In this document: positions 1 to 51,549 of the stretch, in pieces
Position numbering within the stretch: the first letter of the stretch is position 1
How the letters are laid out: every line of letters starts with the position of its first letter
Source: Dehalococcoidia bacterium
Lineage (GTDB): Bacteria; Chloroflexota; Dehalococcoidia; GIF9; AB-539-J10
Assembly: GCA_021160725.1 (NCBI GenBank)
Contig: JAGHCA010000044.1
Span: forward strand, 1 to 51,549
Length of the DNA: 51,549 nt
Reading direction: 5' to 3'
Program-made: the position numbers and the translations under genes
Notes under the pieces: model-generated
The model's input: only the letters and a program-made list of their open reading frames with translations
Databases searched by the model: none
Told to the model about the DNA's origin: nothing

Positions 1-101
1 CTGCCTGATATTGATGATAAAATAAGGTTTGTTATTCCAATAATGCTTGATAAAGTCTCTGTGAAATTAGGCCCCTGGAGTGGATACAATGTCTTGGCAC
101 A

Positions 102-356
102 TCACCTCGTATGTTCCTGGTAGTAATCGGCGAGGAGATGGATATCGCCCAATTTTACATTCCTCAATCCCTGCGTCTTCGCTTCTGCCAGACATTCTTT
201 AGCATGCCGCCTGAATGTAGGCGGCAAATTGTTCATCCTGTGATGAGGGGAGAATTCGAGAAGAGCATAGGGTATATCAGGACTGAGGGAGCCAATAAAG
301 GAAGCAATTCCTGCCACCTCTGCTTTATCAGTGAAATTTGACAATAGAATACCGAT
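102..356 (-). pseudogene. C-terminal remnant (~85 aa) of a radical-SAM activase (AmmeMemoRadiSam/PflA-like type)
   Basis: The ORF shows the C-terminal pattern of this family (LLEFSPHHRMNNLPPT ... AKTQGLRNVKLGD). The frame is closed by a stop at 357-359, so the CxxxCxxC radical-SAM core is absent. The only start is a TTG at 342-344. Confidence 0.45.
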
Positions 357-366
357 TCACTATACT
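338..366 (+). promoter_or_regulatory. sigma-70-type promoter TTGACA-N17-TATACT for the T-box/argHG transcript
   Basis: TTGACA at 338-343, a 17-nt spacer, and TATACT at 361-366, about 25 nt upstream of the T-box stem I. Confidence 0.6.
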
Positions 367-392
367 GGAGTTGGTTGGGAATTAATATCTTA

Positions 393-682
393 GCCGACGA
401 AGGAGAGTAGTAAGAAACTGGCGCTTTCTATAAGCGAGCCGGGGAAGGTGTAAGCCTGGCAGAAAGAGGTTTCTGAACGCGCTCTGGAGGTTATGGGCCG
501 AAGAAAGTTCCGGCTTGGAACAAGTAGGATCCAGCGGGTGGCTCCCGTAGATGCAATAGCTCAATGAGTGCTTCAAACTGAGACTGTGGTTTGAGGAATC
601 AGGGTGGCACCACGGGGTAAGAGCCCTCGTCCCTAGATAGAAATGGAAGTTTTTATGTAGAGACGAGGATTTTTTGTTTGTG
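393..682 (+). promoter_or_regulatory. T-box leader (tRNA-sensing riboswitch), specifier probably CGC (Arg)
   Basis: Stem I has a GA/K-turn-like start (CGACGAAGGAGAGTAGTA) and an AGTA S-turn element at 406-409. Helix AGAAAC (413-418) pairs with GTTTCT (469-474), and the distal loop carries GGTG. The specifier loop reads GAA-CGC-G at 475-481. A T-box sequence AATCAGGGTGGCACCACGG at 597-615 is followed by a terminator hairpin plus T-run. Confidence 0.8.
624..682 (+). terminator. intrinsic terminator of the T-box leader
   Basis: CCTCGTCCCTA (625-635) pairs with TAGAGACGAGG (658-668) with one mismatch, followed by ATTTTTTGTTTG. Its 5' arm overlaps the region needed for the antiterminator. Confidence 0.7.
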
Positions 683-747
683 ATTCCATCAAAGCAAACG
701 ACCAAAGTTGTTAGGCTTTGAGATGATTCGGGAGAAAGAGGAAGCAT

Positions 748-2103
748 ATGGCAAAAAAAGTGTGGCAAAACACAGACAACTTAAATAAACTTGTCGAGCA
801 ATACACTGCGGGTAACGATGTTTTGCTGGATCAAAACCTGGTGAGTTTTGATGTTTACGGTTCCTTGGCACATGCCAGGATGCTTGCCAAGCAGGGACTG
901 ATAGAAAAAACAGACCTAGAAAATATTGAAGAGGGTTTGATTGAGATTTTAGAGCTTTATAAAAAAGGACAATATACTCTGCAGTTAGGTGATGAAGATG
1001 TGCATACAAGAATCGAAAATGACCTGACGAAGAAATATCCAGAGTCAGGGGCAAAATTGCACACAGGTCGATCCCGAAATGACCAGGTATTGGTTGACCT
1101 CCGTCTCTATATCAAGACCAAGCTTATCGAGATTGCCCTGGCACTACTTGACCTGGCAGAAATTTTTTGTGGACAAGCAGAAGAATTATCCAATGTTCCT
1201 CTGCCTGGTATGACTCATATGCAACCAGCTATGTTGTCTTCGTTTGGGCTGTGGCTCGGGTCTTTTGCTGAAAGCCTGCTCGATGACCTTTTTTTAGTCG
1301 AATCGGCTTATACTCTCAACAATCAATCGCCGCTCGGTTCAGGAGCGGCGTACGGTGTAACCCTGCCAATTGATCGGGCATACACTGCCGAATTGCTGGG
1401 TTTTACCAAAATACAAAATAACGCTCTCTACTCCCAGAACTCAAGAGGAAAAGTTGAGGCAAATGTTATTCACTCTTTAGCACAAACGATGGCTACGTTG
1501 AACAAGTTTGCCACTGATAGTCTATTGTTTACCACTGAGCCATTTTCTTTTATTACGTTTGACAAGAGCCTCAGTACCGGTAGCAGCATTATGCCACAGA
1601 AACAAAATTGGGATGCGCTGGAATTGATGCGAGCTAAATACCATCAGGTTATAGCAACCCAACTGCAAATCAGCAGTTCTCTGGCAAACCTTCCCTCCGG
1701 ATACAACAGGGATGTACAACAAGCAAAGGGTGGCATAATAGATGCCGTTAATATCGTTCTTTCCTCTCTTAAAGTAGCCAGGCTTTTCGTACAAACGATT
1801 GAAGTCAATGAGGCGCAGATAAAGAACCATCTTCCAAAGGAGATTTTTGCCGCCCATTGGGTATATGTTTTAGCTCAAGAAAAGAAGCTGCCTTTCCGGC
1901 AGGCATATATGTATGCTAAAGAACATCTCAGCGAGATTCCTGATTTTGATGCAGCCACACTCCTTAAGCTAGCGACTTCGCAGGGCTCGACTGGCAATCT
2001 TCAACTTTCAACCGTCCAGGAAAGTATTTTGGGAAAAAGGCGGCACTGGATCGAAGAGAAAGAAACCTTTGAAAAAGTTATTGAGAAATTAATTCGGAAA
2101 TGA
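748..2103 (+). CDS. argH: argininosuccinate lyase
   Basis: 451 aa. Carries the fumarate-lyase superfamily signatures TGRSRNDQV and GSSIMPQKQN. RBS GAGAAAGAGG lies upstream. Confidence 0.95.
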   Translation: MAKKVWQNTDNLNKLVEQYTAGNDVLLDQNLVSFDVYGSLAHARMLAKQGLIEKTDLENIEEGLIEILELYKKGQYTLQLGDEDVHTRIENDLTKKYPESGAKLHTGRSRNDQVLVDLRLYIKTKLIEIALALLDLAEIFCGQAEELSNVPLPGMTHMQPAMLSSFGLWLGSFAESLLDDLFLVESAYTLNNQSPLGSGAAYGVTLPIDRAYTAELLGFTKIQNNALYSQNSRGKVEANVIHSLAQTMATLNKFATDSLLFTTEPFSFITFDKSLSTGSSIMPQKQNWDALELMRAKYHQVIATQLQISSSLANLPSGYNRDVQQAKGGIIDAVNIVLSSLKVARLFVQTIEVNEAQIKNHLPKEIFAAHWVYVLAQEKKLPFRQAYMYAKEHLSEIPDFDAATLLKLATSQGSTGNLQLSTVQESILGKRRHWIEEKETFEKVIEKLIRK

Positions 2104-2113
2104 GGGAGAAAAT

Positions 2114-3388
2114 ATGAAAACACAAACCAAGTATCACAAAATTGCCTCCCACGAGGTTCACGAGGGGGAAAAGGTTGACTCCGTAGTACTTCTTTACTCG
2201 GGTGGGCTTGACTCCTCTGTTATCTTAAAGTGGATTCAGGAGATTTATCATGCCCAGGTTATTGCTCTCACTATTGATATTGGTCAAAAAGCCGATGATT
2301 TGGAGGCTATAAAACAAAAAGCTCTCAGGCTGGGAGCAAAAAAAGCTATTGTGCTCGATTGTAAAGACGAGTTTGCCGAGCAGTATATTGCCAGAGCCAT
2401 TAAGGCCAACGGCAGCTATCAGGGAGACTATCATTTAAGCACACCGGTTGGCCGTCCGCTGATTGCCAAAAAAGCGGTGGAGATAGCACATGCAGAAGGA
2501 GTAAAAGCCATTGCTCATGCCTGTACAGGTAAGGGCAACGACCAGGTACGGATTGAGAGTTCGATTCTTTGTGAAGACCCAGATATGAAAGTCATTGCTC
2601 CGGTGCGGGAGTGGAGTATGGGGCGAGATGAAGAATTTGCATATGCAGCTGAACACGGTATCGAAACTTCTCAAGCAAAGAAGGGAGTCCCTTATTCTTG
2701 GGATGACAATATGTGGGGTGTGACTGGCGAAGGTGGAGAGATTGAAGATCCCAAAGCTACCCTCAATCTGGAGAGAATTCTGCGAATCACTACTCCGCCC
2801 GAAAGCGCGCCCAATGATGCAGAATATATCGAGCTTGAATTTGAACATGGCATCCCAGTTACTCTTAATGGACAGAAGATGAAGCTGTCTGAACTCATCA
2901 TCACTGCTAACAGGATTGTCGGCAAGCATGGCGTAGGGTATGTCATTCTTATAGAAGATCGCCTGGTGGGAATTAAAGTCAGGGGTGTGTATGAGTCACC
3001 GGCAGCACATGTGATCACTCAGGCACACTACAATCTCGAAAAAATTGTCAACACCCAAACTGCCAACGAGATGAAAGAAATAATTGACAAAAAATGGGCA
3101 TACCTTTGTTACAATGCCAAGTGGTATGAGCCGACCATGAAGCATTTGAATGCGTACATTGACTCAATGAATTATAATGTGACAGGTACAGTAAAAATCA
3201 AGCTTTTCAAAGGTAGGTCCGACGTCGTTTCGGTCAAGTCACCATTTTCACTGTTTGATGCGGACCTGGCCACATTCAACAAGAGTACTAAGTTTAATCA
3301 AAACTCAAGCGCTGGCTTCATTGAGATATATTCATTGGCGATGAAAACTGCAGCACAGGCAAATAAAGGGAGAATTGATAAACTTTAG
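2114..3388 (+). CDS. argG: argininosuccinate synthase
   Basis: 424 aa. N-terminal ATP-pyrophosphatase motif YSGGLDSS, and full-length similarity to ArgG (TGKGNDQVR). Confidence 0.95.
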   Translation: MKTQTKYHKIASHEVHEGEKVDSVVLLYSGGLDSSVILKWIQEIYHAQVIALTIDIGQKADDLEAIKQKALRLGAKKAIVLDCKDEFAEQYIARAIKANGSYQGDYHLSTPVGRPLIAKKAVEIAHAEGVKAIAHACTGKGNDQVRIESSILCEDPDMKVIAPVREWSMGRDEEFAYAAEHGIETSQAKKGVPYSWDDNMWGVTGEGGEIEDPKATLNLERILRITTPPESAPNDAEYIELEFEHGIPVTLNGQKMKLSELIITANRIVGKHGVGYVILIEDRLVGIKVRGVYESPAAHVITQAHYNLEKIVNTQTANEMKEIIDKKWAYLCYNAKWYEPTMKHLNAYIDSMNYNVTGTVKIKLFKGRSDVVSVKSPFSLFDADLATFNKSTKFNQNSSAGFIEIYSLAMKTAAQANKGRIDKL

Positions 3389-3525
3389 ACAAAGTTTATC
3401 AGGTGCGGTGAGTGAAAAACGATTAAAGAAAGCAAAATGTGGCTCAGGGAGGCATAATGAAGACCAGCTACGACTATCTGGTAGCAAAAACCCATCCCAT
3501 TGCATTTGGGGTAATTGATTTCTTG

Positions 3526-4725
3526 TTATACACCCGTGTCATGCTTGGACTTCACAGATAGTAGTAATAGTGAGGAGATTATTGCCAGTACAAGGCCGTA
3601 GATAAATGTCGTCTCGGGGCTTATCTTATCCCAAAGCGTACCAGCAATATAGCCGCCGGGCAAAGCCACCAAGCCTATAGCGGTATGAAATGTACCAAGA
3701 GTTGTACCCCGTAGATGCTCCGGTGCAAAATCAACCACGTATGCTCTTTGAACACTGTCAAATATGGCAAAGGATACGCCATAGAGTACAAAGACCGGTA
3801 AGATACTGTAGAGGCTCGAAGCGAATATCAGACTCAATGAGACAACCGCAAACATCAGGTAACCTGCAATTAGAACTGGTTTTCTCCCAATTCTATCCGA
3901 TAGCATCCCCGCCGGTATTGCGGTAATAACATAGACAACATAGAACAGCACGTATAGAAGAATCGCTGTCTGATCGGTCAACCCTATGTCCTTAGCTCGC
4001 AGCAAGAGGAAGGCATATCCAAAATGGCCCATGTAGAAGACGGCAGCCGCAACAATCAATAGCCTTAAGTTTGAGGGTAATGCTTTGAAGCTCACTCTCA
4101 TAGATGCTACTTTAACTTCTTGCTTTTCTGTTACTTTGGGCTCTTTAAGAAATAAGCCAAATATTATTGCTGCGATTCCCGGGATGCCCGCAAAGAGGAA
4201 AATCTGAGCATAATTGGAATTTGTCACCGATAGTAGTAGAAATGCCAGCAGTGCTCCCATAACCGAACCAAGCCCGTCCATAGCTCTGTGAAATCCGTAG
4301 GCTTTCCCCCTAACACTCTGGTCAACTGATTCAGCCACAAAAGCATCTCTGGGAGCAGTCCTTATGCCTTTCCCGATTCTTTCTATTACTCTTATGACAA
4401 GAACAAGGGGCCAGACTTTAGCCAGAGCAAATAATGGTTTTGTCATTGCGGAAAGAGAATAACCAATAAGAACAAAGGGCTTTCTCATTTTGATTTTGTC
4501 GGACCAATAACCAGAGAATACTCTTATAAGGGAAGCAGTTGTTTCCGCAGCGCCCTCGACAATACCTACTACAGATGCTCCGGCACCCAGGACGCTAACC
4601 AGGTATAAAGGAATCAATGGAAAGACCATCTGGCTGCTGAGGTCGGTAAACAGACTAACCAAGCCCAATAAGAATACATTTCTAGTGATACCCCTGAAAA
4701 TGCCACTCTTCCTGTTTTGATTCAT
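3526..4725 (-). CDS. MFS transporter
   Basis: 399 aa, strongly hydrophobic. MFS motif A occurs twice (GYWSDKIKMRKP and GMLSDRIGRKP), consistent with 6+6 helices. Confidence 0.85.
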   Translation of the reverse strand: MNQNRKSGIFRGITRNVFLLGLVSLFTDLSSQMVFPLIPLYLVSVLGAGASVVGIVEGAAETTASLIRVFSGYWSDKIKMRKPFVLIGYSLSAMTKPLFALAKVWPLVLVIRVIERIGKGIRTAPRDAFVAESVDQSVRGKAYGFHRAMDGLGSVMGALLAFLLLSVTNSNYAQIFLFAGIPGIAAIIFGLFLKEPKVTEKQEVKVASMRVSFKALPSNLRLLIVAAAVFYMGHFGYAFLLLRAKDIGLTDQTAILLYVLFYVVYVITAIPAGMLSDRIGRKPVLIAGYLMFAVVSLSLIFASSLYSILPVFVLYGVSFAIFDSVQRAYVVDFAPEHLRGTTLGTFHTAIGLVALPGGYIAGTLWDKISPETTFIYGLVLAIISSLLLLSVKSKHDTGV

Positions 4726-4772
4726 CTACTACTTCTTTCGTATAACACTCTGGGAATAGACTAGGCTACCAT

Positions 4773-5078
4773 TTATCTCCGGTCTAGCACTTCATCTACA
4801 AGTTCTCTGATTTTATCCCTTGCTTGCTTAAGTACCTCCAAACCACTGTCAGTTATGGTGTAGTACTTTCTCACTTTTCCGCCAACTAATTTTGAATCCT
4901 GTGTAAGATATCCCTCTTTTACCAAACGATGCAGAGTTGGGTAGAGGGTGCCTGGGCTAAGATAGTAACCATGGCGACTGAGCTCCTTAGCTATTCCGAC
5001 GCCAAAGATTGGTTCTTTGGAAGCATGATACAGGATGTGAATTTTTATGAATCCGAGGAAAAACTCACGCTCTATCAT
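4773..5078 (-). CDS. PadR-family transcriptional regulator
   Basis: 101 aa with the PadR winged-helix pattern (FGVGIAKEL..SPGTLYPTLHRLVKEGYL..GGKVRKYYTIT). Confidence 0.85.
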   Translation of the reverse strand: MIEREFFLGFIKIHILYHASKEPIFGVGIAKELSRHGYYLSPGTLYPTLHRLVKEGYLTQDSKLVGGKVRKYYTITDSGLEVLKQARDKIRELVDEVLDRR

Positions 5079-5107
5079 GATAACACCTGCCGATATTGCG
5101 ATACGAT

Positions 5108-5137
5108 ATTATATTTTGTAGTTTTATCCTTTGTCAA
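5108..5137 (-). promoter_or_regulatory. sigma-70-type promoter TTGACA-N18-TATAAT upstream of padR-MFS
   Basis: Read on the minus strand: TTGACA (5137-5132), 18-nt spacer, TATAAT (5113-5108). Two direct AATATCG copies lie between the -10 element and the start codon and could be an operator. Confidence 0.45.
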
Positions 5138-5312
5138 TATACTATTGTGCGAAGTTTGATTGGCACACAGTTTATCACCTACCCCGTGAAGCACCGATTG
5201 CGCTGCTCAAGGCTTCTTTCCCTGACTTTGTTATTGCTTAAAATGAACTTCTCTGCCCTTTCATTGGGATAACGAGCTATGGGCAGAGGGCAATAATTAT
5301 GAAATGCTTAAA

Positions 5313-6731
5313 TCAGTAGCGTTTAGCGCGCCTTACAGGCTCTATATTGCCCCGATAATCGGGAGCAGTGATGTTGAATACTACGCTGAGCTTGGGGTCT
5401 ACCATTCGTGAACTGATTCTTGTTTCAATCTCCTCTAAAGAGAGGCATGTGGTGACCACCATGGGCAGTCGGGCATTGTAGCGGTAGTTTATCAGTTGAT
5501 ATAGCTTCTCCTGAGCCCAGGGCGTGGCTGATTGTTCTCCGAAGTCGTCGAGAATCAGCAATGGAACCCCTTTAAGCTTCTCAGAAAATTCGTCGTAGGA
5601 TATTTTGCTATCCGGACTGAATGTGGAGCGTAAATGGTCAAGAAGGTCGGGAACAACCACAAAGTAGACAGGTTTTCCATGAGCCAGCTGGTAATTAGCA
5701 ATAGCTGCCGCCAGATGAGTTTTGCCGCAGCCATTAATGCCTTGAAATATCAGCCAACCCTCCGGCGAGCGAGCGAATTCTACTGCTAAGTTGAAAGCTT
5801 GGTGCAGATTTTGACGCTGTTCCGAGGGCAATTCCAGTCTCTTGTGGTCAAAATTATCAAAAGTCATATTTCGCAATAGCTCTAGTTCTAAGCCGTCCTG
5901 AGATTCCAAGAGGGATTTTTTATCAACCGCCCATACCTGGCAGAATTCATTGTCAGTGAGATGACCACGTAAGCGTTCATCCATTCTTTCTAGCGGCACA
6001 TCGCTTGTGATTACTGTGGCCAGTCTGGTATTGAAGCGATGATTAAGGAGTTGTTCCAGCTTCTCTTTAGCCCAGGTGGTAGCACTGCCTAGAGTAAGAT
6101 CATCAAGTATTAGTAAAGGCACATTCTTTACTTGTTCAAACAGCTCGTCATAAGAGGTATCGCTGGTGGAGTTGAAGGCAGAGCGGAGGTGGTCGAGGAG
6201 GTCAGCGGTGCTGATGTAAAATACAGGCTCTCCTAATCTGAGACGGTGGTTGGCGATAGCACAAGCCAGGTGTGTTTTACCACAGCCGCAGGGGCCTAAC
6301 AGGAGCAGCCAACCCTGAGGATTGTCAGCAAAGCCTTTAGCAGCATGGTAAACCCGGGCAAAGTGCTCTTGAGATTCTTCGTCCCGATTGTGCCGAGACT
6401 CAGGATGACGGCTAGTTTTTCCTTTAGGAGACAAATTGTCGAAGGTAAGCTGCGACAGGGAACCCAGATTGCTGTATTTCTCAAGATATTCTGTTTTTTT
6501 CTTGCGGAGCTCCCTTTTACTGCATCGGCAGGGTACCACGCGGCTGAAATCAATTTGCCCCGAATCCAAGGCGGGATGAACAAAACCAGCCCCTTTGCAA
6601 ACAGGGCAGATTTCACCCGCGTCTTCTTCTGTCGAGGGAGAAGGAACGTTATCTTTGGACGAGGTGTCCGTATTTGCCCTTGACATATTTGTCTGGGCCA
6701 TCTTTTTTAATATCTCTCCTATATTCTCCAC
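5313..6731 (-). CDS. DnaC/DnaI-like helicase loader with two tandem AAA+ modules and an N-terminal Cys4 element
   Basis: Two homologous ~190-aa units, each with Walker A (GPCGCGKTHLACAIAN / GINGCGKTHLAAAIAN) and Walker B (PLLILDD in both). N-terminal CPVCKGAGF...PCRC. The start is uncertain: GTG 6731, or ATG 6701 or 6686. All of these overlap the upstream gene. Confidence 0.8.
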   Translation of the reverse strand: MENIGEILKKMAQTNMSRANTDTSSKDNVPSPSTEEDAGEICPVCKGAGFVHPALDSGQIDFSRVVPCRCSKRELRKKKTEYLEKYSNLGSLSQLTFDNLSPKGKTSRHPESRHNRDEESQEHFARVYHAAKGFADNPQGWLLLLGPCGCGKTHLACAIANHRLRLGEPVFYISTADLLDHLRSAFNSTSDTSYDELFEQVKNVPLLILDDLTLGSATTWAKEKLEQLLNHRFNTRLATVITSDVPLERMDERLRGHLTDNEFCQVWAVDKKSLLESQDGLELELLRNMTFDNFDHKRLELPSEQRQNLHQAFNLAVEFARSPEGWLIFQGINGCGKTHLAAAIANYQLAHGKPVYFVVVPDLLDHLRSTFSPDSKISYDEFSEKLKGVPLLILDDFGEQSATPWAQEKLYQLINYRYNARLPMVVTTCLSLEEIETRISSRMVDPKLSVVFNITAPDYRGNIEPVRRAKRY

Positions 6732-7296
6732 TGTCCTTACCTTCGCTAGCCCATCTTTCTAGGATACGGGCGATATATTTCCAACTGCGTTTATTGAGTG
6801 TAACTGCTTCCTTAAAGGCTTCTTCTATCCACTGGGGTGGATAAAGTTTCTCTGCTTCCTTAAGTTCTTCAACAATCATCGGCGTTATCATACCAATATT
6901 CTGCTCATAGAGAGCAAATATGTTGACAGCCGGCGGCTGAGGGCTCCGATGCATCAGGGCGGGCAGCGTGTAAACGTCCTCGAGCGCTCCTTTTATGTTT
7001 AAAGTTGAGTGTAATAGAGTGCCGTGCTCTATAGCTAAGTCCAAAGCCTGGCGCAGTGTCTCCTCATCTAACTCGGCTGATAGCCGGCAGATTGCAGATT
7101 TTAGTTCTTTATAAGTAACGCCGCTAATATCGGAGTGAGGATGCTCTTGTTTTCGCAGTATAAGATAAGTCACATATAACACTATCTTAAGTTCGGCCAG
7201 GTCGTGAATTTTAGGCATCATTCGGGTAAAGAAAGAGTCAGGCAAGGAGATAAACTCTGTTTTCACTTGAGAGCTGGATAATTGTCGTTCAGGCAT
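6649..7296 (-). CDS. DnaD-domain replication/helicase-loading protein
   Basis: 215 aa. C-terminal DnaD/DnaB_2-type domain (YEQNIGMITPMIVEELKEAEKLYPPQWIEEAFKEAV..NKRSWKYIARILERW). Located between dnaB and the dnaI-like gene. Confidence 0.75.
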   Translation of the reverse strand: MPERQLSSSQVKTEFISLPDSFFTRMMPKIHDLAELKIVLYVTYLILRKQEHPHSDISGVTYKELKSAICRLSAELDEETLRQALDLAIEHGTLLHSTLNIKGALEDVYTLPALMHRSPQPPAVNIFALYEQNIGMITPMIVEELKEAEKLYPPQWIEEAFKEAVTLNKRSWKYIARILERWASEGKDSGEYRRDIKKDGPDKYVKGKYGHLVQR

Positions 7297-7306
7297 CTTT
7301 CTACCC

Positions 7307-8683
7307 TTAAGAGGCTGAAGTCAGCTCAGCCTCTAGATTAGCAAATTTAGCAGTCCTGCCCAGGAAGCGCAGCTTAAGCTGTCCCAAAGGACCATTACGA
7401 TGTTTAGCTATAATGATATCCGCGATGCCGCTGGGGTAGGGTTCCTTCTCAATGTCATGCACCTTGCTCCACTCTTCACGGGAAAAATACATGTCATCTC
7501 GATAGACGAAAAGAACGATGTCAGCATCTTGCTCGATACTACCACTTTCGCGCAGGTCAGAGAGCTGTGGTATATGAGAGGCCCGCCATTCTACAGCCCG
7601 ACTGAGTTGGGACACTGCTAGTACAGGCACATTTAGTTCTCTGGCTAGTGTTTTCAAGTCGCGGGTTATCTTGCTAATTTCCTGCACCCGGGTTTCACTC
7701 CTGCCATTGCCTTGTATCAGCTGCAGATAATCGATGATAATCAGGTCGATGTTGTGCTCGAAGTGAAGGCGTCGTACCTTGCTTCTTATATCCAAACAGC
7801 GAAGTTGTGGTGAATCATCAATATAAATCAGTGCCTCGGAGAGGATTCCACTGGCTTCCATAATTTTTATCTCATCCTGCTCGCTGAAGCGACCAAGGCG
7901 AACCTTTCTGGAATCCACCCCGGATTCGCTGGCTAGAAGCCTCTGTACCACCGCCTCTCGAGACATCTCCAAGCTGCAGAAAGCGATACAAGCCTTCTGG
8001 TTAATGGCAGCGTTTCTGGCAATATTCAGCGCCAAGCTTGTTTTGCCCATGCTGGGCCTGGCCGCCAAAATAATTAGGTCAGATCTTTGTAGTCCTCCTA
8101 AAAAATCATCTAAGGCAGCAAAACCAGTGAGAATATGAGGTATTTGCCCTTCTTGTGACGCCGTAGGTGCCCCAGCTTCCTCAAAGTATTGTCCCAGGGC
8201 GTCTCGAATTGGAACGAAATCCCGGGTTTCCCGTTTCATTCGCACCTGAAACAGGAAATCTTCGGCTTTGTTTAAGCAGGCCTCAATATCAGGGCTGGCT
8301 TCGTAACCCAGGGCTTTGATTTGCTCAGCGGCGGCAATCAACCGCCGCATTACCGCTGTATTGGATACTATTTGAGCATAATATTCAACATGGAGGGATG
8401 TGGGTACATTACTGATTAGATGGCTTAAGAAGGCAGCACCACCAGTTTGCTCCAGCTTGTCCTCACGCATTAGCTCATGAGCTACTGTAATCTGGTTTAT
8501 TGCTTCATTGCGTTGGTAAAGGGAGAGGCAAGCCTTGTAAATTATCCGATTTGTTTCGGAAAAAAAATCCTCGGGCTTAAGGGAGGCGGCAATTTTCAAT
8601 ATAGCATCAGGATCAATAAGCAGAGACCCAATTACTGCCTCCTCGGCTTCAATATCGTGAGGTGGCAATTTCTCATTCGCCAT
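7307..8683 (-). CDS. dnaB: replicative DNA helicase
   Basis: 458 aa. N-terminal PPHDIEAEEAVIGSLL and Walker A ARPSMGKTS. DnaB-family throughout. Confidence 0.95.
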   Translation of the reverse strand: MANEKLPPHDIEAEEAVIGSLLIDPDAILKIAASLKPEDFFSETNRIIYKACLSLYQRNEAINQITVAHELMREDKLEQTGGAAFLSHLISNVPTSLHVEYYAQIVSNTAVMRRLIAAAEQIKALGYEASPDIEACLNKAEDFLFQVRMKRETRDFVPIRDALGQYFEEAGAPTASQEGQIPHILTGFAALDDFLGGLQRSDLIILAARPSMGKTSLALNIARNAAINQKACIAFCSLEMSREAVVQRLLASESGVDSRKVRLGRFSEQDEIKIMEASGILSEALIYIDDSPQLRCLDIRSKVRRLHFEHNIDLIIIDYLQLIQGNGRSETRVQEISKITRDLKTLARELNVPVLAVSQLSRAVEWRASHIPQLSDLRESGSIEQDADIVLFVYRDDMYFSREEWSKVHDIEKEPYPSGIADIIIAKHRNGPLGQLKLRFLGRTAKFANLEAELTSAS

Positions 8684-8685
8684 GC

Positions 8686-9141
8686 CTAATCTTTCTCTTC
8701 CCCCTCGATAACCACCGTAATTTGTGGCTTAATGTCGCCGGCTAACCTAACGCCTAGTTCATAGCTACCAGCTTGGTGCAAAGGTTTCTCTATATCTATC
8801 TTTTTTTTATCAATAACAGAACCGATGGTCCGACTTAATTCTTCAGCTATATCGGCAGCAGTAATAGAACCAAACAACCGTTCTCCGGCACCGCTGCGAG
8901 CTTTAAGGTGAATTTCTCTTCCCTCAATTTGCTGAGCCAGTTCGACAAGCTTATCCCGGTCAACGCTTTCCTCAAGTTTTTTCCTCTCTAGCCTGGCCTC
9001 TACTTGCTTAACGACCGTAGGGGTAGCTAACATAGCTAAACCTCGAGGCAAAAGGAAATTCTTGGCATAGCCTTTATTCACCTCCCTTATATCGCCGGCC
9101 CTTCCTTTTCCAGGGATGTCTTCTAGTAAAACAACTTTCAT
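8686..9141 (-). CDS. rplI: 50S ribosomal protein L9
   Basis: MKVVLLEDIPGKG... L9 signature. I place the start at ATG 9141 behind the GTGAGG RBS rather than at the GTG at 9153 in the ORF track. Confidence 0.9.
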   Translation of the reverse strand: MKVVLLEDIPGKGRAGDIREVNKGYAKNFLLPRGLAMLATPTVVKQVEARLERKKLEESVDRDKLVELAQQIEGREIHLKARSGAGERLFGSITAADIAEELSRTIGSVIDKKKIDIEKPLHQAGSYELGVRLAGDIKPQITVVIEGEEKD

Positions 9142-9158
9142 AGTATTCCTCACTTCTT

Positions 9159-9782
9159 TCAGAATGATAGAAATCTCTCCGCTGAGATGACAGCAGTGGC
9201 GCCACTTCCAGCAGCAGTTATCGCTTGCCTGGTTGAATTATGGTGGACATCTCCGGCAGCAAATATTCTTGGAATCTTTGTTTCCATCACTTCGTTGGTG
9301 ATTATGTAGCTTCCTTCATCTAGAGATAACAATTCTTGCCACTGGTTACTATTGGGCTTCGAGCCGATAGCCACAAAAACACCTGCCACCTCTAGCGTTG
9401 ATATTTTAGCATCTTTGGTGTTTTTTGAGCTAACTTGCTTAACTATCGCGTCACCTTTCATTTAAGTTACCATAGTATACCAAACGAGTTCTATCTTCGG
9501 TTCGATCATGGCTCTTTTCTGAAATATGTTGATGGCTCGAAGCTGACTACGACTGTGGATGACCTTAACCGAAGAAGCAAACTTACTCAAATAGAGAATT
9601 TCGGTGGTAGCAACATCGCCACTATCTATCATTCCCGTTGTTTTGCTTTTGAATAAAGGACTATCGCAGGTGGCACAGCAGGAAACTCCCTTGCCCATAA
9701 ATATATCTTCCCCAGGCACGTCTAATTTGCGGCATTGCGAGCCGAAGGCAACGATTATCGCTTCAGATGCAAATCGCCTTCA
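9159..9782 (-). pseudogene. trxB: decayed thioredoxin reductase
   Basis: Two contiguous in-frame ORFs are separated by TAA at 9462-9464. The redox-active site is retained (GVSCCATCDS), as is the C-terminal FAAGDV..QAITAAGSGATAVISAERFL. The N-terminal FAD-binding ~110 aa are absent (in-frame stop at 9783-9785) and the NADPH motif is degraded (DSGDVATTE instead of GGGDSAxEE). Confidence 0.8.
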
Positions 9783-9836
9783 GTCTTTACTCTAATTATG
9801 CCATCGGTTTTTACCTGTAGGTAGGGGCTACTTGCT

Positions 9837-11003
9837 CTAACCATGGCAGAACTCTTGCTTAATCTTGTCAAACATCCCTGGCTGGAGGATATCAGCTACA
9901 GTCATAGCCAGTGCCTTAGCTGCGTCCATTAAACCTTCATGTCCTGCTTCAGAGGCGGCTGCTGCAGCAAATTCCGGTGTATGTCCCAACACATCAGGCG
10001 AAGCAATAGCTATCGTAGGATGTATGCTTGGGACTACTTGACTGACGTTTCCCATATCCGTGCTGCCAAGGCCAAACTCAGGCTCGAAGGCTACGACATG
10101 TCGCCCCAGCGATTCCAGATTTTGCTTAAATAACTCAGCTAGAGTTTCATTGTTTTTCATGGAATCAAAAGCTATTTCATCCCAGCGATATTCTAATCTT
10201 GCTCCACTAGCTGTAGAAGCTCCAATAAGGCAGTTCGAAACCTTCCTTTTCAATTCATCAAGATACTCACTATCTGGAGCCCGTACGTAAAACTCAGCAG
10301 CGCTATGCGCTGGCACTATATTAGGAGCTTCACCCCCATCGGTGATTATGCCATGGATGCGTGCTCCCTCTTTTATGTGTTGGCGCAGTGAATTTATAGA
10401 GTTGAAAGCTAAAATCGTAGCTTCAAGGGCATTTATGCCCTTGTGAGGTTCAGCCGAAGCGTGAGCCGGCTTGCCAAAAAATTCCACCTCTACGCCGGTG
10501 CAGGCAAGCGCCCGGATGGTTGCCAAGTTTCTCACATCAGGATGTATAATCATAGCCACGTCTATTTCATTAAAGACCCCAGCTTGCACCATGTTTATCT
10601 TGCCACCGAAGTTTTCCTCTGCAGGAGTGCCCAGGACTACAATGCTGCCTCCTAACTGGTCAATGATAGGCTTACTGCCGATAGCAGCACCAACTGCCGA
10701 GGAAGCTATTATATTATGCCCACAGCCATGTCCTATTTTGGGTAAAGCGTCGTATTCGGCAAGCAAAGCAATTCTAGGGCTTCCCTGACCATACGTTGCC
10801 CAAAAGGCTGTAGCTATGTCAGCAATGCCTCGTTCTACATGAAATTCGTTGTCTTCAAGATAGCTAGTAAGCCAAGCCATTGCCTTTTTCTCCTCGAAGC
10901 CCAACTCAGGGTTATCATGGATCTTCAGGCTCAGCTGGATAAGCTGTTGTCTTTGCGATTCCACTGCGTCTTTCACCTTTAGCTTCAGTTTTTCTATTTC
11001 CAA
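9837..11003 (-). CDS. M20-family amidohydrolase/peptidase
   Basis: 388 aa. Metal-binding motif GHGCGHN. Overall M20 (AbgB/amidohydrolase-like) pattern. Confidence 0.85.
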   Translation of the reverse strand: MEIEKLKLKVKDAVESQRQQLIQLSLKIHDNPELGFEEKKAMAWLTSYLEDNEFHVERGIADIATAFWATYGQGSPRIALLAEYDALPKIGHGCGHNIIASSAVGAAIGSKPIIDQLGGSIVVLGTPAEENFGGKINMVQAGVFNEIDVAMIIHPDVRNLATIRALACTGVEVEFFGKPAHASAEPHKGINALEATILAFNSINSLRQHIKEGARIHGIITDGGEAPNIVPAHSAAEFYVRAPDSEYLDELKRKVSNCLIGASTASGARLEYRWDEIAFDSMKNNETLAELFKQNLESLGRHVVAFEPEFGLGSTDMGNVSQVVPSIHPTIAIASPDVLGHTPEFAAAAASEAGHEGLMDAAKALAMTVADILQPGMFDKIKQEFCHG

Positions 11004-11006
11004 TGC

Positions 11007-11034
11007 TTGAACCTCCTGTGATATGATTTATTAT
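11007..11034 (+). promoter_or_regulatory. possible sigma-70-type promoter TTGAAC-N16-TATTAT for yceD-rpmF
   Basis: Hexamer match in the 66-bp divergent intergenic region. Sequence match only. Confidence 0.3.
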
Positions 11035-11069
11035 ACTTTGGGTTCATCGAAATTTCTAGGCTGTGATAA

Positions 11070-11525
11070 ATGGGAAGAGAATCTCTGAATGCTTTGATAA
11101 ATGTATCCCAGTTACTGAAAGAGTCTGCTGGCTCTACTCGAAGTTATGATATAGATGGGATAATTGATGAGGAAGTTGAAGGTTCTGTGAAAGGAAAGGT
11201 AAAGTTAATTCATACCAGTCGGGGAGTTTTGGTGCAAGGCAAGTTAGCTGTTGAGGTAAAACTCGTATGTAGCCGCTGCCTCGGTACATACTTATGTCCG
11301 ATAAGCTTTACTGCGGAAGAAGAATTCCTTCGGACGTCTGATTTGCCTGGCGATTCAGCACTCTATTTGCGGGAGCAAGCGGAAGAGTTCACTATTGATA
11401 GTAAGAATATACTTGACCTGGGCGAACTAATACGGCAATATACATTGTTAAATTTGCCCATGAAACCATTATGTCGACCTGACTGCCCGGGAATTAAGGA
11501 GGAGAATTCATATGGCACTGCCTAA
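11070..11525 (+). CDS. yceD: YceD/DUF177 family protein
   Basis: 151 aa with the CSRC...C..DCPG Cys pattern. Lies directly upstream of, and overlapping, rpmF, as in many bacteria. Confidence 0.8.
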   Translation: MGRESLNALINVSQLLKESAGSTRSYDIDGIIDEEVEGSVKGKVKLIHTSRGVLVQGKLAVEVKLVCSRCLGTYLCPISFTAEEEFLRTSDLPGDSALYLREQAEEFTIDSKNILDLGELIRQYTLLNLPMKPLCRPDCPGIKEENSYGTA

Positions 11526-11700
11526 GAAGAAAACCGCGAAATCACGCCAAGGAAAAAGGCGCAGCCACCTCAAGCTAAGTCTGCCTGCCATGGATGTATG
11601 TCCACATTGCCACAGTCCCAAGTTATCTCACCGTGTTTGTCCTCAATGTGGCTGGTATAACGACAGAGAGACAATCGAGGTCAAACCCTCCAAGAAGTAG
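11512..11700 (+). CDS. rpmF: 50S ribosomal protein L32
   Basis: 62 aa. N-terminal ALPKKKT..R and zinc ribbon CPHC...CPQCG. Confidence 0.9.
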   Translation: MALPKKKTAKSRQGKRRSHLKLSLPAMDVCPHCHSPKLSHRVCPQCGWYNDRETIEVKPSKK

Positions 11701-11705
11701 TTAAC

Positions 11706-12656
11706 ATGTCTGAGTTATCCAAGGTAGCTTATGTTTTCCCAGGACAGGGTTCCCAAAGCACTGGTATGGGAGTGGATCTTTATGACCGCTATCCCTCAGC
11801 CAGGGCAGTCTTTGATCAAGCTGATGCTTCTTTAGGCTTTTCTCTCTCGCGTTTATGCTTTGAAGGGCCGGATGAGGAGTTGACAAAGACGCATAACGTC
11901 CAGCCAGCAATACTGGTCGTCAGCATTGCCTGTCTTAAAGCGATTGAAGAGGCTGCCATGGCTAATTTTCCCTCTCCCTCTTTTGTTGCTGGGCATAGTT
12001 TAGGCGAATACACTGCCCTGGTTGCTGCCGGTGCGCTGGACTTGGAAGATGCTGTTTTGCTTGTCAGGGAAAGAGGTAGACTGATGTATGAAGCTGGACT
12101 AAGAAATCCCGGGGGGATGCTGGCTGTAATAGGACTTGATGAAGAGACAGTTAAAGATATTAGCCTACATAGTGGCACTGAAATCTCCAATATAAACTGC
12201 CCCGGGCAGATTGTGATTAGTGGTGCTACCCAGGCTCTGGCTGAAGCTGATAAATTAGCCAGGGCAAGAGGTGCTCGTGTTCTTATTCCTCTGAAGGTTA
12301 GCGGGGCTTTTCATTCTGCCTTAATGGAGCCAGCCGTAGCTGAATTCAGTAAAATCGTTTCGAACATTGGATTTAAACCACCAAGTATTCCTGTGGTATC
12401 TAATGTGACTGCTCGGCTATTAACCGACGCTGACTCTATAAAAGAAGAGTTGGTGAAGCAGCTTCGTAACTGTATCCAATGGCAAAGGTCGGTGGAATAT
12501 ATGATGCAAGGTGGGATCACCACTTTTTATGAGATGGGCCCAGGGAGAGTGCTCAGCGGTTTACTCAGGCGAATCAATTCTGAGCTCCAAACGTTCAATA
12601 TATCAGGAGTTGAGGATATAGCACAGCTAGTATCTAAAGAGAATCCAACCAACTAA
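11706..12656 (+). CDS. fabD: malonyl-CoA:ACP transacylase
   Basis: 316 aa. Carries FPGQGSQ and the active-site motif GHSLGEY. Confidence 0.9.
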   Translation: MSELSKVAYVFPGQGSQSTGMGVDLYDRYPSARAVFDQADASLGFSLSRLCFEGPDEELTKTHNVQPAILVVSIACLKAIEEAAMANFPSPSFVAGHSLGEYTALVAAGALDLEDAVLLVRERGRLMYEAGLRNPGGMLAVIGLDEETVKDISLHSGTEISNINCPGQIVISGATQALAEADKLARARGARVLIPLKVSGAFHSALMEPAVAEFSKIVSNIGFKPPSIPVVSNVTARLLTDADSIKEELVKQLRNCIQWQRSVEYMMQGGITTFYEMGPGRVLSGLLRRINSELQTFNISGVEDIAQLVSKENPTN

Positions 12657-13072
12657 TGGCTGGCATCAGGCGACGGGCAAGAATCGTTGCTCTCCAAACG
12701 CTTTATGAGCTTGATTATACTAAGCATAAGGTGGAGGATGCTTGGGCTCATTTGAGAGCGGAGAAAACACTGCCCCAAGAAGCACTTAGCTTCAGTGAAG
12801 AGCTTGTGAAAGGAGTACTCCAAAACAAATCTGAGCTTGATGCTCTCATTAAGAAATTTGCTCCGGCTTTTCCCCCAGAGCAAATGTCAACCGTTGACAG
12901 AAATATTCTGCGCCTGGCTATTTTCGAAATTTCGTTTAGCGATAAAACCCCGCTCAAGGTAGCTATAAATGAGGCTATAGAATTAGCCAAGGAATTCGGA
13001 AGCGACTCTTCCCCACGATTAATCAACGGAGTATTGGGCTCAATAACAACTGAACGTGGCGTAACACGATAA
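12656..13072 (+). CDS. nusB: transcription antitermination factor NusB
   Basis: 138 aa. NusB pattern (RRRARIVALQTLYE ... NGVLGSI). TAATG overlap with fabD. Confidence 0.9.
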   Translation: MAGIRRRARIVALQTLYELDYTKHKVEDAWAHLRAEKTLPQEALSFSEELVKGVLQNKSELDALIKKFAPAFPPEQMSTVDRNILRLAIFEISFSDKTPLKVAINEAIELAKEFGSDSSPRLINGVLGSITTERGVTR

Positions 13073-13192
13073 AGCTTCCTTTAGAGACGTGAGTCCTTGT
13101 CTGTTCACCTGTGACCTCTCAACCAGGGTGATTTCCCACAAAAGATAAAATTTTTGACAATATAGTCCCATATAGTGTAAAAATATTATACA

Positions 13193-14311
13193 ATGAGGAA
13201 GCTGGAGATTCAACGGGAACAAGCGTTGCAGGCGCGGCAAGAGTTCAAATTGATCATGCGACTGGAACAGGCTGGTTTGCTGGAAATGCCCGAAGAGGAG
13301 TTTAACAGGCTTACCACCGAAGTAGAAAGCAGCCCCTTATTTAGAAAGTTATATCGGAAGGATGGAATAATTCATTATCAGAGGTATCCTAAGACAGACT
13401 TTTCTCCTCGCTTTTATCAACTTAATGAAGAGATTGTTGCTGGGACAGACACTCTTGATATCGACTCTCTTTTATCTAACAAAGGAGATGTAATTCGTCT
13501 GATAAAGAAAATAGGGCTGGATAATTTTAAGCGCTATTTTCTTTATCCTGAACCCAGGGTAAGCATAGAAGAGGTCACTCAAGAGTGCAATTTGGAGCTT
13601 GCAGAGGTTGAAAGGATAGATAGCCTCATTAACGAATTCTCCATTATGAGCGAGTTTTACAACCCTTCTGTTCTGAGTTCGGAACATGGAATTCACTACT
13701 CCAAGGTCGCTTCGATAGAAAGGGGGGCTGAGGGTTTTATTATCAGCTATATCTCTCCGCCTTATGCGCGGGGAAGATATTCGATTGACTATGCGAGATT
13801 TGAGGAATTGAGGCAGAGTGGAGTTATCACCAAGGCTGAGGTAAAGGAAATCAGACAGCTATTTAAGAAGCTAGAGCTAATCAATAGACGTAAGGACACG
13901 GTTACTCGGATATTGCAAGGAATTGTGGAAAAGCAAGCACCCTATTTCGAATCCGGTAACGGCAAGGCTATCCTGCCGTTTAGCCAAAAAGAGCTAGCTG
14001 AAAGGATTGGGCTTGCTCCAAGCTCAATTAGCCGCGCTATTAGCGGTAAAAGCCTTGAGATGCCATGGGGCGAAGAGAAGGCCCTTAAGGATTTCTTTCC
14101 TCGGCCGAGAAGGTTTCGGAAGGAACTGGTCAGGCAGCTTCTTGAAACAGGGGAAGAATTCCCCTCTGATGAAGCGATTAAAGCCGAACTTGAACAGAAA
14201 TTTGGCGTTTCTATTTCCCGCCGTCTAGTAGCAAGCTTGAGGAAGGAATTAAAAATACCCGCAGCTTGGAAAAGGGGAAGACAGCCCTCTAAGAAAGCAA
14301 AAGGAGGATAA
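13193..14311 (+). CDS. short, divergent sigma-54 (RpoN)-like factor
   Basis: 372 aa. Region-I-like N-terminus (LEIQREQALQARQEFKLIMRLEQAGLLEMPEEEF..EVESSPLF). HTH segment SQKELAERIGLAPSSISRAISGKSLEMPWG..LKDFF. RpoN-box-like FGVSISRRLVASLRKELKIP. About 100 aa shorter than typical RpoN. Confidence 0.6.
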   Translation: MRKLEIQREQALQARQEFKLIMRLEQAGLLEMPEEEFNRLTTEVESSPLFRKLYRKDGIIHYQRYPKTDFSPRFYQLNEEIVAGTDTLDIDSLLSNKGDVIRLIKKIGLDNFKRYFLYPEPRVSIEEVTQECNLELAEVERIDSLINEFSIMSEFYNPSVLSSEHGIHYSKVASIERGAEGFIISYISPPYARGRYSIDYARFEELRQSGVITKAEVKEIRQLFKKLELINRRKDTVTRILQGIVEKQAPYFESGNGKAILPFSQKELAERIGLAPSSISRAISGKSLEMPWGEEKALKDFFPRPRRFRKELVRQLLETGEEFPSDEAIKAELEQKFGVSISRRLVASLRKELKIPAAWKRGRQPSKKAKGG

Positions 14312-14313
14312 TA

Positions 14314-16260
14314 ATGGGCATTATCTTTACAGTGACGGAGAAGTGTAAGGGGTGCTATGCCTGTGTTCGCAACTGCCCGGTCAAGGCTATTAGAGTGAAG
14401 GAAGGGATAGCCGGAGTTATGGAGGAGAGGTGTGTTACCTGTGGCGTCTGTATCAACATATGCGCTATAGGGGCCAGAGAGGCTAAGAGCGACATAGGTT
14501 ATGTTCGCCAGCTATTGGGGCAATCCACTCCGGTAATCGCTGCCCTTTCCTCCGCCTTTACGGCAGCTTTTCCAGAAATCAGGCCGAAGCAGTTAGTATC
14601 TGCTTTGAAGAAGCTGGGGTTCAGTGAGGTAATGGAAACTGCCTTTGGTGCTGAGCTGGTCTGCCGCGAGTATGGACGAATGGTAAAGGGAAACAAAGGA
14701 AAGCCCATTCTTTCCTCTACCTGTCCTGCTGTAACTTCCCTGGTGGAAAAACACTATCCTCAGCTAATCGATAGACTGGCACCAATTGTGTCGCCCATGA
14801 TCGCCATGGGCAGGGTCATTAAATGGCGGTACAATCCTGAGGCTAAAGTAGTCTTCATTGGCCCCTGTATAGCTAAAAAAGCTGAAGCAGAGGATGAGAA
14901 AGTTGCCGGGGTCATTGACGCTGTTCTGACCTTTTCCGAGCTGAGGGAGATGTTGGCGACAAAGGAAATCGACCTCCTTTCTGAGGAGGAAGAGCAGTTC
15001 TCTGGCCCCAGGCCTCATCTCGGTCGCCTGTTCCCTGTGCCCGGGGCTTCACTTAAGCTAGCGGGAATCTCTGGTGATACCATGATAAGCGATGTCGTTG
15101 TAGCTGAGGGCATTGATCGTGCTAGCAGTTGCCTTCTGGAATTTGCTCAAGGCAAGGTCAAAACCAAGTTTATGGACATATTCTTCTGCCGGGGTTGTAT
15201 TGACGGACCAGCGATAAATAAGAGCCTAAGCCTTTGTGGACGTAGGGAAAAAATAGTTGATTATGCTTTGGAGGATGCAGATCCGGCTCGAACGGAGAGC
15301 GACATCGAGCAATATGCTGACATTGACCTCAGCCGCAAATTTACCAATCGATATACTGTGCTACGCACCCCGACCGAAGATGAGATCAACGACATCCTGA
15401 GACAAATCGGTAAGCTAAAAAGAGAAGATCAACTCAACTGTGGAGCCTGTGGATATAATTCCTGTCGAGAGCTGGCTACTGCCGTCTGTCAAGGTTTAGC
15501 AGAGCGTGAGATGTGCTGGCCTTATCTGGTCAACGAATTACAGAATACACAGGATGAACTCCTCAGGGCTGAGAAGTTAACCTCGCTGGGCCAGTTGGCT
15601 GCCTCCATTGCTCACGAAATCAATAATCCTCTGACTGGTGTACTGGTCTATACCCAGTTGCTATCAAAGAAAGTGGCTGGTGATGCTTTTAAGAGAGAAC
15701 AAGCCTTGGAGTATCTTTCCAAGATGGAATCCGAGGTAGGTCGTTGCTCCAGGATAATCCGAAATCTTTTAGATTTTGCTCGGCAAACTGAGCCAATGTT
15801 GAGGTTGGTGGATGTTAACCGGGTTATAGAACAGGTATTGGCTATGGTAGGGCATCAAGCTCAACTTCAAAACGTTGAGATTGTGAAAGAGTTTAGCCCA
15901 TCCTTGCCTAAGGTCATAGCTGATTTCGACCAGCTTCAACAGGTATTTACTAATCTCACGCTGAATGCTATCCAGGCGATGTCTGAAGGGGGTAAGCTGA
16001 CTCTGCGCACGTCCGTGGAGAATAGTCAAGTTAGGGTTGATGTCCAGGATACAGGTTGTGGTATTTCAAAAGATAACTTGAGTAAGCTTTTCACTCCTTT
16101 CTTCACCACCAAGGCAAAAGGCAAGGGTGTAGGGTTGGGATTAGCTGTAGTTCACGGGATTATTGAGAGGCACAAGGGAGTAATCAAAGTGCAAAGTGAG
16201 GTGGGGAAAGGAACCACCTTCACCGTCTATTTGGGAGGCCACAACGATGAAAAAGGTTAA
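14314..16260 (+). CDS. sensor histidine kinase with 2x[4Fe-4S] ferredoxin, [FeFe]-hydrogenase-like domain and CxxCGxxxC Fe-S domain as input
   Basis: N-terminal CKGCYACVRNCP and CVTCGVCINIC. Hydrogenase H-domain-like motifs SSTCPAV, GPCIAKKAE and FFCRGCIDGP. Also NCGACGYNSCRELATAVC. H-box SIAHEINNPL and HATPase_c (DTGCGI..GKGVGLGL). The RBS lies inside the end of the preceding gene. Confidence 0.85.
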   Translation: MGIIFTVTEKCKGCYACVRNCPVKAIRVKEGIAGVMEERCVTCGVCINICAIGAREAKSDIGYVRQLLGQSTPVIAALSSAFTAAFPEIRPKQLVSALKKLGFSEVMETAFGAELVCREYGRMVKGNKGKPILSSTCPAVTSLVEKHYPQLIDRLAPIVSPMIAMGRVIKWRYNPEAKVVFIGPCIAKKAEAEDEKVAGVIDAVLTFSELREMLATKEIDLLSEEEEQFSGPRPHLGRLFPVPGASLKLAGISGDTMISDVVVAEGIDRASSCLLEFAQGKVKTKFMDIFFCRGCIDGPAINKSLSLCGRREKIVDYALEDADPARTESDIEQYADIDLSRKFTNRYTVLRTPTEDEINDILRQIGKLKREDQLNCGACGYNSCRELATAVCQGLAEREMCWPYLVNELQNTQDELLRAEKLTSLGQLAASIAHEINNPLTGVLVYTQLLSKKVAGDAFKREQALEYLSKMESEVGRCSRIIRNLLDFARQTEPMLRLVDVNRVIEQVLAMVGHQAQLQNVEIVKEFSPSLPKVIADFDQLQQVFTNLTLNAIQAMSEGGKLTLRTSVENSQVRVDVQDTGCGISKDNLSKLFTPFFTTKAKGKGVGLGLAVVHGIIERHKGVIKVQSEVGKGTTFTVYLGGHNDEKG

Positions 16261-17602
16261 AATACTAGTGGTTGATGATGAGGCTATTGTCCGCGAGTCG
16301 CTAAGCGAATGGCTCAAGGATGTTGGCTATCAGGTTTTCGCCGCTGAAAGTGGCCCCAAGGCATTAGAGGTGATTGGGAAGGAAAAGCCGGGCATCATGA
16401 TTGCCGATCTGGTTATGCCGGGTATGGACGGTATTGAATTGATGAAAAGGGCTAAAGAGCTTCATCCTAGGATAGAGGTTATTATTATCACAGCCTATGC
16501 TAGCATCCCTACCGCCATCGCTGCTATAAAAGAAGGGGCATACGATTATATTGAAAAGCCCTTTTGCCCTGAGAGAGCCGAATTCCTCGTCGAAAAATTA
16601 GCTGAACATCAGGAACTCGTCGAGGAAAACCTCGCCCTGCGTCATAGATTGGAAGACCGTTACCGCTTTGAGAACATCATTGCTAAGAGCTCCAAGATGC
16701 AGCGGCTGATTGAGTTGATAAAGGTTGTGGGCAAAAGCAACGCCACAGTATTAATCACAGGTGAAAGCGGCACAGGGAAGGAGTTAGTAGCACGTGCCAT
16801 TCATTCTCAGAGCCATCGTCGGAACAAGCCCTTTGTCGCTGTTAGTTGTGCTGCTTTGCCGGAAAGCCTTTTGGAAAGCGAACTGTTTGGCCACGAGAGG
16901 GGTTCCTTCACCGGCGCCTACACTCGGAAGAAGGGCAAATTCGAGTTTGCCAGTGGGGGGACTCTTTTTTTGGATGAAATCGGCGAGATGAGTGCCAATA
17001 TCCAAGTACACCTGTTAAGGGTTTTAGAAGAGAAAGAATTTACTCGCGTCGGTGGCAATGAGCCACTCAGAGTTGATGTAAGAGTTATTTCCGCGACTAA
17101 TAAGGACTTAAGAAAGGCCATAGAAAAGCAAGAATTCCGAGAAGACCTTTATTATCGCCTTAATGTAGTTAACATCGAATTGCCACCCTTGAGGGAAAGG
17201 AAGGAGGATATCCCTCTCTTGGCTGAGCATTTCTTGAATAAGTTTGCTTCGGAGAATCGGAAAGAGATTACCGGATTCTCTACCGATACTGTAGAATTTC
17301 TGCTCGATTATGACTGGCCGGGCAATGTCCGTGAGTTGGAAAATGCCATTGAAAGGGCGGTCATCCTGGCTAAGGATAGCATTATCACCATTGCTGACCT
17401 GCCTCAGAAGAAGATATCGCCTGCTTATTCAACTGCGCAGAGGAAAAATCTTAAAGAAGTAGAAAAAGAGCACATCTTGAATATCCTCCGTGAAACCGGC
17501 GAGAACTACAGTCAGGCAGCTAGAATCTTGGGAATTAGCAGGATGACGCTTTACAAAAAGGCAAGGGAATATGATTTAAGTGTAAAGAAAATTAAACAGT
17601 GA
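16247..17602 (+). CDS. sigma-54-dependent response regulator (NtrC family)
   Basis: REC (MKKVKILVVDDE..DLVMPGMDG), AAA+ sigma-54 activator core (GESGTGKE, ESELFGHERGSFTGA, the latter spanning the GAFTGA-type loop) and a C-terminal Fis-type HTH. Start placed at ATG 16247 behind GGGAGG, not at 16196. Confidence 0.9.
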   Translation: MKKVKILVVDDEAIVRESLSEWLKDVGYQVFAAESGPKALEVIGKEKPGIMIADLVMPGMDGIELMKRAKELHPRIEVIIITAYASIPTAIAAIKEGAYDYIEKPFCPERAEFLVEKLAEHQELVEENLALRHRLEDRYRFENIIAKSSKMQRLIELIKVVGKSNATVLITGESGTGKELVARAIHSQSHRRNKPFVAVSCAALPESLLESELFGHERGSFTGAYTRKKGKFEFASGGTLFLDEIGEMSANIQVHLLRVLEEKEFTRVGGNEPLRVDVRVISATNKDLRKAIEKQEFREDLYYRLNVVNIELPPLRERKEDIPLLAEHFLNKFASENRKEITGFSTDTVEFLLDYDWPGNVRELENAIERAVILAKDSIITIADLPQKKISPAYSTAQRKNLKEVEKEHILNILRETGENYSQAARILGISRMTLYKKAREYDLSVKKIKQ

Positions 17603-17663
17603 CTGATTAATTATTTACATAACTCGGCAAGACGGTAGTTCCTAAGTCTGTCGCCCTAGTGAA

Positions 17664-17700
17664 GAAAACTATCCTGAATTTTCAGGATGGTTTTTTATTT
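17664..17700 (+). terminator. intrinsic terminator after the regulator operon
   Basis: ATCCTGAA-TT-TTCAGGAT palindrome (17671-17688), flanked by an A-tract upstream and GGTTTTTTATTT downstream. Confidence 0.65.
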
Positions 17701-17756
17701 CGACGGAAGGATTGTAGTTGGCTTAGATTAGAAGATTAAGATATAGGGAAAGAGAT

Positions 17757-17772
17757 TGGCAAGAAAATTGCT
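17757..17772 (+). promoter_or_regulatory. sigma-54 (-24/-12) promoter TGGCAA-N5-TTGCT
   Basis: GG at 17758-17759 and GC at 17770-17771 with canonical spacing. RBS GAAAGGAGG (17785-17793) and ATG 17801 follow at the expected distance. Confidence 0.7.
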
Positions 17773-17800
17773 ACACCAAAGGGTGAAAGGAGGTTTAGAA

Positions 17801-18868
17801 ATGGACAAAGAAGTGGTCTCAGTAAAACAAGAAAAAGAGCAGGAGGTGAATGAAATGAAACCAGTATTAATTGTTGAGGACGAAGCCATAGTACGTGAAT
17901 CGCTCAGAGACTGGCTTAAGAATGTGGGCTATGAAGTCGAAACAGCTGAGGAAGGTGAAGAAGCACTGGAGAAGATCGAGAATAAGGAATTCAGTGTCGC
18001 AGTTCTCGATCTAAGGCTGCCCGGAAAGGACGGATTGGAGGTATTGAGGGAAGCCACTGAGAAAAACCCGAAGATCAAGGGCATAGTTATCACTGCTTAT
18101 CCCTCAGTGGAAACCGCCGTGGAGGCGATGAAAATGGGTGCTATTGATTACATAGCGAAGCCATTTACCCCCGACGCCCTGGAGAGGAAAATTCAGGAGG
18201 TTCTAGGCTCGATTCAGATGAAGGTAAAACCTAAGGAAAGGAAGGTTGAGGAAGCCTCAGCGGAACTCACGGCAGTTAAGGAGGCTGGCATTGAGGAAGC
18301 TATAGTGATAACTGAAGAAGAGATCCCTACTCATCTGGAGGAAGGTCGAGCTTACTTCGAAGCGGGCCGCTACCAGGAGGCATTAAGAGAATTTCAGGCC
18401 ATTTTACAGGTTGCTCCGGGACACATAGAAACTCGAACCTGGGTCCAGAAGACCAAGAAAGCATTGGCGAAGCCGAAAGTAGAGGTACCTGAAGGAGAAG
18501 GTGCTGTTGAGGAAGGGGCGAAAGTCTGTATTTGGGCGAAGATGGGGATAGTCTCTCACAGGTACTGCACTCGGGATTATGACTGCTTGACCTGTGAGTT
18601 TGACCAGATGATGCAGGAGAAAGTGGCCTCCGGTGAGACTCCTGAGCTTGATGAGGCTCTGGAGAAGTTTAAGAACCTACCAGGATCCCAGAGACTTTGT
18701 CGTTATTCCCTAAAGGGCGACGTTTCGTACCGCCTTTGCTCTCGTGTCTTTCAATGCGCGACCTGCGAATTCGGGCAGCTCATGGAGGATGTCCTGGAGC
18801 GAAAGCTAGACAAGTTGTCTGCCCGCCGCCAGATTCTGAGTAAGAAGCGGTCGACTCTTAAAGACTGA
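17801..18868 (+). CDS. response regulator: REC + TPR-like segment + duplicated Cys4 (C..C..CxxCEFxQ) C-terminal domain
   Basis: REC (KPVLIVEDE..VLDLRLPGKDG..ITAY..KPF). TPR-like GRAYFEAGRYQEALREFQAILQVAPG. Two homologous Cys4 units (CIWAKMGIVSHRYCTRDYDCLTCEFDQMMQE and CRYSLKGDVSYRLCSRVFQCATCEFGQLMED). ATG 17855 is an alternative start. Confidence 0.8.
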   Translation: MDKEVVSVKQEKEQEVNEMKPVLIVEDEAIVRESLRDWLKNVGYEVETAEEGEEALEKIENKEFSVAVLDLRLPGKDGLEVLREATEKNPKIKGIVITAYPSVETAVEAMKMGAIDYIAKPFTPDALERKIQEVLGSIQMKVKPKERKVEEASAELTAVKEAGIEEAIVITEEEIPTHLEEGRAYFEAGRYQEALREFQAILQVAPGHIETRTWVQKTKKALAKPKVEVPEGEGAVEEGAKVCIWAKMGIVSHRYCTRDYDCLTCEFDQMMQEKVASGETPELDEALEKFKNLPGSQRLCRYSLKGDVSYRLCSRVFQCATCEFGQLMEDVLERKLDKLSARRQILSKKRSTLKD

Positions 18869-19023
18869 GCTGGCGAGAACAGCGGCAAAAACTTGTCTTT
18901 TGGGGTGGAGTTTATTATACTTTTAACCTGTACTCCGATTTGAGTTATCGGCAAAGAGGGTAACTAGGAGGTTTTTGCGTCGGCTGTTTTTTTGTTTCCC
19001 AGTCTTGAAATGGCGGAACCATA

Positions 19024-20172
19024 GTGAAAACAATAAGTCCTTATAAAGAAGCTACGGATGTAATACTTGAGGCGGGCGGTGAGCCTCTTAAATTGTGTTA
19101 TCAGTGTGGCCTTTGCACTGCTGTTTGTCCCTGGAACGTAGTGCGCAGTTTCTTGGTTCGCCGCATCATGCATGAAGCTCAGCTTGGGGTAACTGATTTT
19201 GACAGCGAGGATGTCTGGACTTGTGCCACTTGTCGAGCTTGTGTCCAGCGTTGCCCTCGGGGCGTTGAGATAATAGATGTCGTGAGGGCTGTACGTCGAG
19301 TTGTGGCTAGTCTCGGCATTGGTGTTGTCCCTGATGCTCTTCGGATATCAGCTAAGAACATCGCCGGCGTAGGTAATCCCTTTGGTGAAGCGCCAGAAAA
19401 GCGTAATGACTGGGCTAAAGATCTGGGGGTGAAGGAGTTCGTCCCGGGTACTGAAATACTTTATTTCCCTTGCTGTGTTCCCTCCTATGATCCTGATGTG
19501 AAAACAGTAGCTCGATCTGTTGCCACGATCTTCAATAAGCTGGGGGTTGATTATGGCCTGATAAGCACAGAGGCAAGATGCTGTGGCGAGTCAATTAGGA
19601 AGGCTGGGCATGAAGACACTTTTCAAAACCTGGCTCACAATAATATTAACCTCTTTGCCAATAATGATGTCAAAACTGTGGTAGTTTCCTCCCCACACTG
19701 CTACCATACTTTCAGAAATGAGTATCCCGAGCTTGGAGGCAAATTCGAAGTAATTCATATTACCCAATACTTAGCTTCACTTATCGACGAAGGAAAATTG
19801 AAGTTCTCTAAGACGATGAATAAAAAGGTAATCTATTCTGATCCTTGCTATTTGGGGAGGCATAACAATGTCTATGACGAACCTAGAAAGATATTGCAGA
19901 GTATTCCCGGCCTGGAATTAATAGAATTTCCCGATGCCCGCGAGAATGCTCTTTGTTGTGGTGGTGGCGGCGGTAGAATCTGGATGGATACACCGAAAGG
20001 GGAAAGGTTCTCTGATATAAGGGTAGAGCAAGCTGTAGAGAAAGGCGCTGATATTATAGCCTTGGCGTGTCCTTACTGCTTCCTCAACTACAGGGATAGC
20101 GTGCTATCTATGGGCAAGGCAGAGACTATGCAGGTTAGAGATATCGCTGAGCTTGTTGCTGAAGCAGTGTAA
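19024..20172 (+). CDS. HdrD-like fused HdrC/HdrB protein (2x[4Fe-4S] + two CCG domains)
   Basis: 382 aa. Carries CYQCGLCTAVCP and CATCRACVQRCP, then CCG-domain motifs (PCCVPS, ARCCGES, DPCYLGRH, ALCCGGGGG, ACPYC). GTG start with a weak RBS. Confidence 0.85.
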   Translation: MKTISPYKEATDVILEAGGEPLKLCYQCGLCTAVCPWNVVRSFLVRRIMHEAQLGVTDFDSEDVWTCATCRACVQRCPRGVEIIDVVRAVRRVVASLGIGVVPDALRISAKNIAGVGNPFGEAPEKRNDWAKDLGVKEFVPGTEILYFPCCVPSYDPDVKTVARSVATIFNKLGVDYGLISTEARCCGESIRKAGHEDTFQNLAHNNINLFANNDVKTVVVSSPHCYHTFRNEYPELGGKFEVIHITQYLASLIDEGKLKFSKTMNKKVIYSDPCYLGRHNNVYDEPRKILQSIPGLELIEFPDARENALCCGGGGGRIWMDTPKGERFSDIRVEQAVEKGADIIALACPYCFLNYRDSVLSMGKAETMQVRDIAELVAEAV

Positions 20173-20188
20173 TAGCAGGGGAGCCAAA

Positions 20189-23100
20189 ATGGAAGAGGTA
20201 AAAATTGGTGTTTATGTCTGCTGGTGCGGCTTAAATATCGCTGGCACAGTGGATTCTGAAGAGGTGGCCAGGTATGCTGGAACCCTGCCCCATGTGGCGG
20301 TTGCCCGTGACTATAAGTATATGTGCTCCGATCCTGGACAGGATCTCATTAAGAATGATATTAAGAGGTTGGGGATTAATCGAGTTGTGGTTGCTTCCTG
20401 CTCACCGAGATTGCATGAACCCACGTTTCGCAAAGCTTGCCGGGATGCCGGACTGAACCCATATCTATATGAGCACGCAAATATCAGGGAGCACTGCTCT
20501 TGGCCCCATGCCACAGACAAGAATCGAGCCACAGAAAAGGCCAAGGACCTTGTACGTGCTGCAGTAAGGCGTGTCTATTATCAAGAACCTCTGGAGATTA
20601 AGGAGGTTCCGGTGAATCCCAATGTCTTGGTTGTGGGGGGTGGTATTGCTGGCATTCAAGCTGCTCTGGATATCGCTGATGGGGAGAAGAAAGTCTACAT
20701 GGTGGAACGGGACGCATCCATTGGTGGACATATGATTCAGCTTGATAGGACATTCCCCACTCTAGATTGCTCAGAGTGTATTCTCACTCCCAAGATGACC
20801 GATACTGGTCATCATCCTAACATCGAGTTAATGACCAACAGCGAAGTAGAGGAGGTTTCGGGGTATATCGGCAATTTCAATGTCAGGATCAGGAAAAAGC
20901 CCAGGTATGTCGATGTCGATAAATGTAACTCATGCGGTGAATGTGCCAAGGTGTGCCCTGTTGAAGTGCCCGATGAGTTTGAGATGGGCTTGAGTATGAG
21001 GAAAGCAGCATATTTACCTCTTCCTCAGGCTGTTCCCGCCGCTTTTGCCATTGACAAAAGAGGCACTGCGCCCTGCCGCATTGCTTGCCCCGCCGGTGTT
21101 AATGCTCAGGGCTACATCGCCCTTATTTCCCAGGGCAAGTTCAAGGAGGCTCTTGAGTTAGTGAGGAGAGCTATGCCATTTGCTGGAGTCCTGGGGCGTG
21201 TTTGTACTCATCCCTGTGAACTCGAATGCGAGCGAGGGAAGTTTGATGAACCCGTCAGCATCCGTGCTTTGAAACGCTTTATAGCTGACTATGAGTTGAA
21301 GACAGAGAGAGAGAAGGTGGTTCCCATTGAGACAACAAAAGATAGCAAGGTGGCTGTTATCGGTTCTGGCCCTGCCGGTCTTGCCTGTGCTTATGATTTG
21401 ATTAGAGAGGGTTATGCTGTTACCGTATTTGAGTCTCTGCCTCGGGCAGGCGGACTGCTTAGATATGGTATCCCTGAGTATAGGTTGCCCAAGGAGGTAC
21501 TTGATAACGACATAAGTTATATACAGGAATTAGGAGTAGAGATTAAAACGAAGTCACCAGTGGAGGATCTTGCCGAGGTTTTCAATCAGGGATATGCGGC
21601 CATCTTTATTGCCAGCGGTGCCCAAGGAAGCCAGAAAATGGGCATACCCGGTGAAGAAACGAGCGGTGTAATTCATGCCCTTGATTTTCTAAGAATGGTT
21701 AATGCTGGAGTGGACATCAAGTTAGGCAATAAAGTAGTGGTTGTCGGCGGTGGTAATGCTGCCATAGATGCTGCTAGGGCATCTTTACGACTTGGAGCCA
21801 GGGAAGTTACTGTTGTTTATCGCCGCTCTCGTGACGAAATGCCTGCTATAAGCAGCGAAGTTGAGGAAGCGGAGCATGAAGGAATTAAAATCCATTTTCT
21901 GGCCACACCCACCAAAATCCTGTCCAGAGATGGCCAATTGTCGGCTATAGAATGTATCACGATGAAGCTGGGTGAACCAGATGCCAGCGGTCGCCGTCGT
22001 CCTGTAGCTGTCAAGGGGACGGAATTCACCATGAATGTTGACAATGTCATCATTGCAATCGGTCAAACTGTGGACAAGACGGCACTGCCGAAGGAGCTTA
22101 ATTACACTAGTTGGGGCACACTGGAGGTTGATCCCGTCACCTTGCAAACCCATATTGCTGGTGTGTTCGCTGGCGGCGACGTAGTTTCTGGACCGGCTGA
22201 TGTCGTGGTAGCGGTTGCCGCTGGCAAGGAAGCAGCTATTTCCATTGATCGGTATCTAAGAGGAGTCAGTCTAACCGAGGAAAGGCAGGTAACACCGAAA
22301 CGTGTGGAAAACGTATCAAAGGAAAGAGCCCAGCTAAAAGCGAGAGCTTCTACCCCGCTGCTTAAGCTTGATGAAAGGAAAGGCTCCTTCGCTGAGGTTG
22401 AACTAAGCTTTGATGAAAAGACGGCAATTGAGGAGGCCAAACGCTGTCTGAACTGTGGCGTATGCTCGGAATGTTTGGAATGCGTGAAGGTCTGTGAGCA
22501 AGGGGCAATTAATCATGAAATGCAAGATGAGTTCGTTGAGGTCGAGGTAGGCTCGATGATTCTAGCTACTGGCTACCAGCAGTTTGACCCCAGTGTCATA
22601 CCTCAGTATGGATATAAGAAGTTCGATAATGTCCTGACCGGACTTGAATTCGAAAGGATAACCTGTGCAGGAGGGCCAACTCAAGGACGGATTCAACTCA
22701 AGGATGGTAGAGAACCGGAGAGTGTAGCCATAGTGCATTGTGTGGGCAGCCGGGACCAGAACTACCATGAGTATTGCTCTAGAGTATGCTGCATGTATGG
22801 ACTCAAATATGCCGAATTGATAAAAGAGTTTACCAAAGCAGAGGTATATGAATTTTATATTGACATGAGATGTTTTGGTGAGGCTTTTGAGGAATTCTAT
22901 AAACGTGTTTCCGAGATGGGAGTCAATTTCATCCGAGGAAAGGTGGCTAACATTACCGACCGGGTGATGGGCGAAGAGGAGAGGGGGAAATTAATTGTCA
23001 CAGCAGAGGATACGTTACTGGGAAAGATGATACGTGTCCCTGTGGATATGGTTATCCTGTGTGCGGCCCTAGAGGCACGCTCTGACGCGGCTGATGTGGC

Positions 23101-23554
23101 GAGCCTTTTTACCATAGGCCAAAGAGGAGACGGCTTCTTCTTGGAAACCCATCCTAAGCTTGCTCCAGTAAACACGCCAACAGATGGAGTTTTCATTGCT
23201 GGGTGCTGCGAAGCACCAAGAGACGTCCCTGATACTGTGGCGCAGGCTTCGGCAGCAGCATCCAAGGCTTTGTCATTGATAAGTAGAGGCAAGGTAACCA
23301 CTGAAGCAGCTGTGTCGTATGTGGATGAATCTATTTGCCATGGATGTGGCCGCTGCGAGGAAATCTGTACTTTTCATGCCCCCTCGATTATCAGAACGGA
23401 TGGACGCTTGGTTTCTAGCATAAACGAAGCTCTCTGTAAGGGATGTGGAGCATGCGCTGTTGTGTGTCCTACAGGGGCAGCACAAATCAAGCACTTCAAT
23501 ATGCAGGAAATAGAGGGTCTGGTCGACGGCTTGCTGGAGGTGCACCGTGGCTGA
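20189..23554 (+). CDS. HdrA-type flavoprotein with inserted GltD/NfnB-like NAD(P)H-flavin module
   Basis: 1121 aa from ATG 20189. The HdrA N-domain (VYVCWCGLNIAG), FAD motif VVGGGIAGIQAAL, DCSECILTPKM, CVGSRD..YCSRVCCMY and the C-terminal 2x[4Fe-4S] are collinear with the paralogue at 29946. Between them sits a GltD-like block (CPAGVNAQGY..GRVCTHPCELEC, VIGSGPAGLACA, VVGGGNAAIDAAR..VYRRS). Confidence 0.85.
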   Translation: MEEVKIGVYVCWCGLNIAGTVDSEEVARYAGTLPHVAVARDYKYMCSDPGQDLIKNDIKRLGINRVVVASCSPRLHEPTFRKACRDAGLNPYLYEHANIREHCSWPHATDKNRATEKAKDLVRAAVRRVYYQEPLEIKEVPVNPNVLVVGGGIAGIQAALDIADGEKKVYMVERDASIGGHMIQLDRTFPTLDCSECILTPKMTDTGHHPNIELMTNSEVEEVSGYIGNFNVRIRKKPRYVDVDKCNSCGECAKVCPVEVPDEFEMGLSMRKAAYLPLPQAVPAAFAIDKRGTAPCRIACPAGVNAQGYIALISQGKFKEALELVRRAMPFAGVLGRVCTHPCELECERGKFDEPVSIRALKRFIADYELKTEREKVVPIETTKDSKVAVIGSGPAGLACAYDLIREGYAVTVFESLPRAGGLLRYGIPEYRLPKEVLDNDISYIQELGVEIKTKSPVEDLAEVFNQGYAAIFIASGAQGSQKMGIPGEETSGVIHALDFLRMVNAGVDIKLGNKVVVVGGGNAAIDAARASLRLGAREVTVVYRRSRDEMPAISSEVEEAEHEGIKIHFLATPTKILSRDGQLSAIECITMKLGEPDASGRRRPVAVKGTEFTMNVDNVIIAIGQTVDKTALPKELNYTSWGTLEVDPVTLQTHIAGVFAGGDVVSGPADVVVAVAAGKEAAISIDRYLRGVSLTEERQVTPKRVENVSKERAQLKARASTPLLKLDERKGSFAEVELSFDEKTAIEEAKRCLNCGVCSECLECVKVCEQGAINHEMQDEFVEVEVGSMILATGYQQFDPSVIPQYGYKKFDNVLTGLEFERITCAGGPTQGRIQLKDGREPESVAIVHCVGSRDQNYHEYCSRVCCMYGLKYAELIKEFTKAEVYEFYIDMRCFGEAFEEFYKRVSEMGVNFIRGKVANITDRVMGEEERGKLIVTAEDTLLGKMIRVPVDMVILCAALEARSDAADVASLFTIGQRGDGFFLETHPKLAPVNTPTDGVFIAGCCEAPRDVPDTVAQASAAASKALSLISRGKVTTEAAVSYVDESICHGCGRCEEICTFHAPSIIRTDGRLVSSINEALCKGCGACAVVCPTGAAQIKHFNMQEIEGLVDGLLEVHRG
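21062..22440 (+). other. GltD/NfnB-like insertion within the HdrA hybrid
   Basis: Boundaries come from aligning the protein by eye with the uninterrupted paralogue (29946..31934). Collinearity is lost after ..AIDKRG and resumes around ..EEAKRCLNCGVC. Confidence 0.7.
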
Positions 23555-23990
23555 GTTTGAGCCTAAGATTATCGTTTTTGCATGTAACTGGTGTACCTAT
23601 GCCGCAGCCGATCTAGCCGGAACGAGCCGAGTTCAATATCCTCCTAATGCCTATATCGTCAGGATGATGTGCAGCGGGATGATAAATCCCAGCTATGTTC
23701 TTAGAGCCTTTGAAGATGGTGCAGACGGAGTTATAGTCTCTGGATGTCATTACACTGATTGCCATTACATCGATGGACCGGTAAAGTGCGATGCCATGTT
23801 TGCCAAGCTAAAGAGGTTAGTACATATTCTTGGCTTGGAGGACGAGAGGCTAAAGCGCGAGATGATATCTACCTCCGAGGGAACAGTATTTGCTAGAGTG
23901 GTTAGGGAGTTCGTAAGCGAGCTTAAGAGGCTAGGGCCTTCGCCTTTTTCATCTTTAAGAAATTCAAGAAAGGAGAAGGCAGTGGCTTGA
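23547..23990 (+). CDS. mvhD: MvhD (methyl-viologen-reducing hydrogenase delta subunit/FlpD family)
   Basis: 147 aa. Carries FACNWCTYAAADLAG, MCSG and GCHYTDCHY. GTG start in an 8-nt overlap (GTGGCTGA) with the hdrA stop. Confidence 0.9.
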   Translation: MAEFEPKIIVFACNWCTYAAADLAGTSRVQYPPNAYIVRMMCSGMINPSYVLRAFEDGADGVIVSGCHYTDCHYIDGPVKCDAMFAKLKRLVHILGLEDERLKREMISTSEGTVFARVVREFVSELKRLGPSPFSSLRNSRKEKAVA

Positions 23991-25153
23991 GTTTAGAGGA
24001 CATTATTCAAGAGACGAAAACCTATTACTGTCTGGAATGTGGCAAATGTACAAGTATATGTCCTGTCGCCAGATATGACCCAGCATTCTCTCCTCGGGCG
24101 ATGATTGAGAATGCTCTATTGGGACCTGAAGATGACTTGGTATTCAACCGAGAACTTTTTTCCTGCTTAACTTGTTACACTTGTCAACAGAGATGTCCCA
24201 GTGATGTCGATTTTCCTGTATTTGTGCGCAAAGCCCGCACCATAGCCCAAGATAATGGACAGCACGGAATTTGTGCCCACTCGGGGCAGTTGCAATCTCT
24301 GGCCAGGCTTATGACTAGCCCCGACATTAAGCAAAGGAGATTGGAATGGCTATCTGATAAATACCGCACCTCCGATGACTCCGATGTTCTTCTCTGGGTG
24401 GGGTGTGCTCCATATTTTGAAGCCATCTTTGAGGATATTGAGTTTAGAGCTCTTGATATCACTGAGGCCAGCTTGAAAATCTTGAATCTTCTGGGAATAG
24501 AGCCCAAGCTGCTTCCAGATGAGAAATGCTGTGGGCATGATGTGGTTTGGACTGGGGATGTAGAGACATTTAAGAAACTAGCCGAGCATAATGCGACCCA
24601 AATAAAAGAATCCGGGGTGCAGAAAATAATCTTCTCCTGCCCTGAAGGCTACCGAACATTGAAGCTGGATTATCCAAACTATGGCTTTGATGTTGGTTGT
24701 GAGTTACAACATATCTCTGAATTCTTGGCGGACAGAATCGAAAAGGGCGGCGTGAAGTTTAATGAAGTGAAAAAAAGGGTAACTTATCAGGATCCATGTA
24801 GGTTGGGAAGGCATCTCGGTATATATGATGCCCCCAGAAAAGTACTTAAATCTATTCCTGGCATAGAATTTGTCGAGATGCAATATAGTGGATGGGATGC
24901 TATTTGCTGTGGCACCAGCGCCTGGACTAACTGCGACTCGTATTCCAATATGATACGGGCGGAAAGGTTATCTGAGGCAACTGCCACCAAGGCTGAGACA
25001 CTCATAACATGCTGCCCCAAATGTCAAACCCATTTCAGATGCGCCATGACAGATAAGGGAAAAGAAAAGCGGTCGATGCCAAGTATTGAAGTTATGGATT
25101 TAGCAAACCTGGTAGCAAATGCTATTGAGGAAGGGAGTAATCTTAGCAAGTAA
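23987..25153 (+). CDS. HdrC/HdrB-like fused Fe-S/CCG-domain protein
   Basis: 388 aa. Carries CLECGKCTSICP and CLTCYTCQQRCP, plus CCG-domain motifs (EKCCGHD, QDPCRLGRH, AICCGTSAW, CCPKC). TTG start overlaps the mvhD stop (TTGA). Confidence 0.85.
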   Translation: MSLEDIIQETKTYYCLECGKCTSICPVARYDPAFSPRAMIENALLGPEDDLVFNRELFSCLTCYTCQQRCPSDVDFPVFVRKARTIAQDNGQHGICAHSGQLQSLARLMTSPDIKQRRLEWLSDKYRTSDDSDVLLWVGCAPYFEAIFEDIEFRALDITEASLKILNLLGIEPKLLPDEKCCGHDVVWTGDVETFKKLAEHNATQIKESGVQKIIFSCPEGYRTLKLDYPNYGFDVGCELQHISEFLADRIEKGGVKFNEVKKRVTYQDPCRLGRHLGIYDAPRKVLKSIPGIEFVEMQYSGWDAICCGTSAWTNCDSYSNMIRAERLSEATATKAETLITCCPKCQTHFRCAMTDKGKEKRSMPSIEVMDLANLVANAIEEGSNLSK

Positions 25154-25155
25154 TA

Positions 25156-27915
25156 ATGAGCAACAGGGAAAACGGACAGAAATCGGTGCTAGTAATTGGT
25201 GGTGGCATAGCGGGGATCCAGGCTTCGCTGGATCTAGCGAATATGGGCTTTAAGGTATATTTGGTGGAAAAATTGCCCAGCATCGGGGGAAGGATGGCGC
25301 AACTGGATAAGACTTTCCCTACTAATGATTGTGCCATGTGTATTTTGGCACCTAAGATGATTGAAGCGAGTACACATAATAACATAGAGCTTTTAACTTA
25401 TTGTGAAGTAGAAAAAGTTTCCGGGGAAGCAGGGAAATTTGAGGTCAAGGTAAAGAAAAAGTCATCTTTTGTCGATTGGGACAAATGTACAGGGTGCGGC
25501 CTCTGTATCGAAGGCTGCCCTGTCATTCTGCCAAATGAATTCGATCAAGGGATAGGAAAAAGAAAAGCTATATACATGCTATTTCCTCAGGCTGTTCCCA
25601 AGAAATGTGTTATAGACAAAAGGGAAGACCGCCCCTGTAAAGCGGCTTGCATGGATGCCTGTCCAGTTCATACTAACGTACCTGGGTACATCAAACTCGT
25701 TGCTGAAGGAGAGTTCAAAGAGGCTTATAAGCTTATAAGGGAGACAACCCCCCTGCCTGCATGTGTTGGCCGAGTATGCTATGCACCTTGTCAGGATGTC
25801 TGTAATCGCGGTGAAATAGATGAACCATTGTGTATCCGCGACATTAAGCGAGTTCCCTCGGATCAATGGAGTATCGAGGAACTTGAAGTACCGCCAATTA
25901 CAAAGACGGATAAAAAGGTAGCAGTTATAGGCTCGGGACCTGCAGGTCTTGCCGCTGCCAATGACCTTGCTCTAAAAGGGCACAGTGTGACTATCTTTGA
26001 GGCTCTTCCTGAACCCGGAGGTATGCTTCGCGTTGGCATACCGGAATATCGACTTCCCAAGGAAATTTTACGCCAGGAGATAGGCTACATTCAGAAACTT
26101 GGCGTGGAGGTAAAAACGGGCATTCGAGTCGGTAAAGATATCACCCTCGAAAAATTAAAAAAAGACTACGATGCCGTTTTCATTGCTATTGGGACACACG
26201 GTGGCATGAAGCTTGGGGTAGAGGGTGAAGATATTCCCGGAGTAATGGAGGGGATAGGATTTCTCCGCGCTGTAAATCTCGGGGAAAAGATAGATGTTGG
26301 AAATAGGGTAGCAGTGATTGGCGGAGGTAATACAGCTATAGATTGTGCCCGCACAGCAAAGCGCCTGGGAGCAAAAGAGGTGACCATTGTTTACCGCCGT
26401 TCTCGCGCTGAGATGCCAGCTTCCGCGGAGGAAGTGACAGCAGCCGAAGAAGAGGACATAAAGATCGAGTTTCTGACTATTCCAAGCCGCTTCTCTTCTG
26501 AGAATAAAAAGCTTGCCAAGATGGAATGTGTACGCATGAAGCTCGGGGAACCAGATGCCAGCGGGCGCCCTCGACCTATTCCCATTGAGGGTTCTGAATT
26601 TATTATTTCGGTGGATACAGTGATCACTGCATTGGGGCAGACTCCAGAAGCAGATTTTGTTAAACAGTCAGGAGTTTCGCTTTCCAAGAAGGGCACGATA
26701 GAAATTGATGCCAAGACTGGGGTGACCAGTGTTGAAGGAGTATTTGCTGGAGGTGATGTAGTTACAGGACCTGCTTTCGTGATTGATGCCATAGCGGCTG
26801 GGAAAAAGGCTGCTCGCTCTATGGATCAGTATTTGAATGGACAACCTCTTGAGCCAGAGGAAGAATGGAAGGAACCAGAGAAGCTGTCCCAGAAAGAGAT
26901 AGAGGATCTGAAGAAACGCTTTCCTTCCAGAAATAGAGTGGGGATGAGGAGGGAGCCAGCTAAGAAAAGAATCCAGGACTTTCGTGAGGTTGCTCTGGGG
27001 TATTCCTTAGAGGAAGCCTTAGAGGAAGCTTCACGCTGTTTGGCGGGACAAACAGAAGGGTGTATAGAATGCCATGAATGTGAACGACGATGCGAGCCAA
27101 AAGCAATAGTGTATACGAAGAAGGATGAAAGCATCGAGCTAAAGGTAGGCGCGATAATAGTTGCTTCAGGGCTTGGTTTATATGATATTTCAGCGCTACC
27201 AGAATATGGCTATGGCAAAATAAAAAACGTGATTAGCGCTATGGAATTTGAGAGATTGACTGCAGCATCTGGGCCTACTATGGGAGAACTCAGGCGTCCT
27301 TCGGATGGCAAGATACCTGAGAATATAGCTTTTATCCAATGTGTCGGCTCCCGCGATTTCAGGCATAAAGCTTATTGCTCCAGTGTCTGCTGTATGCATT
27401 CAACTAAGGAGGCAATGCTGGCTTTCGAACATCATCCGGGAACAAGATCCTTCATCTTCTACATGGATATGAGGGCTGTGGGCAAAAGATTTCAGGAATA
27501 TATTGCCAGGGCTAAGCAAGAATACAATGTCACTTATATCAGGAGTCGTCCCGGGAGGATTGAAGTTAATCCTGATAACGACAATCCTATTATCTGGTAT
27601 GAGGAAACCTCCAGTGGAGAAGTAAAGAAATTTGAGGTAGAGTTGGTAGTTCTTGCTCAAGCCATGATTCCTCAAATCACCCGGGAGTTGGCAGAAATAC
27701 TAGAAATAGAGTTAGACGAAGATGGCTTTGTGAGGACTGCAGATAGATTTCTGCAACCGCTGGACACTACAAAGCCAGGCATTTTTACCTGTGGCTATGT
27801 CCATAGCCCGCGGGACATCCCAGATTCGGTGACCCAGGCCTCTGGGGCAGCAGGCAGAGTAGCTGAAGAGATTGCTTCATCCCGATTGAATCGGGACTCG
27901 CAAGGAGGTAACTGA
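25156..27915 (+). CDS. HdrA-GltD hybrid lacking the HdrA N-terminal and C-terminal ferredoxin domains
   Basis: 919 aa. Starts directly at the FAD motif (VLVIGGGIAGIQASL). Has NDCAMCILAPKM and CTGCGLCIEGCP, a GltD block (CPVHTNVPGY..GRVCYAPCQDVC, VIGSGPAGLAAA, VIGGGNTAIDCAR..VYRRS), then CVGSRD..YCSSVCCMH. Ends after ..PRDIPDSVTQASGAAG. Confidence 0.85.
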   Translation: MSNRENGQKSVLVIGGGIAGIQASLDLANMGFKVYLVEKLPSIGGRMAQLDKTFPTNDCAMCILAPKMIEASTHNNIELLTYCEVEKVSGEAGKFEVKVKKKSSFVDWDKCTGCGLCIEGCPVILPNEFDQGIGKRKAIYMLFPQAVPKKCVIDKREDRPCKAACMDACPVHTNVPGYIKLVAEGEFKEAYKLIRETTPLPACVGRVCYAPCQDVCNRGEIDEPLCIRDIKRVPSDQWSIEELEVPPITKTDKKVAVIGSGPAGLAAANDLALKGHSVTIFEALPEPGGMLRVGIPEYRLPKEILRQEIGYIQKLGVEVKTGIRVGKDITLEKLKKDYDAVFIAIGTHGGMKLGVEGEDIPGVMEGIGFLRAVNLGEKIDVGNRVAVIGGGNTAIDCARTAKRLGAKEVTIVYRRSRAEMPASAEEVTAAEEEDIKIEFLTIPSRFSSENKKLAKMECVRMKLGEPDASGRPRPIPIEGSEFIISVDTVITALGQTPEADFVKQSGVSLSKKGTIEIDAKTGVTSVEGVFAGGDVVTGPAFVIDAIAAGKKAARSMDQYLNGQPLEPEEEWKEPEKLSQKEIEDLKKRFPSRNRVGMRREPAKKRIQDFREVALGYSLEEALEEASRCLAGQTEGCIECHECERRCEPKAIVYTKKDESIELKVGAIIVASGLGLYDISALPEYGYGKIKNVISAMEFERLTAASGPTMGELRRPSDGKIPENIAFIQCVGSRDFRHKAYCSSVCCMHSTKEAMLAFEHHPGTRSFIFYMDMRAVGKRFQEYIARAKQEYNVTYIRSRPGRIEVNPDNDNPIIWYEETSSGEVKKFEVELVVLAQAMIPQITRELAEILEIELDEDGFVRTADRFLQPLDTTKPGIFTCGYVHSPRDIPDSVTQASGAAGRVAEEIASSRLNRDSQGGN
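25624..27040 (+). other. GltD/NfnB-like insertion within the second HdrA hybrid
   Basis: Same position and motif order as the insertion at 21062-22440. Confidence 0.7.
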
Positions 27916-27916
27916 G

Positions 27917-29596
27917 GTGGATGAACCTCGTATTGGAGTTTTTGTTTGTCATTGCGGCATAAATATCGCGGCGTATGTCAATGTCCCAGAACTTGTTGAA
28001 TATGCCAAGGGGCTACCGAATGTAGTGCATGCTGAGCGTAATTTGTTTACCTGCTCTGAGGAAGGGATTTCAGCGATTAAAAGAGGCATTAAGGAATATA
28101 ACTTGAATCGGGTCCTGGTAGCTTCCTGTACACCTAGAACCCATGAGCCGCTCTTCAGGGCTGCTTGCGAAGATGCGGGCTTGAACAAGTACCTTTTTGA
28201 GTTTGTTAACATAAGAGATCAATGCTCCTGGGTGCATATGCGTGAGCCTGAGAGGGCTACAGAAAAGGCTAAAGACCTTGTAAGGATGGGAGTAGCCAAA
28301 GCTAGATTGCTGGAGCCGCTGGAGGAGATTGAGGTCAAGGTAGCTCCTTCTGCTTTGGTGATTGGAGGTGGGGTTGTTGGAATGGAGGCAGCTTTGAACT
28401 TGGCTAGGCAGGGCTTTGATATTCATTTAGTGGAAAAGGAACCAGAACTTGGGGGGACCCTTCGCAGCGTGTATAAACTTTTCCCCACGAATCAAGAAGC
28501 AACAAAGTTAATCAAACTGTTCGTCGAACAAATTGAGAAGCATCCCAAGATTAAGACCTATCTCTCGTCTAAAGTGAAGGAGGTAACTGGATTTATCGGT
28601 AACTTTGATGTCAATCTGGATGGGAAGGGAGGAGCGAGTAAATTCAATGTAGGTACTATTGTAGTGGCTACCGGGGCTGATAAGTTGAAGCCGGTAGGCC
28701 AATACGGCTACGGTAAGATGTCGAATGTCATCACTCAACTGGAGCTGGAGGAGCGTATGAAGAAAGGGGAGCCTTTGGGCCAGAATGTTGTGATGGTCAA
28801 TTGTGTAGGAGCGCGGATTCCCGAGAGAACTTATTGCAGTAGAATCTGCTGCATGACGGCAATAAAGAATGCCTCTCTCATTAAGGAATCAAACCCTGAA
28901 GCAAGAGTCTGGATACTGCACCGGGACCTTATGACTTATGGTGTGGACTTTGAGAAATATCAGCGAAGAGCCATGGAGATGGGGGTCAGATTTATTAGAT
29001 ATAGCTTAGAGAGTCCTCCTGAAGTTGTCGGGGACGGGAAAGTTGAGAGAATAAAGGTGTACCACGAGCTGTGGGGAAAGGACATAGAACTTCCCTGCGA
29101 TATGCTTGTTTTAACCACTCCTCTTATCGCTGGTGAGGATAATCAGGATATATCCAAGATGCTAAAAGTTTCCTTAGACGAGTTTGGTTTCTTCTTGGAA
29201 GCACATTTAAAACTCCGGCCTGTAGAATTCGCCATGGACGGCATTTACATTTGCGGCTCAGCACGCTGGCCCACAGATGTAGCTGAAGGAATTTCTCAAG
29301 CCTTCGCAGCTGCTTCAAAGGCAGCAGGCCCTCTTAGGTTGGGTTATGTCAAACCGGAGGCGATAAATGCCTGGATTGATGAAGATAAGTGCTCAGGCTG
29401 TGGGATTTGCGAACTTTTATGCCCCTTTCAAGCTATTGAGCTGCAGCCTAGAGATGATAGAAGGGTATCCCATGTCAGTGAAGTTGTGTGCAAGGGGTGT
29501 GGCACCTGTAGTGCCGCCTGTCCTTCGGGAGCAATTATTATGCACCACTTCACAAACGAGCAAATTCTAGCTCAGATAGAAGCTTTGTTCAGCTGA
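27917..29596 (+). CDS. HdrA-like protein with N- and C-terminal domains but no inserted ferredoxin or DCxxC pair
   Basis: 559 aa. Has the N-domain IGVFVCHCGINIAA, FAD motif LVIGGGVVGMEAAL, CVGAR..YCSRICCMT, and the C-terminal CSGCGICELLCP and CKGCGTCSAACP. At the DCxxC position it reads FPTNQEAT. GTG start 7 nt after AAGGAGG. Confidence 0.85.
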   Translation: MDEPRIGVFVCHCGINIAAYVNVPELVEYAKGLPNVVHAERNLFTCSEEGISAIKRGIKEYNLNRVLVASCTPRTHEPLFRAACEDAGLNKYLFEFVNIRDQCSWVHMREPERATEKAKDLVRMGVAKARLLEPLEEIEVKVAPSALVIGGGVVGMEAALNLARQGFDIHLVEKEPELGGTLRSVYKLFPTNQEATKLIKLFVEQIEKHPKIKTYLSSKVKEVTGFIGNFDVNLDGKGGASKFNVGTIVVATGADKLKPVGQYGYGKMSNVITQLELEERMKKGEPLGQNVVMVNCVGARIPERTYCSRICCMTAIKNASLIKESNPEARVWILHRDLMTYGVDFEKYQRRAMEMGVRFIRYSLESPPEVVGDGKVERIKVYHELWGKDIELPCDMLVLTTPLIAGEDNQDISKMLKVSLDEFGFFLEAHLKLRPVEFAMDGIYICGSARWPTDVAEGISQAFAAASKAAGPLRLGYVKPEAINAWIDEDKCSGCGICELLCPFQAIELQPRDDRRVSHVSEVVCKGCGTCSAACPSGAIIMHHFTNEQILAQIEALFS

Positions 29597-29706
29597 TAGA
29601 TAATTTGAACCCAAATGCAGCAAGTGCTCAGTATTGTATCTAGAGAGACTTCAGGAGTGAGAATTCATTCTTAGTGGACTCATTTGGAGGAGGGCCACAG
29701 TTGAAT

Positions 29707-29726
29707 TGCGTAAGTTTGGTATTATG
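29707..29726 (+). repeat. direct repeat copy 1 (TGCGTAAGTT[TGGT]ATTATG)
   Basis: Repeated at 29851-29866 without the TGGT. Both copies lie in the 349-bp gap before hdrA. Confidence 0.5.
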
Positions 29727-29850
29727 TTCTGTGGCGGAAGCAGAGTGGGTATTGCGCCGATAATGCTGATGGCTGGGATTCCAAGATGGGCGGTAATCGG
29801 ATTATCTCCGGGTTGCCTGCAAATCGGATACTTTGTATCTTGTATTTAAC

Positions 29851-29866
29851 TGCGTAAGTTATTATG
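29851..29866 (+). repeat. direct repeat copy 2 (TGCGTAAGTTATTATG)
   Basis: See copy 1. A second short direct repeat, AATCGGAT, occurs at 29795-29802 and 29822-29829. Confidence 0.5.
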
Positions 29867-29945
29867 ATTTTCCCTAGCTTGGCAGTAAAGGGGTGGTTTG
29901 ATACGACATTATGCAATGAACTGTGGTTAAAAAGTGACTGTTCAT

Positions 29946-31934
29946 ATGGAAAATGAGAAAAAGGTCGGGGTTTACATCTGCCACTGTGGGTTGAACATCG
30001 CTGGCACGGTTGATGTGGCAGAGCTAGCGAAATATGCTGCAACCCTGCCTAACGTAGTGATTTCCCGTGACTACCGGTATATGTGCTCGGACCCTGGCCA
30101 GGATCTCATTAAGAATGATATCAAGGAACTGGGACTTAATCGAGTTGTTGTCGCCTCTTGTTCGCCACGGATGCATGAACTCACCTTCCGTAAAGCTTGC
30201 CAGAGTGCCGGTTTGAACCCTTATCTATATGAGCAAGCCAACATCAGGGAGCATTGCTCTTGGGTCCATGCGGATAAAAAGCAGGGCACCAAGAAAGCTA
30301 AGGACCTGGTTCGTGCTGCTGTGCAGCGTGTTTGCTATCACGAGCCTTTGGAGGTCAAAGAAATACCAGTCAATCCTAACACTCTGGTTGTGGGTGGTGG
30401 GATTGCAGGGATAGAGGCGGCCCTGAAATTAGCTAACGGTGGCCACAAGGTTTACTTAGTAGAGAAAGAGCCGTCAATCGGGGGGCATATGATTCAACTG
30501 GACACTACTTTCCCTACCCTTGATTGTTCCGAATGTATTATGACTCCCAAGATGAGTGAGGTAGGACATCATCCTAATATCGAGCTTCTGGCTTATAGTG
30601 AAGTGGAGGAAGTATCAGGGTCTGTGGGTAATTTCAAGGTAAAGGTGAAGAAAAAGGCAAGGTATGTGGACGAAGGCAAATGTATTGGCTGTGGAATTTG
30701 TGAGCAGAAATGTCCTTGGAAGGTGCCGAGCGAGTTCGAAATGGGCTTGGGGAAGAGGGTAGCTATTTATATTCCCTTCGCTCAAGCTATCCCGAATGTT
30801 GCTACGATAGACAAAGACCACTGTGTCTATATTCAATCGGGGGGGAAGAAGTGTGGTGCTTGCATCAAATTCTGTGAGGCCGGGGCTATAGATTTTGACC
30901 AGACGGACCAAATTATTGAGCTAGAAGTGGGTGCGATTATACTGGCTACGGGGTATGATCTCTTGGACCCGAGTCAGATACCGCAATATGGCTACGGGAG
31001 ATACGATAATGTCATAACTGCTCTTGAATTTGAGAGAATGACCTGTGCTGCGGGGCCGAGTTCTGGCAAAATTCAACTTAAGGATGGGAGAGTACCCCAG
31101 AGCGCAGCCATCATTCATTGTGTTGGCAGCCGGGATAAAAATTACCGTGAATATTGCTCCAAAATATGCTGTATGTACGCACTGAAGCATGCCCATCATC
31201 TCAGGGAGAAAATAAATGCCGATGTATATGAAATGTATATTGATATGCGTTGCACAGGGGATGGTTATGAAGAGTTCTATGAGCGTGTTTCTGCGGAAGG
31301 TGTTGTTTTTATAAAAGGCAAGGTAGCTGAGGTGACTGATAGAGCCATTACGGAGGAGGAGAAAGGAAAACTTGTTGTGGTAGCCGAGGATACTCTGCTA
31401 GGAAGACTAGTACGTATTCCTGTGGATATGGTTATTCTTTGTCCTGCCATGATACCGCGGGCTGATGCAGGAGAAGTCGCCAGGATGTTTTCCATTACCC
31501 AGAAGGCAACGGGTTTCTTTCTGGAGCGTCATGCCAAGCTTGAACCTCAAGTTTCAGCCATGGATGGTATTTTTCTGGCCGGTTGTTGCCAATGTCCCAA
31601 GGATATTCCTGATTCTGTGTCTCACGGTAGAGCGGCAGCCGCGGCTGCACTGGAGATAATAGATAGAGGTAGTGTTGTCACTGAAGCTGCCATCGCTTGT
31701 GTAGACAAAACCCTATGTCATGGCTGTGGAATATGTGAAGACATTTGTGAATTTCGAGCTGCAAAGGTGATTCTTAAAGGCGGTAGGATGATATCTACAG
31801 TGAATGAAGCGTTGTGCAAAGGCTGCGGTGTCTGTGCTGTTGCCTGTCCTAGCGGTGCCATGTCCATCAAACATTTCACTCGTGATGAACTATCTACCAT
31901 GGTTAAGGCGCTAGCCCCAGTAGAAAATGGCTGA
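29946..31934 (+). CDS. hdrA: heterodisulfide reductase subunit A (canonical architecture)
   Basis: About 662 aa from ATG 29946 (GTG 29934 is possible). N-domain VYICHCGLNIAG, VVGGGIAGIEAAL, DCSECIMTPKM, inserted ferredoxin CIGCGICEQKCP..CGACIKFC, CVGSRD..YCSKICCMY, and C-terminal CHGCGICEDIC and CKGCGVCAVACP. Confidence 0.9.
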   Translation: MENEKKVGVYICHCGLNIAGTVDVAELAKYAATLPNVVISRDYRYMCSDPGQDLIKNDIKELGLNRVVVASCSPRMHELTFRKACQSAGLNPYLYEQANIREHCSWVHADKKQGTKKAKDLVRAAVQRVCYHEPLEVKEIPVNPNTLVVGGGIAGIEAALKLANGGHKVYLVEKEPSIGGHMIQLDTTFPTLDCSECIMTPKMSEVGHHPNIELLAYSEVEEVSGSVGNFKVKVKKKARYVDEGKCIGCGICEQKCPWKVPSEFEMGLGKRVAIYIPFAQAIPNVATIDKDHCVYIQSGGKKCGACIKFCEAGAIDFDQTDQIIELEVGAIILATGYDLLDPSQIPQYGYGRYDNVITALEFERMTCAAGPSSGKIQLKDGRVPQSAAIIHCVGSRDKNYREYCSKICCMYALKHAHHLREKINADVYEMYIDMRCTGDGYEEFYERVSAEGVVFIKGKVAEVTDRAITEEEKGKLVVVAEDTLLGRLVRIPVDMVILCPAMIPRADAGEVARMFSITQKATGFFLERHAKLEPQVSAMDGIFLAGCCQCPKDIPDSVSHGRAAAAAALEIIDRGSVVTEAAIACVDKTLCHGCGICEDICEFRAAKVILKGGRMISTVNEALCKGCGVCAVACPSGAMSIKHFTRDELSTMVKALAPVENG

Positions 31935-33510
31935 ATTTGAACCTCGCATTATTGTTTTTGCCTGCAACTGGTGTACTTATGCTGCAGCAGATATAGCTGG
32001 CACAAACCGTATCCAATATCCCCCCAATGTAAGAATTATAAGGGTTATGTGTAGCGGCATGGTGGCTCCGGAACATATTTCTCTGGCGCTTGAGAGTGGA
32101 GCTGACGGTGTTTTAGTGGCCGGTTGCCATCCAGGCGACTGTCACTATATTTCGGGTAATTTAAAGGCGGAAGAAAGGGTCCAGATGGTCAGTAAGGTCA
32201 CCAATATGCTTGGTATTGAGGAGGAGAGGGTAAGGCTTAAGTGGATAGCTACATCTGAGGGAACAATATTTGCCCAGACTATCAGAGATATGGTGGAGGA
32301 GCTTAAAAAATTGGGGCCTTCACCTTTCAGGGAATCTCGACAAGTTAGTCAAGAAAAACCTGCTCTGGATTTAGAGGACATTCTTCAAGAGACCAAGGCT
32401 TACTATTGTCTGGAGTGCAGCAAGTGCACCAGCATATGCCCTGTGGCTAAGTATGATTCATCCTGTTCCCCACGGTCTGTGATTGAGGATGTTGCATTGG
32501 GGCTGGAAAGAGAAAGTACTCGTGATAAGAAACTTTTCTCTTGCCTTGGCTGTTATGCCTGCTCTCTAAGATGTCCCACCGATGTTGACTTCCCGGCTTT
32601 CGTGCAAAGAGTCAGGGCATTGGCTTTTGGTGCTGATGAGCATGGCTGCCCGGCTCACGGTGGTTTCTTACACTCCGTTACACGGCTGATGGCACGGTCC
32701 CCGTATAAACAGAAAAGGTTGGGATGGTTAACCAAGGAGTACAGGGTATCTGACAATAGTGATATCTTATACTTTGTTGGGTGTGCACCTTATTTTGACC
32801 CAGTTTTTCAGTATCTGGAGCTGAGAACGCTCGATATTACAGAGGCAAGCTTGAAGATACTAAATCACTTGGGGGTGGAGCCCATGCTACTTCCCGATGA
32901 GAAATGTTGCGGACATGATGCGTTGTGGACAGGAGATACAGAGACCTTTCAGAGACTAGCTGAACATAATACAAGGGTGATAAGGGAAGCCGGGATAAAG
33001 AAGATTATCTTCTCATGCCCTGAAGGTTATCGTACATTTAAGCTAGACTATCCTAAGTATGGGTTTAAGCTGGACTGTGAGTTGCAGCATATCTCCGAAT
33101 TTGTAGCTGGGAAGATGGGGGAGCAGGAATTGAAATTGAAGGAGTTCAGGAAGAAGGTAACTTATCAAGACCCATGCCGATTAGGGAGGCATCTCGGCAT
33201 TTATGATTCTCCGAGGCAATTACTTCAGGCTATTCCTGGGATAGAGCTAGCCGAGATGGAAAAGAACAGGGAGTATGCTCTTTGCTGTGGGACGAGCGCT
33301 TTTACCAACTGTGATTTGTACTCTCATGAAATGAGGGTTGGGCGATTGCAGGAGGCGAAAGCTACTGGTGCAGAAATTCTGGTGACTGACTGCCCAAAGT
33401 GCCAGATACACTTTAGATGTGCTATGAATAACAAGGGCGAAGAAAAAGGCCCTGATATAAATATTGAGGTGATGGACTTGGCAAAGCTTGTAGCGGATGC
33501 TTTAGAATAA
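31927..33510 (+). CDS. MvhD fused to HdrC/HdrB-like CCG protein
   Basis: 527 aa. The N-terminal ~140 aa are MvhD (FACNWCTYAAADIAG, GCHPGDCHY). The remainder is collinear with the separate gene 23987..25153 (CLECSKCTSICP, CLGCYACSLRCP, EKCCGHD, QDPCRLGRH, ALCCGTSAF). ATGGCTGA overlap with hdrA. Confidence 0.85.
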   Translation: MAEFEPRIIVFACNWCTYAAADIAGTNRIQYPPNVRIIRVMCSGMVAPEHISLALESGADGVLVAGCHPGDCHYISGNLKAEERVQMVSKVTNMLGIEEERVRLKWIATSEGTIFAQTIRDMVEELKKLGPSPFRESRQVSQEKPALDLEDILQETKAYYCLECSKCTSICPVAKYDSSCSPRSVIEDVALGLERESTRDKKLFSCLGCYACSLRCPTDVDFPAFVQRVRALAFGADEHGCPAHGGFLHSVTRLMARSPYKQKRLGWLTKEYRVSDNSDILYFVGCAPYFDPVFQYLELRTLDITEASLKILNHLGVEPMLLPDEKCCGHDALWTGDTETFQRLAEHNTRVIREAGIKKIIFSCPEGYRTFKLDYPKYGFKLDCELQHISEFVAGKMGEQELKLKEFRKKVTYQDPCRLGRHLGIYDSPRQLLQAIPGIELAEMEKNREYALCCGTSAFTNCDLYSHEMRVGRLQEAKATGAEILVTDCPKCQIHFRCAMNNKGEEKGPDINIEVMDLAKLVADALE

Positions 33511-33568
33511 ATGCAGCTTGCCTCGACTTTGTCAGGGAGGGTAGAAAAGTAAGGTCTGGAGGCTAGTA

Positions 33569-34447
33569 ATGTGTAAAATAGTAAAAAAGGAGATTCTTGT
33601 CCCCAACACAATTTATCTTAAAGTAGAAGCTGCCGAAATTGCCCGAAAAGCTAAACCAGGGCAGTTTGTCATATTGCGGGTAGATGAAGTTGGGGAGAGA
33701 TTTCCCTTGTCGCTAGCTGGTTGGGATGAGGATAGAGGGACACTCGAAATTCTCTTTCTTATCATGGGGAAAAGTACTATGAAACTCTCTGCTCTTGATG
33801 AGGGCGACTGTATTAGGGATATAGTGGGTCCCCTGGGCAGGCCTACCGAAATTGAATCCTATGGCAATATTCTGTCTGTCTGTAGCACATTTGGAATTGG
33901 TCCTATGGTACCTATGATAAAGGCTCTCAAGGAAAAGGGCAACAAAGTAGTTACAGCCATGGAAGCTAGAGATAAAGCATCTCTATTCTGGGAGGACAGA
34001 TTAAAGAGTGTGAGCGATGAAACATACGTTGTTTTAGGAGATGGGAGCCTTGGGAAACACAGGCGAGTGCGCGAATTTATCACAGAATACCTGGAATCCG
34101 GGAACAAGGTCGATAGGGTCTTCGCATTCGGGCGTATATTTATGATGATGGACTGCTGCAGGGCGACAAAGCCGTTTGATATTAAGACGATTGTCGGTCT
34201 CACGCCAATAATGGTTGATGGTACAGGCATGTGTGGTTGTTGCCGTGTCTCTGTAGGCGGTGAAACGAAATTTACCTGCGTTGACGGCCCCGAATTTGAT
34301 GGTCACTTAGTGGATTGGGAGTTGCTCATTAAGCGGAAACGGGCTTATCTGAGGGAAGAGGCACAGGCATTTAACCTATGGCAACCTGATAACCTGCGGC
34401 GGATTGCAGAGTTATCTGAATTACCCGAGCGAATCTCTGTAATGTAA
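33569..34447 (+). CDS. nfnA: NfnA/SudB-like FAD + [2Fe-2S] subunit (ferredoxin-NADP reductase-like)
   Basis: 292 aa. Carries PGQFVILRVDEVGERFPLSLA and the C-terminal MVDGTGMCGCCRVSVGGETKFTCVDGPEF. Confidence 0.85.
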   Translation: MCKIVKKEILVPNTIYLKVEAAEIARKAKPGQFVILRVDEVGERFPLSLAGWDEDRGTLEILFLIMGKSTMKLSALDEGDCIRDIVGPLGRPTEIESYGNILSVCSTFGIGPMVPMIKALKEKGNKVVTAMEARDKASLFWEDRLKSVSDETYVVLGDGSLGKHRRVREFITEYLESGNKVDRVFAFGRIFMMMDCCRATKPFDIKTIVGLTPIMVDGTGMCGCCRVSVGGETKFTCVDGPEFDGHLVDWELLIKRKRAYLREEAQAFNLWQPDNLRRIAELSELPERISVM

Positions 34448-34449
34448 AA

Positions 34450-35871
34450 ATGGCTGAGAAACCAAAACTGAATCTGAATCGGGTGCCGATACCGAAGCAG
34501 ACTCCGGAGGTGAGGAGGAGGAATTTCAATGAAGTGGCTCTGGGATATACCGACGAGCAGGCTTTGGAGGAAGCCAGTCGCTGTATTGACTGCAAGAAAG
34601 CTGGCTGCAAGGATGGTTGTCCTGTCAATATAGACATCCCCGAATTTATAAAAGCAATAAGGGCAGGTGACATGCCTGAGGCAGCAAGAATACTTAAGAG
34701 CAAGAATAGCCTCCCTGGCATTTGTGGTCGTGTCTGTCCTCAAGAAACGCAATGCGAGATGACCTGTAATCTGGCCAAAAAAGGAGGCCCGATTGCTATT
34801 GGCAGACTAGAGCGGTATGTGGCTGATTGGGAAAGAGATCATCCGGAAATCGCAGAACAACAAAAAGAGCGAATAAGATTCAATGGTAAAAAAGTGGCTG
34901 TAGTTGGCTCTGGACCAGCAGGTCTAACCTGTGCCGCTGACCTGGCCAAGCTGGGGTATGAAGTTATTATTTTTGAAGCACTTCACGTTGCCGGTGGCGT
35001 GCTGATGTACGGCATCCCCGAGTTTAGGCTACCCAAGGTAATTGTTCAGAGTGAAGTTGATTATGTGAAGTCGCTGGGTGTGGAAATTAAGCTCAATCAT
35101 GTTATCGGGAAAATAGCTACCGTAGATGAACTTCTGGAAAATGGCTTTGACGCTGTTTTCTTATCTCCCGGGGCTGGGGCACCGGTATTCCTGAATATAC
35201 CTGGGGAGAATCTTAGTGGTATTTATTCTGCTAACGAGTTTCTTACTCGAACAAATCTGATGAAGGCATATCTTTTTCCTGAGTATGATACCCCTATACA
35301 AGTGGGGAAGCGGGTAGCAGTATTTGGCGCTGGAAATGTAGCTATGGATGCTTCCAGATGCGCTTTGAGACTCGGAGCAGAAGAAGTGTATATTATCTAT
35401 CGGCGCTCCAAAGTGGAAATGCCTGCCAGGCTTGAGGAGAGGGAAAACGCTGAAGAAGAGGGGGTTATTTTCAAGCTTTTGACTAATCCCAGCAGATTTC
35501 TTGGTGATGGACGGGGTAGAGTCAGAGCAGTGGAGTTACATGAAATGGAGTTGGGTGAGCCCGATGAAAGTGGCCGGCCACGGCCGATTCGAAAGCCAGG
35601 CTCTGAGTTCATTATGGAGATAGATACGGCCATTCCTGCTTTGGGCACAAGACCTAACCCGATTATTCCCTCAACAACCAAGGGGCTTGAACTTACTAAG
35701 TGGGGTACCATTTTGACTGATGAGGCCAGTGGCAGGACAAGCAAGGAGAGAGTCTGGTGTGGGGGGGATATGGCTACAGGGGCAGCCACGGTTATTAGTG
35801 CCATGGGGGCAGCACGGCGGGCAGCTACCGATATAGATAAATATTTGAGGGGTAGTACCGAGTGGTCATAA
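34450..35871 (+). CDS. nfnB: NfnB/SudA/GltD-like NAD(P)H flavoprotein with 2x[4Fe-4S]
   Basis: 473 aa. Carries EEASRCIDCKKAGCKDGCPVNIDIPEF..GRVCPQETQCEMTC, VVGSGPAGLTCA, FGAGNVAMDASR..IYRRS and GGDMATG. Confidence 0.85.
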   Translation: MAEKPKLNLNRVPIPKQTPEVRRRNFNEVALGYTDEQALEEASRCIDCKKAGCKDGCPVNIDIPEFIKAIRAGDMPEAARILKSKNSLPGICGRVCPQETQCEMTCNLAKKGGPIAIGRLERYVADWERDHPEIAEQQKERIRFNGKKVAVVGSGPAGLTCAADLAKLGYEVIIFEALHVAGGVLMYGIPEFRLPKVIVQSEVDYVKSLGVEIKLNHVIGKIATVDELLENGFDAVFLSPGAGAPVFLNIPGENLSGIYSANEFLTRTNLMKAYLFPEYDTPIQVGKRVAVFGAGNVAMDASRCALRLGAEEVYIIYRRSKVEMPARLEERENAEEEGVIFKLLTNPSRFLGDGRGRVRAVELHEMELGEPDESGRPRPIRKPGSEFIMEIDTAIPALGTRPNPIIPSTTKGLELTKWGTILTDEASGRTSKERVWCGGDMATGAATVISAMGAARRAATDIDKYLRGSTEWS

Positions 35872-35928
35872 TATAGGATTGTCTGCTGTAGTAATCTGCA
35901 AACATCAGTGTGATGGTATTACAGTATG

Positions 35929-35947
35929 ATACTGCTCTGGGCAGTAT
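35929..35947. terminator. possible bidirectional hairpin between convergent nfnB and the hydrogenase large subunit
   Basis: ATACTGC-TCTGG-GCAGTAT (7-bp stem, 5-nt loop). No clear U-run on either side. Confidence 0.25.
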
Positions 35948-35988
35948 TGCTGTTGTGCCTCGCCGATTTTCAGGACAAACACAGGACA

Positions 35989-37425
35989 CTACCTTATAAT
36001 CTCTTTTATTATTTCACCGTCAGGTGACACGACCTGAATGTTGAAAGGCATTTGACCTAAGGCATGTGTTGAGCAGGATAGACACGGGTCATAGCAGCGG
36101 ATAGCCACTTCAACCCGGTTGAGTATGCCTTCGGTTATTTTGTTGTTCTTTATGTGTGTTTTGGCTACCTCATATACTGCTTTGTTTATAGCAGCGTTAT
36201 TATTGCCTGTGGCTACTATGAGGTTGACTTTTTTGATTTTGCCGGTGTCGTCTACCCAGTAGTGGTGGAATAGAGTGCCCCTCGGTGCTTCGAGCACGCC
36301 AATACCCTGCTCGTTGTATTTGTTGGAAGTGACTATAAGGTCAGTCGAACAGATATCCTTATCCTCCAGCAACTGCTGGATCTTTTCGATGGAATAAAGC
36401 AGTTCTATGAGACGGGCGTAATGATAGTATAATGAACCTTCCACTATGCCGTTATTACCCAGTTTCTTGAAGTTCTTGAGTTCAGCATTGGCTAGTGGAG
36501 TGGATATTCCCTGGCTGACGTTGAGTCGGGCAAGCGGTCCCACCCGATAAGTACCCTTAGGGTAGCCCATCTTCTTGTAAAATGGAAACTTGAGATAAGA
36601 CCAATCCTCCACGTATTCGCTGATGATATCGAGGTAATTGGATGGATTGAACTGGTCTTCGAGGTTCTTTCCTTTCTGGTCAATTAACCGCAATTTGCCA
36701 TCGTAGAGTTCCAGATTGTTGTTTTCATCCACCAGCCCGAGATAGCCTGTGGGAAAACTGGCGCAGGTGCACACAAACTCATTATCTTGTTCATAGTAAT
36801 GCTTAATTACACTTATAGCAGTCTGCGCATCAGCGATAGCCCACCCAATTTGCTTCAATAAATGGTCTCTGTCGGCAGTGGATAGAGCTGTGTTCATGCC
36901 GCCAGGGACAGCGCCGTTAGGATGGATTTTCTTGCCACCTAGCTTTTGAATTACTGTCTGACCAAAGCTGCGAAGCTTGATACCTTTAACAGCGATGTCA
37001 GGATTCTCAGCAATCAGCCCAATTATATTTCTCCTTGCCGGTTCAGCATCCATGCCGAGAAGTAAATCTGGGCTGGCAAGGTGGAAGAAATGGAGGGCAT
37101 GGGATTGGAGGACCTGCCCCATATGCATTAATTCGCGCAATAGTTTAGCTGGGCGGGTCAGCTCAACTCCCAAAATCTCATCGCAGGCTTTGGCTGCGCC
37201 CAAGTGGTGGCTCACCGGGCAGATGCCACAAATTCTGGGTGTGATTGCCGGCATCTCCCAGAAAACTCTGCCTTCACAGAACTTCTCAAAGCCTCGAAAC
37301 TGTGTTACATGAAATTTAGCATCAGCTACATTCCCTGAATCATCCAGTTGTATCGTTACCTTGCCATGTCCTTCAAGCCGGCTAACGGGGTTTATTTCGA
37401 TAGTTTTGCTAACTTTAGTAGCCAT
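35989..37425 (-). CDS. hoxH: [NiFe] hydrogenase large subunit, group 3 (HoxH/HydL-like)
   Basis: 478 aa. N-terminal Ni-binding motif RICGICPVSHH and C-terminal DPCLSCSTH, followed by a 24-aa extension. Confidence 0.9.
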   Translation of the reverse strand: MATKVSKTIEINPVSRLEGHGKVTIQLDDSGNVADAKFHVTQFRGFEKFCEGRVFWEMPAITPRICGICPVSHHLGAAKACDEILGVELTRPAKLLRELMHMGQVLQSHALHFFHLASPDLLLGMDAEPARRNIIGLIAENPDIAVKGIKLRSFGQTVIQKLGGKKIHPNGAVPGGMNTALSTADRDHLLKQIGWAIADAQTAISVIKHYYEQDNEFVCTCASFPTGYLGLVDENNNLELYDGKLRLIDQKGKNLEDQFNPSNYLDIISEYVEDWSYLKFPFYKKMGYPKGTYRVGPLARLNVSQGISTPLANAELKNFKKLGNNGIVEGSLYYHYARLIELLYSIEKIQQLLEDKDICSTDLIVTSNKYNEQGIGVLEAPRGTLFHHYWVDDTGKIKKVNLIVATGNNNAAINKAVYEVAKTHIKNNKITEGILNRVEVAIRCYDPCLSCSTHALGQMPFNIQVVSPDGEIIKEIIR

Positions 37426-37439
37426 GTTTTCACCTCTTT

Positions 37440-37976
37440 CTAATCGAAGCGCATCATATCGCTGGGCAGAACTGGTATTCTGCCTGCCAGCAACTCTTTT
37501 AACGCATATAAGATAGCTCCAGCTTCTGGTGGACAGCCTGGCACATAACAGTCTACCTTTACCACGTGATTTGCTGGTTTTACCTGGTCTAGGAGTGCTG
37601 GCACACCAGGCGGGCAGGGTATTTTGCCTTTGTAGGTACTTTCAGTCTCGATATATCCTCGCCTGAGAACCTCTTCTTTATCGAAAGTGTTGCGCATAGC
37701 ACACACACCACCGAAACAGGCACAATCCCCCCAAGCCATAAGGATTTTGCAGTGAGCCCTGAGTTCCTTGAGCACCTCTTCCTCTTCAGTATTGCCGACA
37801 GAGCCTTCCACAATGCCGACATCTACCTGGGGGAAGTCCTTTATGTCTGTTATAGGAGTTCTAGTGAATTCGACCTTATCGGCTAGCTCGATTATCGCCT
37901 CATCAATATCAAGGAATGACATATGACAGCCAGCACAAGCTTCCAACCAGATTGTAGCTACCTTGACCTTTGTCAT
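37440..37976 (-). CDS. hoxY: [NiFe] hydrogenase small subunit (HoxY/HydS-like, Nqo6/NuoB fold)
   Basis: 178 aa. Carries ACAGCHMSF..GDCACFGG..GCPP. Confidence 0.85.
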   Translation of the reverse strand: MTKVKVATIWLEACAGCHMSFLDIDEAIIELADKVEFTRTPITDIKDFPQVDVGIVEGSVGNTEEEEVLKELRAHCKILMAWGDCACFGGVCAMRNTFDKEEVLRRGYIETESTYKGKIPCPPGVPALLDQVKPANHVVKVDCYVPGCPPEAGAILYALKELLAGRIPVLPSDMMRFD

Positions 37977-38001
37977 GTTAGAAACTCCTTCTTTTCAATT
38001 G

Positions 38002-39993
38002 CTATTTCTTCATCTGTTGCGAAATTTCACGCAATATCTCTGCATCTGCCTTGATGTCATCAGATGATTTGACGAGGGGCGAAGTCAATTTGGCTATACC
38101 GTCCAGTGTGGTATATTCTTCCCCTACCTCTGTCCAGATTGGCGATGGTAACACGACGTCGGCTTTCGATGTTGCTGATGAGAGATAACTTGATTGAATA
38201 ACTATGAATTCTAATCCTGTGCTAAGGTTTGGTAATTCTGATGCGTCAACATAGTCATCAGACAGAAGTAAGTATAAAGCCTTTATGTTGTTGCTCGTCA
38301 GGTTCTTTATGATTGATTGCGATGAATTGGCTATTCCTATATCCCAGGCGCCACGGCTATTTCCCTTGGGTTTTAGAGAGATGATTTGTGGTCTCTCTTT
38401 ATCTTGACTGCTGACGATGGTTGCCAAATTGAGGAGAGATGTTATCAGCCCGGGATTCTTGTGTTGCAGAACGCCTTCGCCGTAGACTATGATGTTGTGC
38501 TTAGCCTTGCTGAGCATATCTGCAGCCTCAAGAAGATCATCGCTATCTATCCCAGCTCGCTTACTATTTTGCTTTACATTGATATCCTTGAGGGATGCTG
38601 CTACTTCCTTTGTCCGGGCAGAGTCTTTCTTAGTGCTCTTCTCTATGACAGCTTTGGATAGGACATTCACTGCTAGTTGCTCAGTGCCTTCCTTTGGTTT
38701 TAGCCACAGCGTAGCATGGTAAGGGAAGGCATTTTGCGCCGGGTCGATAATGATAAGCTTTGCCTTGTTCCCTCTTACTGCTCTGGCAATATAAGAACCA
38801 GCCACAGGATGGCTTCCAAGGGGATTGGCTCCTACCACGATTATGCAATCAGCCTTGAGTATCTCTTCTAGCGAGGTTTCGATATCCAAACCTCCCTGAG
38901 CTCGAGGACCGTTTATGCCCTTGATAATGGTTCTGTAGGTATCCCCATCGAGAGTGTCGATTAAGTCACTGCCGATTGTACCGGCTATGAGTTCTTTGAA
39001 GGCCTTGAGGGAGTTGGTACTGGCCTGGCTTGATGCTATGCCAGCTATACCGTTACTGCCATACTGTGCTTTCAATCGAGCAAGTTTATTGGCTACCGTG
39101 TCTATGGCTTTAGATAGTGGCTGTGGCTCGAGCTTACCGCGACCATTTCTTACCAGTGCTGACTTGACACGTTCGTCTTTTCTGGACAACAGAGCAAAAC
39201 GTCCTTTGTCACAAAGTATGCCGCGCTTGCCAGTAATGTCAGGGCTGTCAATTCTCACGAGCCTGTTATCCTTGACTAGCGCTTCAATCTCGCAGCCAAT
39301 CCCACATATTGGGCATATGGTGTTTACCTTTTGGCATTCTTGGGGTTTTCCCTTGTAGGCGCTGTTCTTGGAGAATATGGCACCTGTGGGGCAGGCTTGA
39401 AAACAAGCTCCGCAGGAAATGCAGGATGATGTTCCTAAAGGTTGATTGAGGTCGGCGATAACCATGTCTTTCCAACCGCGATGGCCAAAGTCCAGTGCAT
39501 GAACGCCCACAATTTCATCGCAAGTCCTGATGCATCTGCCACACAAAATACAGCGATTATGGTCAATAACTAGGTAATCGTTTACTGAGTCTACAGGTAA
39601 CGCTGGCCATGAATATGGATAGCGCACATTGTCCATCTGGTACTCATAAGCAAGGCTCTGTAGTTCACAATCGCCGCTGGCCACGCACTGAGCGCACAGG
39701 TGGTTGCGTTCGGTAAACATCAATTCCAGAATCAACCGGCGATATTTCTCCAGTTTTTCATTGTGTGTCTGTACTACCAACCCATCTCGTGCCGGATAGG
39801 TGCATGCAGGCACAGGGCGCCTTTCTTTTTCAATATCAACCACACACATGCGGCAGGCGCCGACATCAGTTAGCCCTTTTAAGTGGCACAAGGTTGGGAT
39901 GTGTATGTTGTTAGCTTCACATACCTCAAGAACAGTATCTCCCTCCTTGCCTTTCACCTGCTTGCCATTGACTGTAAGCGTTATTTCTTTCAT
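38002..39993 (-). CDS. NuoG/HoxU/HydA-like Fe-S subunit with truncated molybdopterin-oxidoreductase-like domain
   Basis: 663 aa. N-terminal [2Fe-2S] (CHL..GACRMCVV) and several 4Fe-4S motifs (CILCGRCIRTC, CISCGACFQACP). MopB-type Fe4S4 motif CPICGIGCEIEA..GILCDKGRF, followed by ~400 aa of molybdopterin-like fold. Confidence 0.85.
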   Translation of the reverse strand: MKEITLTVNGKQVKGKEGDTVLEVCEANNIHIPTLCHLKGLTDVGACRMCVVDIEKERRPVPACTYPARDGLVVQTHNEKLEKYRRLILELMFTERNHLCAQCVASGDCELQSLAYEYQMDNVRYPYSWPALPVDSVNDYLVIDHNRCILCGRCIRTCDEIVGVHALDFGHRGWKDMVIADLNQPLGTSSCISCGACFQACPTGAIFSKNSAYKGKPQECQKVNTICPICGIGCEIEALVKDNRLVRIDSPDITGKRGILCDKGRFALLSRKDERVKSALVRNGRGKLEPQPLSKAIDTVANKLARLKAQYGSNGIAGIASSQASTNSLKAFKELIAGTIGSDLIDTLDGDTYRTIIKGINGPRAQGGLDIETSLEEILKADCIIVVGANPLGSHPVAGSYIARAVRGNKAKLIIIDPAQNAFPYHATLWLKPKEGTEQLAVNVLSKAVIEKSTKKDSARTKEVAASLKDINVKQNSKRAGIDSDDLLEAADMLSKAKHNIIVYGEGVLQHKNPGLITSLLNLATIVSSQDKERPQIISLKPKGNSRGAWDIGIANSSQSIIKNLTSNNIKALYLLLSDDYVDASELPNLSTGLEFIVIQSSYLSSATSKADVVLPSPIWTEVGEEYTTLDGIAKLTSPLVKSSDDIKADAEILREISQQMKK

Positions 39994-39995
39994 GT

Positions 39996-41430
39996 CTATT
40001 CTCCTGCTTCAAGGTCACATCTTAGACATCGGCTGGCTTCCTCTATTGCCTCCTTCGCGCTGTAAGGTAAGACTGTCTCCTCAAAGGAAGTTATCCTATC
40101 AGCAGCGGGAATCTCGCCAATCTTTAGTCGATGCTTTTCTTCAAGCTGGTCTTCGGTCGGCATCACGGAAGGCACATCTATCGGTTCGTAGCCGTTGCGT
40201 TCGACTAATGGTGTGAGTTCTTCTCCTTGAAGATATCGCCTTATTGAGCAAGCTGCCCTTTGTCCTGCAGCTATTGCTTCGATTACTGTGGCTGCGCCCG
40301 TATGTACATCTCCGCCGGCGAAAACTCCTTTACGTCCGGTAGCTAGAGTTCTCGGGTCGGCTACTATCGTTCCCCGTTTTGTTACGCTTATCCCATCTCT
40401 GCTAAGGTACGTAGTATCAGGTCTCTGTCCTGTAGCTTCGATAACCGTATCGAAATTCACAGTGTATTCGGAACCCTTGATCTGGTAAGGGGTTTTTCTG
40501 CCACTCTTGTCAAACTCCCTTGGTTCCATGCGGACGCACTCGACCCCATCGACTTTGCCGTTCTTGCCCATGATCTTGACTGGCGCCGTTAGACAGTGAA
40601 TAAGTATGCCTTCCTCTTCAGCGGCCTCGATCTCTTCAACTATTGCCGGCATATCTCTCTTTTCTCTTCGGTAGAGGATATGCACTTCTTTGGCGCCCTT
40701 TCTTAGGGCTACTCTGGCTGTATCGATGGCTGAGTTCCCACCCCCAACGACGGCCACTTTTTGTCCTACCTTGATATCTTTCCCCAGGTTTACTTCCCTC
40801 AAGAAATCAATGGCGTCAAAGACTCCATTCAGGTCTTCACCAGGGATGCCCATCTTGTCACCTTTATGTGCACCGGTAGCGATAAATACTGCCTGGTAAC
40901 CGTCTTTCAGCAGAGATTCGACATCGTTTACAGGTGAGTTAAGTCTTATATCAACCCCGAGCTTTTTTACTGTTTCGATCTCTCTGTTGAGAACGTTCTT
41001 GGGGAGGCGGTATTCAGGTATACCTACCGCCAGCATCCCACCAGCCACAGGCAGGGCTTCAAACACGGTAACCTGGAAACCTTCTCTGGCAAGATCCCAG
41101 GCTGCTGATAAGCCCGCCGGACCAGCGCCAATAATTGCTATCTTTTCTTTCCTTTTCTCTTTGATTTGAGGAATGTATTCAAGTCCGTGGTTAAATGCAT
41201 AGTCAGCAGCGAACCTCTTCAGATGCTTGATTGCAATAGGGTCTTCAATCTGAGCTCTTCGACATTTGCCTTCGCAAGGGTGGTGGCACACGCGTCCGAC
41301 ACTCAATGGTAATGGTAGCCGTTGCATGATGAGCCTGTAAGCTTTCTCAAAGTTACCTGCTTTTATGAGAGCAACATATCCCGGGACGTCTAGTCCAACA
41401 GGACAGGTATGCTGACATGGTGCCCTGAAG
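39996..41430 (-). other. GltD/NfnB-like module of the NuoF fusion
   Basis: Starts near ..PLFRAPCQHTCPVG (about 41430) and runs to the stop codon. Confidence 0.7.
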
Positions 41431-43085
41431 AGAGGTTGACAGACTACAGCCGGGCATTTTTTGTCTATGATATGCGCTTCGTATTCCTCTCTGAAATGCC
41501 GAAGTGTGGTTAGCACCGGGTTAGGGGCTGTTTGCCCCAGACCACAGATAGAGGCAGAACCGACCATCTCAGCCAGCTCTTCTAGTGTAGCGAGATCTTC
41601 CATCGTGCCTTCGCCGTTTGTGATCCTGGTCAATAGTTCAAGCATCTTGGGTATCCCGGCACGGCATGGAGTACATTTGCCACAAGACTCGTCCCTGGTA
41701 AATTGGAGAAAGAACTTGGCGACGTCAACCATACAGCTATCCTCATCCATTACCACTAGTCCACCCGAGCCCATGATAGCCCCCAGCGCAGTAACAGCCT
41801 CATAGTCTACTGGGGTATTTAAGTACTCGATAGGGATAACGCCGCCCGATGGACCTCCTATCTGCACTGCTTTGTACTTCTTCCCATTCGGTATACCGCC
41901 GCCGATATCAAATACAATCTTTCCTAAACTTGTACCCAAAGGGACTTCAACCAGACCTGTGTTATGCACCTTGCCAACCAGACATAAAGTTTTTGTGCCT
42001 TTGCTGGTTGTGGTACCGACGCTACTGAACCATTCAGCCCCTTTCCAGATTATCTGTGGGACGTTCGACCAGGTCTCCACGTTGTTGAGCGTGGTGGGCT
42101 TGTCGAAAAGTCCTTTGTTAGCCGGGAAGGGTGGTCGCTGGCGAGGATTTCCTCGTTTTCCTTCGATTGATATCAGAAGGGCTGTCTCTTCGCCGCAGAC
42201 AAAGGCACCGGCTCCCGGGAATATATCCAGGTCGAATTCAAAGCCAGTTCCCAGAATATTTTTCCCCAGCAGGCCGTATTCTCGAGCCTGGTTTATAGCG
42301 TGACTTAATGTTTCGATAGCAAGGGGATATTCAGCGCGGATGTATGCATAACCTTGGCGCACATTGCCTATGGCATAGGCTCCTATGGCCATACCCTCGA
42401 CTATTGAATGTGGGTTGCCTTCGAGGACAGCGCGGTTCATATAGGCGCCGGGGTCACCTTCGTCACCGTTGCAGACAACATATTTTTCATCGCCCTGAGC
42501 ATTGCGGACAAACGTCCACTTTGTAGCTGTTGGGAAGCCTGCTCCTCCTCGACCTCTCAAGCCAGCTTTTCCTATTTCTGCGATAACATCCTCCGGCTTC
42601 ATCTGGGTCAGTGCTTTAGCCAGCGCTTGATAGCCGTCTCGGGCGATGTATTCTTCGATGTTCATCGGGTCGAGGTCCTGGTTATGCATTACCCGTATTT
42701 CTTGCAGCTTGAGCAAGGGGTCATCGGGATTTAGTTTCCATTCGTCTACTATCTTACCTTTAATGAGGTGCTGCTCGATGACCTTGGGAACTTTATCCTC
42801 GGAGAGATCGTAATAGATAGTCTTGCCTTTTATGGGATGAACAATTGTAACTACTGGTTCTCGGTCGCATAAGCCAATGCAGGCTGCCTTTAATACGACG
42901 ACTTCTGTTAACTTACGGCTTTCGATCTCTCGTTGAAAAGCCGCAAGGACTTTGTTTGCGCCTGAAGATATTCCGCATGTTCCAAGATGAACTTTTACCT
43001 GGGTCTTCTTTTCTCGTTGCGACAGTTTCTTGTTAATTTGGTCTACAAGCTTGTTTAATTCTTCTACCGACGCAAGTCGTTTCAT
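39996..43085 (-). CDS. NuoF/HoxF/HydB-like FMN-NADH subunit fused to a C-terminal GltD/NfnB-like module
   Basis: 1029 aa. N-terminal thioredoxin-like [2Fe-2S] domain (GTCGISSGA..CIGLCDREP). NuoF core (GLRGRGGAGFPTATKW, ESCGKCTPCR). GltD block (CPVGLDVPGY..GRVCHHPCEGKC, IIGAGPAGLSAA, VVGGGNSAIDTAR..LYRRE). Ends ..EEASRCLRCDLEAGE. Confidence 0.85.
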   Translation of the reverse strand: MKRLASVEELNKLVDQINKKLSQREKKTQVKVHLGTCGISSGANKVLAAFQREIESRKLTEVVVLKAACIGLCDREPVVTIVHPIKGKTIYYDLSEDKVPKVIEQHLIKGKIVDEWKLNPDDPLLKLQEIRVMHNQDLDPMNIEEYIARDGYQALAKALTQMKPEDVIAEIGKAGLRGRGGAGFPTATKWTFVRNAQGDEKYVVCNGDEGDPGAYMNRAVLEGNPHSIVEGMAIGAYAIGNVRQGYAYIRAEYPLAIETLSHAINQAREYGLLGKNILGTGFEFDLDIFPGAGAFVCGEETALLISIEGKRGNPRQRPPFPANKGLFDKPTTLNNVETWSNVPQIIWKGAEWFSSVGTTTSKGTKTLCLVGKVHNTGLVEVPLGTSLGKIVFDIGGGIPNGKKYKAVQIGGPSGGVIPIEYLNTPVDYEAVTALGAIMGSGGLVVMDEDSCMVDVAKFFLQFTRDESCGKCTPCRAGIPKMLELLTRITNGEGTMEDLATLEELAEMVGSASICGLGQTAPNPVLTTLRHFREEYEAHIIDKKCPAVVCQPLFRAPCQHTCPVGLDVPGYVALIKAGNFEKAYRLIMQRLPLPLSVGRVCHHPCEGKCRRAQIEDPIAIKHLKRFAADYAFNHGLEYIPQIKEKRKEKIAIIGAGPAGLSAAWDLAREGFQVTVFEALPVAGGMLAVGIPEYRLPKNVLNREIETVKKLGVDIRLNSPVNDVESLLKDGYQAVFIATGAHKGDKMGIPGEDLNGVFDAIDFLREVNLGKDIKVGQKVAVVGGGNSAIDTARVALRKGAKEVHILYRREKRDMPAIVEEIEAAEEEGILIHCLTAPVKIMGKNGKVDGVECVRMEPREFDKSGRKTPYQIKGSEYTVNFDTVIEATGQRPDTTYLSRDGISVTKRGTIVADPRTLATGRKGVFAGGDVHTGAATVIEAIAAGQRAACSIRRYLQGEELTPLVERNGYEPIDVPSVMPTEDQLEEKHRLKIGEIPAADRITSFEETVLPYSAKEAIEEASRCLRCDLEAGE

Positions 43086-43094
43086 TGCACTCTC

Positions 43095-43625
43095 CTATCG
43101 ATATGAACTCAGGATATCCTTTAGTCTGCTGGGCTTCACTCTCCTATGTATATCTTCATTGATGGCTAACACAGGAGATAAACCGCAACAGCCAATGCAC
43201 CTTACTGTTTGTAGCGAGAATCTGCCATCTGCTGTCGTCCCCCCAGACTCAAGACCGAGCTCTTTCTTCAGAGTATCAATTATTTTCTGCCCTCCCTTGA
43301 CGTAGCAACTGGTACCCAAACACACCTGAATGACATATTTACCCTTTGGCACCATCGAGAAAAAAGAATAGAAGCTCGTTATTCCATACATCTCGCTTAG
43401 AGGGATTCTCATTTCCCTGGCTATTATTTCCAGAACCTCACGTGGTAGATAGCCAATGAGCCCCTGCGCCTTTTGTAATACCCTGATTGGCGCTCCTGCT
43501 TGTCCCTCAGTAGCTTCAATTATTTTCTTTATTTGCTGCTGTGTCTTGCTATCTATAGCTTTACTTGCTTCCTCTTTGATTGGTTTGGTTTCGACTGCTT
43601 GCTTCAAGGACACCTCCTGAAACAT
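43095..43625 (-). CDS. hoxE: NuoE/HoxE/HydC-like [2Fe-2S] subunit
   Basis: 176 aa. Carries VCLGTSCYVKGG..RCIGCCGLSP (the C-x4-C...C-x3-C NuoE pattern). Confidence 0.85.
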   Translation of the reverse strand: MFQEVSLKQAVETKPIKEEASKAIDSKTQQQIKKIIEATEGQAGAPIRVLQKAQGLIGYLPREVLEIIAREMRIPLSEMYGITSFYSFFSMVPKGKYVIQVCLGTSCYVKGGQKIIDTLKKELGLESGGTTADGRFSLQTVRCIGCCGLSPVLAINEDIHRRVKPSRLKDILSSYR

Positions 43626-43984
43626 GACTGATTTGTGGTCATGAAATAGATTCGTAGCGATGCACTAGATGGCATCCCTCTGGATTTTAGATCTAGTTTC
43701 CAAGGCATCGGTCTCAAAGGGCGAATTCACATACTCAGTTGAGCTAAACGTGGCTTGTGAAGCTACATAAGTGTAGCATCTAACTTTATCTGGTGCAACT
43801 AGGTGTATTGCTCTCTTAACCTAAAATTGTTATAGTGGTTTTGCTTATCCGTAGAAGCTTATGTGCCACAAGTCAGTGAGGGTCTACTATATTGCATCCT
43901 TGGAAAATTGAGGCAATGAATCGTTGTTAAACTGGTATCCGGTGTATAACTTTTTTAAGCTTAATCTGTGCAAGGAGGTTAAAT

Positions 43985-45802
43985 ATGTGGAAAACTGAAG
44001 CCACGGGAGTGGCACGTGTGGAGATGGCAGTAAGACAGTGTCTCCCCCCCTGCGAGATCAAATGCCCGATAAATGAGGATATCCAGCGGACAAACGTGCT
44101 CATTTCCCTGCTCCCTGAAGATATGGATTCGGCAAGAGAAGGTATGATCCAGATTAGCGATTATCTCTATGAAAGAAATCCCTTCTTCAACATTTGTGGT
44201 TACATCTGCGGAATTTGTGAGCTAGAGTGTAACTACCTCAAAAAGGGTGGTGCAATTAAGAGGAGGCTCCTCAAGAGATTCTTGTCGGATGTTTATACTG
44301 AACATCTTAGGGAACTGGGAAAACTTGAGATAGTCAAAAATAAAGAAAAGGTGGCTGTTATAGGTGGTGGGCCGGGCGGGCTGATGTGTGCCTACCATTT
44401 AAGCAAGAAAGGATATAACGTAACGGTAATCGAAGCTTCTGACAGGCTCGGCGGAGCACTGTGGCTGGTTCCGGATTATCGCTTGCCCAAGGATGTTCTG
44501 CAGACTACGGTTGAAAACCTCGTAAGAATAGCTGGCATAGACGTCCGGTATAACAACAAGCTGGGAGAGGGAGATTTGACACTAGAGCAGCTGAAGAACG
44601 ATGGCTATAAGGCAATCTTCCTCGCAACCGGGCTGCCATTTCCCAGAGTGCTGACTTTTGAGGGAAAATCTTTAGAGGGGCAGGACCTGGCCGGTGTTAT
44701 GTATGGTCACACTTATCTATATGAAGTTAGTTACAATAATATCGCCCCAGATTATTTCAAAGGCAAGAGAGTCATTGTCACGGGAGGGGGGAATGTAGCC
44801 TTTGACGTGGCCAGGTCAGCTAGGAGGCACGGCGCAGAGGTCACTGTCGTAGCCCTTGAACGTGAAGATAAAGACCATAGAGATGGTATACCTGCAGACG
44901 AGCAAGAGATCCGTGGGGCCTGGGAGGAGGGCATAAAAATAATCTATAGCCGTGGTGTGAGAAAAATCATCGGAGAGAGTGGCAGATTTAAGGGAATCAA
45001 CTGCCCGACTTGCGTGAGCGTCTTTGATGAAGAGGGGTTCAATCCAAAATTTGATTGTGCGGACTGTATAGACCTGGAGGGCGATATACTCATAATCACA
45101 GTAGGGCAGGCTCCTGATAAATCACTCTTTCAGAAGGCAGGCCTTCTGGATGAGCGTGGTAGATTTAATGTTGACCATCTAACGTTGCAGAATGTGAACG
45201 AGCCTTGGGTTTTTATAGGCGGTGATGTTAGAAGGGTCGGCTTTATGGTTGAAGCTATGGGTGAAGGGCTTGTGGCTGCTGAATCAATTGACAGATATCT
45301 ACGGGGAGTGGATATGAGGGAGGGGCGAAGAAGAGATTATGAGGGATATCCAATTCCTCTGAGGAAGAATTATAAGAGTGAGCCCGAGGTGCCCTGGATG
45401 CCACCAGAGAACAGAATGCACTTCAAGATTTTTGAGCAGGGATTTACACTCAAAGAGGCGATAGAAGAAGCGCGAAGATGTGTTACTTGTGGGCCATGTC
45501 TGTCTTGTAAAGCCTGCATCTCGATTGGTTTTCAGAAGTCGTTGAGCCCAGTTGAAGTGGATGAAACAAGGTGTAGTGGTTGTGGGCATTGTGTTTATGT
45601 CTGCAATTATTATTCTGCTCATTTGATTAGCTCTGGTGAAAAAATTATATCCGCAACGGATATGTTCAGATGTAAATCCTGCGGCATGTGTGTTGCGGCT
45701 TGCCCATCTGAAGCAAGAAGAATGGTCGATGATGACACAGTGGAAAAGATAGATGAGTTGTACTCGTCTTTGATACAGCGTCCAGACCAAAATATTGTTT
45801 AG
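43985..45802 (+). CDS. GltD-like NAD(P)H flavoprotein with C-terminal poly-ferredoxin
   Basis: 605 aa. Carries CEIKCPINEDI..NICGYICGICELEC, VIGGGPGGLMCA..DYRLPKDV, VTGGGNVAFDVAR, EEARRCVTCGPCLSCKAC, CSGCGHCVYVC and CKSCGMCVAACP. Confidence 0.8.
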   Translation: MWKTEATGVARVEMAVRQCLPPCEIKCPINEDIQRTNVLISLLPEDMDSAREGMIQISDYLYERNPFFNICGYICGICELECNYLKKGGAIKRRLLKRFLSDVYTEHLRELGKLEIVKNKEKVAVIGGGPGGLMCAYHLSKKGYNVTVIEASDRLGGALWLVPDYRLPKDVLQTTVENLVRIAGIDVRYNNKLGEGDLTLEQLKNDGYKAIFLATGLPFPRVLTFEGKSLEGQDLAGVMYGHTYLYEVSYNNIAPDYFKGKRVIVTGGGNVAFDVARSARRHGAEVTVVALEREDKDHRDGIPADEQEIRGAWEEGIKIIYSRGVRKIIGESGRFKGINCPTCVSVFDEEGFNPKFDCADCIDLEGDILIITVGQAPDKSLFQKAGLLDERGRFNVDHLTLQNVNEPWVFIGGDVRRVGFMVEAMGEGLVAAESIDRYLRGVDMREGRRRDYEGYPIPLRKNYKSEPEVPWMPPENRMHFKIFEQGFTLKEAIEEARRCVTCGPCLSCKACISIGFQKSLSPVEVDETRCSGCGHCVYVCNYYSAHLISSGEKIISATDMFRCKSCGMCVAACPSEARRMVDDDTVEKIDELYSSLIQRPDQNIV

Positions 45803-45812
45803 GAGGATTGCA

Positions 45813-46259
45813 TTGAGTGAATATAAACCTAAATTAGTGTGTTTTTCCTGCAAATTTAGCTGGGGTTATCTGACAAACGAAGATATGCTCTCAAGCAAGA
45901 TAGATAACTGGCTTCCACTAATTTGCACGGGGAAAATTGATGCTACTCATATGCTGGAGGCATTCAGAGCGGGGGCTGATGGAATTTTGATACTTGGTTG
46001 TCCGGAAGGGGAGTGTCATTACCAAGATGGCAACTACGAGGCAAAAAAGAGAGTATGTTTAGTTCGCAGGCTGTTAGAGTCCGTTGGTATAGAGAAGGAA
46101 AGGGTTAGGATAGAACTATCCAGAGATCCCGAAGGCAACAGAATCCCCGAGTTGGTGAAAGAGATGAGACAAGAATTGGTAAAACTAGGTCCGGCAAAAA
46201 GGGGTCTGGTGACGGAAAAGAAATCCAAAGAGACCACTAAAGTTAGAGGAGGGAAATGA
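45813..46259 (+). CDS. mvhD: divergent MvhD-like subunit
   Basis: About 148 aa from TTG 45813, 6 nt after AGGAGG. Carries LVCFSCKFSWGY, ICTG and GCPEGECHY. The first Cys motif differs from the FACNWC form of the other copies. Confidence 0.75.
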   Translation: MSEYKPKLVCFSCKFSWGYLTNEDMLSSKIDNWLPLICTGKIDATHMLEAFRAGADGILILGCPEGECHYQDGNYEAKKRVCLVRRLLESVGIEKERVRIELSRDPEGNRIPELVKEMRQELVKLGPAKRGLVTEKKSKETTKVRGGK

Positions 46260-46260
46260 G

Positions 46261-47229
46261 ATGGCCAAGCCGAAGATTGCGATTTGCTGGTTGGGGTCGT
46301 GTGGTGGTTGTGACGAAACGGTAGTGGATATAAATGAAGTACTACTTCGGGTAGCAGCTGCGGTTGATATAGTCCTTTGGCCGGTGGCGATGGACTTCAA
46401 GTATGATAGCCTAAAAAAGATTAAAAATGGGGGAATTGTGTTGGGTATAGTCAATGGGCATGTCAGAAACTCTGAGCAAGAAGAGATAGCCAAGATACTA
46501 AGGGAGAAATCACAGCTAATTCTTGCCTTCGGTGCCTGTGCTTGCTTTGGAGGAACACCTGGATTGGCTAATCTTGCTACGAAGGAGGACATCTTCAACT
46601 GGGTGTACCGTGATGCCCCAACTGTAGTTAACCCAAATAGTAACTACCCCCAGACAATCTCCAATGTCAATGGGAAAGAACTTACTCTGCCTGAATTCTA
46701 TAACCGTGTTTATGCGTTGAATGACATCATCGATGTCGATTATTACCTGCCTGGATGTCCCCCACCTCCATATTTGGTGTTACATGCCGTGAGCGCGGCC
46801 ATCGAAAATAAATTCCCCCCCAAAGGCTCAACCTTAGCACCTCATAGAGCCCTGTGTGATAGCTGTAAACGCAATAGATCGAAGCCGGATAAAATATCAA
46901 TAAGGGAAATCAAGAGAATTCATGAGGTAGAGGCAGACCCCGATATTTGTTTTCTAGCTCAAGGAATAGTATGCCTGGGTCCAGCTACTCGTGATGGCTG
47001 TGGGGAATCCTGCATGAATATCAATATGCCGTGTCGGGGATGCTTTGGCCCTGTGGAGGGAGTCGAAGATTCCGGCGCTAAATTTATCTCTACGATGGCA
47101 TCAATTCTGGACGCAGAGAGTGATGAAGACATAGCAAGAATTGTAAGCCAGTTTGTTGACCCTGTGGGATATCTGTATCGATTTTTACTCCCCGCTTCGA
47201 TACTACAGAAAAAGCAGATTGTGAAATAG
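46261..47229 (+). CDS. mvhG: [NiFe] hydrogenase small subunit, group 3c (MvhG-like)
   Basis: 322 aa. Carries WLGSCGGCDE, GACACFGG and GCPPPP, plus C-terminal Cys clusters (CDSC, CLGPATRDGCGESC, CRGCFGP). Confidence 0.85.
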   Translation: MAKPKIAICWLGSCGGCDETVVDINEVLLRVAAAVDIVLWPVAMDFKYDSLKKIKNGGIVLGIVNGHVRNSEQEEIAKILREKSQLILAFGACACFGGTPGLANLATKEDIFNWVYRDAPTVVNPNSNYPQTISNVNGKELTLPEFYNRVYALNDIIDVDYYLPGCPPPPYLVLHAVSAAIENKFPPKGSTLAPHRALCDSCKRNRSKPDKISIREIKRIHEVEADPDICFLAQGIVCLGPATRDGCGESCMNINMPCRGCFGPVEGVEDSGAKFISTMASILDAESDEDIARIVSQFVDPVGYLYRFLLPASILQKKQIVK

Positions 47230-47252
47230 ATTAGATAGGAAAGAGGTGTACT

Positions 47253-48716
47253 GTGAGCAAAAGGATAACCATAAACCCAATAACCAGGCTTGAGGGACAT
47301 GGGAAAATCGAGATTTTTTTGGACGATAAGGGTGAAGTAGAAGATGCTTATTGGCAGGTAGTGGAGCTTAGAGGATTTGAAACTTTTTGTCTGGGTAGGC
47401 CTATAGAAGAGTTGCCGCGGATTATGCCAAATATCTGTGGCGTTTGTCCAACTCCACATAATATGGCGTCGGTGAAAGCGCTGGATGACCTGTACAGGGT
47501 AGAGCCAACTCCTCCTGCCAAGTTGATAAGGCAGCTCCATTACAATGCTTTCATAGTAGAAGACCATCTGTTGCACTTCTATATACTTTCCTCGCCTGAC
47601 TTTGTCCTTGGGCCAACTAGTGACCCGTCAGAACGGAATATTGTCGGTGTGGTGCAGAAGGTTGGATTGGAGATCGGTGGCAAGGTCATAGAGGCAAGGA
47701 AAAGATGCCGGGAGATAATCCGGCACATTGCCAGCAAGCCTGCCCATCCGGAGGGTGGCTTGCCTGGTGGAGTTTCCGTGGTAATTATCGAGGAGGACAG
47801 AAAATGGATACGGGAAACTGCCGATTTCTGTGTCGAATTTTGCCAGTTTTCTCTGGAGTTATTCAAACAGGTTGTCTTGGACAACAAAGAATATTTGAAT
47901 ATTGTCCTGAATGATGCTTACAAACTGAACACCTATTATATGGGACAGGTTGATGAGAATAATCGCTTGAATTTTTACGAAGGTAAGTGCAGGGTGGTTA
48001 ATCCAAAAGGTGAGGAGTATGCCTTGTTTGATTGCCACGATTATGTTGATTACATAGGAGAGTGGGTTGAACCATGGACATATGTTAGGTTAACTCACTT
48101 GCGACAGATAGGTTGGAAAGGCTTGAACGAGGGTGAAGCGACATCATTGTACCGTGTGGGGCCACTGGCAAGATTAAACGCAGCTGACAATATGTTAACC
48201 CCCCTCGCTCAGAGAGAATATGAGACTATGTTTGATATACTGGGAGGCAAACCTGCTCACCATACTCTCGCTTATCATTGGGCAAGGTTAATTGAAGCTT
48301 TGCAGGCTGCTGAGCATATGCAGAGAATTGCTAATGATCCTTTGCTGACCAGCAAGGATATACGCAATATGGACCTTAAGCTGGACAAGGTTGGCGTTGG
48401 TTGTGTTGAGGCATCGCGGGGAACGTTAATCCACCATTATGAAGCTGATACTGAAGGAAAAGCTACAAAGGTGAATCTTATTGTAGCAACTCAGCACAAT
48501 GCTGCCCCCATATGTTTATCTGTGAAAAAGGCGGCCAGGGAATTTGTCAAGGGTCCCCAGGTGAAGGAAGGTTTCCTCAATATGGTGGAGATGGCTTTCC
48601 GAGCATATGATCCGTGTCTGGCTTGTGCGACTCATGCCCTGCCCGGTCAGATGCCGCTTACAGTGAATATAAGAGAGCATAACGGAGGCTTGATACGGAC
48701 CTTGCAGAGACCATAA
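47253..48716 (+). CDS. mvhA: [NiFe] hydrogenase large subunit, group 3c (MvhA-like)
   Basis: 487 aa. Carries NICGVCPTPHN and the C-terminal DPCLACATH plus an extension. GTG start after AAGAGG. Confidence 0.9.
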   Translation: MSKRITINPITRLEGHGKIEIFLDDKGEVEDAYWQVVELRGFETFCLGRPIEELPRIMPNICGVCPTPHNMASVKALDDLYRVEPTPPAKLIRQLHYNAFIVEDHLLHFYILSSPDFVLGPTSDPSERNIVGVVQKVGLEIGGKVIEARKRCREIIRHIASKPAHPEGGLPGGVSVVIIEEDRKWIRETADFCVEFCQFSLELFKQVVLDNKEYLNIVLNDAYKLNTYYMGQVDENNRLNFYEGKCRVVNPKGEEYALFDCHDYVDYIGEWVEPWTYVRLTHLRQIGWKGLNEGEATSLYRVGPLARLNAADNMLTPLAQREYETMFDILGGKPAHHTLAYHWARLIEALQAAEHMQRIANDPLLTSKDIRNMDLKLDKVGVGCVEASRGTLIHHYEADTEGKATKVNLIVATQHNAAPICLSVKKAAREFVKGPQVKEGFLNMVEMAFRAYDPCLACATHALPGQMPLTVNIREHNGGLIRTLQRP

Positions 48717-48860
48717 TCTAGAGTGGATAACTTGCCTTGGACTCGGTTAGGGTTATGGCGATATTCCGATGAGCGTGTAGGCAGTTTCATAGTATAATAG
48801 TAGCGGAGAGCATAGGTTTCAGCTGCATTGTGATAGTGGTATGTGTGCTGAAGTAAGGTA

Positions 48861-50105
48861 ATGGTGAGTCTGACGCAGAGATACTACCGCAGTCTTTACG
48901 AAATAGCAGCTGTGATTAATTCAGCTGGTACTCCTAAGAACGTGCTCAATACAATTGTAGAAACTGTTGCCAAGGCAATGGATGTTAAAGGGTGCTCATT
49001 AATGCTCCTAACCCCGGACCGGAAAGATTTGCTTCAGACAGCAGCATATGGATTAAGCGACTGGTATGTCAACAAGGGCCAGTTGTCTGCCGACAAGAGT
49101 ATTCCCCAGGTGTTGAAAGGGAAGCCCGTTGCCGTATTGAACGCAACCGAGGATGAGAGAGTACAGTATAGGGAAGAGGCGAAACGGGAGGGGATTGCAT
49201 CTATGCTTTCGGTACCAGTGATATTCAAGAAAGATGTAGTGGGGGTGATAAGGGTATACACTGCAAATCAGCATGACTTCGCAGCTGACGAGATGTATTT
49301 CGTGCAGGCGGTTGCAAATCTAGGTGCTATTGCCTTGGAGAATGCCAGGAGGCTAGAACAGTGTTTTACTGAAGTAGACAAGCTGGAAGAGGAGAGACGA
49401 CAGTTTGTTCGCTTTCTCAGTGTTGTCGCTCATGATCTCCAATCACCGCTGGTTGCTATTCAGAGCTTATTATCCTATATGGTGGATGGATACACCGGAG
49501 AGATTACTGAAGGGCAAAAGGATCTGATGCAGAGGGGTATCAGGAGGGTTGATGAGCTTCTAACTTTGCTTACCGATCTGCTGGATATACCTCGTATCAG
49601 AGCTGGCCAGCTTGAGCGCGAGAAAGTAGAACTTTCTTTGCATGAGGTAGTTAAACAAGTGGTGGAAGAGCTCAGTAGTGTTGCTAAGAAGAAGGGAATA
49701 GTATTGAAGGTTGAACTACCTGAAAGTTTACCTAAAGTTTACGCATCCAAGCGACGTCTGCAACAAGTGTTGAATAACCTGATAAGTAATGCTATTAATT
49801 ATACACGTGAAGGCATGGTACTTGTAAGGGTGAAGGAATATGATAACGAGGTAGCGATTGAAACAATGGACACTGGCGTCGGCATACTACCTAGTGAGCT
49901 GCCCCGAGTGTTTGACGAGTTTTTTAGAGGGAGCAATGTGGGAACTAAAGGAACTGGATTGGGGTTATCAATATCGAAGCGAATAATTGAGGCTCATGGA
50001 GGGAAAATCTGGGTTGAGAGTCCCTGTCCCGAAACTGGTAAGGGAAGTAAATTTACTTTTACTTTGCCACAAATACGGACGCTCGAGACAGTATCTAAGA
50101 CATAA
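48861..50105 (+). CDS. GAF-domain sensor histidine kinase (cytoplasmic)
   Basis: 414 aa. N-terminal GAF-like ~160 aa, H-box [10 protein letters not shown], and HATPase_c ([24 protein letters not shown]). No hydrophobic segments. Confidence 0.85.
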
Positions 50106-50153
50106 TATGCGCATGTAAGGTCCCAGAACGAATAACTAAGGAGGCGATTAAAT

Positions 50154-50537
50154 ATGAAACAAAGGCCGAAGATTCTACTCGTTGATGATGATGTTGATCT
50201 TGTGAAAGTTATGAGAGGAGCTCTGGAAAGTAAGGCCTACGAGGTGGTTGTGGCCTACAATGGACAGGAAGGTTTGGAAAAGGCAAGAAAAGAGAAACCC
50301 GATCTAGTCGTTCTAGATATTTTGATGCCAGAGGCGAATGGTTTTACATTTGCCGACCAATTCCGCAAGGACCCAGTGCTTGCCAAGATTCCTGTCTTGG
50401 CACTGACCAGCTTCTCAGAGTCACTGGGGCAACCTTTCCCATTTGAGGTGTCTGAATATATTGTCAAGCCCATCAAACCAAAAGACTTGGTGGCCAAGGT
50501 AGAGGAATCTCTTAAAAAGGCTGGGATATCGCAATAG
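50154..50537 (+). CDS. single-domain response regulator (CheY-like REC)
   Basis: 127 aa. Carries KILLVDDD..VVLDILMPEANG..LTS..KP. Confidence 0.85.
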   Translation: MKQRPKILLVDDDVDLVKVMRGALESKAYEVVVAYNGQEGLEKARKEKPDLVVLDILMPEANGFTFADQFRKDPVLAKIPVLALTSFSESLGQPFPFEVSEYIVKPIKPKDLVAKVEESLKKAGISQ

Positions 50538-50693
50538 GATTGCCTCTACTTTCCATCTAGAGCGCGAATCCTGATGCATCAGACGAGGAGGTGCCTTTTT
50601 TTAGCAGACGTGCTATCATTTACAAGATCGTTTTATCAGAGTGGTGAGTAAGGGTGGATTGGTACTGCCCTTTCTGTTTAGTCAGGAGGCTAG

Positions 50694-51137
50694 ATGGGCA
50701 ATTTTGAACCAAAAATAATAGCTTTTTGCTGTAATTGGTGCTCTTATGCCGGTGCCGACCTGGCGGGCACTTCCAGAATCCAATACCATCCCGCTATAAG
50801 GATAATCAGGGTTATGTGTAGTGGCAGGGTAAGCCCTCTCTTTGTCCTTAAAGCGATTAGCATCGGTGCTGATGGCGTGTTGGTCCTTGGTTGTCATCCC
50901 GGTGATTGCCACTACATTGAAGGAAATTACAAGACGCTACGTCGTATCCCGTTACTCAAGAGGATTTTGAAGCAGTTTGGGATAGAGGAAGAAAGAGTTC
51001 GGCTGGAGTGGGTTTCCGCGTCTGAGGGAGCAAGATTTGCTGAGGTGGCTAATAGTTTTACTCAATCCATAAAAAACCTTGGGCCAAATACATTGGGCCA
51101 TTTAAAGCAGAATTCTAAGGAGGCAAAGCATGGCTAA
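50694..51137 (+). CDS. mvhD: MvhD (fourth copy in the window)
   Basis: 147 aa. Carries FCCNWCSYAGADLAG, MCSG and GCHPGDCHY. Confidence 0.9.
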   Translation: MGNFEPKIIAFCCNWCSYAGADLAGTSRIQYHPAIRIIRVMCSGRVSPLFVLKAISIGADGVLVLGCHPGDCHYIEGNYKTLRRIPLLKRILKQFGIEEERVRLEWVSASEGARFAEVANSFTQSIKNLGPNTLGHLKQNSKEAKHG

Positions 51138-51549
51138 ACTGAAAATAGCTCTTTACTGGGCGGCTAGTTGTGGCGGTTGCGACATCGCCACCCTGGCAAT
51201 AGGCGACAAAATTCTGAAGCTGGCCGAGGCTGCCGACATCGTGTTCTGGCCGGTTGGCTTAGATTTCAAATATGCTGACGTAGAGAAGATGCCCGATAAA
51301 AGTATTGACGCCTGTCTCTTTAATGGGGCTATCAGGACTTCGGAGAACGAGCACATTGCCAAACTCTTACGAGCTAAGTCCAAATTGATGATTGCCTATG
51401 GCTCTTGTTCTTATGAGGGTTGTATCCCAGGGCTGTCTAATTTTTATGACCGAAAAACGACCTTCGAACGCGCCTATATCGAAACCCCGACGACTGATAA
51501 TCCTAAGAAAATCCTTCCCCAGACGAAAGTTAAGGTACCCGAGGGCGAA
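51130..51549 (+). CDS. mvhG: MvhG-like [NiFe] hydrogenase small subunit, 5' partial (runs off the window)
   Basis: Not in the ORF track because it is open-ended. My own translation from ATG 51130 gives MAKLKIALYWAASCGGCDIA..VFWPVGLDFKY..GSCSYEGC, collinear with the MvhG at 46261. ATGGCTAA start/stop overlap with mvhD. Confidence 0.8.
   Translation, partial: MAKLKIALYWAASCGGCDIATLAIGDKILKLAEAADIVFWPVGLDFKYADVEKMPDKSIDACLFNGAIRTSENEHIAKLLRAKSKLMIAYGSCSYEGCIPGLSNFYDRKTTFERAYIETPTTDNPKKILPQTKVKVPEGE

Follow-up and report, generated by a model that had tools for sequence, protein, structure and literature searches.

GltD-like modules in a Dehalococcoidia redox gene neighbourhood: a probable docking point for NAD(P)(H) in place of ferredoxin

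Introduction

In the HdrA of methanogens, the inserted ferredoxin domain is the ferredoxin-reducing branch. HdrA proteins fused to a GltD-like module, known as HdrL or type III HdrA, were reported from genomes in 2009, 2022 and 2025, and the GltD insertion site in ANME-1 HdrA is the same as in HdrL (PMC9012536). Other described enzymes close to those discussed here are the structurally solved bifurcating NiFe-HydABCSL (7t2r), NfnSL and NfnABC/Stn.

We focus here on a window of 51,549 nucleotides from an anaerobic, uncultured Dehalococcoidia bacterium, in which the enzyme complexes are all soluble. A first-pass annotation had presented its last 38 kb as a single redox island. What the sequence shows is the domain content, the orthology to solved complexes, the sites at which modules are inserted, the intactness of the motifs and the synteny; from these we propose how subunits pair, which way electrons flow, which nucleotides are used, that H2 is sensed, and everything that concerns the disulfide. 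The reading that we favour, and consider rather probable, is that these genes are neighbours rather than parts of one machine and encode five or more distinct soluble redox complexes; in most of these, NAD(P)(H) would dock, through a built-in module, where electrons normally pass to ferredoxin.

Gene content and layout

The earlier counts of HdrA, CCG, MvhD, NfnAB, NuoEFG and hydrogenase genes were each borne out by Pfam, NCBIfam and PDB searches (Table 1). The stretch encodes four HdrA-type proteins, three fused HdrC/HdrB proteins with two CCG domains apiece and unbroken CCG and CxxCxxCxxxCP motifs, four MvhD (FlpD) copies (E 6.5e-30 to 3.6e-56), NfnAB, homologues of NuoE, NuoF and NuoG, and two complete [NiFe] hydrogenases with the start of a third, which is complete on the source contig, where its MvhG (319 aa) and MvhA (488 aa) continue. 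Composition gives no sign of an island, with a GC of 0.44-0.50 along the whole stretch. The "38-kb island" is two adjoining modules, each conserved separately. In the first, genes for a putative H2-sensor kinase and for an NtrC-type activator, then a sigma-54-type promoter, lead into the Hdr/MvhD block, which NfnAB and one Mvh hydrogenase follow; the second consists of two divergent [NiFe] hydrogenase operons and a two-component system of their own.

Table 1. Features of the stretch, with positions in the window and the matches that identify them
Feature	Position	Strand	Evidence
Sigma-54-like protein, 372 aa	13193-14311	+	Pfam Sigma54_DBD E 1e-20
[FeFe]-hydrogenase-like sensor :: histidine kinase	14314-16260	+	Fe_hyd_lg_C E 1.4e-54, HisKA, HATPase_c
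NtrC-type sigma-54-dependent response regulator	16196-17602	+	Response_reg, Sigma54_activat (E 5e-75), HTH_8
Terminator-like hairpin, then GGTTTTTTATTT	17665-17694	+	14-nt arms, 93% complementary
Sigma-54 (-24/-12) promoter-like site TGGCAAGAAAATTGCT	17757-17772	+	11/12 consensus positions
Response-regulator receiver + TPR protein	17801-18868	+	Response_reg E 1e-29, TPR_2
HdrC/HdrB fusion 1 (HdrCB1)	19024-20172	+	CCG E 1e-31; two 4Fe-4S motifs, two CCG domains
HdrL1, complete HdrA with permuted GltD insert	20189-23554	+	5odc_A HdrA E 2e-221, two stretches
MvhD 1	23547-23990	+	FlpD E 2.6e-47
HdrC/HdrB fusion 2 (HdrCB2)	23987-25153	+	CCG E 8e-28
HdrL2, HdrA core with GltD insertion (~nt 25600-27075)	25156-27915	+	Profiles, alignment
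HdrA3	27917-29596	+	NF040770 profile 1-230; NF041778 profile 325-650
HdrA4, canonical full-length HdrA	29946-31934	+	NF040770 825 bits, profile 1-643
MvhD :: HdrC/HdrB fusion 3 (HdrCB3)	31927-33510	+	FlpD E 2e-53, CCG E 2.5e-28
NfnA (NfnS)	33569-34447	+	NF004862 364.8 bits (cut-off 220)
NfnB (NfnL), sole canonical GltD-type module	34450-35871	+	TIGR01316 576 bits (cut-off 471.75)
HydL, [NiFe] large subunit	35989-37425	-	7t2r_D E 3e-185; RICGICPVSH, DPCLSCSTH motifs
HydS, [NiFe] small subunit, 178 aa	37440-37976	-	Oxidored_q6 E 4e-30
HydA/BfuA, NuoG-like	38002-39993	-	7t2r_A E 1.7e-123, residues 1-659 vs 1-660
HydB/BfuB, NuoF-like, with permuted GltD (nt 39999-41453)	39996-43085	-	7t2r_B E 4e-206
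HydC/BfuC, NuoE-like	43095-43625	-	2Fe-2S_thioredx E 5e-48
Permuted GltD + two-cluster ferredoxin domain protein	43985-45802	+	Pyr_redox_2 E 1e-35, Fer4_20 E 4e-6, Fer4_21
MvhD 3	45813-46259	+	FlpD E 6.5e-30, profile 31-123
MvhG2 + MvhA2	46261-48716	+	Oxidored_q6, NiFeSe_Hases; 5odc_F E 5e-104; DPCLACATH
GAF histidine kinase + single-domain response regulator	48861-50537	+	Part of dual-hydrogenase block
MvhD 4 + start of MvhG3 (third Mvh hydrogenase)	50694-51549	+	FlpD E 3.6e-56

Regulators and promoter

The sigma-54/two-component module noticed earlier at the 5' edge is indeed kept upstream of the Hdr block, together with a conserved -24/-12 promoter-like site. The sigma-54-like protein (71% conserved in the relatives L015 and L019) can be recognised as such only by its C-terminal DNA-binding domain; TIGR02395 (cut-off 277) gives 82 bits, matches at profile positions 277-433 only, and does not pick out the core-binding and activator-interacting regions. 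The sensor kinase, a putative group C1-like H2 sensor with a 79% identical counterpart in L019, retains GPCxxK and FCxxGC and has SSTCP where TSCCP is expected, so that the proton-relay Cys is lost. A terminator-like hairpin stands 3' of this regulator operon. The promoter-like site is the sole one among all intergenic regions of the window, and its core, TGGCAAGAAAATTGC, occupies the same position in the two relatives (L015:1646 and L019:3911). The first gene 3' of it is the receiver-TPR gene (RBS GGAGG at 17789, ATG at 17801), which lies upstream of HdrCB1 in both of these relatives as well. Across the same intergenic regions no sigma-54 site was found directly before HdrCB1, and transcription of the Hdr genes is assumed to proceed by read-through from the receiver-TPR gene over a 155-nt gap. 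The putative H2-sensing kinase and the NtrC-type activator would work on a promoter 5' of the receiver-TPR gene that probably also serves the Hdr genes.

GltD-like modules

All five GltD-like modules (Pyr_redox_2 E 1e-33 to 1e-52; pairwise identity 32-50%) share C..CP, GRVC..C..C, GxGPAGL, YRLP, GGGNxAxDxAR and GGD, and their dinucleotide-binding motifs are unbroken. The description of one module in five copies holds for the number but not for the uniformity, as there are two subtypes, the canonical NfnB (full-length match to T. maritima NfnB, 4ylf_B, E 1e-174) and four circular permutants, in which the N-terminal Fe-S segment of about 50 aa is relocated to the C-terminal end (local alignment z = 9-17, with 0 of 500 shuffles as high). 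YRR, also listed at first as common to all, occurs in four, with ALERE instead in the Mvh-operon protein; as a rule of thumb, this suggests NADP for the four and NAD for the fifth. That protein, formerly called a poly-ferredoxin, is a GltD module with one two-cluster ferredoxin domain; it opens an Mvh-type operon, matches 9n5u_A and 5jca_L (E ~1e-54) and belongs to a family with further members. The GltD-like domain is an NAD(P)H adaptor reused widely, a recurrence that may be read as wiring through one module.

Proposed complexes

The Hdr genes would form three complexes. In the first, HdrCB1, HdrL1 and MvhD would associate; the GltD insert of HdrL1 (~nt 21050-22520; 9bov_A 101-575, E 1e-133) is placed by alignment between both Cys motifs of the inserted ferredoxin domain. 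The HdrL1 slot holds HdrL1 in 11 relatives and a plain HdrA in 13. In the second, HdrCB2 would join an HdrL2/HdrA3 heterodimer whose HdrA halves complement each other: HdrL2 is without the HdrA N-terminal domain and the C-terminal ferredoxin domain, while HdrA3 keeps the N-terminal and C-terminal domains and is without the inserted ferredoxin domain and the FPT.DC..C cysteine pair. HdrA3 lies directly 3' of HdrL2 in 19 of 19 relatives, and in 9 it is followed by MvhD, usually with MvhG and MvhA next; the MvhD 4/third Mvh operon is directly 3' of NfnB or HdrA3 in 9. At the HdrL2 site some relatives instead have NuoE-NuoF(::GltD)-NuoG or an FdhA-like protein, a module swapping which argues that the site accepts an electron-input or output module. 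The third complex would join HdrA4 to MvhD::HdrCB3, a pair that is optional among relatives.

In HdrL1 and HdrL2, a GltD-like FAD/two-[4Fe-4S] module lies within the inserted ferredoxin domain, and its position inside the ferredoxin-reducing branch suggests that NAD(P)(H) takes ferredoxin's place as third partner, the same functional idea as put forward for type III HdrA (PMC12054007). The other two partners would be H2, through MvhD and Mvh, and a disulfide, through HdrCB. As had been pointed out before, the window has no gene for a disulfide carrier (DsrC, MetFV or lipoate-binding protein); such genes are absent from the cluster flanks of relatives as well.

NfnAB would balance NADH, NADPH and ferredoxin. 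The minus-strand operon is, judged by its alignments, an ortholog set of NiFe-HydABCSL (7t2r chains A, B and D), the molybdopterin fold of HydA being of the inactive type; with its GltD fusion, the enzyme should connect H2 with NAD(H), bound at the FMN, and with NAD(P)(H), bound at the FAD of the GltD module. This HydB::GltD fusion is widespread among Dehalococcoidia. In one of the relatives, L083, NuoE and NuoF::GltD are retained, the hydrogenase is absent and NuoG is cut down to a fragment of 48 residues, and the fusion thus may not always partner a hydrogenase. MvhG2 and MvhA2 are a [NiFe] group 3c-like hydrogenase, from which MvhD 3 (N-terminus divergent, without the NWC cysteine) probably passes electrons to the free-standing GltD-ferredoxin protein; together they would make up an H2:NAD(P)+ enzyme.

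Alternative readings

NAD(P) on the low-potential branch takes away the usual reason for bifurcating. Alternatively, the GltD FAD could be a second bifurcating flavin or a donor site, as in the 2025 paper on type III HdrA (PMC12054007). The modules would then not stand in for ferredoxin but admit electrons from NAD(P)H as mid-potential donors, and HdrL complexes would bifurcate these electrons to disulfide and protons (through MvhD and Mvh), or confurcate in reverse. We regard this as unlikely, though a serious candidate. That route was proposed for the archaeal proteins in the same paper, the HdrABC/HdrL of Syntrophobacter is abundant when S. fumaroxidans grows on sulfate, where it was read as confurcating (PMC5947623), NuoEF or an FdhA-like protein, typical donor modules, occur at the same site in relatives, and the homologous NfnABC domain accepts electrons from NADPH. 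However, the module is joined to what is, in the enzyme of methanogens, the low-potential branch, the HydB fusion already has a pyridine-nucleotide site at FMN, and flow direction is not given by sequence.

The first-pass annotation's view of the 38 kb as one co-expressed hub or supercomplex, its Hdr, Nfn and Bfu cores wired via GltD, we consider very unlikely. NfnAB does adjoin the HydL/S/A genes in the window and in L022, the order of Hdr, Nfn and Mvh genes is, as checked, fixed in many Dehalococcoidia genomes, and in L016 and L036 Bfu-core genes lie within a split hdrA gene, so that Hdr and Bfu modules can join in this lineage. First of all, however, the 15-kb dual-hydrogenase block has its own kinase, regulator and divergent promoter region, and in two relatives (L084 and L085) it lies elsewhere in the genome, away from any Hdr or Nfn genes, with the kinase/regulator pair at the same position. 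Second, 9 relatives have no such block between NfnB and MvhD. Finally, the plus-strand genes are split by the terminator-like hairpin and by a 337-nt gap with promoter-like repeats, there is just one sigma-54 site, and the window has at least four likely transcription units.

Least likely, in our judgement, is that the clustering has little functional meaning, the lineage being rich in Hdr, Mvh and GltD genes and paralogues for unrelated pathways having piled up as genes were duplicated in tandem or inserted locally: the paralogues (three of HdrCB, four of HdrA and four of MvhD) do stand in tandem, relatives do vary at HdrL1 and the optional pair, and composition is uniform, but gene order, including the complementary HdrL2/HdrA3 pair, is strictly kept, junctions overlap or are translationally coupled, and regulators and promoter are conserved.

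Comparison with known systems

Read as a neighbourhood of separate complexes, the locus can be set beside enzymes already described, although it had first seemed to match no characterised complex. The NuoEFG and [NiFe] operon corresponds to NiFe-HydABCSL subunit for subunit, NfnAB corresponds to NfnSL, and the HdrA::GltD fusions have been published as HdrL or type III HdrA. The components are all of recognisable kinds; two of the fusions are without prior study. The HydB fusion differs from its solved counterpart at the C-terminus, where the GltD-like module replaces a ferredoxin-like domain: the alignment with 7t2r_B ends at residue 541 of 597, and the Pfam order is NADH_4Fe-4S (454-538), then Fer4_20 (549-633). 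The four permuted modules resemble those of NfnABC/Stn, the grafted ones matching the NADPH-binding domain of NfnA/StnC at E 1e-133 and, more weakly, the NfnB of NfnSL at E 1e-92.

Gene content and layout

ORF listing and profile searches confirmed the gene inventory of the first-pass annotation. Within the blocks listed in the table, gene junctions overlap or are spaced by 1–25 nt. The third Mvh operon is complete on a 67.8-kb metagenome contig that contains the window (ENA ERZ27227320 k141_764220), and the closest genomes, at 60–90% protein identity, are without exception MAGs of Dehalococcoidia/Chloroflexota. An origin in Desulfobacterota, first suspected from the presence of HdrL, was rejected because the nearest loci, too, all come from Dehalococcoidia/Chloroflexota. 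We considered and rejected selenocysteine read-through as the cause of the HdrA3–HdrA4 gap or of the odd N-terminus of MvhD3, because all ORFs are complete without an in-frame TGA and the gene calls of the source contig agree. The HdrL1 ORF as read (1133 aa) probably begins at an upstream TTG. A horizontally acquired island was likewise rejected, since GC is even at 0.44–0.50, with no compositional break, and nothing thus marks the region as foreign. Elsewhere in the window, a T-box leader precedes genes for a fumarate-lyase-family protein and argininosuccinate synthase, and a helicase-loader pair beside dnaB bears no relation to the redox genes.

Coordinates of the features discussed, in the window unless a relative's locus is named
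Feature	Position	Strand	Content
T-box leader	388-637	+	Rfam RF00230, 100.6 bits
Fumarate-lyase-family gene	748-2103		
Argininosuccinate synthase gene	2114-3388		
Helicase-loader pair	5313-8683	-	472-aa protein with two IstB/DnaC-like AAA stretches; DnaB_2-domain protein
Plus-strand block	13.2 to 35.9 kb	+	Sigma-54-like, [FeFe]-hydrogenase-like histidine kinase, NtrC-type activator, receiver-TPR, HdrCB1, HdrL1, MvhD, HdrCB2, HdrL2, HdrA3; beyond a 337-nt gap, HdrA4, MvhD::HdrCB3, NfnA, NfnB
Sigma-54-like protein	13193-14311	+	372 aa
Hairpin and T-run	17665-17706		3' of the NtrC gene
-24/-12 site	17757		TGGCAAGAAAATTGCT
HdrL1	20189-23554	+	HdrA::GltD fusion
MvhD after HdrL1	23547	+	
HdrL2	25156-27915	+	HdrA::GltD fusion
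HdrA3	27917-29596	+	
16-nt direct repeat	29701-29716 and 29845-29860		TTGAATTGCGTAAGTT / TTTAACTGCGTAAGTT
HdrA4	29946-31934	+	
Minus-strand block	43.6 to 36.0 kb	-	NuoE, NuoF::GltD, NuoG-like, small then large [NiFe] subunit
HydB::GltD (NuoF::GltD)	39996-43085	-	
Divergent plus-strand block		+	GltD-ferredoxin, MvhD, MvhG, MvhA; GAF kinase, receiver; MvhD, start of MvhG
MvhD of the GltD-headed operon	45813-46259	+	
L015, HdrL2 site	11583-16025		HdrA split around a formate-type module
L016, HdrL2 site	4650-10011		HdrA split around a Bfu core
L036, HdrL2 site	11558-15942		L016-type layout
L083, NuoE and NuoF::GltD	9534-13244		CP070810.1

Gene order in relatives

The region had been read as a single coordinated 38-kb hub, and the gene order of relatives does not bear this out. 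First of all, the order HdrCB, HdrL1 or plain HdrA, MvhD, HdrCB2, HdrL2, HdrA3 does recur across Dehalococcoidia. The HdrL1 slot is filled by HdrL1 in 11 loci and by plain HdrA in 13; downstream of HdrA3 lie HdrA4 and MvhD::HdrCB3 in 10 loci, MvhD (usually with MvhG and MvhA) in 9, and NfnAB in 2. NfnB is followed by MvhD in 9 loci, several continuing with MvhG and MvhA, and by the HydL/S/A operon, as in the window, in L022 only. Second, the divergent pair formed by the GltD-ferredoxin, MvhDGA, kinase and receiver genes on one side and HydC, HydB::GltD, HydA, HydS and HydL on the other is kept as a unit of ~15 kb in L084 and L085, where it lies among Mrp/NifU, integrase and uvrC genes and not beside Hdr or Nfn genes. 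Because the Hdr order and the divergent hydrogenase pair are conserved separately, the 'island' is made up of two independently conserved modules that happen to lie side by side here.

The HdrL2 site, moreover, is subject to module swapping. L016 carries there HdrA(N)::NuoE, NuoF::GltD (1055 aa) and NuoG(N)::HdrA(C), and L036 has the same type of layout with a NuoF that retains its ferredoxin end. In both, an HdrL2-type hdrA is split around a Bfu core, nuoE-nuoF(::gltD)-nuoG, a gene-level merger of two bifurcating families, Bfu and Hdr, that is missing from the published list of Bfu functionalities. In L015, an FdhA-like molybdopterin oxidoreductase, complete at 683 aa, stands at this site between HdrA(N)::polyferredoxin and X::HdrA(C) (475 aa); here a formate-type module fills the slot taken by GltD in the window. 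Since the inserted-ferredoxin-domain position of HdrA accepts at least three kinds of redox module, these gene arrangements support a role of the GltD insert as a substrate port.

Two forms of the GltD-like module

The five GltD-like regions share 32–50% pairwise identity, and on alignment their dinucleotide motifs proved intact in every case, GxGPAGL for FAD and GGGNxAxDxAR as the second nucleotide motif, as did the Fe-S cysteines, YRLP and GGD. YRR, the triplet after the second Rossmann strand, had been ascribed to all five; it is present in NfnB, HdrL1, HdrL2 and NuoF::GltD and is replaced by ALERE in the Mvh-operon protein. By the usual Rossmann rule, this difference suggests NADP specificity for the four YRR modules and perhaps NAD specificity for the fifth.

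The description as one module in five copies also needs amendment, as the five regions fall into two forms, one canonical NfnB and four circular permutants. NfnB has the canonical GltD form and matches T. maritima NfnB at E 1e-174. The four grafted copies lack the first ~50 residues of NfnB, and the matching segment (F.EV.L.Y....A.EEA.RCL.C) sits C-terminally; the circular permutation is supported at z = 9–17, a level reached by 0/500 shuffles. The permuted form is that of the NADPH-binding domain of NfnA/StnC in the Nfn-Bfu transhydrogenases, to which the HdrL1 insert is closer (9bov_A, E 1e-133) than to NfnSL (E 1e-92). NfnA (NF004862, 364.8 bits; cut-off 220) and NfnB (TIGR01316, 576.4 bits; cut-off 471.75) are adjoining subunits of NfnS type, with FAD and [2Fe-2S], and NfnL type, with FAD and two [4Fe-4S].

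HdrA and HdrCB proteins

Of the four HdrA-type proteins, HdrA4 has the canonical form. In HdrL1, an otherwise complete HdrA is interrupted by the GltD module, which sits between the two cysteine motifs of the inserted ferredoxin domain. The insertion recurs in HdrL2, from which the N-terminal domain and the C-terminal ferredoxin domain are both missing; HdrA3, on the other hand, possesses these two domains but neither the inserted ferredoxin domain nor the FPT.DC..C cysteines. Because the two are complementary in their domains and HdrL2 is followed by HdrA3 in 19/19 relatives, we infer a HdrL2/HdrA3 heterodimer, which would contain one copy of each electron path. Both HdrL proteins combine a thioredoxin-reductase-like FAD domain with the GltD-like insertion, and MvhD comes directly after HdrL1 and, in relatives, after HdrL2 and HdrA3. 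HdrA::GltD fusions are already known: the name HdrL was introduced in 2009 for D. autotrophicum (PMC2702500), proteomics of S. fumaroxidans detected HdrL (PMC5947623), HdrA of ANME-1 has been reported with the same insertion (PMC9012536), and a type III HdrA class was defined in 2025, in which GltD is proposed to block the ferredoxin site and provide a link to NAD(P)H (PMC12054007).

All HdrA, HdrB and HdrC scores in the window miss the NCBIfam equivalog cut-offs (HdrA4, 825 versus 1100; HdrC and HdrB models, 35–85 bits versus 160–450). Each of the three HdrCB proteins has two CCG domains with the non-cubane cluster cysteines aligned (CCG, PC.LGRH, CP.C). The earlier remark that no disulfide-carrier gene is present was borne out, as neither the window nor the cluster flanks of relatives contain CoM/CoB, DsrC, MetFV or LbpA genes. 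A carrier encoded beside the cluster was therefore rejected; the flanks of the window and of relatives hold only housekeeping, Moa/Mod and HycI genes.

Hydrogenase operons

The minus-strand operon maps subunit by subunit onto the bifurcating NiFe-HydABCSL of Acetomicrobium mobile (PDB 7t2r), whose chains are its best PDB matches (HydA over its full length, E 1.7e-123; HydL, E 3e-185; HydB residues 8–541, E 4e-206), and the genes for BfuC, BfuB, BfuA and the small and large [NiFe] subunits are contiguous. BfuB has the bifurcation-associated GGPSG loop ('qiggpsgg'), the CGKCxPCR motif and the N-terminal extra domain, residues 30–120 aligning with the HydB and NfnB N-terminal domains. Membership in BfuABC was taken to require a C-terminal two-[4Fe-4S] ferredoxin-like domain of BfuB, the ferredoxin site (IPR017896; Schut 2022). 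This domain is absent: the alignment with 7t2r_B ends at 541/597 and is followed by the GltD Fe-S domain, and Pfam places no Fer4 dicluster domain between NADH_4Fe-4S (454–538) and Fer4_20 (549–633). The NuoF of L036 keeps the Fer4 dicluster domain.

[quoted passage not shown] The published Bfu survey, which describes an "absolutely conserved BfuBC core", selected B subunits via the ferredoxin-type domain (PMC9304861), and HydB::GltD falls outside it for that reason. Our literature search, which covered few subscription papers, found no paper on a NuoF::GltD hydrogenase or on HydABCSL in Chloroflexi. The fusion is nevertheless common, with at least 120 protein clusters (~1029 aa, 73–100% identity), and those with a named source are all labelled Dehalococcoidia or Chloroflexi. 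In L083, a 1.03-Mb chromosome record of a Dehalococcoidia MAG, NuoE and NuoF::GltD are kept (75% identical), only a 48-aa piece of NuoG is left and there are no hydrogenase genes downstream; either the locus has decayed or the fusion works there without a hydrogenase.

In the GltD-headed operon, MvhD has a divergent N-terminus (FSCKFSWGY versus FACNWCTY) and lacks one cysteine common to the other three MvhD copies. In this second hydrogenase, MvhD would pass electrons to the GltD-ferredoxin protein.

Regulation

Of the RpoN models, the sigma-54-like protein covers just the C-terminal DNA-binding part, with no match to region I or the core-binding part and 82 bits for TIGR02395 against a cut-off of 277. 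Despite this partial match, its gene is conserved beside the NtrC-type activator and a -24/-12 site. That site, TGGCAAGAAAATTGCT, agrees with the consensus at 11/12 positions and is the only one among the intergenic regions of the window, none having been found before the other operons; its core lies in the same place in L015 and L019, and L019 shares the entire gene order of the window from the sigma-54-like gene through HdrA3. Transcription is assumed to reach HdrCB1 from the receiver-TPR gene by read-through. Consensus scans for sigma-70 sites and terminators yielded no more hits than shuffled sequence did and were not used, and the 10-nt repeat TGCGTAAGTT has no window-wide enrichment. In the HdrA3–HdrA4 gap, the two copies of the 16-nt direct repeat, TTGAATTGCGTAAGTT and TTTAACTGCGTAAGTT, lie 144 nt apart, each followed by a TATTAT-like box, and may serve the HdrA4–NfnB unit as tandem promoters or as an operator.

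The H-cluster domain of the kinase has its three Cys-bearing motifs in altered form (SSTCP, GPCIAKK, FCRGCIDGP). It lacks the proton-relay cysteine, as expected of a sensor rather than a catalyst, and the kinase may belong with the putative group C1 sensory [FeFe] hydrogenases of HydDB (PMC5037454). The Hdr block may be under H2 control.

Electron flow and significance

The firm part of this analysis is domain content, orthology, insertion points, motif integrity and synteny; the direction of electron flow cannot be read from sequence. In HdrL and HydB::GltD, NAD(P)(H) would take the ferredoxin position; a reading of the GltD modules as NAD(P)H donor sites is nearly as good as one that makes them acceptor sites. 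It is conceivable, though we consider it unlikely, that in this lineage two unrelated bifurcating cores each received a GltD graft at the point where ferredoxin exits, HdrA at its inserted ferredoxin domain and BfuB at its C-terminal domain, creating 'ferredoxin-free' bifurcating enzymes with NADP+ in place of ferredoxin as the uphill acceptor. Candidate reactions would be 2 H2 + NAD+ + NADP+ -> NADH + NADPH and one with H2, disulfide and NADP+ as substrates. NADP+ lies at about -380 mV in cells and ferredoxin at about -500 mV; with such enzymes, if they exist, energy-starved subsurface bacteria could make NADPH from H2 at partial pressures too low for ferredoxin reduction.

The finding is real and richly structured, yet largely built from described families, which it extends without overturning current ideas. 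Three variants are undescribed, namely the hydrogenase with HydB::GltD, the Mvh operon headed by GltD and the obligate pair HdrL2/HdrA3; each occurs in many metagenome protein clusters and contigs, where public annotation gives generic names only. In anoxic sediments and aquifers, Dehalococcoidia rank among the most abundant uncultured bacteria, and coarse gene lists are the main basis on which their energy metabolism is inferred. The three variants are concrete clonable candidates for experiments on a possible rewiring of a bifurcating enzyme's ferredoxin branch to NAD(P), as well as on what bacterial Hdr complexes reduce without DsrC or CoM/CoB nearby, which is an old question. The conserved unit of putative H2 sensor, NtrC and -24/-12 promoter offers a genetic handle.

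Comparison with known systems

NfnAB is an ordinary member of the NfnSL set of Thermotoga maritima and Pyrococcus furiosus, with two genes in identical order, full-length matches (4ylf_B, E 1e-174) and no notable difference. HdrA4 and HdrL1 align with HdrA of methanogen MvhAGD-HdrABC (PDB 5odc; E 2e-221), and MvhA, MvhG, MvhD and the HdrC and HdrB motifs are all present; unlike in methanogens, HdrB and HdrC are fused and no CoM/CoB pathway is in view. The putative sensor kinase resembles the group C1 proteins in that an H-cluster-type domain is joined to HisKA and HATPase and the proton-relay cysteine is lost. It differs in its partners, which are a sigma-54-like gene and an NtrC-type activator, together with a conserved -24/-12 site that precedes an Hdr cluster. 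To our knowledge, H2 sensing has been tested in no member of this group.

The hydrogenase has the same five subunits as A. mobile NiFe-HydABCSL; in the window their genes run C, B, A, S, L. In place of the last ~56 residues of A. mobile HydB, a two-cluster ferredoxin-like domain, the window has a ~480-aa permuted GltD with FAD and NAD(P)H motifs. The N-terminal domain of the window's HydB has the three-Cys pattern of T. sibiricus NfnB (9n5u_B), reported with Zn in place of two clusters (PMC12018979), and not that of A. mobile HydB. The Nfn-Bfu transhydrogenases NfnABC/StnABC (PDB 9n5u, 9bov, 8oh5) share the BfuB/BfuC core and the same permuted GltD-like NADPH/FAD domain (E 1e-104 to 1e-133). 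Their GltD domain, however, belongs to BfuA (NfnA/StnC) and feeds the mid-potential path, whereas that of the window is fused to the BfuB C-terminus, where ferredoxin docks, in an operon that adds a [NiFe] hydrogenase.

Finally, the closest likeness of the HdrA fusions is to HdrL of Desulfobacterium autotrophicum and Syntrophobacter, equivalent to HdrA-NfnB of ANME-1 and to type III HdrA; we know of no biochemically characterised protein of this kind. There too, a GltD/NfnB-like insertion of ~470–500 aa splits the inserted ferredoxin domain, MvhD follows and mvhADG is sometimes clustered. The window differs in its Dehalococcoidia host, in a GxGxxA motif versus the GxGxxG reported for the archaeal proteins, and in its two tandem HdrL forms, which are unlike each other: one is truncated and strictly accompanied by a complementary HdrA without the inserted ferredoxin domain.

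Follow-up and report, generated by a model that had tools for sequence, protein, structure and literature searches.

The characterised putative sensory [FeFe]-hydrogenases, TmHydS and TamHydS, have no measurable enzymatic output. [quoted passage not shown] HydS proteins fused to kinases form an already recognised and very common class, and such members offer a direct readout in the form of autophosphorylation and phosphotransfer. Sigma-54 activators with Fer4, Fe_hyd_lg_C and FeS domains as input have been noted in Clostridiales (Nie et al. 2019). Here we describe a kinase of this class encoded on a 51,549-nucleotide stretch of Dehalococcoidia DNA, which we call the window, together with the genes around it and its relatives.

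This kinase takes its input from a complete HydS-type (group C) [FeFe]-hydrogenase module, to which it is fused directly (Table 1). Pfam places a Fer4 dicluster at aa 7-55, Fe_hyd_lg_C (PF02906) at aa 74-299 (E=1.4e-54, profile positions 3-245 of 245), the PF04060 FeS domain at aa 373-402, HisKA at aa 425-492 and HATPase_c at aa 537-640. Pfam found no PAS domain, HisKA coming after the Fe-S domain, and there is no membrane helix, the top Kyte-Doolittle 19-residue window being 1.29. An earlier reading of the letters alone (the sequence-only reading) had described a soluble 648-aa kinase without PAS or transmembrane input, in which a 2x[4Fe-4S] ferredoxin, a hydrogenase H-domain and a CGACGYNSC...C Fe-S domain precede the HisKA/HATPase core; each of these elements was recovered, the last Fe-S domain being exactly Cx2Cx4Cx16C at aa 376-401, and the HMM check that it had suggested for the H-domain returned a full-length PF02906 match; the domain is of the putative sensory group C/HydS type. 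All eight Cys of the ferredoxin domain are invariant in 120 homologues. The AlphaFold model has a pLDDT of 85-97 across aa 60-340, and Foldseek matches it to the [FeFe]-hydrogenases 8a6t, 6ttl, 7p8n and CpI (E 1e-14 to 1e-17) and also to histidine kinases. The kinase core looks competent: its best PDB match is ZraS (9jfj, E=6.5e-49), and H434, N547, N551, D579, G581, G583, G605, G607 and G609, which make up the H-box and the N, G1 and G2 boxes, are invariant. Helices are modelled at 402-423 and 425-455, and C401, the last ligand of the Cx2Cx4Cx16C cluster, opens a predicted helix that continues into the phospho-accepting His434.

Table 1. Features of the kinase gene and its surroundings, in window coordinates
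Feature	Position	Strand	Basis
Short sigma-54-like protein, 372 aa	13193..14311	+	PF04552 E=1e-20, aa 214-361
Sensor histidine kinase with HydS-type hydrogenase input, 648 aa	14314..16260	+	starts at ATG
2x[4Fe-4S] ferredoxin domain (C11, C14, C17, C21 and C40, C43, C46, C50)	14332..14478	+	Fer4 matches
H-domain, aa 74-299	14533..15210	+	PF02906, group A alignments, residue statistics
Altered pocket loop S79-S80-A81 replacing A-P-S	14548-14556	+	alignment, residue statistics
L1 motif SSTCPAV, aa 134-140	14713-14733	+	translation
L2 motif GPCIAKKAE, aa 183-191	14860-14886	+	translation
L3 motif FFCRGCIDGP, aa 290-299	15181-15210	+	translation
C-terminal Cx2Cx4Cx16C Fe-S domain (C376, C379, C384, C401)	15430..15519	+	PF04060, Cys conservation
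HisKA and HATPase_c kinase core	15586..16233	+	Pfam; PDB match
NtrC-type response regulator/enhancer-binding protein: REC, AAA+ with GSFTGA, HTH_8	16247..17602	+	PF00072, PF00158, PF02954
Terminator hairpin ATCCTGAA/TTCAGGAT then T-run, 3' of the activator gene	17671..17700	+	
Sigma-54-type -24/-12 promoter element TGGCAAGAAAATTGCT	17757..17772	+	about 29 nt before ATG at 17801
REC-TPR protein with two C-terminal Cys4 repeats	17801..18868	+	Pfam REC, TPR; eight conserved Cys
Hdr-like cluster: HdrD/CCG, HdrA-GltD fusions, MvhD, DHODB-type FeS subunit, GltD	19024..35871	+	Pfam
[NiFe] group 3 hydrogenase operon: NuoE, NuoF-GltD, NuoG/FdhA-like subunit	35989..43625	-	neighbour only
HdrA-MvhD-MvhG-MvhA type [NiFe] hydrogenase operon	43985..48716	+	neighbour only

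Residue equivalences in the H-domain were taken from alignment to solved group A hydrogenases and are given in CpI numbering: T136 corresponds to C299, C137 to C300, G183 to M353, C185 to C355, K188 to K358, E191 to E361, F290 to M497, C292 to C499 and C295 to C503. The three altered signature motifs picked out in the sequence-only reading (L1-L3) are all present in the translation. Its description of the domain as collinear with the catalytic H-domain needs correcting at L3, where CxxC is one residue shorter than the catalytic Cx3C. The cubane ligands of [4Fe-4S]H (C137, C185, C292 and C295) are invariant both in the 120 homologues and in all related groups, K188 is present in 97% of the homologues, and S160-P161 (S323-P324), G183-P184 and the F417 equivalent are also retained in the Dehalococcoidia family. 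The position of the proton-relay C299, a Thr here, is T, N, S or A across that family, and a replaced C299 together with Gly at M353 is also found in characterised HydS (PMC8163306, PMC10055695).

Two features of the H-domain are new. By alignment, the Dehalococcoidia family has lost the otherwise near-invariant A230-P231-S232 loop while keeping the four cubane Cys and the pocket lysine. The loop is 97-99% conserved among 100 reference sensors and is gone in 120 of 120 family members, where its positions are occupied by S (99%), by S, A or T, and by a variable residue. A230 and P231 are among the residues nearest the H-cluster in CpI (PMC10147833). Of the 49 columns with 95% or higher conservation across PAS-type HydS and HydA-linked kinase sensors, 44 are retained in Dehalococcoidia, and the clear loss is that of the three adjoining loop positions. 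The family varies at the counterparts of S232, Q325 and M497, which are fixed in HydA-linked kinases. The contacts made by the A-P-S loop may come from the backbone and could then tolerate Ser. Two other clades are without A-P-S, namely Geobacter-type activator fusions and Smithella/Syntrophorhabdus kinases, and both also lack the lysine and P354; because these two residues are kept here, the [2Fe] subcluster may still be bound. The second feature is a one-residue deletion in L3 (CxxC rather than Cx3C) that kinase-fused members share. We rejected this deletion as a mark of lost H-cluster binding, since kinases with the CxxC form occur in operons together with hydGEF and HydA.

Representative clusters of the kinase-fused HydS family number over 1000 (1014 at E<1e-30) and span more than 20 phyla. 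When 150 representatives were scanned with Pfam and divided by L3 type, CxxC paired with direct output fusion (of 68 representatives, 36 carry HisKA and HATPase, 14 Sigma54_activat and 4 GGDEF) and Cx3C with PAS-only HydS. In a neighbour-joining tree, Dehalococcoidia fall together with the A-P-S-less Geobacter and Smithella clades. The nearest relatives by raw identity, at 47-51%, are the kinases of loci L003-L005, in which A-P-S is kept; as raw identity points to these loop-keeping loci, we did not rely on the sister relation to the loop-less clades given by the tree.

Kinase-fused HydS sensors normally sit inside hydG-hydE-hydF / hydC-hydB-hydA clusters. At L003, for example, hydG, hydE and hydF (NCBIfam equivalog scores of 533, 397 and 517 bits, all over cut-off) end 1 nt ahead of the kinase start, and kinases within hydGEF/hydCBA clusters are almost certainly matured. 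The Dehalococcoidia branch, this gene included, has left that setting, a finding that is also new. Group A HydA and/or HydE/F/G lie within 10 kb of 47 of the 62 A-P-S-keeping sensors in other phyla (76%) but at none of the 18 loci with an A-P-S-less sensor (Fisher p=3e-9); for Dehalococcoidia alone the count of loci with HydA or hydEFG is 0 of 5 (p=0.0016), a figure that describes 10-kb flanks and not whole genomes. Neither hydEFG nor HydA was found when both were looked for across the window. A protein search with L003 HydG as query gave Thermotogota, Planctomycetota and others among its best 120 matches, none of them labelled Dehalococcoidia, a result that is uninformative either way, and a literature search on hydEFG in Dehalococcoidia found nothing relevant. 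In archaea, active [FeFe] hydrogenases occur without known maturases (PMC11216029).

In Dehalococcoidia the kinase belongs instead to a conserved and newly recognised module made up of a sigma-54-like protein, the kinase, an NtrC-type activator and a REC-TPR-Cys protein. L001, L002, L082 and L084 also have the sigma-54-like gene immediately ahead of the kinase. In the window 2 nt separate its stop codon from the kinase ATG, AAGGAGG lying upstream, and the kinase overlaps the activator ATG (16247) by 14 nt, in agreement with the tight coupling to both genes proposed in the sequence-only reading. Like those of the kinase, the key residues of the activator are intact. That reading's label of sigma-54-like factor fits one part of the protein: Pfam and PDB sigma-54 chains identify a DNA-binding domain and RpoN box only (aa 210-361), and nothing else of sigma-54 is recognisable, with no Pfam match to a core-binding or activator-interacting domain and no significant match for the N-terminal 210 aa. 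The hairpin after the activator gene is retained with compensatory changes in the same four loci. Behind it, the -24/-12 element has one mismatch to TGGCAC-N5-TTGCW, and the pattern TTGGC[AG]-N6-TTGC, which has 22 matches in 1.38 Mb overall, is found ahead of the REC gene at each of the five Dehalococcoidia loci. The REC-TPR-Cys protein, for whose C-terminus no family was found, is encoded by the first gene past this sigma-54 promoter and may be a second substrate for the kinase.

Pfam confirms that the kinase adjoins Hdr-like and [NiFe]-hydrogenase operons. The regulon that had been imagined for it survives in part. The -24/-12 element stands before the REC gene in all five loci, and no + strand terminator is predicted in 18869-19023, between the REC-TPR-Cys gene and the Hdr cluster, which is the one observation suggesting read-through into the Hdr genes; the Hdr-like cluster is accordingly a candidate for the downstream part of the sigma-54 transcription unit. 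A search of intergenic DNA for canonical sigma-54 promoters ahead of the Hdr, Hox-like and Mvh-like operons gave none; the only GG-N10-GC elements in the regions searched were those before the REC gene, and neither [NiFe] hydrogenase operon is preceded by such an element. Since the neighbouring [NiFe] enzymes metabolise H2, this gas would be a logical signal for them, an observation that runs against a redox reading of the sensor. The idea of a mobile 'island' was rejected, the flanks being housekeeping genes (argH, argG, dnaB, rplI, fabD and nusB) with fabD-nusB synteny kept in L001.

What the kinase senses can be weighed from these data. We give an even chance to a reading in which the sensor has lost its dependence on a canonical H-cluster and follows the redox poise of a pool of electron donors, for example ferredoxin or the adjacent Hdr/[NiFe] complexes. 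Its four linked Fe-S clusters would report reducing power and set autophosphorylation, and the NtrC-type activator, co-translated with the kinase, would receive the phosphoryl group, the REC-TPR-Cys protein being a possible further recipient. Together with the co-encoded sigma-54-like factor, the activator would then fire the promoter at 17757, driving transcription of the REC-TPR-Cys gene and probably, in this window, of the Hdr-like cluster behind it as well. Given that the C-terminal cluster of TamHydS is unresponsive to H2, the proposed route through the C-terminal cluster to the kinase helix is uncertain. The alternative of a true H2 sensor, which we place somewhat below an even chance, supposes a complete H-cluster with hydEFG encoded elsewhere, H2 oxidation that reduces the Fe-S chain or shifts the H-domain conformation and so switches the kinase, and Hdr/[NiFe] expression tuned to H2 via the activator and sigma-54. 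Several lines of evidence are consistent with it: the four cubane Cys, K358, E361, S323-P324 and P354 are strongly conserved, C299 and M353 are changed as in characterised HydS (PMC8163306, PMC10055695), hydrogenases are neighbours, and FeFe group C hydrogenases are reported in Chloroflexi (bioRxiv 10.1101/2021.08.23.457424). The closest A-P-S-keeping relatives, which are also CxxC, are co-operonic with hydGEF, so the L3 deletion is compatible with maturation. The sequence-only reading had favoured H2 sensing, yet because the hyd-gene setting has been left (none of 5 loci, 47 of 62 in other phyla), the A-P-S loop has been lost in all 120 family members with further pocket positions relaxed, and the window is without hydEFG, this is unproven and is not supported as it was stated. 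Direct activation by H2 would survive only if hydEFG were encoded elsewhere in the genome.

Two other explanations carry less weight. An oxidant or cluster-integrity sensor, in which O2, NO or iron limitation damages or oxidises exposed Fe-S clusters and the response protects the oxygen-sensitive Hdr and hydrogenase enzymes, would have a signal other than reducing power. Fe-S-based sensing of O2 and NO is well established in other regulators (FNR, NsrR), and the input here consists of four Fe-S clusters, with no domain for binding small molecules; however, nothing in the locus points to oxidative stress genes, and both the ancestry and the family setting are those of hydrogenase operons rather than stress regulons, which makes this reading unlikely. 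A catalytic hydrogenase with an incidental kinase fusion is extremely improbable: H-domain homology is the sole support, whereas T136 takes the place of the proton-relay Cys, neither M353 nor M497 is kept, the protein scores under the cut-offs of the NCBI hydrogenase families (TIGR04105, 224 versus 450 bits; TIGR02512, 112 versus 406), and characterised HydS enzymes with similar changes show very low activity (PMC10055695, PMC6984386). We favour the Fe-S redox sensor, though only slightly over the H2 sensor with a true H-cluster. A wider proposal, whose chance we put a little below even, is that the Dehalococcoidia branch captures an H-domain turning into an Fe-S redox sensor without [2Fe], with the Geobacter and Smithella types further along, and that with its own minimal sigma-54 it controls Hdr/[NiFe] electron-bifurcating complexes via a previously undescribed REC-TPR-2xCys4 protein.

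The hyd-cluster kinases, the loop-less Dehalococcoidia branch and the branches that are also without the pocket lysine amount to a natural experiment. Comparing the three could show which pocket residues decide [2Fe] insertion and whether the H-domain works as a plain Fe-S redox sensor. Dehalococcoidia are abundant in the anoxic subsurface, and the module, with its defined promoter and a short sigma-54-like factor of its own, is a conserved candidate regulator of their Hdr/[NiFe] energy metabolism.

Among known systems, HydS (group C, M2f; Thermotoga maritima TmHydS) shares with this kinase the N-terminal 2x[4Fe-4S] domain, a short H-domain with four cubane Cys, the replaced C299, the change of M353 to Gly and the C-terminal Cx2Cx4Cx16C motif, and aa 1-405 of the kinase align to PAS-type HydS representatives at 35-45% identity. 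Unlike HydS, the kinase has no PAS domain, its Fe-S domain running straight into the kinase helix, and it has CxxC rather than Cx3C in L3, has lost A-P-S and has no adjoining group A hydrogenase. The same fusion architecture is seen in the HydDB C1 'histidine kinase-linked' class and in 'Group C3' (with a kinase domain, beside a group A3 enzyme in Ca. Lernaella), and the kinase-linked group C members, a family spread over more than 20 phyla, have the same CxxC or CCxGC in L3. These members adjoin hydCBA and often hydGEF, keep A-P-S and are followed by small REC proteins, whereas in the Dehalococcoidia branch the kinase gene lies behind one for a sigma-54-like protein and ahead of one for an NtrC-type activator, with Hdr/[NiFe] genes as neighbours.

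Sigma-54 activators with Fer4, Fe_hyd_lg_C and FeS input, of which we found Geobacter/Desulfuromonas-type examples, likewise feed the same sensor module into sigma-54-dependent transcription. They are one-component proteins in which the sensor is fused to the AAA+ domain, unlike this kinase. The Geobacter-type activators share with this branch the absence of A-P-S and of nearby hyd genes but, unlike it, are also without K358 and P354. In outline, the locus resembles the [NiFe] HoxBC-HoxJ-HoxA system (group 2b), in which a crippled hydrogenase signals to a histidine kinase and on to an NtrC-family activator of hydrogenase genes (PMC5037454; see also PMC5665086). That system differs in its unrelated metal site and fold and in a sensor and kinase that are separate and PAS-linked. 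Finally, Nar1/NARFL provide a precedent for an H-domain with Fe-S clusters but no [2Fe] subcluster. They have another domain set, a role in cytosolic Fe-S protein assembly and no signalling output, and if the wider proposal is true the Dehalococcoidia branch would be a bacterial signalling counterpart of these eukaryotic proteins.

The sensor kinase combines an iron-sulfur sensor module with an intact kinase core, as judged by conserved residues (domain limits and other coordinates are in the table). All motifs quoted for it in a sequence-only reading (SSTCPAV, GPCIAKKAE, FFCRGCIDGP and CGACGYNSC...C) are found in the translation, and its description as a soluble kinase without PAS or transmembrane input was borne out: Pfam finds no PAS domain, and the highest 19-residue hydrophobicity window (1.29) indicates no membrane helix. 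An identical database protein is annotated 'MAG: 4Fe-4S binding protein [Dehalococcoidia bacterium]'. The input domain aligns with hydrogenase H-domains in the Fe_hyd_lg_C profile, in Foldseek, where the AlphaFold model (79 homologues; H-domain pLDDT 85-97) matches [FeFe]-hydrogenases and histidine kinases, and in alignments to solved group A hydrogenases. In the latter, kinase residues T136, C137, G183, C185, K188, E191, F290, C292 and C295 pair with C299, C300, M353, C355, K358, E361, M497, C499 and C503 (CpI numbering). The proposed collinearity holds overall but not in the L3 motif, where the last two H-domain Cys stand one residue closer together, as CxxC rather than Cx3C, a deletion overlooked in that reading. 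The C-terminal cluster motif is exactly Cx2Cx4Cx16C, that of the putative sensory hydrogenases, HydS (PMC8163306).

Features of the kinase, its surroundings and related loci (window coordinates unless stated)
Feature	Location	Remarks
Sensor kinase	14314-16260 (+)	648 aa
2x[4Fe-4S] ferredoxin	kinase aa 7-55	Pfam
Fe_hyd_lg_C	kinase aa 74-299	Pfam, E=1.4e-54, full profile
PF04060 Fe-S	kinase aa 373-402	Pfam
HisKA	kinase aa 425-492	Pfam
HATPase_c	kinase aa 537-640	Pfam
Sigma-54-like protein	13193-14311	372 aa
NtrC-type activator	from ATG 16247	
Hairpin and T-run	17671-17700	3' of activator gene
Degenerate -24/-12 copy	17703-17722	TTTCGACGGAAGGATTGTAG
-24/-12 element	17757-17772	TGGCAAGAAAATTGCT; one mismatch to sigma-54 consensus
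REC-TPR-Cys protein	17801-18868 (+)	Cys4 motif; likely start ATG 17801, preceded by AAAGGAGG
HdrA-like/GltD-like fusion	20153-23554	1133 aa
HdrA-like/GltD-like fusion	25156-27915	919 aa
NuoF/GltD-like fusion	39996-43085	1029 aa
Second two-component pair	48861-51137	
GAF-domain histidine kinase	48861-50105	
Single-domain receiver	50154-50537	
hydG, hydE, hydF	L003 6229-9999	uncultured Clostridia genome
Cys4 motif sites	L003 14051-14416; L002 19011-20489; L003 16762-18045	
Receiver/Fe-S fusion	L002 17013-18014	

At E<1e-30 the sensor module (aa 1-409) retrieves 1014 representative clusters, and the top 150 all align across its whole length. Sorted by L3 motif, these 150 include 67 Cx3C proteins of ~570 aa with a PAS domain only, the canonical HydS, and 68 CxxC proteins with outputs fused directly (36 with HisKA and HATPase, 14 with the AAA+ domain of a sigma-54 activator, 4 with GGDEF); proteins of a third L3 form, CCxGC, are kinase-fused too. 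A scan of species-representative genomes gave at least 570 confirmed relatives among the 600 pattern matches listed, and the best 80 loci cover more than 20 phyla.

Many relatives lie among hydrogenase genes. NuoE-NuoF-HydA triads flank the sensor gene in 48 of 81 loci, and since their HydA genes carry canonical MPCxxKKxE and ExMxCPGGCxxG motifs, they encode HydABC-type enzymes; the maturase genes hydG, hydE and hydF are also present in many of the sensor loci. The closest relative outside Dehalococcoidia among the best 80 loci (L003, 51% identity) is a CxxC sensor kinase that starts 1 nt after hydG, hydE and hydF, which score 533, 397 and 517 bits, all over NCBIfam equivalog cut-offs; the L3 deletion thus need not preclude an H-cluster. 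Similar maturase-sensor linkage occurs in Kuenenia, Planctomycetota, Myxococcota, Calditrichota and Bacteroidota loci; maturases and sensor appear to form one unit. Separately, in 31 of 48 group A HydA genes adjoining sensor kinases (loci L006, L009, L010, L013, L028 and others), L1 reads TSCSP or SSCSP instead of TSCCP, so that one of two adjacent Cys is replaced by Ser.

In an alignment of 100 reference sensors (PAS-type and HydA-linked kinases), identity reaches 95% or more in 49 columns. Of these, 44 are retained across 121 Dehalococcoidia sequences, including every cluster Cys, S323-P324, G-P-C, K358 and E361. Apart from small departures at G245 and K367, conservation clearly breaks down at three adjoining residues, 79-81, which correspond to the A-P-S loop of the [2Fe] pocket (A230-P231-S232 in CpI) and are occupied by S (99%), S/A/T and a variable residue; in CpI, A230 and P231 belong to the set of residues lying closest to the H-cluster (PMC10147833). 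HydA-linked kinases have a fixed M at the Q325 equivalent and a fixed L at the M497 equivalent; the Dehalococcoidia family, although much narrower, varies there (M/T/A and F/C/Y/H). K358 and P354 are additionally lost from the Geobacter-type and Smithella-type clades; with one pocket element lost and others kept, the Dehalococcoidia proteins are intermediate.

Loss of this loop coincides with loss of hyd linkage, counted as HydA and/or HydE/F/G within 10 kb of the sensor gene: 47 of 62 loci whose sensors keep A-P-S are linked, as against 0 of 18 without it (5 Dehalococcoidia, 8 Geobacter-type activator fusions and 5 Smithella/Syntrophorhabdus/Aminicenantes kinases; Fisher p = 3e-9, or 0.0016 for Dehalococcoidia alone). 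No hydEFG genes were found in the whole 51.5-kb window. The missing pocket loop and the absence of all hyd linkage favour, at about even confidence, a putative Fe-S redox sensor that lacks a [2Fe] subcluster. A true H2 sensor, for which the retained pocket lysine and the hydrogenase neighbours speak, is set against the same two losses and seems to us somewhat doubtful. The sequence-only reading accordingly stands as to a sensory H-domain on a kinase, while its H2 signal is narrowly disfavoured. Electrons entering the four-cluster chain would change the state of the kinase, possibly via the modeled helix running from C401 and bearing H434 (helices 402-423 and 425-455); this route is not secure, because the C-terminal cluster of TamHydS is unresponsive to H2 (PMC13104023).

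Five distinct Dehalococcoidia loci share a common gene set: the window, L001 (kinase 72% identical), L002 (53%, closed chromosome), L082/L083 (one locus) and L084. Genes for the sigma-54-like protein, the kinase, the NtrC-type activator and the REC protein follow one another in this order, except in L001, where the REC gene lies upstream. The kinase ATG is 2 nt past the sigma-54-like stop codon and the intact activator (conserved residues) overlaps the kinase gene by 14 nt, both ATGs following Shine-Dalgarno sequences. The coupling proposed earlier is thus confirmed at the junctions, but the upstream protein matches sigma-54 nowhere outside its DNA-binding domain and RpoN box. In Dehalococcoidia its gene is always the one directly before the sensor kinase, with a conserved canonical -24/-12 promoter close by, and the protein may represent a minimal or private sigma-54.

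The hairpin is kept with compensatory changes in 5/5 loci, and the -24/-12 element follows it. TTGGC[AG]-N6-TTGC stands upstream of the REC gene in 5/5 Dehalococcoidia loci and occurs 22 times in 1.38 Mb of compared sequence (both strands). Phosphorylated activator and the sigma-54-like factor would open this promoter at 17757. A regulon spanning the neighbouring hydrogenase/Hdr operons had been suggested. The Hdr-like cluster follows the REC gene after a 155-nt gap with no predicted + strand terminator, but a comparable element is missing before the two [NiFe] hydrogenase operons and at the internal Hdr gap of the window. L002 and L003 have NuoE-NuoF genes immediately after the gene led by the promoter, and the REC gene is alone in L082 and L084; because followers differ by locus, the conserved target is the REC-TPR-Cys gene and the redox-enzyme genes are variable passengers. 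At the site of the degenerate copy in the window, L082, L084 and L002 have an intact element, and L001 (about 7150) has an intact copy and then a degenerate one; the second copies in the window and L001 suggest a tandem promoter duplication.

At its C-terminus the REC-TPR protein carries the motif C-x12/13-C-x5-C-x2-C-E-F-[DG]-Q twice, with all eight Cys conserved and no matching Pfam family. This Cys4 motif is also found on its own as a separate protein, in the input part of another histidine kinase, and within a protein that joins HydA N-terminal Fe-S domains to a GcvH-like domain. It has the look of a metal-binding signalling module, so far undescribed, that is associated with HydABC-like and Hdr complexes. 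In L002, a receiver domain fused to NuoG/HydA-type N-terminal Fe-S domains follows NuoE-NuoF in the usual HydA position. Elsewhere in the window are three very large fusions (table) and a GAF kinase/receiver pair placed after an Mvh-type hydrogenase operon and before another MvhD gene.

Even for PAS-type HydS the sensory role is still termed putative (PMC8924675); the contrast of hyd-clustered with non-clustered branches, combined with a direct kinase output, makes HydS signalling accessible to experiment. HydDB lists 'C1, histidine kinase-linked (putative)' (PMC5037454), a 'Group C3' enzyme with a kinase domain adjoins a group A3 hydrogenase (PMC9324843), clostridial sigma-54 activators have a Fer4, Fe_hyd_lg_C and FeS input (PMC6615313), and group C enzymes are reported from Chloroflexi (bioRxiv 10.1101/2021.08.23.457424). 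Kinase-fused HydS is a recognised class, already in hydrogenase classifications and biochemically uncharacterised, of which the window kinase is a new variant.

Follow-up and report, generated by a model that had tools for sequence, protein, structure and literature searches.

We analysed a 51,549-nucleotide stretch of DNA from a Dehalococcoidia bacterium (the window), in which a gene for a response regulator lies between a sensory operon and a run of Hdr genes, the position given to it in an earlier note made from the sequence. The cassette and its surroundings carry the following features:

13193..14311, + strand: short (372 aa) sigma-54 paralogue, the first gene of the cassette (Pfam Sigma54_DBD, E=1e-20)
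14314..16260, + strand: histidine kinase with an [FeFe]-hydrogenase-like (HydS-type) input (Pfam Fer4, Fe_hyd_lg_C, FeS, HisKA, HATPase_c)
16247..17602, + strand: REC-AAA+-HTH_8 sigma-54 enhancer-binding protein (EBP), from Pfam
17581..17619, no strand assigned: palindrome TGTAAA-N27-TTTACA across the EBP stop codon, from reading the sequence
17671..17699, + strand: terminator hairpin and T-run closing the sensor operon (ATCCTGAA..TTCAGGAT, then GGTTTTTTATT)
17757..17772, + strand: sigma-54 (-24/-12) promoter TGGCAAGAAAATTGCT, an exact match to TGGCA-N6-TTGCW
17801..18868, + strand: REC-linker-TPR-Cys8 response regulator (355 aa), from translation
17855..18205, + strand: receiver domain, residues 19-135, from Pfam and invariant catalytic residues
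18317..18475, + strand: TPR-like three-helix unit, residues 173-225, from a Pfam match and AF2 helices
18527..18619, + strand: Cys4 unit 1 (C243, C256, C262, C265, then an EFDQMMQE helix)
18698..18790, + strand: Cys4 unit 2 (C300, C313, C319, C322, then an EFGQLMED helix)
18791..18865, + strand: basic helical tail, net +6 by charge count
18893..18921, + strand: sigma-70-type promoter TTGTCT-17-TATACT of the hdr operon, from a consensus scan
18953..18994, + strand: hairpin and T-run in the hdrD leader, from RNAalifold
19024..29596, + strand: HdrD-like, HdrL, MvhD, second HdrD-like and split HdrA pair, from Pfam

The Pfam matches in the Hdr region were CCG, Fer4, Pyr_redox_2, Fer4_20, FAD_oxidored and FlpD, while ORF 27917-29596 was assigned from tblastn matches at orthologous loci, outside the Pfam scan. 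HdrL here means an HdrA with an NfnB/GltD-like module, the term being used as in PMC5947623.

Translation and Pfam bore out the architecture that the earlier note had read at 17801-18868(+): after an intact receiver domain come an acidic linker, a single TPR-like unit and a homologous pair of Cys4 units, here together called Cys8. The gene starts at ATG 17801, with the Shine-Dalgarno sequence GGAGG 7 nt upstream; TTG 17756, which overlaps the promoter, was rejected as a start. Pfam matches REC (PF00072) to residues 22-131 with an E value of 1.2e-29 and a score of 103 bits (cut-off 30.2), and the catalytic residues E26/D27, D70, T98 and K120 show no variation in 27 orthologues. Judging by these residues, the receiver domain is phosphorylation-competent. 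The TPR match is marginal because there is only one unit, with TPR_2 (residues 178-208) at 27.9 bits where the cut-off is 27, and TPR_14 at 24.4 bits where it is 23.5. A full-length AF2 model built with the 27 close orthologues was poor overall (pLDDT 46) and usable in the TPR region alone, where it places helices at 172-187, 191-204 and 209-223 (pLDDT 70-90). The same model draws a long single helix at 319-354, covering the basic tail, and a tail of this kind could bind nucleic acid. The regulator has no conventional output domain, as had been supposed: Pfam and NCBIfam detected no DNA-binding, GGDEF, HD or kinase domain in it, nor any winged-helix, HTH, LytTR or ANTAR match outside the REC at E values up to 10, and no GcvH domain was found by Pfam in the 355-aa protein.

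A private sigma-54 sensor circuit appears to serve the regulator gene and no other target. The 1.45-Mb genome contains one sigma-54 gene, that of the cassette, and within the class sigma-54 occurs only in three sampled genomes, those with REC-TPR-Cys8. The cassette also encodes the only true EBP of the genome, which matches Response_reg, Sigma54_activat (5e-75), AAA_lid_14 and HTH_8 and has the GSFTGA loop. The promoter TGGCAAGAAAATTGCT lies 28 nt 5' of the regulator ATG and, in a scan of the genome, was the only intergenic, correctly placed -24/-12 match, which upholds the claim that the regulator sits behind the genome's only well-placed sigma-54 promoter; at orthologous loci, TGGCAAGAAAATTGCA or a near variant precedes the regulator gene in 14/17. 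A second sigma-54 target was rejected, the match on contig C70 lying inside an MvhD gene and that on C25 inside an EtfA-like gene. Upstream, the DNA of the TGTAAA-N27-TTTACA palindrome is kept in most of 15 aligned orthologous regions, including the part past the stop codon, and is a candidate upstream activator site. The hairpin and T-run at the end of the sensor operon are found in the same place in relatives.

The kinase gene is syntenic in the orthologous loci, two genes 5' of the regulator in all of them. The receiver domains of the regulator and the EBP are 52% identical (the next best REC in the genome reaches 35%), and their alpha-1 helices are nearly identical (EAIVRESLRDWLKNVGY and EAIVRESLSEWLKDVGY). 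The alpha-1 helix of a receiver domain carries partner specificity. From these likenesses we infer that the regulator and the EBP share one kinase.

The two Cys4 units have the motif C-x12-C-x5-C-x2-C-E-F-x-Q in common and align without gaps (14/33 residues, 42%, identical; E=5e-11). In the motif first proposed, 'C-x11-YC', the cysteine spacing holds and the tyrosine is not general: Y stands before the Cys in unit 1 of the regulator only, and its position holds I/L/V/M across the family. Both C-x12-C-x5-C-x2-C motifs are kept in 120/120 of the full-length relatives listed, in agreement with the expected conservation of the Cys pattern in homologues, and across 46 diverse Cys8 domains the only invariant columns are the eight Cys and W9 (W245 of the regulator). 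The defining features of the family are two such units in which Cys1 is followed by W and Cys4 by an [EF]-D-Q helix, and the regulator has them all. AF2 gave a confident fold for the module (pLDDT 88.4, pTM 0.73). The earlier note had recognised no named domain here, and profile searches and PDB comparison agree: Pfam, NCBIfam and the sequences and folds of the PDB yielded no match over threshold, and this covers Fer4, Fer2, zinc-ribbon and other curated Fe-S/Zn models as well as solved folds. A single-sequence match to 2kpq_A (E=0.18) lacked the Cys ligands and disappeared with the family profile, and was put down to chance. Literature on the motif, on HdrL/GcvH and on archaemetzincin/sigma-54 contained no description of the domain. 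By its conservation in sequence and its confident predicted fold, Cys8 is a real, conserved and un-named domain.

The twice-repeated four-Cys module is probably metal-binding. Stand-alone single Cys4 units with all four Cys exist, and because single units occur alone, each unit would make one four-ligand site. Ferredoxin-style cross-ligation between the units, suggested by a truncated paralogue, is not favoured since complete single-unit proteins exist. In relatives, a Cys8 paralogue carries His where the first Cys would be. The 3+1 spacing includes a C-x5-C-x2-C triad that our literature search returned mostly in Fe-S proteins, and the Cys8 hosts seen are all anaerobes, Dehalococcoidia and Desulfobacterota. 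We favour Fe-S over Zn for the sites. A counter-sign on the zinc side is the CHY zinc finger, zf-CHY (PF05495), which gave weak sub-threshold matches in 21/46 Cys8 members (best member E=0.0012), and scored 15.2 bits in the regulator against a cut-off of 31.3. Membership of zf-CHY was rejected since the model is non-specific, matching many unrelated Cys-rich ORFs equally well; nothing at all passed its cut-off across 151 genomes, and a PDB profile search with the Cys8 family did not return any CHY structure.

The module is not specific to this system, as the earlier note had thought. When phmmer was run with Cys8, the matches grouped at 50% identity into 226 clusters of several architectures, and 95 clusters reached E<=1e-10. 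The commonest is Cys8-GcvH-like: 65/301 Desulfobacterota genomes have Cys8 at the head of non-lipoylated GcvH-like proteins, with E values for the fused forms down to 1e-24. A role as lipoate carrier, an idea drawn by analogy from LbpA of sHdr (PMC6067878), was rejected for the fused domain because the lipoyl lysine is not conserved, its column holding G/E/D, with K in 2/28. The other forms are TPR-Cys8, TPR-Cys8-histidine kinase and a fusion to a NuoG-like Fe-S subunit. P0127 (TPR-Cys8-HisKA-HATPase) carries Cys8 at the input position, a sensor-like use; P0230 joins Fer2/Fer4 domains to Cys4 units; and the Cys4 unit fused to the NuoG-like subunit lies inside a NuoEF/formate-dehydrogenase cluster.

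Such fusions to Fer2/Fer4 subunits would suit a module that transfers electrons in the manner of a ferredoxin through two Fe-S clusters, a redox partner or subunit of HdrL and NuoEF-type complexes through which the regulator would read or pass electrons. The position of Cys8 genes at the start of HdrL and NuoEF operons, the anaerobic hosts and the triad within the 3+1 spacing, known from Fe-S proteins, all agree with it. It is, however, at odds with the lack of similarity to ferredoxin models and with the many Cys8 genes that have no redox neighbour, and a receiver domain joined to nothing more than an electron carrier would, as far as we know, be without precedent. We consider this explanation quite unlikely.

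The genomic neighbourhoods bear on what the module may work with. Of the 17 orthologous loci with matches, 7 have Hdr genes near the regulator, which is also the arrangement in the window, and in a phylum-wide sample of Desulfobacterota 9/17 loci encode an HdrL of at least 1124 aa on the strand of the Cys8 gene. The window also encodes NiFe/NuoEF-type proteins, at 35989-43625. Cys8 genes in both phyla are often 5' of HdrL or NuoEF-type genes, and in one relative without sigma-54, REC, kinase or EBP, TPR-Cys8 is the first gene of a NuoE-NuoF-Fe-S operon. The proposed link to Hdr, with co-occurrence in other genomes, thus holds up, and it recurs in a second phylum. The most constant neighbour of Cys8 genes, ahead of Hdr, is the kinase and EBP pair, present in 15/17 and 46/53 loci and in all Dehalococcoidia response-regulator loci with enough flank. 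Cys8 genes in both phyla lie behind sigma-54 promoters and adjoin kinase and EBP genes, the -24/-12 element preceding 10/18 and 34/53 of the Desulfobacterota Cys8-GcvH genes, compared with a background rate of 0.024 per 330 nt. In the Desulfobacterales subfamily around L079, the set of 53, HdrL is within 3 kb in 1/53 loci. Several Dehalococcoidia loci have unrelated genes 3' of the regulator, and several Cys8 genes are monocistronic, with redox genes not nearby. The Hdr link is not universal, and therefore the constant partner could be the two-component system itself.

Taken to its end, this would limit the regulator to feedback on the two-component system: once induced, its receiver would be a phosphate sink or kinase modulator, and Cys8 would be structural (zinc) or would dock on the kinase or EBP, making no direct contact with redox enzymes. 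ZraP for ZraSR and PspA for PspF follow a comparable feedback logic. In addition to the constancy of the kinase and EBP pair and the monocistronic genes, it would explain why the regulator gene is a sigma-54 target of the same EBP and why its REC so closely mimics that of the EBP. It does not account for the TPR-Cys8 gene heading a NuoEF-type operon where the whole two-component apparatus is absent, the Cys4 unit fused to a NuoG-like subunit, or the same-strand HdrL in about half of the phylum-wide sample, and on balance we think it unlikely.

That the regulator gene has the sensory operon on one side and the Hdr genes on the other does not amount to co-transcription, because relatives have a terminator and hdr has its own promoter. 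Both hexamers of the sigma-70-type hdr promoter are kept in 5 aligned loci, and close relatives carry their own terminator 3' of the regulator gene, a segment missing in the window. Of the earlier proposal, the position stands; transcriptional coupling to hdr is not supported in general. The hdrD-leader hairpin has 13 pairs, 3 of them with compensatory changes (RNAalifold, 5 sequences), gave no Rfam match and is a possible attenuator.

A leader with a conserved promoter and a terminator-like hairpin calls for a regulator, and Cys8 might, together with the basic tail, form a zinc finger of a new kind that binds nucleic acid. The protein would then be a transcription factor or an antiterminator, with the sigma-70 promoter of hdr or the leader hairpin as its target. 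DNA binding is usual among response regulators, and both the net charge of the tail and the weak zf-CHY-like matches are consistent with this. Nevertheless, the domain is acidic in the regulator (net -4) and shows no conserved charge over the family, whose members range from -9 to +12, and the GcvH-like, kinase and Fe-S-subunit fusions of Cys8 lack the tail; HTH, ANTAR and zinc-ribbon models gave no match, the zf-CHY matches are non-specific, and the hdr operon is not nearby in many loci. We consider a nucleic-acid-binding output very unlikely, and the regulator is taken as not DNA-binding because its domain is acidic and of variable charge and because the commonest fusion partner is GcvH-like.

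We therefore read the protein as a non-DNA-binding response regulator with a two-site metal-binding Cys8 output after a TPR-like unit, which, jointly with the circuit proposed here, has in our estimate an even chance of being correct. The best explanation, of which we are about half convinced, is a phosphorylation-gated, metal-dependent adaptor that joins the hydrogenase-like sensor kinase to electron-bifurcating complexes. The sensor kinase (14314-16260) would phosphorylate the EBP, which with the short sigma-54 of the cassette would fire the single -24/-12 promoter at 17757, and therefore the regulator would be made only when the signal is present. The same kinase would then phosphorylate the receiver of the regulator, making a feed-forward AND gate, and competition for phosphoryl groups would build feedback into the circuit. 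Phosphorylation would alter the binding of TPR-Cys8 to a protein partner; the likeliest candidate is a soluble flavoprotein complex that bifurcates electrons, either HdrL/HdrA-MvhD-HdrD or NuoEF in type. The metal sites would hold the Cys8 fold or report redox state. Observed directly are the architecture and its conservation, the lack of known matches, the conserved promoter, the private sigma-54 circuit and the recurring neighbourhoods and fusions, whereas metal binding, metal identity, phosphotransfer from the cassette kinase, the partner and the output are what we infer. A more specific possibility, which we hold to be unlikely, is that Cys8 is a new Fe-S redox-reading docking module by which the two-component system directly controls bifurcating complexes (HdrL/HdrA-MvhD-HdrD or NuoEF-type) post-translationally, the private sigma-54 apparatus of these Dehalococcoidia serving only to make one protein; if so, a bifurcating enzyme would be under the control of phosphorylation.

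The regulation of flavin-based bifurcating enzymes (Hdr, HdrL, NuoEF/Bfu types) in anaerobes is largely unknown, as is the function of 'orphan' HdrL clusters. The locus offers a conserved, easily expressed domain of about 100 residues, a complete and minimal sigma-54 circuit with an apparently single output (sensor kinase, activator, private sigma factor, one promoter), and repeated genomic links of Cys8 to bifurcating complexes in two phyla. If Cys8 binds Fe-S and docks on these complexes, it would open their regulation to direct experiment; if its only action is feedback on the kinase, it would represent a new class of accessory protein for sigma-54 two-component systems.

Like RssB-type adaptors, CheY-like and REC-TPR proteins, the regulator combines an intact receiver with a non-enzymatic, non-DNA-binding part, and its TPR-like unit suits protein binding; unlike them, its output is an undescribed eight-Cys module and its gene is the sole apparent target of a dedicated sigma-54 circuit. 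The HoxBC-HoxJ-HoxA system of Cupriavidus necator is an H2-sensing cascade that ends at sigma-54 promoters, and HydS proteins are sensory [FeFe] hydrogenases. The cassette resembles both in coupling a hydrogenase-derived sensor to a kinase and an NtrC-type activator, and differs in that sensor and kinase form one fusion protein, a second regulator rather than enzyme genes lies behind the promoter, and sigma-54 is supplied by a short paralogue private to the circuit. Short Cys4 sites with a close triad and one distant ligand also occur in other regulators, for instance the WhiB-like proteins and the N-termini of FNR and RseC (the RseC motif is CX5CX2CX5C; PMC11729352), although the order and spacing of the Cys in Cys8 are different and no sequence or fold relation was detected. 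With the CHY zinc finger Cys8 shares the local pattern C-x3-Y-x-C-x2-C, but the best score in the family is far under the 31.3-bit cut-off. The Desulfobacterota Cys8-GcvH proteins, whose cultured carriers include Desulfonema magnum 4be13 and Desulforhabdus sp. TSK, also have the double Cys4 module, sigma-54 promoters 5', kinase and EBP neighbours and frequent HdrL neighbours. Their module stands at the N-terminus, ahead of a GcvH-like domain that lacks the lipoyl lysine; they have neither REC nor TPR, and their cassette includes a Peptidase_M54 gene. These proteins are publicly annotated as 'glycine cleavage system protein H', and hundreds of such annotations refer to something else.

The ORF at 17801-18868 (+) translates exactly into the 355-residue response regulator that the earlier note had described. 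Judging from the sequence, its start codon is the ATG at 17801, with a GGAGG seven bases 5' of it; the TTG at 17756, taken as the start in the ORF list, was rejected because it overlaps the promoter. Pfam identified a receiver domain at residues 22-131 (E=1.2e-29), whose residues E26/D27, D70, T98 and K120 are invariant across 27 orthologues, and a single TPR unit at 178-208 (TPR_2, 27.9 bits; cut-off 27). Nothing besides these two was found in Pfam, and nothing outside the receiver in NCBIfam. The C-terminal region (the Cys8 module) consists of two Cys4 units that align without gaps, with 42% identity (E=5e-11):

Regulator residues C243-x12-C256-x5-C262-x2-C265: Cys4 unit 1, continuing into an E-F-x-Q-x-M helix
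Regulator residues C300-x12-C313-x5-C319-x2-C322: Cys4 unit 2, continuing into an E-F-x-Q-x-M helix

The earlier note did not recognise this region as a named domain, and profile searches bore this out, since the module had no above-threshold match in Pfam, NCBIfam or the PDB sequences. The one PDB entry matched by the single-sequence query, 2kpq_A (E=0.18), is without the Cys ligands and was gone once a profile was used. The CHY zinc finger was also rejected as an identity for the module, because its matches, seen in 21/46 Cys8 members, were sub-threshold and unspecific: this model matched many Cys-rich ORFs with no relation to the family in the same way, and in 151 genomes it had no match above the cut-off. 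Full-text searches for the motif and for its gene context turned up no description of the domain. In public records the relatives are annotated variously as 'response regulator', 'hypothetical protein' or 'glycine cleavage system protein H'.

A word-indexed search with regulator residues 230-355 recovered 561 clusters of full-length orthologues; among the matches listed, 120 orthologues are 69-100% identical over these residues, and all 120 have all eight Cys. Exhaustive phmmer analysis of 1.84 billion representatives found Cys8 relatives in 226 clusters at 50% identity, 95 with E<=1e-10. When 46 diverse Cys8 domains were aligned, no column was invariant except those of the eight Cys and of a Trp located after Cys1. 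With a diverse alignment as input, AlphaFold2 gave a compact, confident model (pLDDT 88.4, pTM 0.73), with a short strand pair in each unit and the CxxC at a helix N-terminus.

Upstream of the regulator lie three genes on the same strand, and the elements of a sigma-54 circuit:

13193-14311 (+), short sigma-54 of 372 aa
14314-16260 (+), histidine kinase with an [FeFe]-hydrogenase-like input domain
16247-17602 (+), REC-AAA+-HTH_8 enhancer-binding protein (the activator)
17581-17619, palindrome TGTAAA-N27-TTTACA, straddling the activator stop codon
17671-17699, terminator hairpin 3' of the activator stop codon
17757-17772, -24/-12 element TGGCAAGAAAATTGCT, 28 nt 5' of the regulator ATG

The block of sigma-54, kinase, activator and Cys8 regulator is syntenic across orthologous loci, where the terminator is also conserved, and the sigma-54 is short compared with the roughly 470-530 aa seen elsewhere in the phylum. 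The palindrome, conserved there at the DNA level, is a candidate activator-binding site. Although the orthologous proteins are merely 55-77% identical, the -24/-12 promoter sequence precedes the gene in 14/17 loci. Both the window (~17700-17756) and the orthologous locus L001 (TCGGCAAGAAAATTGCC) carry a degenerate first copy where other loci have the promoter, and a functional-looking copy ~55 nt beyond it, which suggests a local duplication.

The window's genome has one sigma-54 gene, located in the cassette itself, and one true enhancer-binding protein; among 19 genome-wide matches to the -24/-12 pattern, only 17757-17772 is intergenic and correctly placed. Sigma-54 occurred among sampled class-level relatives only in the three genomes with REC-TPR-Cys8, at least 22 others being without it. 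The circuit seems to be private, an apparatus that exists to transcribe the regulator gene alone.

The activator and regulator receivers share 52% identity, against at most 35% for any other receiver encoded in the genome, and their alpha-1 helices are almost identical. Recognition between two-component partners resides largely in the alpha-1 helix. Because of these likenesses, we infer that the hydrogenase-like kinase probably phosphorylates both proteins, which would create a feed-forward AND gate that has competition built into it. We give an even chance to the regulator being a phosphorylation-gated, metal-dependent adaptor, which would be produced solely while the sensor kinase is active and be phosphorylated by that same kinase; its TPR-Cys8 part would act on a protein partner, most likely a complex of the HdrL/Hdr (HdrL as used in PMC5947623) or NuoEF type. 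We consider it unlikely that the regulator serves purely to feed back on the kinase or the activator.

The regulator form matched genomes of Dehalococcoidia and Chloroflexota MAGs, and the GcvH form those of Desulfobacterota, with cultured carriers including Desulfonema magnum 4be13 and Desulforhabdus sp. TSK. The module is present in 5/301 Chloroflexota genomes and in 65/301 from the Desulfobacterota-type phylum, the latter frequently with more than one copy or with tandem copies; a single copy was found in the 1.45-Mb genome of the window. We fetched 20 Desulfobacterota loci, 17 of them with a Cys8 ORF among the greedy ORF calls. Most of the 17 have the activator or kinase beside it (activator by Pfam in 12), and nine have a neighbouring HdrL with a length of at least 1124 aa; the recurrent order is kinase, activator, M54, Cys8-GcvH, HdrL. 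In a second set, from a Desulfobacterales subfamily (n=53), the activator lies within 3 kb in 46 loci and HdrL within that distance in just one. The M54 gene, which encodes an archaemetzincin-like Peptidase_M54 of ~170-220 aa, is a constant part of the Desulfobacterota kinase-activator-Cys8 cassettes (11-12/17 and 45/53; L064-L083, L097-L156). Cys8 genes have a -24/-12 element in front of them in 10/18 cases and, in the second set, in 34/53, the background rate being 0.024 per 330 nt. In a sigma-54-less Dehalococcoidia genome, TPR-Cys8 is the first gene of a NuoE-NuoF-Fe-S operon, and in another a NuoEF/formate-dehydrogenase cluster encodes a NuoG-like subunit that includes a Cys4 unit. The Dehalococcoidia locus L174 (G186:C12:689-9986) holds two NuoE/NuoF pairs, a formate-dehydrogenase-like molybdopterin subunit, and a NuoG-N-terminus-like protein with a single Cys4 unit at its end. 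Across the loci surveyed in two phyla, Cys8 shows two robust associations, one to sigma-54 two-component systems and the other to bifurcating-type soluble flavoprotein complexes.

Of 78 Cys8 representatives of at least 190 aa, 44 carry a GcvH-like domain and 16 a receiver; one, P0127, is TPR-Cys8-HisKA-HATPase, and a few others have Fer2/Fer4 domains (both in P0230). The lipoyl-lysine column of the fused GcvH-like domains is G/E/D, with K in 2/28, so these proteins are not lipoate carriers. Some of them (P0134, P0138, P0142) have an extra N-terminal Cys motif, MKCPFLEE..V..YCKA...P, likewise with no Pfam match. TPR-Cys8 also exists without a receiver, and a lone Cys4 unit can precede a GcvH-like domain or end a NuoG-like Fe-S protein. 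Some Dehalococcoidia have a second small regulator (~205 aa), absent from the window's own genome, in which a receiver is followed by a reduced module with His for Cys1 and then a truncated second unit:

L006:5043-5660, directly downstream of the Cys8 regulator gene
L010:8521-9141, directly downstream of the Cys8 regulator gene

Four-ligand single units and the replacement of a ligand Cys by His are what would be expected of a metal site. We favour Fe-S over Zn on four grounds: the ligands are spaced 3+1, they include a C-x5-C-x2-C triad of the kind known in Fe-S proteins, all hosts are anaerobes, and the module occurs fused to Fe-S subunits and in the input position of a kinase. That Cys8 is itself a ferredoxin-like electron carrier appears rather improbable. 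That it is a new type of finger that binds nucleic acid and acts on the promoter or leader of hdr is more doubtful still: the charge of the domain is acidic and variable, and its fusion partners speak against such a role.

In the window, the regulator gene is followed, first at 155 bp, by HdrD-like, HdrL, MvhD and further HdrA/HdrD genes. The co-occurrence with hdr proposed for checking in the earlier note is also seen elsewhere, with Hdr genes near the orthologue in 7/17 loci with matches, some upstream and divergent. The own-genome contig C70 has a MetF/MetV-like, MvhD and split-HdrA cluster (C70:3623-9314), preceded by two single-domain receiver proteins; a sigma-54-like match there lies within the MvhD coding sequence and probably arose by chance. 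The hdr operon has its own predicted signals:

18893-18921, sigma-70-type promoter TTGTCT-17-TATACT, conserved in 5 loci
18893-18994, promoter and hdrD leader, with a conserved A-tract/hairpin/T-run 3' of the promoter

The hairpin (13 pairs, 3 with compensatory changes) had no match in an Rfam search and resembles a terminator or attenuator in the leader. Compared with window positions 18869-19023, orthologous loci L001, L003, L009 and L011 have ~250 nt extra between the regulator and hdrD, holding a strong terminator (GGGGCAGCTGTC...GACAGCTGCCCC-TTT). Because of this terminator in the relatives and the conserved promoter of hdr, the sequences indicate that co-transcription of regulator and hdr is not the rule. 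The terminator segment is missing in the window, so in this genome only could transcription from the sigma-54 promoter run on into hdr.

What the first reader, a model, noticed from the sequence alone, without database searches (positions are those of the whole stretch)
20189..23554. HdrA with a ~460-aa GltD/NfnB-like module inserted at the inserted-ferredoxin position
The window contains its own control. The 1121-aa protein is collinear with the ordinary HdrA at 29946-31934 at both ends. At the N-terminal end, compare VYVCWCGLNIAGTVD..SCSPRLHEPTFRKAC..NIREHCSW with VYICHCGLNIAGTVD..SCSPRMHELTFRKAC..NIREHCSW. At the C-terminal end, compare ILATGYQQFDPSVIPQYGY..CVGSRDQNYHEYCSRVCCMY..CKGCGACAVVCPTGA with the equivalent stretch of the paralogue.

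Between ..AIDKRG and ..CLNCGVCSECLECVKVC, the second half of the inserted ferredoxin is replaced. In its place is a complete GltD-like unit with its own FAD/NAD(P)H dinucleotide motifs. This puts a second flavin/pyridine-nucleotide site inside the bifurcating HdrA scaffold, that is, two bifurcation-type flavoprotein architectures in one polypeptide.

I recall large HdrA-like proteins with an extra pyridine-nucleotide domain being annotated as HdrL in some sulfate-reducer genomes, but I cannot verify that here. I know of no biochemical or structural characterisation.
Basis: partly seen in the sequence, partly recalled or inferred. Interest (0 to 1): 0.8.

Follow-up and report, generated by a model that had tools for sequence, protein, structure and literature searches.

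The report
HdrL: HdrA with built-in NAD(P)H module

Summary
ORF 20189..23554 encodes a 1121-aa protein that is a complete HdrA. A 467-aa GltD-type module (aa 292-758) sits exactly between the two CxxCxxCxxxC motifs of the inserted ferredoxin domain. It is not a misassembly: the same architecture occurs on many independent contigs, in at least 52 clusters at 50% identity, and in at least 80 species genomes of bacteria and archaea.

- No half of the ferredoxin domain is replaced. Both motifs are kept.
- The module is not NfnB-type. It is the circularly permuted Stn/Nfn-Bfu type, has Lys where bifurcating NfnB has its Glu cluster ligand, and never sits next to an NfnA gene.

The architecture is already published as HdrL of sulfate reducers (2009), ANME-1 HdrA9-11 (2022) and Moorella thermoacetica HdrA. 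The Moorella protein has the two-HdrA form, which the window also carries as two adjacent genes, and it oxidises NADH.

Most likely mechanism: the module is a pyridine-nucleotide port hard-wired onto the Fe-S arm that normally serves free ferredoxin. The HdrA flavin would be the only bifurcating site, working with the adjacent MvhD and HdrCB-like proteins. The direction of electron flow and the thiol/disulfide substrate are unknown.

The parts
20189..23554 (+). hdrL: 1121-aa HdrA with an inserted GltD-type module. Predicted cofactors: 2 FAD and 8 [4Fe-4S].
   Evidence: AF2 model: mean pLDDT 90.4, pTM 0.77.
20189..20593 (+). HdrA N-terminal Fe-S domain (aa 1-135)
   Evidence: Gap-free alignment to 5odc_A residues 1-291.
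20606..20896 (+). First part of the thioredoxin-reductase-like FAD domain. It carries GxGxxG at aa 150-155 and the FPTLDC194SEC197 motif (Cys197 equivalent).
20924..20956 (+). Inserted-ferredoxin motif 1: C246-x2-C249-x2-C252-x3-C256-P
   Evidence: Invariant in 28 diverse hybrids.
21062..22462 (+). The insertion, aa 292-758: a circularly permuted GltD/Stn-type module
   Evidence: It lies between 5odc_A residues 291 and 293. It is collinear with 9bov_A 102-575 and 8oh5_C 92-575. Foldseek gives rmsd 2.0 A over 474 columns to 9bov_A.
21065..21304 (+). Fe-S subdomain of the module. Contains C296, C300, C339, C343 and C347, and K362 at the position of the proximal-cluster ligand.
   Evidence: Matches Fer4_20 profile positions 29-111 only. 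The Cys residues are invariant, and position 362 is K in 25 of 28 sequences.
21347..21388 (+). FAD dinucleotide motif of the module (KVAVIGSGPAGLAC)
21731..21832 (+). NAD(P)H dinucleotide motif (VVVVGGGNAAIDAA) and the VVYRRS beta-2 end
22343..22456 (+). Permuted segment, aa 719-756. It is equivalent to the N-terminal helix plus the C1-x2-C2 (C753, C756) of canonical GltD/NfnB.
   Evidence: 37% identical to window NfnB aa 11-48. Alone it matches Fer4_20 positions 2-28. Re-ordering it in silico restores a single 2-111 match of 100.5 bits.
22463..22495 (+). Inserted-ferredoxin motif 2: C759-x2-C762-x2-C765-x3-C769. It follows the module's C756 after only two residues.
   Evidence: Aligns with C293/296/299/303 of 5odc_A. 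Invariant or nearly invariant.
22496..23293 (+). Second part of the thioredoxin-reductase-like domain, with E822 and K873. These are the equivalents of E356 and K409 of M. thermolithotrophicus HdrA.
   Evidence: PMC9430772 reports the E/K pair as the signature of bifurcating HdrA flavins.
23294..23488 (+). C-terminal ferredoxin domain (C1050/1053/1056/1060 and C1083/1086/1089/1093)
19024..20172 (+). HdrCB-fusion (HdrD-like) protein: 4Fe-4S dicluster plus two CCG domains. Its stop is 16 nt before the hdrL start.
   Evidence: A CCG protein lies next to the hybrid in 51 of 61 loci.
23547..23990 (+). mvhD (FlpD domain). Its start overlaps the hdrL stop by 8 nt.
   Evidence: MvhD lies next to the hybrid in 43 of 61 loci.
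23987..25153 (+). Second HdrCB-fusion (HdrD-like) protein
25156..29596 (+). Split 'long HdrL': a 919-aa HdrA with the same GltD insertion but without the N-terminal domain and C-terminal ferredoxin, followed by a 559-aa HdrA without the inserted ferredoxin and without Cys197.

Best explanation
The gene encodes an HdrL-type heterodisulfide-reductase A subunit.

Shown:
- A full HdrA is present: N-terminal cluster domain, FAD domain with the E822/K873 signature, Cys197, both ferredoxin domains.
- It carries a circularly permuted Stn/Nfn-Bfu-type GltD module (two [4Fe-4S], FAD, NAD(P)H site) spliced between the two cysteine motifs of the inserted ferredoxin domain.
- Because of the permutation, both ends of the module lie at its distal cluster. 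Its last two ligands, C753 and C756, are followed two residues later by the four ligands of the ferredoxin motif.

Inferred wiring: one continuous Fe-S wire runs from the HdrA FAD through the N-terminal cluster and the two inserted-ferredoxin clusters to the module's distal and proximal clusters, then to the module's FAD and NAD(P)(H). The pyridine-nucleotide site therefore occupies the end of the arm that delivers low-potential electrons to free ferredoxin in methanogen HdrA.

Inferred function: the module's flavin is a two-electron/one-electron converter, as in StnC, NfnA of Nfn-Bfu and glutamate synthase GltD. It is not a second bifurcating flavin; the HdrA FAD is the only bifurcation or confurcation site. 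With the translationally coupled MvhD and HdrCB-like CCG proteins, the enzyme would couple NAD(P)H/NAD(P)+ to a thiol/disulfide couple and to a third partner that docks through MvhD.

Direction is not resolved. The one characterised relative, Moorella MetFV-HdrABC-MvhD, oxidises NADH. Operons of the type hdrCB-hdrL-mvhDGA suggest H2-driven NAD(P)+ reduction in place of ferredoxin reduction.
For: - Insertion point and retained motifs.
- Permutation.
- Conserved ligands in 28 diverse hybrids: C246/249/252/256, C296/300/339/343/347 and C753/762/765/769 are invariant; C756, C759 and K873 are at least 90% conserved.
- AF2 confidence is mostly above 90 around both junctions (281-310: 93/90/93; 721-770: 91-96). 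It dips to 73-85 in the linker at aa 691-720.
- The module's nearest solved relatives are the NADPH-input modules of Nfn-ABC and StnC. Their FAD is described as a non-bifurcating shuttle (PMC10482914; PMC12018979).
- Position 362 is Lys like StnC K170, whereas NfnB/NfnL and the window's own NfnB have Glu there.
- The inserted ferredoxin domain is the ferredoxin-output arm (PMC9012536; PMC9430772).
- Neighbourhoods of 61 species-genome loci: CCG protein in 51, MvhD in 43, MvhA in 7, MetF in 10, NfnA in 0.
- Acididesulfobacillus acetoxydans has hdrC-hdrB-hdrL-mvhD-mvhG-mvhA.
- M. thermoacetica HdrA, which has the GltD domain, shows NADH:BV activity of 190 U/mg. S. ovata HdrA, which lacks it, shows 0.5 U/mg.
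- The same permuted module is plugged into unrelated scaffolds: a RACo protein, a DHODH-like protein, a CCG protein and the window's NuoF.
Against: - No cofactor-containing structure or coordinates were available, so cluster-to-cluster distances are inferred from sequence adjacency only.
- Lys versus Glu at one ligand position is a correlate of bifurcation, not proof. The conserved Arg of the PEYRLP motif, which contacts flavin N5 in NfnB, is also present.
- The direction of electron flow, NADH versus NADPH preference and the disulfide substrate are all unknown. The YRR motif does not discriminate.
- Some Dehalococcoidales loci show no MvhD within 8 kb.
Confidence: 0.55

Rival explanations
1. 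Double bifurcation. The module's FAD is an NfnB-like bifurcating flavin, so one polypeptide holds two bifurcation sites joined head-to-head by their low-potential Fe-S arms. This is the first reader's view and was also suggested for ANME-1 HdrA9-11 by Chadwick et al. 2022.
For: - 40% identity and TM 0.81 to NfnB.
- The Arg of PEYRLP is conserved in 27 of 28 sequences.
- The clusters of the module correspond to NfnB's low-potential branch.
- The idea is published (PMC9012536).
Against: - The module is closer to the non-bifurcating Stn/Nfn-Bfu type (450 against 311 bits).
- It has Lys instead of the Glu ligand.
- Its topology is permuted.
- No NfnA-like [2Fe-2S]/FAD partner is encoded next to the hybrid in 0 of 61 loci. 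In the window, nfnA immediately precedes, and is presumably translationally coupled to, the canonical nfnB.
- No second exit path from the module's flavin is evident.
Confidence: 0.12
2. Linear, non-bifurcating NAD(P)H:disulfide oxidoreductase. Electrons run from NAD(P)H through the module and the inserted ferredoxin clusters to the HdrA FAD, then to the HdrCB-like CCG clusters and a disulfide. The HdrA flavin would be a mere relay and MvhD an accessory.
For: - NAD(P)H (-320 mV) to a disulfide is exergonic, so no coupling is needed.
- Non-bifurcating HdrA homologues exist (PMC9430772).
- CCG proteins are the most constant neighbours.
Against: - E822 and K873, the signature reported for bifurcating HdrA flavins, are conserved.
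- MvhD and the complete C-terminal ferredoxin domain, which form the third arm, are retained in most loci.
- Some operons add MvhAG or MetVF as a third redox partner.
Confidence: 0.18
3. Artefact: the long ORF is a chimeric assembly or a decaying fusion of an hdrA and a gltD-like gene.
For: None was found. The window comes from a metagenome-assembled genome.
Against: - The same 1121-aa protein is recorded on two contigs, and the near-identical P0002-P0004 on eight more.
- The junction peptide is found in at least 80 species genomes, including isolates.
- All cluster ligands on both sides of both junctions are conserved.
- The AF2 model is confident.
- HdrL was detected as a protein in S. fumaroxidans (PMC5947623).
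Confidence: 0.01

Closest known systems
HdrL of sulfate reducers (Desulfobacterium autotrophicum HdrL1-3, Strittmatter 2009; Syntrophobacter fumaroxidans Sfum_0824, Sedano-Nunez 2018)
   Same: A large HdrA-like protein fused with a glutamate-synthase-small-subunit-like NAD(P)H domain, followed by mvhD and found in hdr gene clusters. Locus L053, from an uncultured Syntrophobacter, has a full-length hybrid followed by MvhD, a 1.3-kb gap and further HdrA genes. This order is consistent with the published Sfum_0819-0824 cluster.
   Different: The window protein comes from a Dehalococcoidia MAG. It has Cys, not selenocysteine, at the positions examined. I did not align it directly to the named D. 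autotrophicum or S. fumaroxidans sequences.
ANME-1 HdrA9/10/11 (Chadwick et al. 2022, PMC9012536)
   Same: [quoted passage not shown] That is the same insertion site and the same kind of module.
   Different: Those proteins are archaeal and sit in a methane-oxidation context. The authors favour NfnB-like bifurcation; the evidence here favours a Stn-type shuttle flavin.
Moorella thermoacetica HdrA of MetFV-HdrABC-MvhD (Mock 2014; domain analysis in Rosenbaum 2022, PMC9430772)
   Same: [quoted passage not shown] NADH oxidation was measured on this HdrA. The window's 919-aa and 559-aa gene pair is the split equivalent, and L080 has the fused 1489-aa form next to mvhD-metV-metF.
   Different: The Moorella protein is the tandem two-HdrA form (162.8 kDa, 3 FAD). 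The finding is the single-HdrA form, which keeps the N-terminal domain and the C-terminal ferredoxin. No metVF lies next to the window gene. I could not obtain the Moorella sequence itself.
GltD module of StnC (8OH5) and of NfnA in Nfn-ABC/Nfn-Bfu (9BOV, 9N5U)
   Same: These are the best sequence and structure matches to the insert (389-452 bits; rmsd 2.0 A over 474 columns). They share the permuted order with the RCLxC segment at the C-terminal end, Lys at the StnC K170 position, and the YRR(S/T) motif.
   Different: There the module is fused to a NuoG-like Fe-S domain and feeds a NuoF/FMN bifurcating core. Here it is spliced into HdrA's inserted ferredoxin domain.
NfnB/NfnL of NfnAB (4YLF, 5JCA) and the window's own NfnB (34450..35871)
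   Same: The same GltD fold, FAD and NADPH motifs and two [4Fe-4S] clusters. Identity to the window NfnB is 40%.
   Different: NfnB has the canonical, unpermuted order, a Glu ligand on the proximal cluster, and an obligatory NfnA partner. None of these three holds for the insert.
Methanogen HdrA (5ODC, 8RVU, 7BKB)
   Same: All four HdrA domains and their ligands are present. The match is 741 bits in two pieces, and TM-score 0.83 normalised to HdrA.
   Different: The 467-aa insertion. The host is bacterial and has no known CoM-S-S-CoB. Scores fall below NCBIfam's HdrA equivalog cut-offs.

Membership tests
HdrA (heterodisulfide reductase subunit A fold) | N-terminal Fe-S domain, TrxR-like FAD domain, inserted ferredoxin with two Cys motifs, and C-terminal ferredoxin domain | tested here: met
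   Alignment to 5odc_A covers residues 1-291 and 293-649. Foldseek TM-score is 0.83 normalised to HdrA.
HdrA (heterodisulfide reductase subunit A fold) | Flavin-site Glu and Lys (E356/K409 of M. thermolithotrophicus), reported as the mark of bifurcating HdrA | tested here: met
   E822 and K873 occupy these positions. Among 28 hybrids, E is conserved in 24 and K in 26.
HdrA (heterodisulfide reductase subunit A fold) | Cys197 equivalent that completes the partner's N-terminal cluster | tested here: met
   FPTLDC194SEC197, with the same numbering as 5odc_A.
CoB-CoM heterodisulfide reductase HdrA (NCBIfam equivalogs NF040770, NF041778, NF041891) | Whole-protein score above the curated cut-off | tested here: not met
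   Scores are 841, 582 and 567 bits against cut-offs of 1100, 1400 and 1300, each match split into two stretches. It has the HdrA fold but should not be named a CoB-CoM reductase.
HdrL (Strittmatter 2009) | HdrA-like protein fused with a glutamate-synthase-type NAD(P)H-binding domain | tested here: met
   The definition is quoted.
HdrL (Strittmatter 2009) | Gene followed by mvhD | tested here: met
   mvhD at 23547..23990 overlaps the hdrL stop. In species genomes, 24 of 33 full-length-type loci have MvhD nearby.
HdrL (Strittmatter 2009) | Direct sequence relationship to D. autotrophicum HdrL1-3 | not tested
   Those sequences were not retrievable with the tools. Desulfobacterales homologues of 53-58% identity were found.
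Bifurcating NfnB/NfnL | Canonical Fer4_20 order (helix, C1xxC2, C3xxxC4P and so on) at the N-terminus | tested here: not met
   Only profile positions 29-111 match at aa 293-372. Positions 2-28 are found at aa 731-757.
Bifurcating NfnB/NfnL | Glu ligand of the proximal [4Fe-4S] cluster | tested here: not met
   Lys362 occupies this position. 4ylf_B, 5jca_L and the window NfnB all have Glu.
Bifurcating NfnB/NfnL | NfnA partner ([2Fe-2S] plus FAD) encoded alongside | tested here: not met
   0 of 61 hybrid loci have one. The window's nfnA directly precedes the canonical nfnB.
Bifurcating NfnB/NfnL | FAD and NADPH dinucleotide motifs, and the Arg of PE(F/Y)RLP | tested here: met
Stn/Nfn-Bfu-type GltD module (NCBIfam PRK12771 subfamily) | Score above the curated cut-off | tested here: met
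   NF009410 scores 539.5 bits against a cut-off of 516. HdrL aa 290-790 match profile positions 44-545.
Stn/Nfn-Bfu-type GltD module (NCBIfam PRK12771 subfamily) | Permuted order with the RCLxC segment after the flavin domains, and Lys at the StnC K170 position | tested here: met
   Collinear with 9bov_A 102-575 and 8oh5_C 92-575. K362 is present.
Stn/Nfn-Bfu-type GltD module (NCBIfam PRK12771 subfamily) | Non-bifurcating shuttle behaviour of the FAD | not testable with these tools
   This needs redox titration or spectroscopy. It is inferred only from homology.

The most novel reading that the evidence does not exclude
The module's flavin bifurcates after all. In that case HdrL would contain two bifurcating flavins connected by a shared low-potential Fe-S wire. 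Low-potential electrons made at one flavin would be consumed at the other without ever leaving the protein as ferredoxin. This would be an internal 'ferredoxin-free' coupling of NAD(P)H, a disulfide and a third substrate.
Probability: 0.1. Interest if true: 0.8.

Novelty: already known. Interest (0 to 1): 0.3.

Why it matters
HdrL-type proteins are among the commonest uncharacterised redox modules of strict anaerobes, including sulfate reducers, syntrophs, acetogens, Dehalococcoidia, Asgard and Bathyarchaeia, and ANME. Their reaction is still unknown, apart from NADH oxidation by the Moorella enzyme.

The useful refinements here are threefold:
- The exact splice point of the module.
- The recognition that the module is the permuted, Lys-type Stn/Nfn-Bfu 'plug-in' rather than NfnB.
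- The finding that it sits where ferredoxin would dock.

Together these predict that such enzymes exchange ferredoxin for a pyridine nucleotide at the low-potential arm. The window itself adds no new kind of system.

Tried and rejected
- A 19-sequence junction alignment (A2) was too diverse for the genome scan. A 7-sequence version (A3) worked. Only the 80 listed loci can be claimed as junction-spanning. The other pattern used in that scan is generic to HdrA, so the count of 585 is not a count of hybrids.
- Mock 2014 (PMC4135698) and Appel 2021 (PMID 33460586) are not held. A search for 'Moth_1194' found nothing.
- I tried to find the Moorella HdrA sequence by homology search with the L080 1489-aa protein. 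The top 120 hits are Desulfotomaculia and MAG proteins, and none is named Moorella. The link to Moorella therefore rests on the domain description in PMC9430772.
- I considered calling NADPH specificity from the VVYRRS motif, which is shared with the NADPH-specific NfnB, StnC and NfnA. I rejected this because members of Moorella-type operons, whose characterised relative uses NADH, also carry YRR(T/S). About 10 of 28 homologues have C(L/I)E instead.
- I considered whether the aa 719-756 segment is a duplicated N-terminal motif rather than a permutation. I rejected this because the upstream end of the module lacks profile positions 1-28 entirely.

Full report
**1. Observation**

The ORF from ATG 20189 to the stop at 23554 is continuous and encodes 1121 aa. 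Residues 3-290 are 72% identical to residues 4-290 of the ordinary HdrA paralogue at 29946..31934, and residues 761-1121 are 59% identical to its residues 302-662. Residues 294-692 are 40% identical to residues 51-468 of the window's NfnB at 34450..35871 (E 2e-89).

Pfam finds Fer4_20 at aa 293-372 and Pyr_redox_2 at aa 387-679, on top of the HdrA ferredoxin and FAD signatures. Both dinucleotide motifs of the middle block are intact.

**2. Exact anatomy**

Against the solved HdrA of Methanothermococcus thermolithotrophicus (5odc_A), HdrL 1-291 aligns without gaps to 1-291, and HdrL 759-1115 aligns to 293-649. The insertion is aa 292-758 (467 aa, nt 21062..22462).

It lies between the two CxxCxxCxxxC motifs of the inserted ferredoxin domain, and both motifs are kept. 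Motif 1 is C246/249/252/256. Motif 2 is C759/762/765/769, which aligns with C293/296/299/303 of 5odc_A.

The rest of HdrA is complete:
- The N-terminal cluster domain.
- FPTLDC194SEC197, the Cys197 equivalent.
- E822 and K873, the equivalents of E356 and K409. PMC9430772 cites this pair as the signature of bifurcating HdrA flavins.
- The C-terminal two-cluster ferredoxin domain.

**3. The module is a permuted Stn/Nfn-Bfu-type GltD, not an NfnB**

- *Best matches.* In the PDB the best matches to the insert are the NADPH-input modules of Nfn-ABC from Caldicellulosiruptor (9bov_A, 452 bits with the insert alone as query), of Thermococcus NfnA (9n5u_A, 450 bits) and of Sporomusa StnC (8oh5_C, 389 bits). 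NfnL/NfnB score 315-318 bits. The insert also passes NCBIfam's curated cut-off for the PRK12771 subfamily (539.5 against 516 bits).
- *Permutation.* The alignment to 9bov_A and 8oh5_C is collinear over aa 293-766. It includes a C-terminal segment (aa 719-756...EEAKRCLNC) that in NfnB, GltD and DPD is the N-terminal helix with the first two cluster cysteines. BLAST matches this segment to window NfnB aa 11-48. I tested the permutation directly. The segment alone hits Pfam Fer4_20 positions 2-28, and aa 293-372 hit positions 29-111. Joining them in the canonical order in silico restores one match over positions 2-111 at 100.5 bits, against 87 bits in two pieces for the native order.
- *Proximal-cluster ligand.* Bifurcating NfnB/NfnL carry a Glu here (...GRLERFVADW, also in the window's NfnB). 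StnC has K170, and HdrL has K362 (...RALKRFIADY). Across 28 diverse hybrids this position is K in 25, H in 2 and E in 1. The Stn paper discusses exactly this Glu-to-Lys difference and assigns the StnC FAD a shuttle role (PMC10482914). The Nfn-ABC paper places bifurcation at the FMN/cluster site of the BC core, not at the NfnA FAD (PMC12018979).

**4. Proposed cluster map**

By homology to the canonical family the ligand sets are:
- Proximal cluster: C300, C339, C343, K362.
- Distal cluster: C296, C347, C753, C756.
- Inserted-ferredoxin clusters: C246/249/252 with C769, and C256 with C759/762/765.

These cysteines are invariant or at least 90% conserved in the 28-sequence alignment.

Because the module is permuted, both of its ends meet at its distal cluster. 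Its last ligand, C756, is separated by two residues from C759, the first ligand of ferredoxin motif 2. This forces the two clusters into proximity.

The AF2 model is confident (mean pLDDT 90.4, pTM 0.77). The blocks next to both junctions score 90-96, with a dip to 73-85 in the linker at aa 691-720. In Foldseek the model superposes on HdrA (TM 0.83 normalised to HdrA) and on the 9bov_A module (rmsd 2.0 A over 474 columns). No PDB chain covers both parts.

**5. Not an artefact, and not rare**

- The identical 1121-aa protein is recorded on two contigs, the near-identical P0002-P0004 on eight more, and more than 100 full-length relatives on other contigs. Source names place the window in a Dehalococcoidia/Chloroflexota MAG.
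- An exhaustive search of 50%-identity representatives gave 37,068 hits. Among the best 150, 52 are complete hybrids with the same insertion (12 with the N-terminal domain, 40 without), and about 29 more are truncated fragments consistent with it.
- A junction-spanning probe found matches covering nearly the whole junction probe (most from residue 1-4, the shortest from residue 14, to residue 120) in the maximum 80 listed species genomes. These include Dehalococcoidia, Anaerolineae, Desulfobacterales, Syntrophobacteraceae, Desulfomonile, Desulfobacca, the isolates Acididesulfobacillus acetoxydans and Desulfacinum hydrothermale, Thorarchaeota, Bathyarchaeia, Hydrothermarchaeales, Methanosarcinales, Actinomycetota, Pirellulales and Bacteroidota.

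**6. Three formats, two of them in this window**

The hybrids come in three formats:
- (a) About 1110-1150 aa: a full HdrA plus the module. This is the finding.
- (b) About 900-920 aa: no N-terminal domain and no C-terminal ferredoxin. The window gene at 25156..27915 is of this type and is 46% identical to the finding over 914 aa.
- (c) About 1480-1530 aa: format (b) fused to an HdrA that has the N-terminal domain and C-terminal ferredoxin but lacks the inserted ferredoxin and Cys197. The window has this second half as the separate 559-aa gene at 27917..29596.

The complementary loss of the N-terminal domain and Cys197 is the pattern Chadwick et al. describe for heterodimeric or tandem HdrAs.

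**7. Gene context**

In the window, the genes from 19024 to 29596 abut or overlap by a few bases. Their order is HdrCB-like, hdrL, mvhD, HdrCB-like, 919-aa hybrid, 559-aa HdrA. After a 350-nt gap come a canonical hdrA, an mvhD-hdrCB fusion, nfnA and nfnB. L002, another Dehalococcoidia MAG, has the same order.

Across 61 classifiable species-genome loci, a CCG (HdrB/HdrD-like) protein is nearby in 51, MvhD in 43, MvhA in 7, MetF in 10 and NfnA in none.

Three informative cases:
- Acididesulfobacillus acetoxydans has sigma-54 activator, hdrC, hdrB, hdrL, mvhD, mvhG, mvhA. This is a canonical Mvh/Hdr operon with HdrL in the place of HdrA.
- A Dehalococcoidales genome has hdrC, hdrB, hdrL and a MetF/MetV-like gene.
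- A Desulfocucumaceae genome has hdrCB, the 1489-aa hybrid, mvhD, metV and metF. This is the Moorella-type operon.

**8. What is already published**

- Strittmatter et al. [quoted passage not shown]
- Sedano-Nunez et al. 2018 detected HdrABC/HdrL of S. fumaroxidans in proteomes when sulfate was present and proposed confurcation towards DsrC (PMC5947623).
- Chadwick et al. [quoted passage not shown] They raised the same two-bifurcation-sites idea (PMC9012536).
- Rosenbaum et al. [quoted passage not shown] They predicted three FAD, eight [4Fe-4S] and one NAD(P)H site. They report NADH:benzyl viologen activity of 190 U/mg for that HdrA, against 0.5 U/mg for the S. ovata HdrA that lacks the GltD domain (PMC9430772).

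The architecture is therefore known, and for format (c) there is biochemical evidence that the module is the pyridine-nucleotide site. No solved structure of a hybrid exists.

**9. Mechanism**

*Shown:* the splice point, the permuted Stn-type identity of the module, the conserved ligands, the HdrA flavin signature and the conserved partners.

*From the literature:* in methanogen HdrA the inserted ferredoxin domain is the arm through which low-potential electrons leave for free ferredoxin. [quoted passage not shown]

*Inferred:* in HdrL the NAD(P)(H) site is hard-wired to the end of the ferredoxin arm. The module's FAD acts as a two-electron/one-electron converter, and the HdrA FAD remains the single bifurcating or confurcating site. 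I give this 0.55.

Direction is open:
- The Moorella relative oxidises NADH, so the port is an input there.
- In hdrCB-hdrL-mvhDGA operons the donor (H2) and the high-potential arm are already accounted for. This suggests NAD(P)+ reduction in place of ferredoxin reduction, which would make thermodynamic sense at low H2 pressure.

The disulfide substrate in a Dehalococcoidia bacterium is unknown. The NADH/NADPH preference cannot be read from the YRRS motif.

Rival explanations:
- A second bifurcating flavin: 0.12.
- A linear NAD(P)H:disulfide reductase: 0.18.
- An artefact: 0.01.

**10. A wider pattern**

The same permuted module, with the same boundaries (roughly HdrL aa 282/294 to 761/771), also occurs:
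- inside a RACo-type activator, between its middle and C-terminal domains;
- fused to a dihydroorotate-dehydrogenase-like domain;
- fused to a CCG domain;
- fused to NuoF, in the window gene at 39996..43085.

This fits the view that it is a portable NAD(P)H-to-Fe-S 'plug-in' whose adjacent termini make it easy to insert. It also argues for an input/output role rather than a specialised bifurcating one.

**11. Verdict**

The feature is a member of the already described HdrL / HdrA-GltD hybrid family. It remains an interesting family because its reaction is unsolved. However, this window does not reveal a new kind of system, and it does not make the open question more testable than the cultured carriers already do. 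Interest 0.3.

Noticed in passing
window 25156..27915 and 27917..29596 (+): A second HdrA/GltD hybrid (919 aa) lacks the N-terminal domain and the C-terminal ferredoxin but keeps Cys197. It is followed by a 559-aa HdrA with the opposite set of losses: no inserted ferredoxin, and FPTNQEA instead of the Cys197 motif. Together they equal the fused ~1480-1530-aa form found in Moorella-type hdrCBA-mvhD-metVF operons (L080).
   Followed up: yes
window 14314..16260 (+), with 13193..14311 and 16196..17602: A [FeFe]-hydrogenase large-subunit-like domain plus an Fe-S domain is fused directly to HisKA/HATPase_c, giving a putative H2-sensing histidine kinase. It is followed by a sigma-54-dependent response regulator and preceded by a 372-aa protein that has only the sigma-54 DNA-binding domain. 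The whole set lies just upstream of the hdr cluster. L022 also has a sigma-54 activator upstream of hdrCB-hdrL-mvhDGA.
   Followed up: partly
window 35989..43625 (-): A cluster of NuoE-like, NuoF fused to a GltD module whose Pfam Fer4_20 match also lacks the N-terminal profile positions (1029 aa), NuoG/formate-dehydrogenase-like (663 aa), MvhG-like and MvhA-like genes. It looks like a Bfu-type [NiFe] hydrogenase that carries an extra NAD(P)H module on its NuoF subunit.
   Followed up: partly
window 31927..33510 (+): MvhD is fused to an HdrCB-like (dicluster plus CCG) protein in one 527-aa polypeptide, directly after the canonical hdrA. It overlaps the hdrA stop by 8 nt.
   Followed up: no
window 33569..35871 (+): A canonical nfnA-nfnB pair closes the same-strand cluster. 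This NfnB is the only one of the four GltD-type modules in the window with a full-length canonical Fer4_20 match and a confirmed Glu cluster ligand.
   Followed up: yes
proteins P0249, P0205, P0230 (representatives): The same permuted GltD module occurs in other scaffolds: inserted between the middle and C-terminal domains of a RACo-type corrinoid activator, fused to a dihydroorotate-dehydrogenase-like domain, and fused to a CCG domain. It behaves as a portable NAD(P)H plug-in.
   Followed up: partly
window 25156..27915, aa ~145-160 and ~625-645: The 919-aa paralogue lacks the equivalent of C756 (RCLAGQTEGC...). Instead it has an extra Cys four residues before the third cluster cysteine (PCKAACMDACP). 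StnC has a similar extra Cys (DCRPPCMLACP) but keeps its second cysteine (RCLEC). This suggests an alternative ligand for the distal cluster.
   Followed up: no
alignment A1, HdrL positions 544-547: The end of the NAD(P)H beta-2 strand is YRR(S/T) in about two thirds of the hybrids and C(L/I)E in the rest. This suggests NADPH- and NADH-type subgroups, but members of Moorella-type operons also carry YRR, so the motif alone is not predictive.
   Followed up: partly
loci L005, L008, L009, L011, L015, L019 (Dehalococcoidales and a delta-proteobacterial MAG): Full-length hybrids with a CCG protein nearby but no MvhD detected within 8 kb. In L014, L016 and L021 a MetF/MetV-like gene follows hdrL directly. 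This points to a possible HdrL-linked methylene-THF reductase in Dehalococcoidales.
   Followed up: partly
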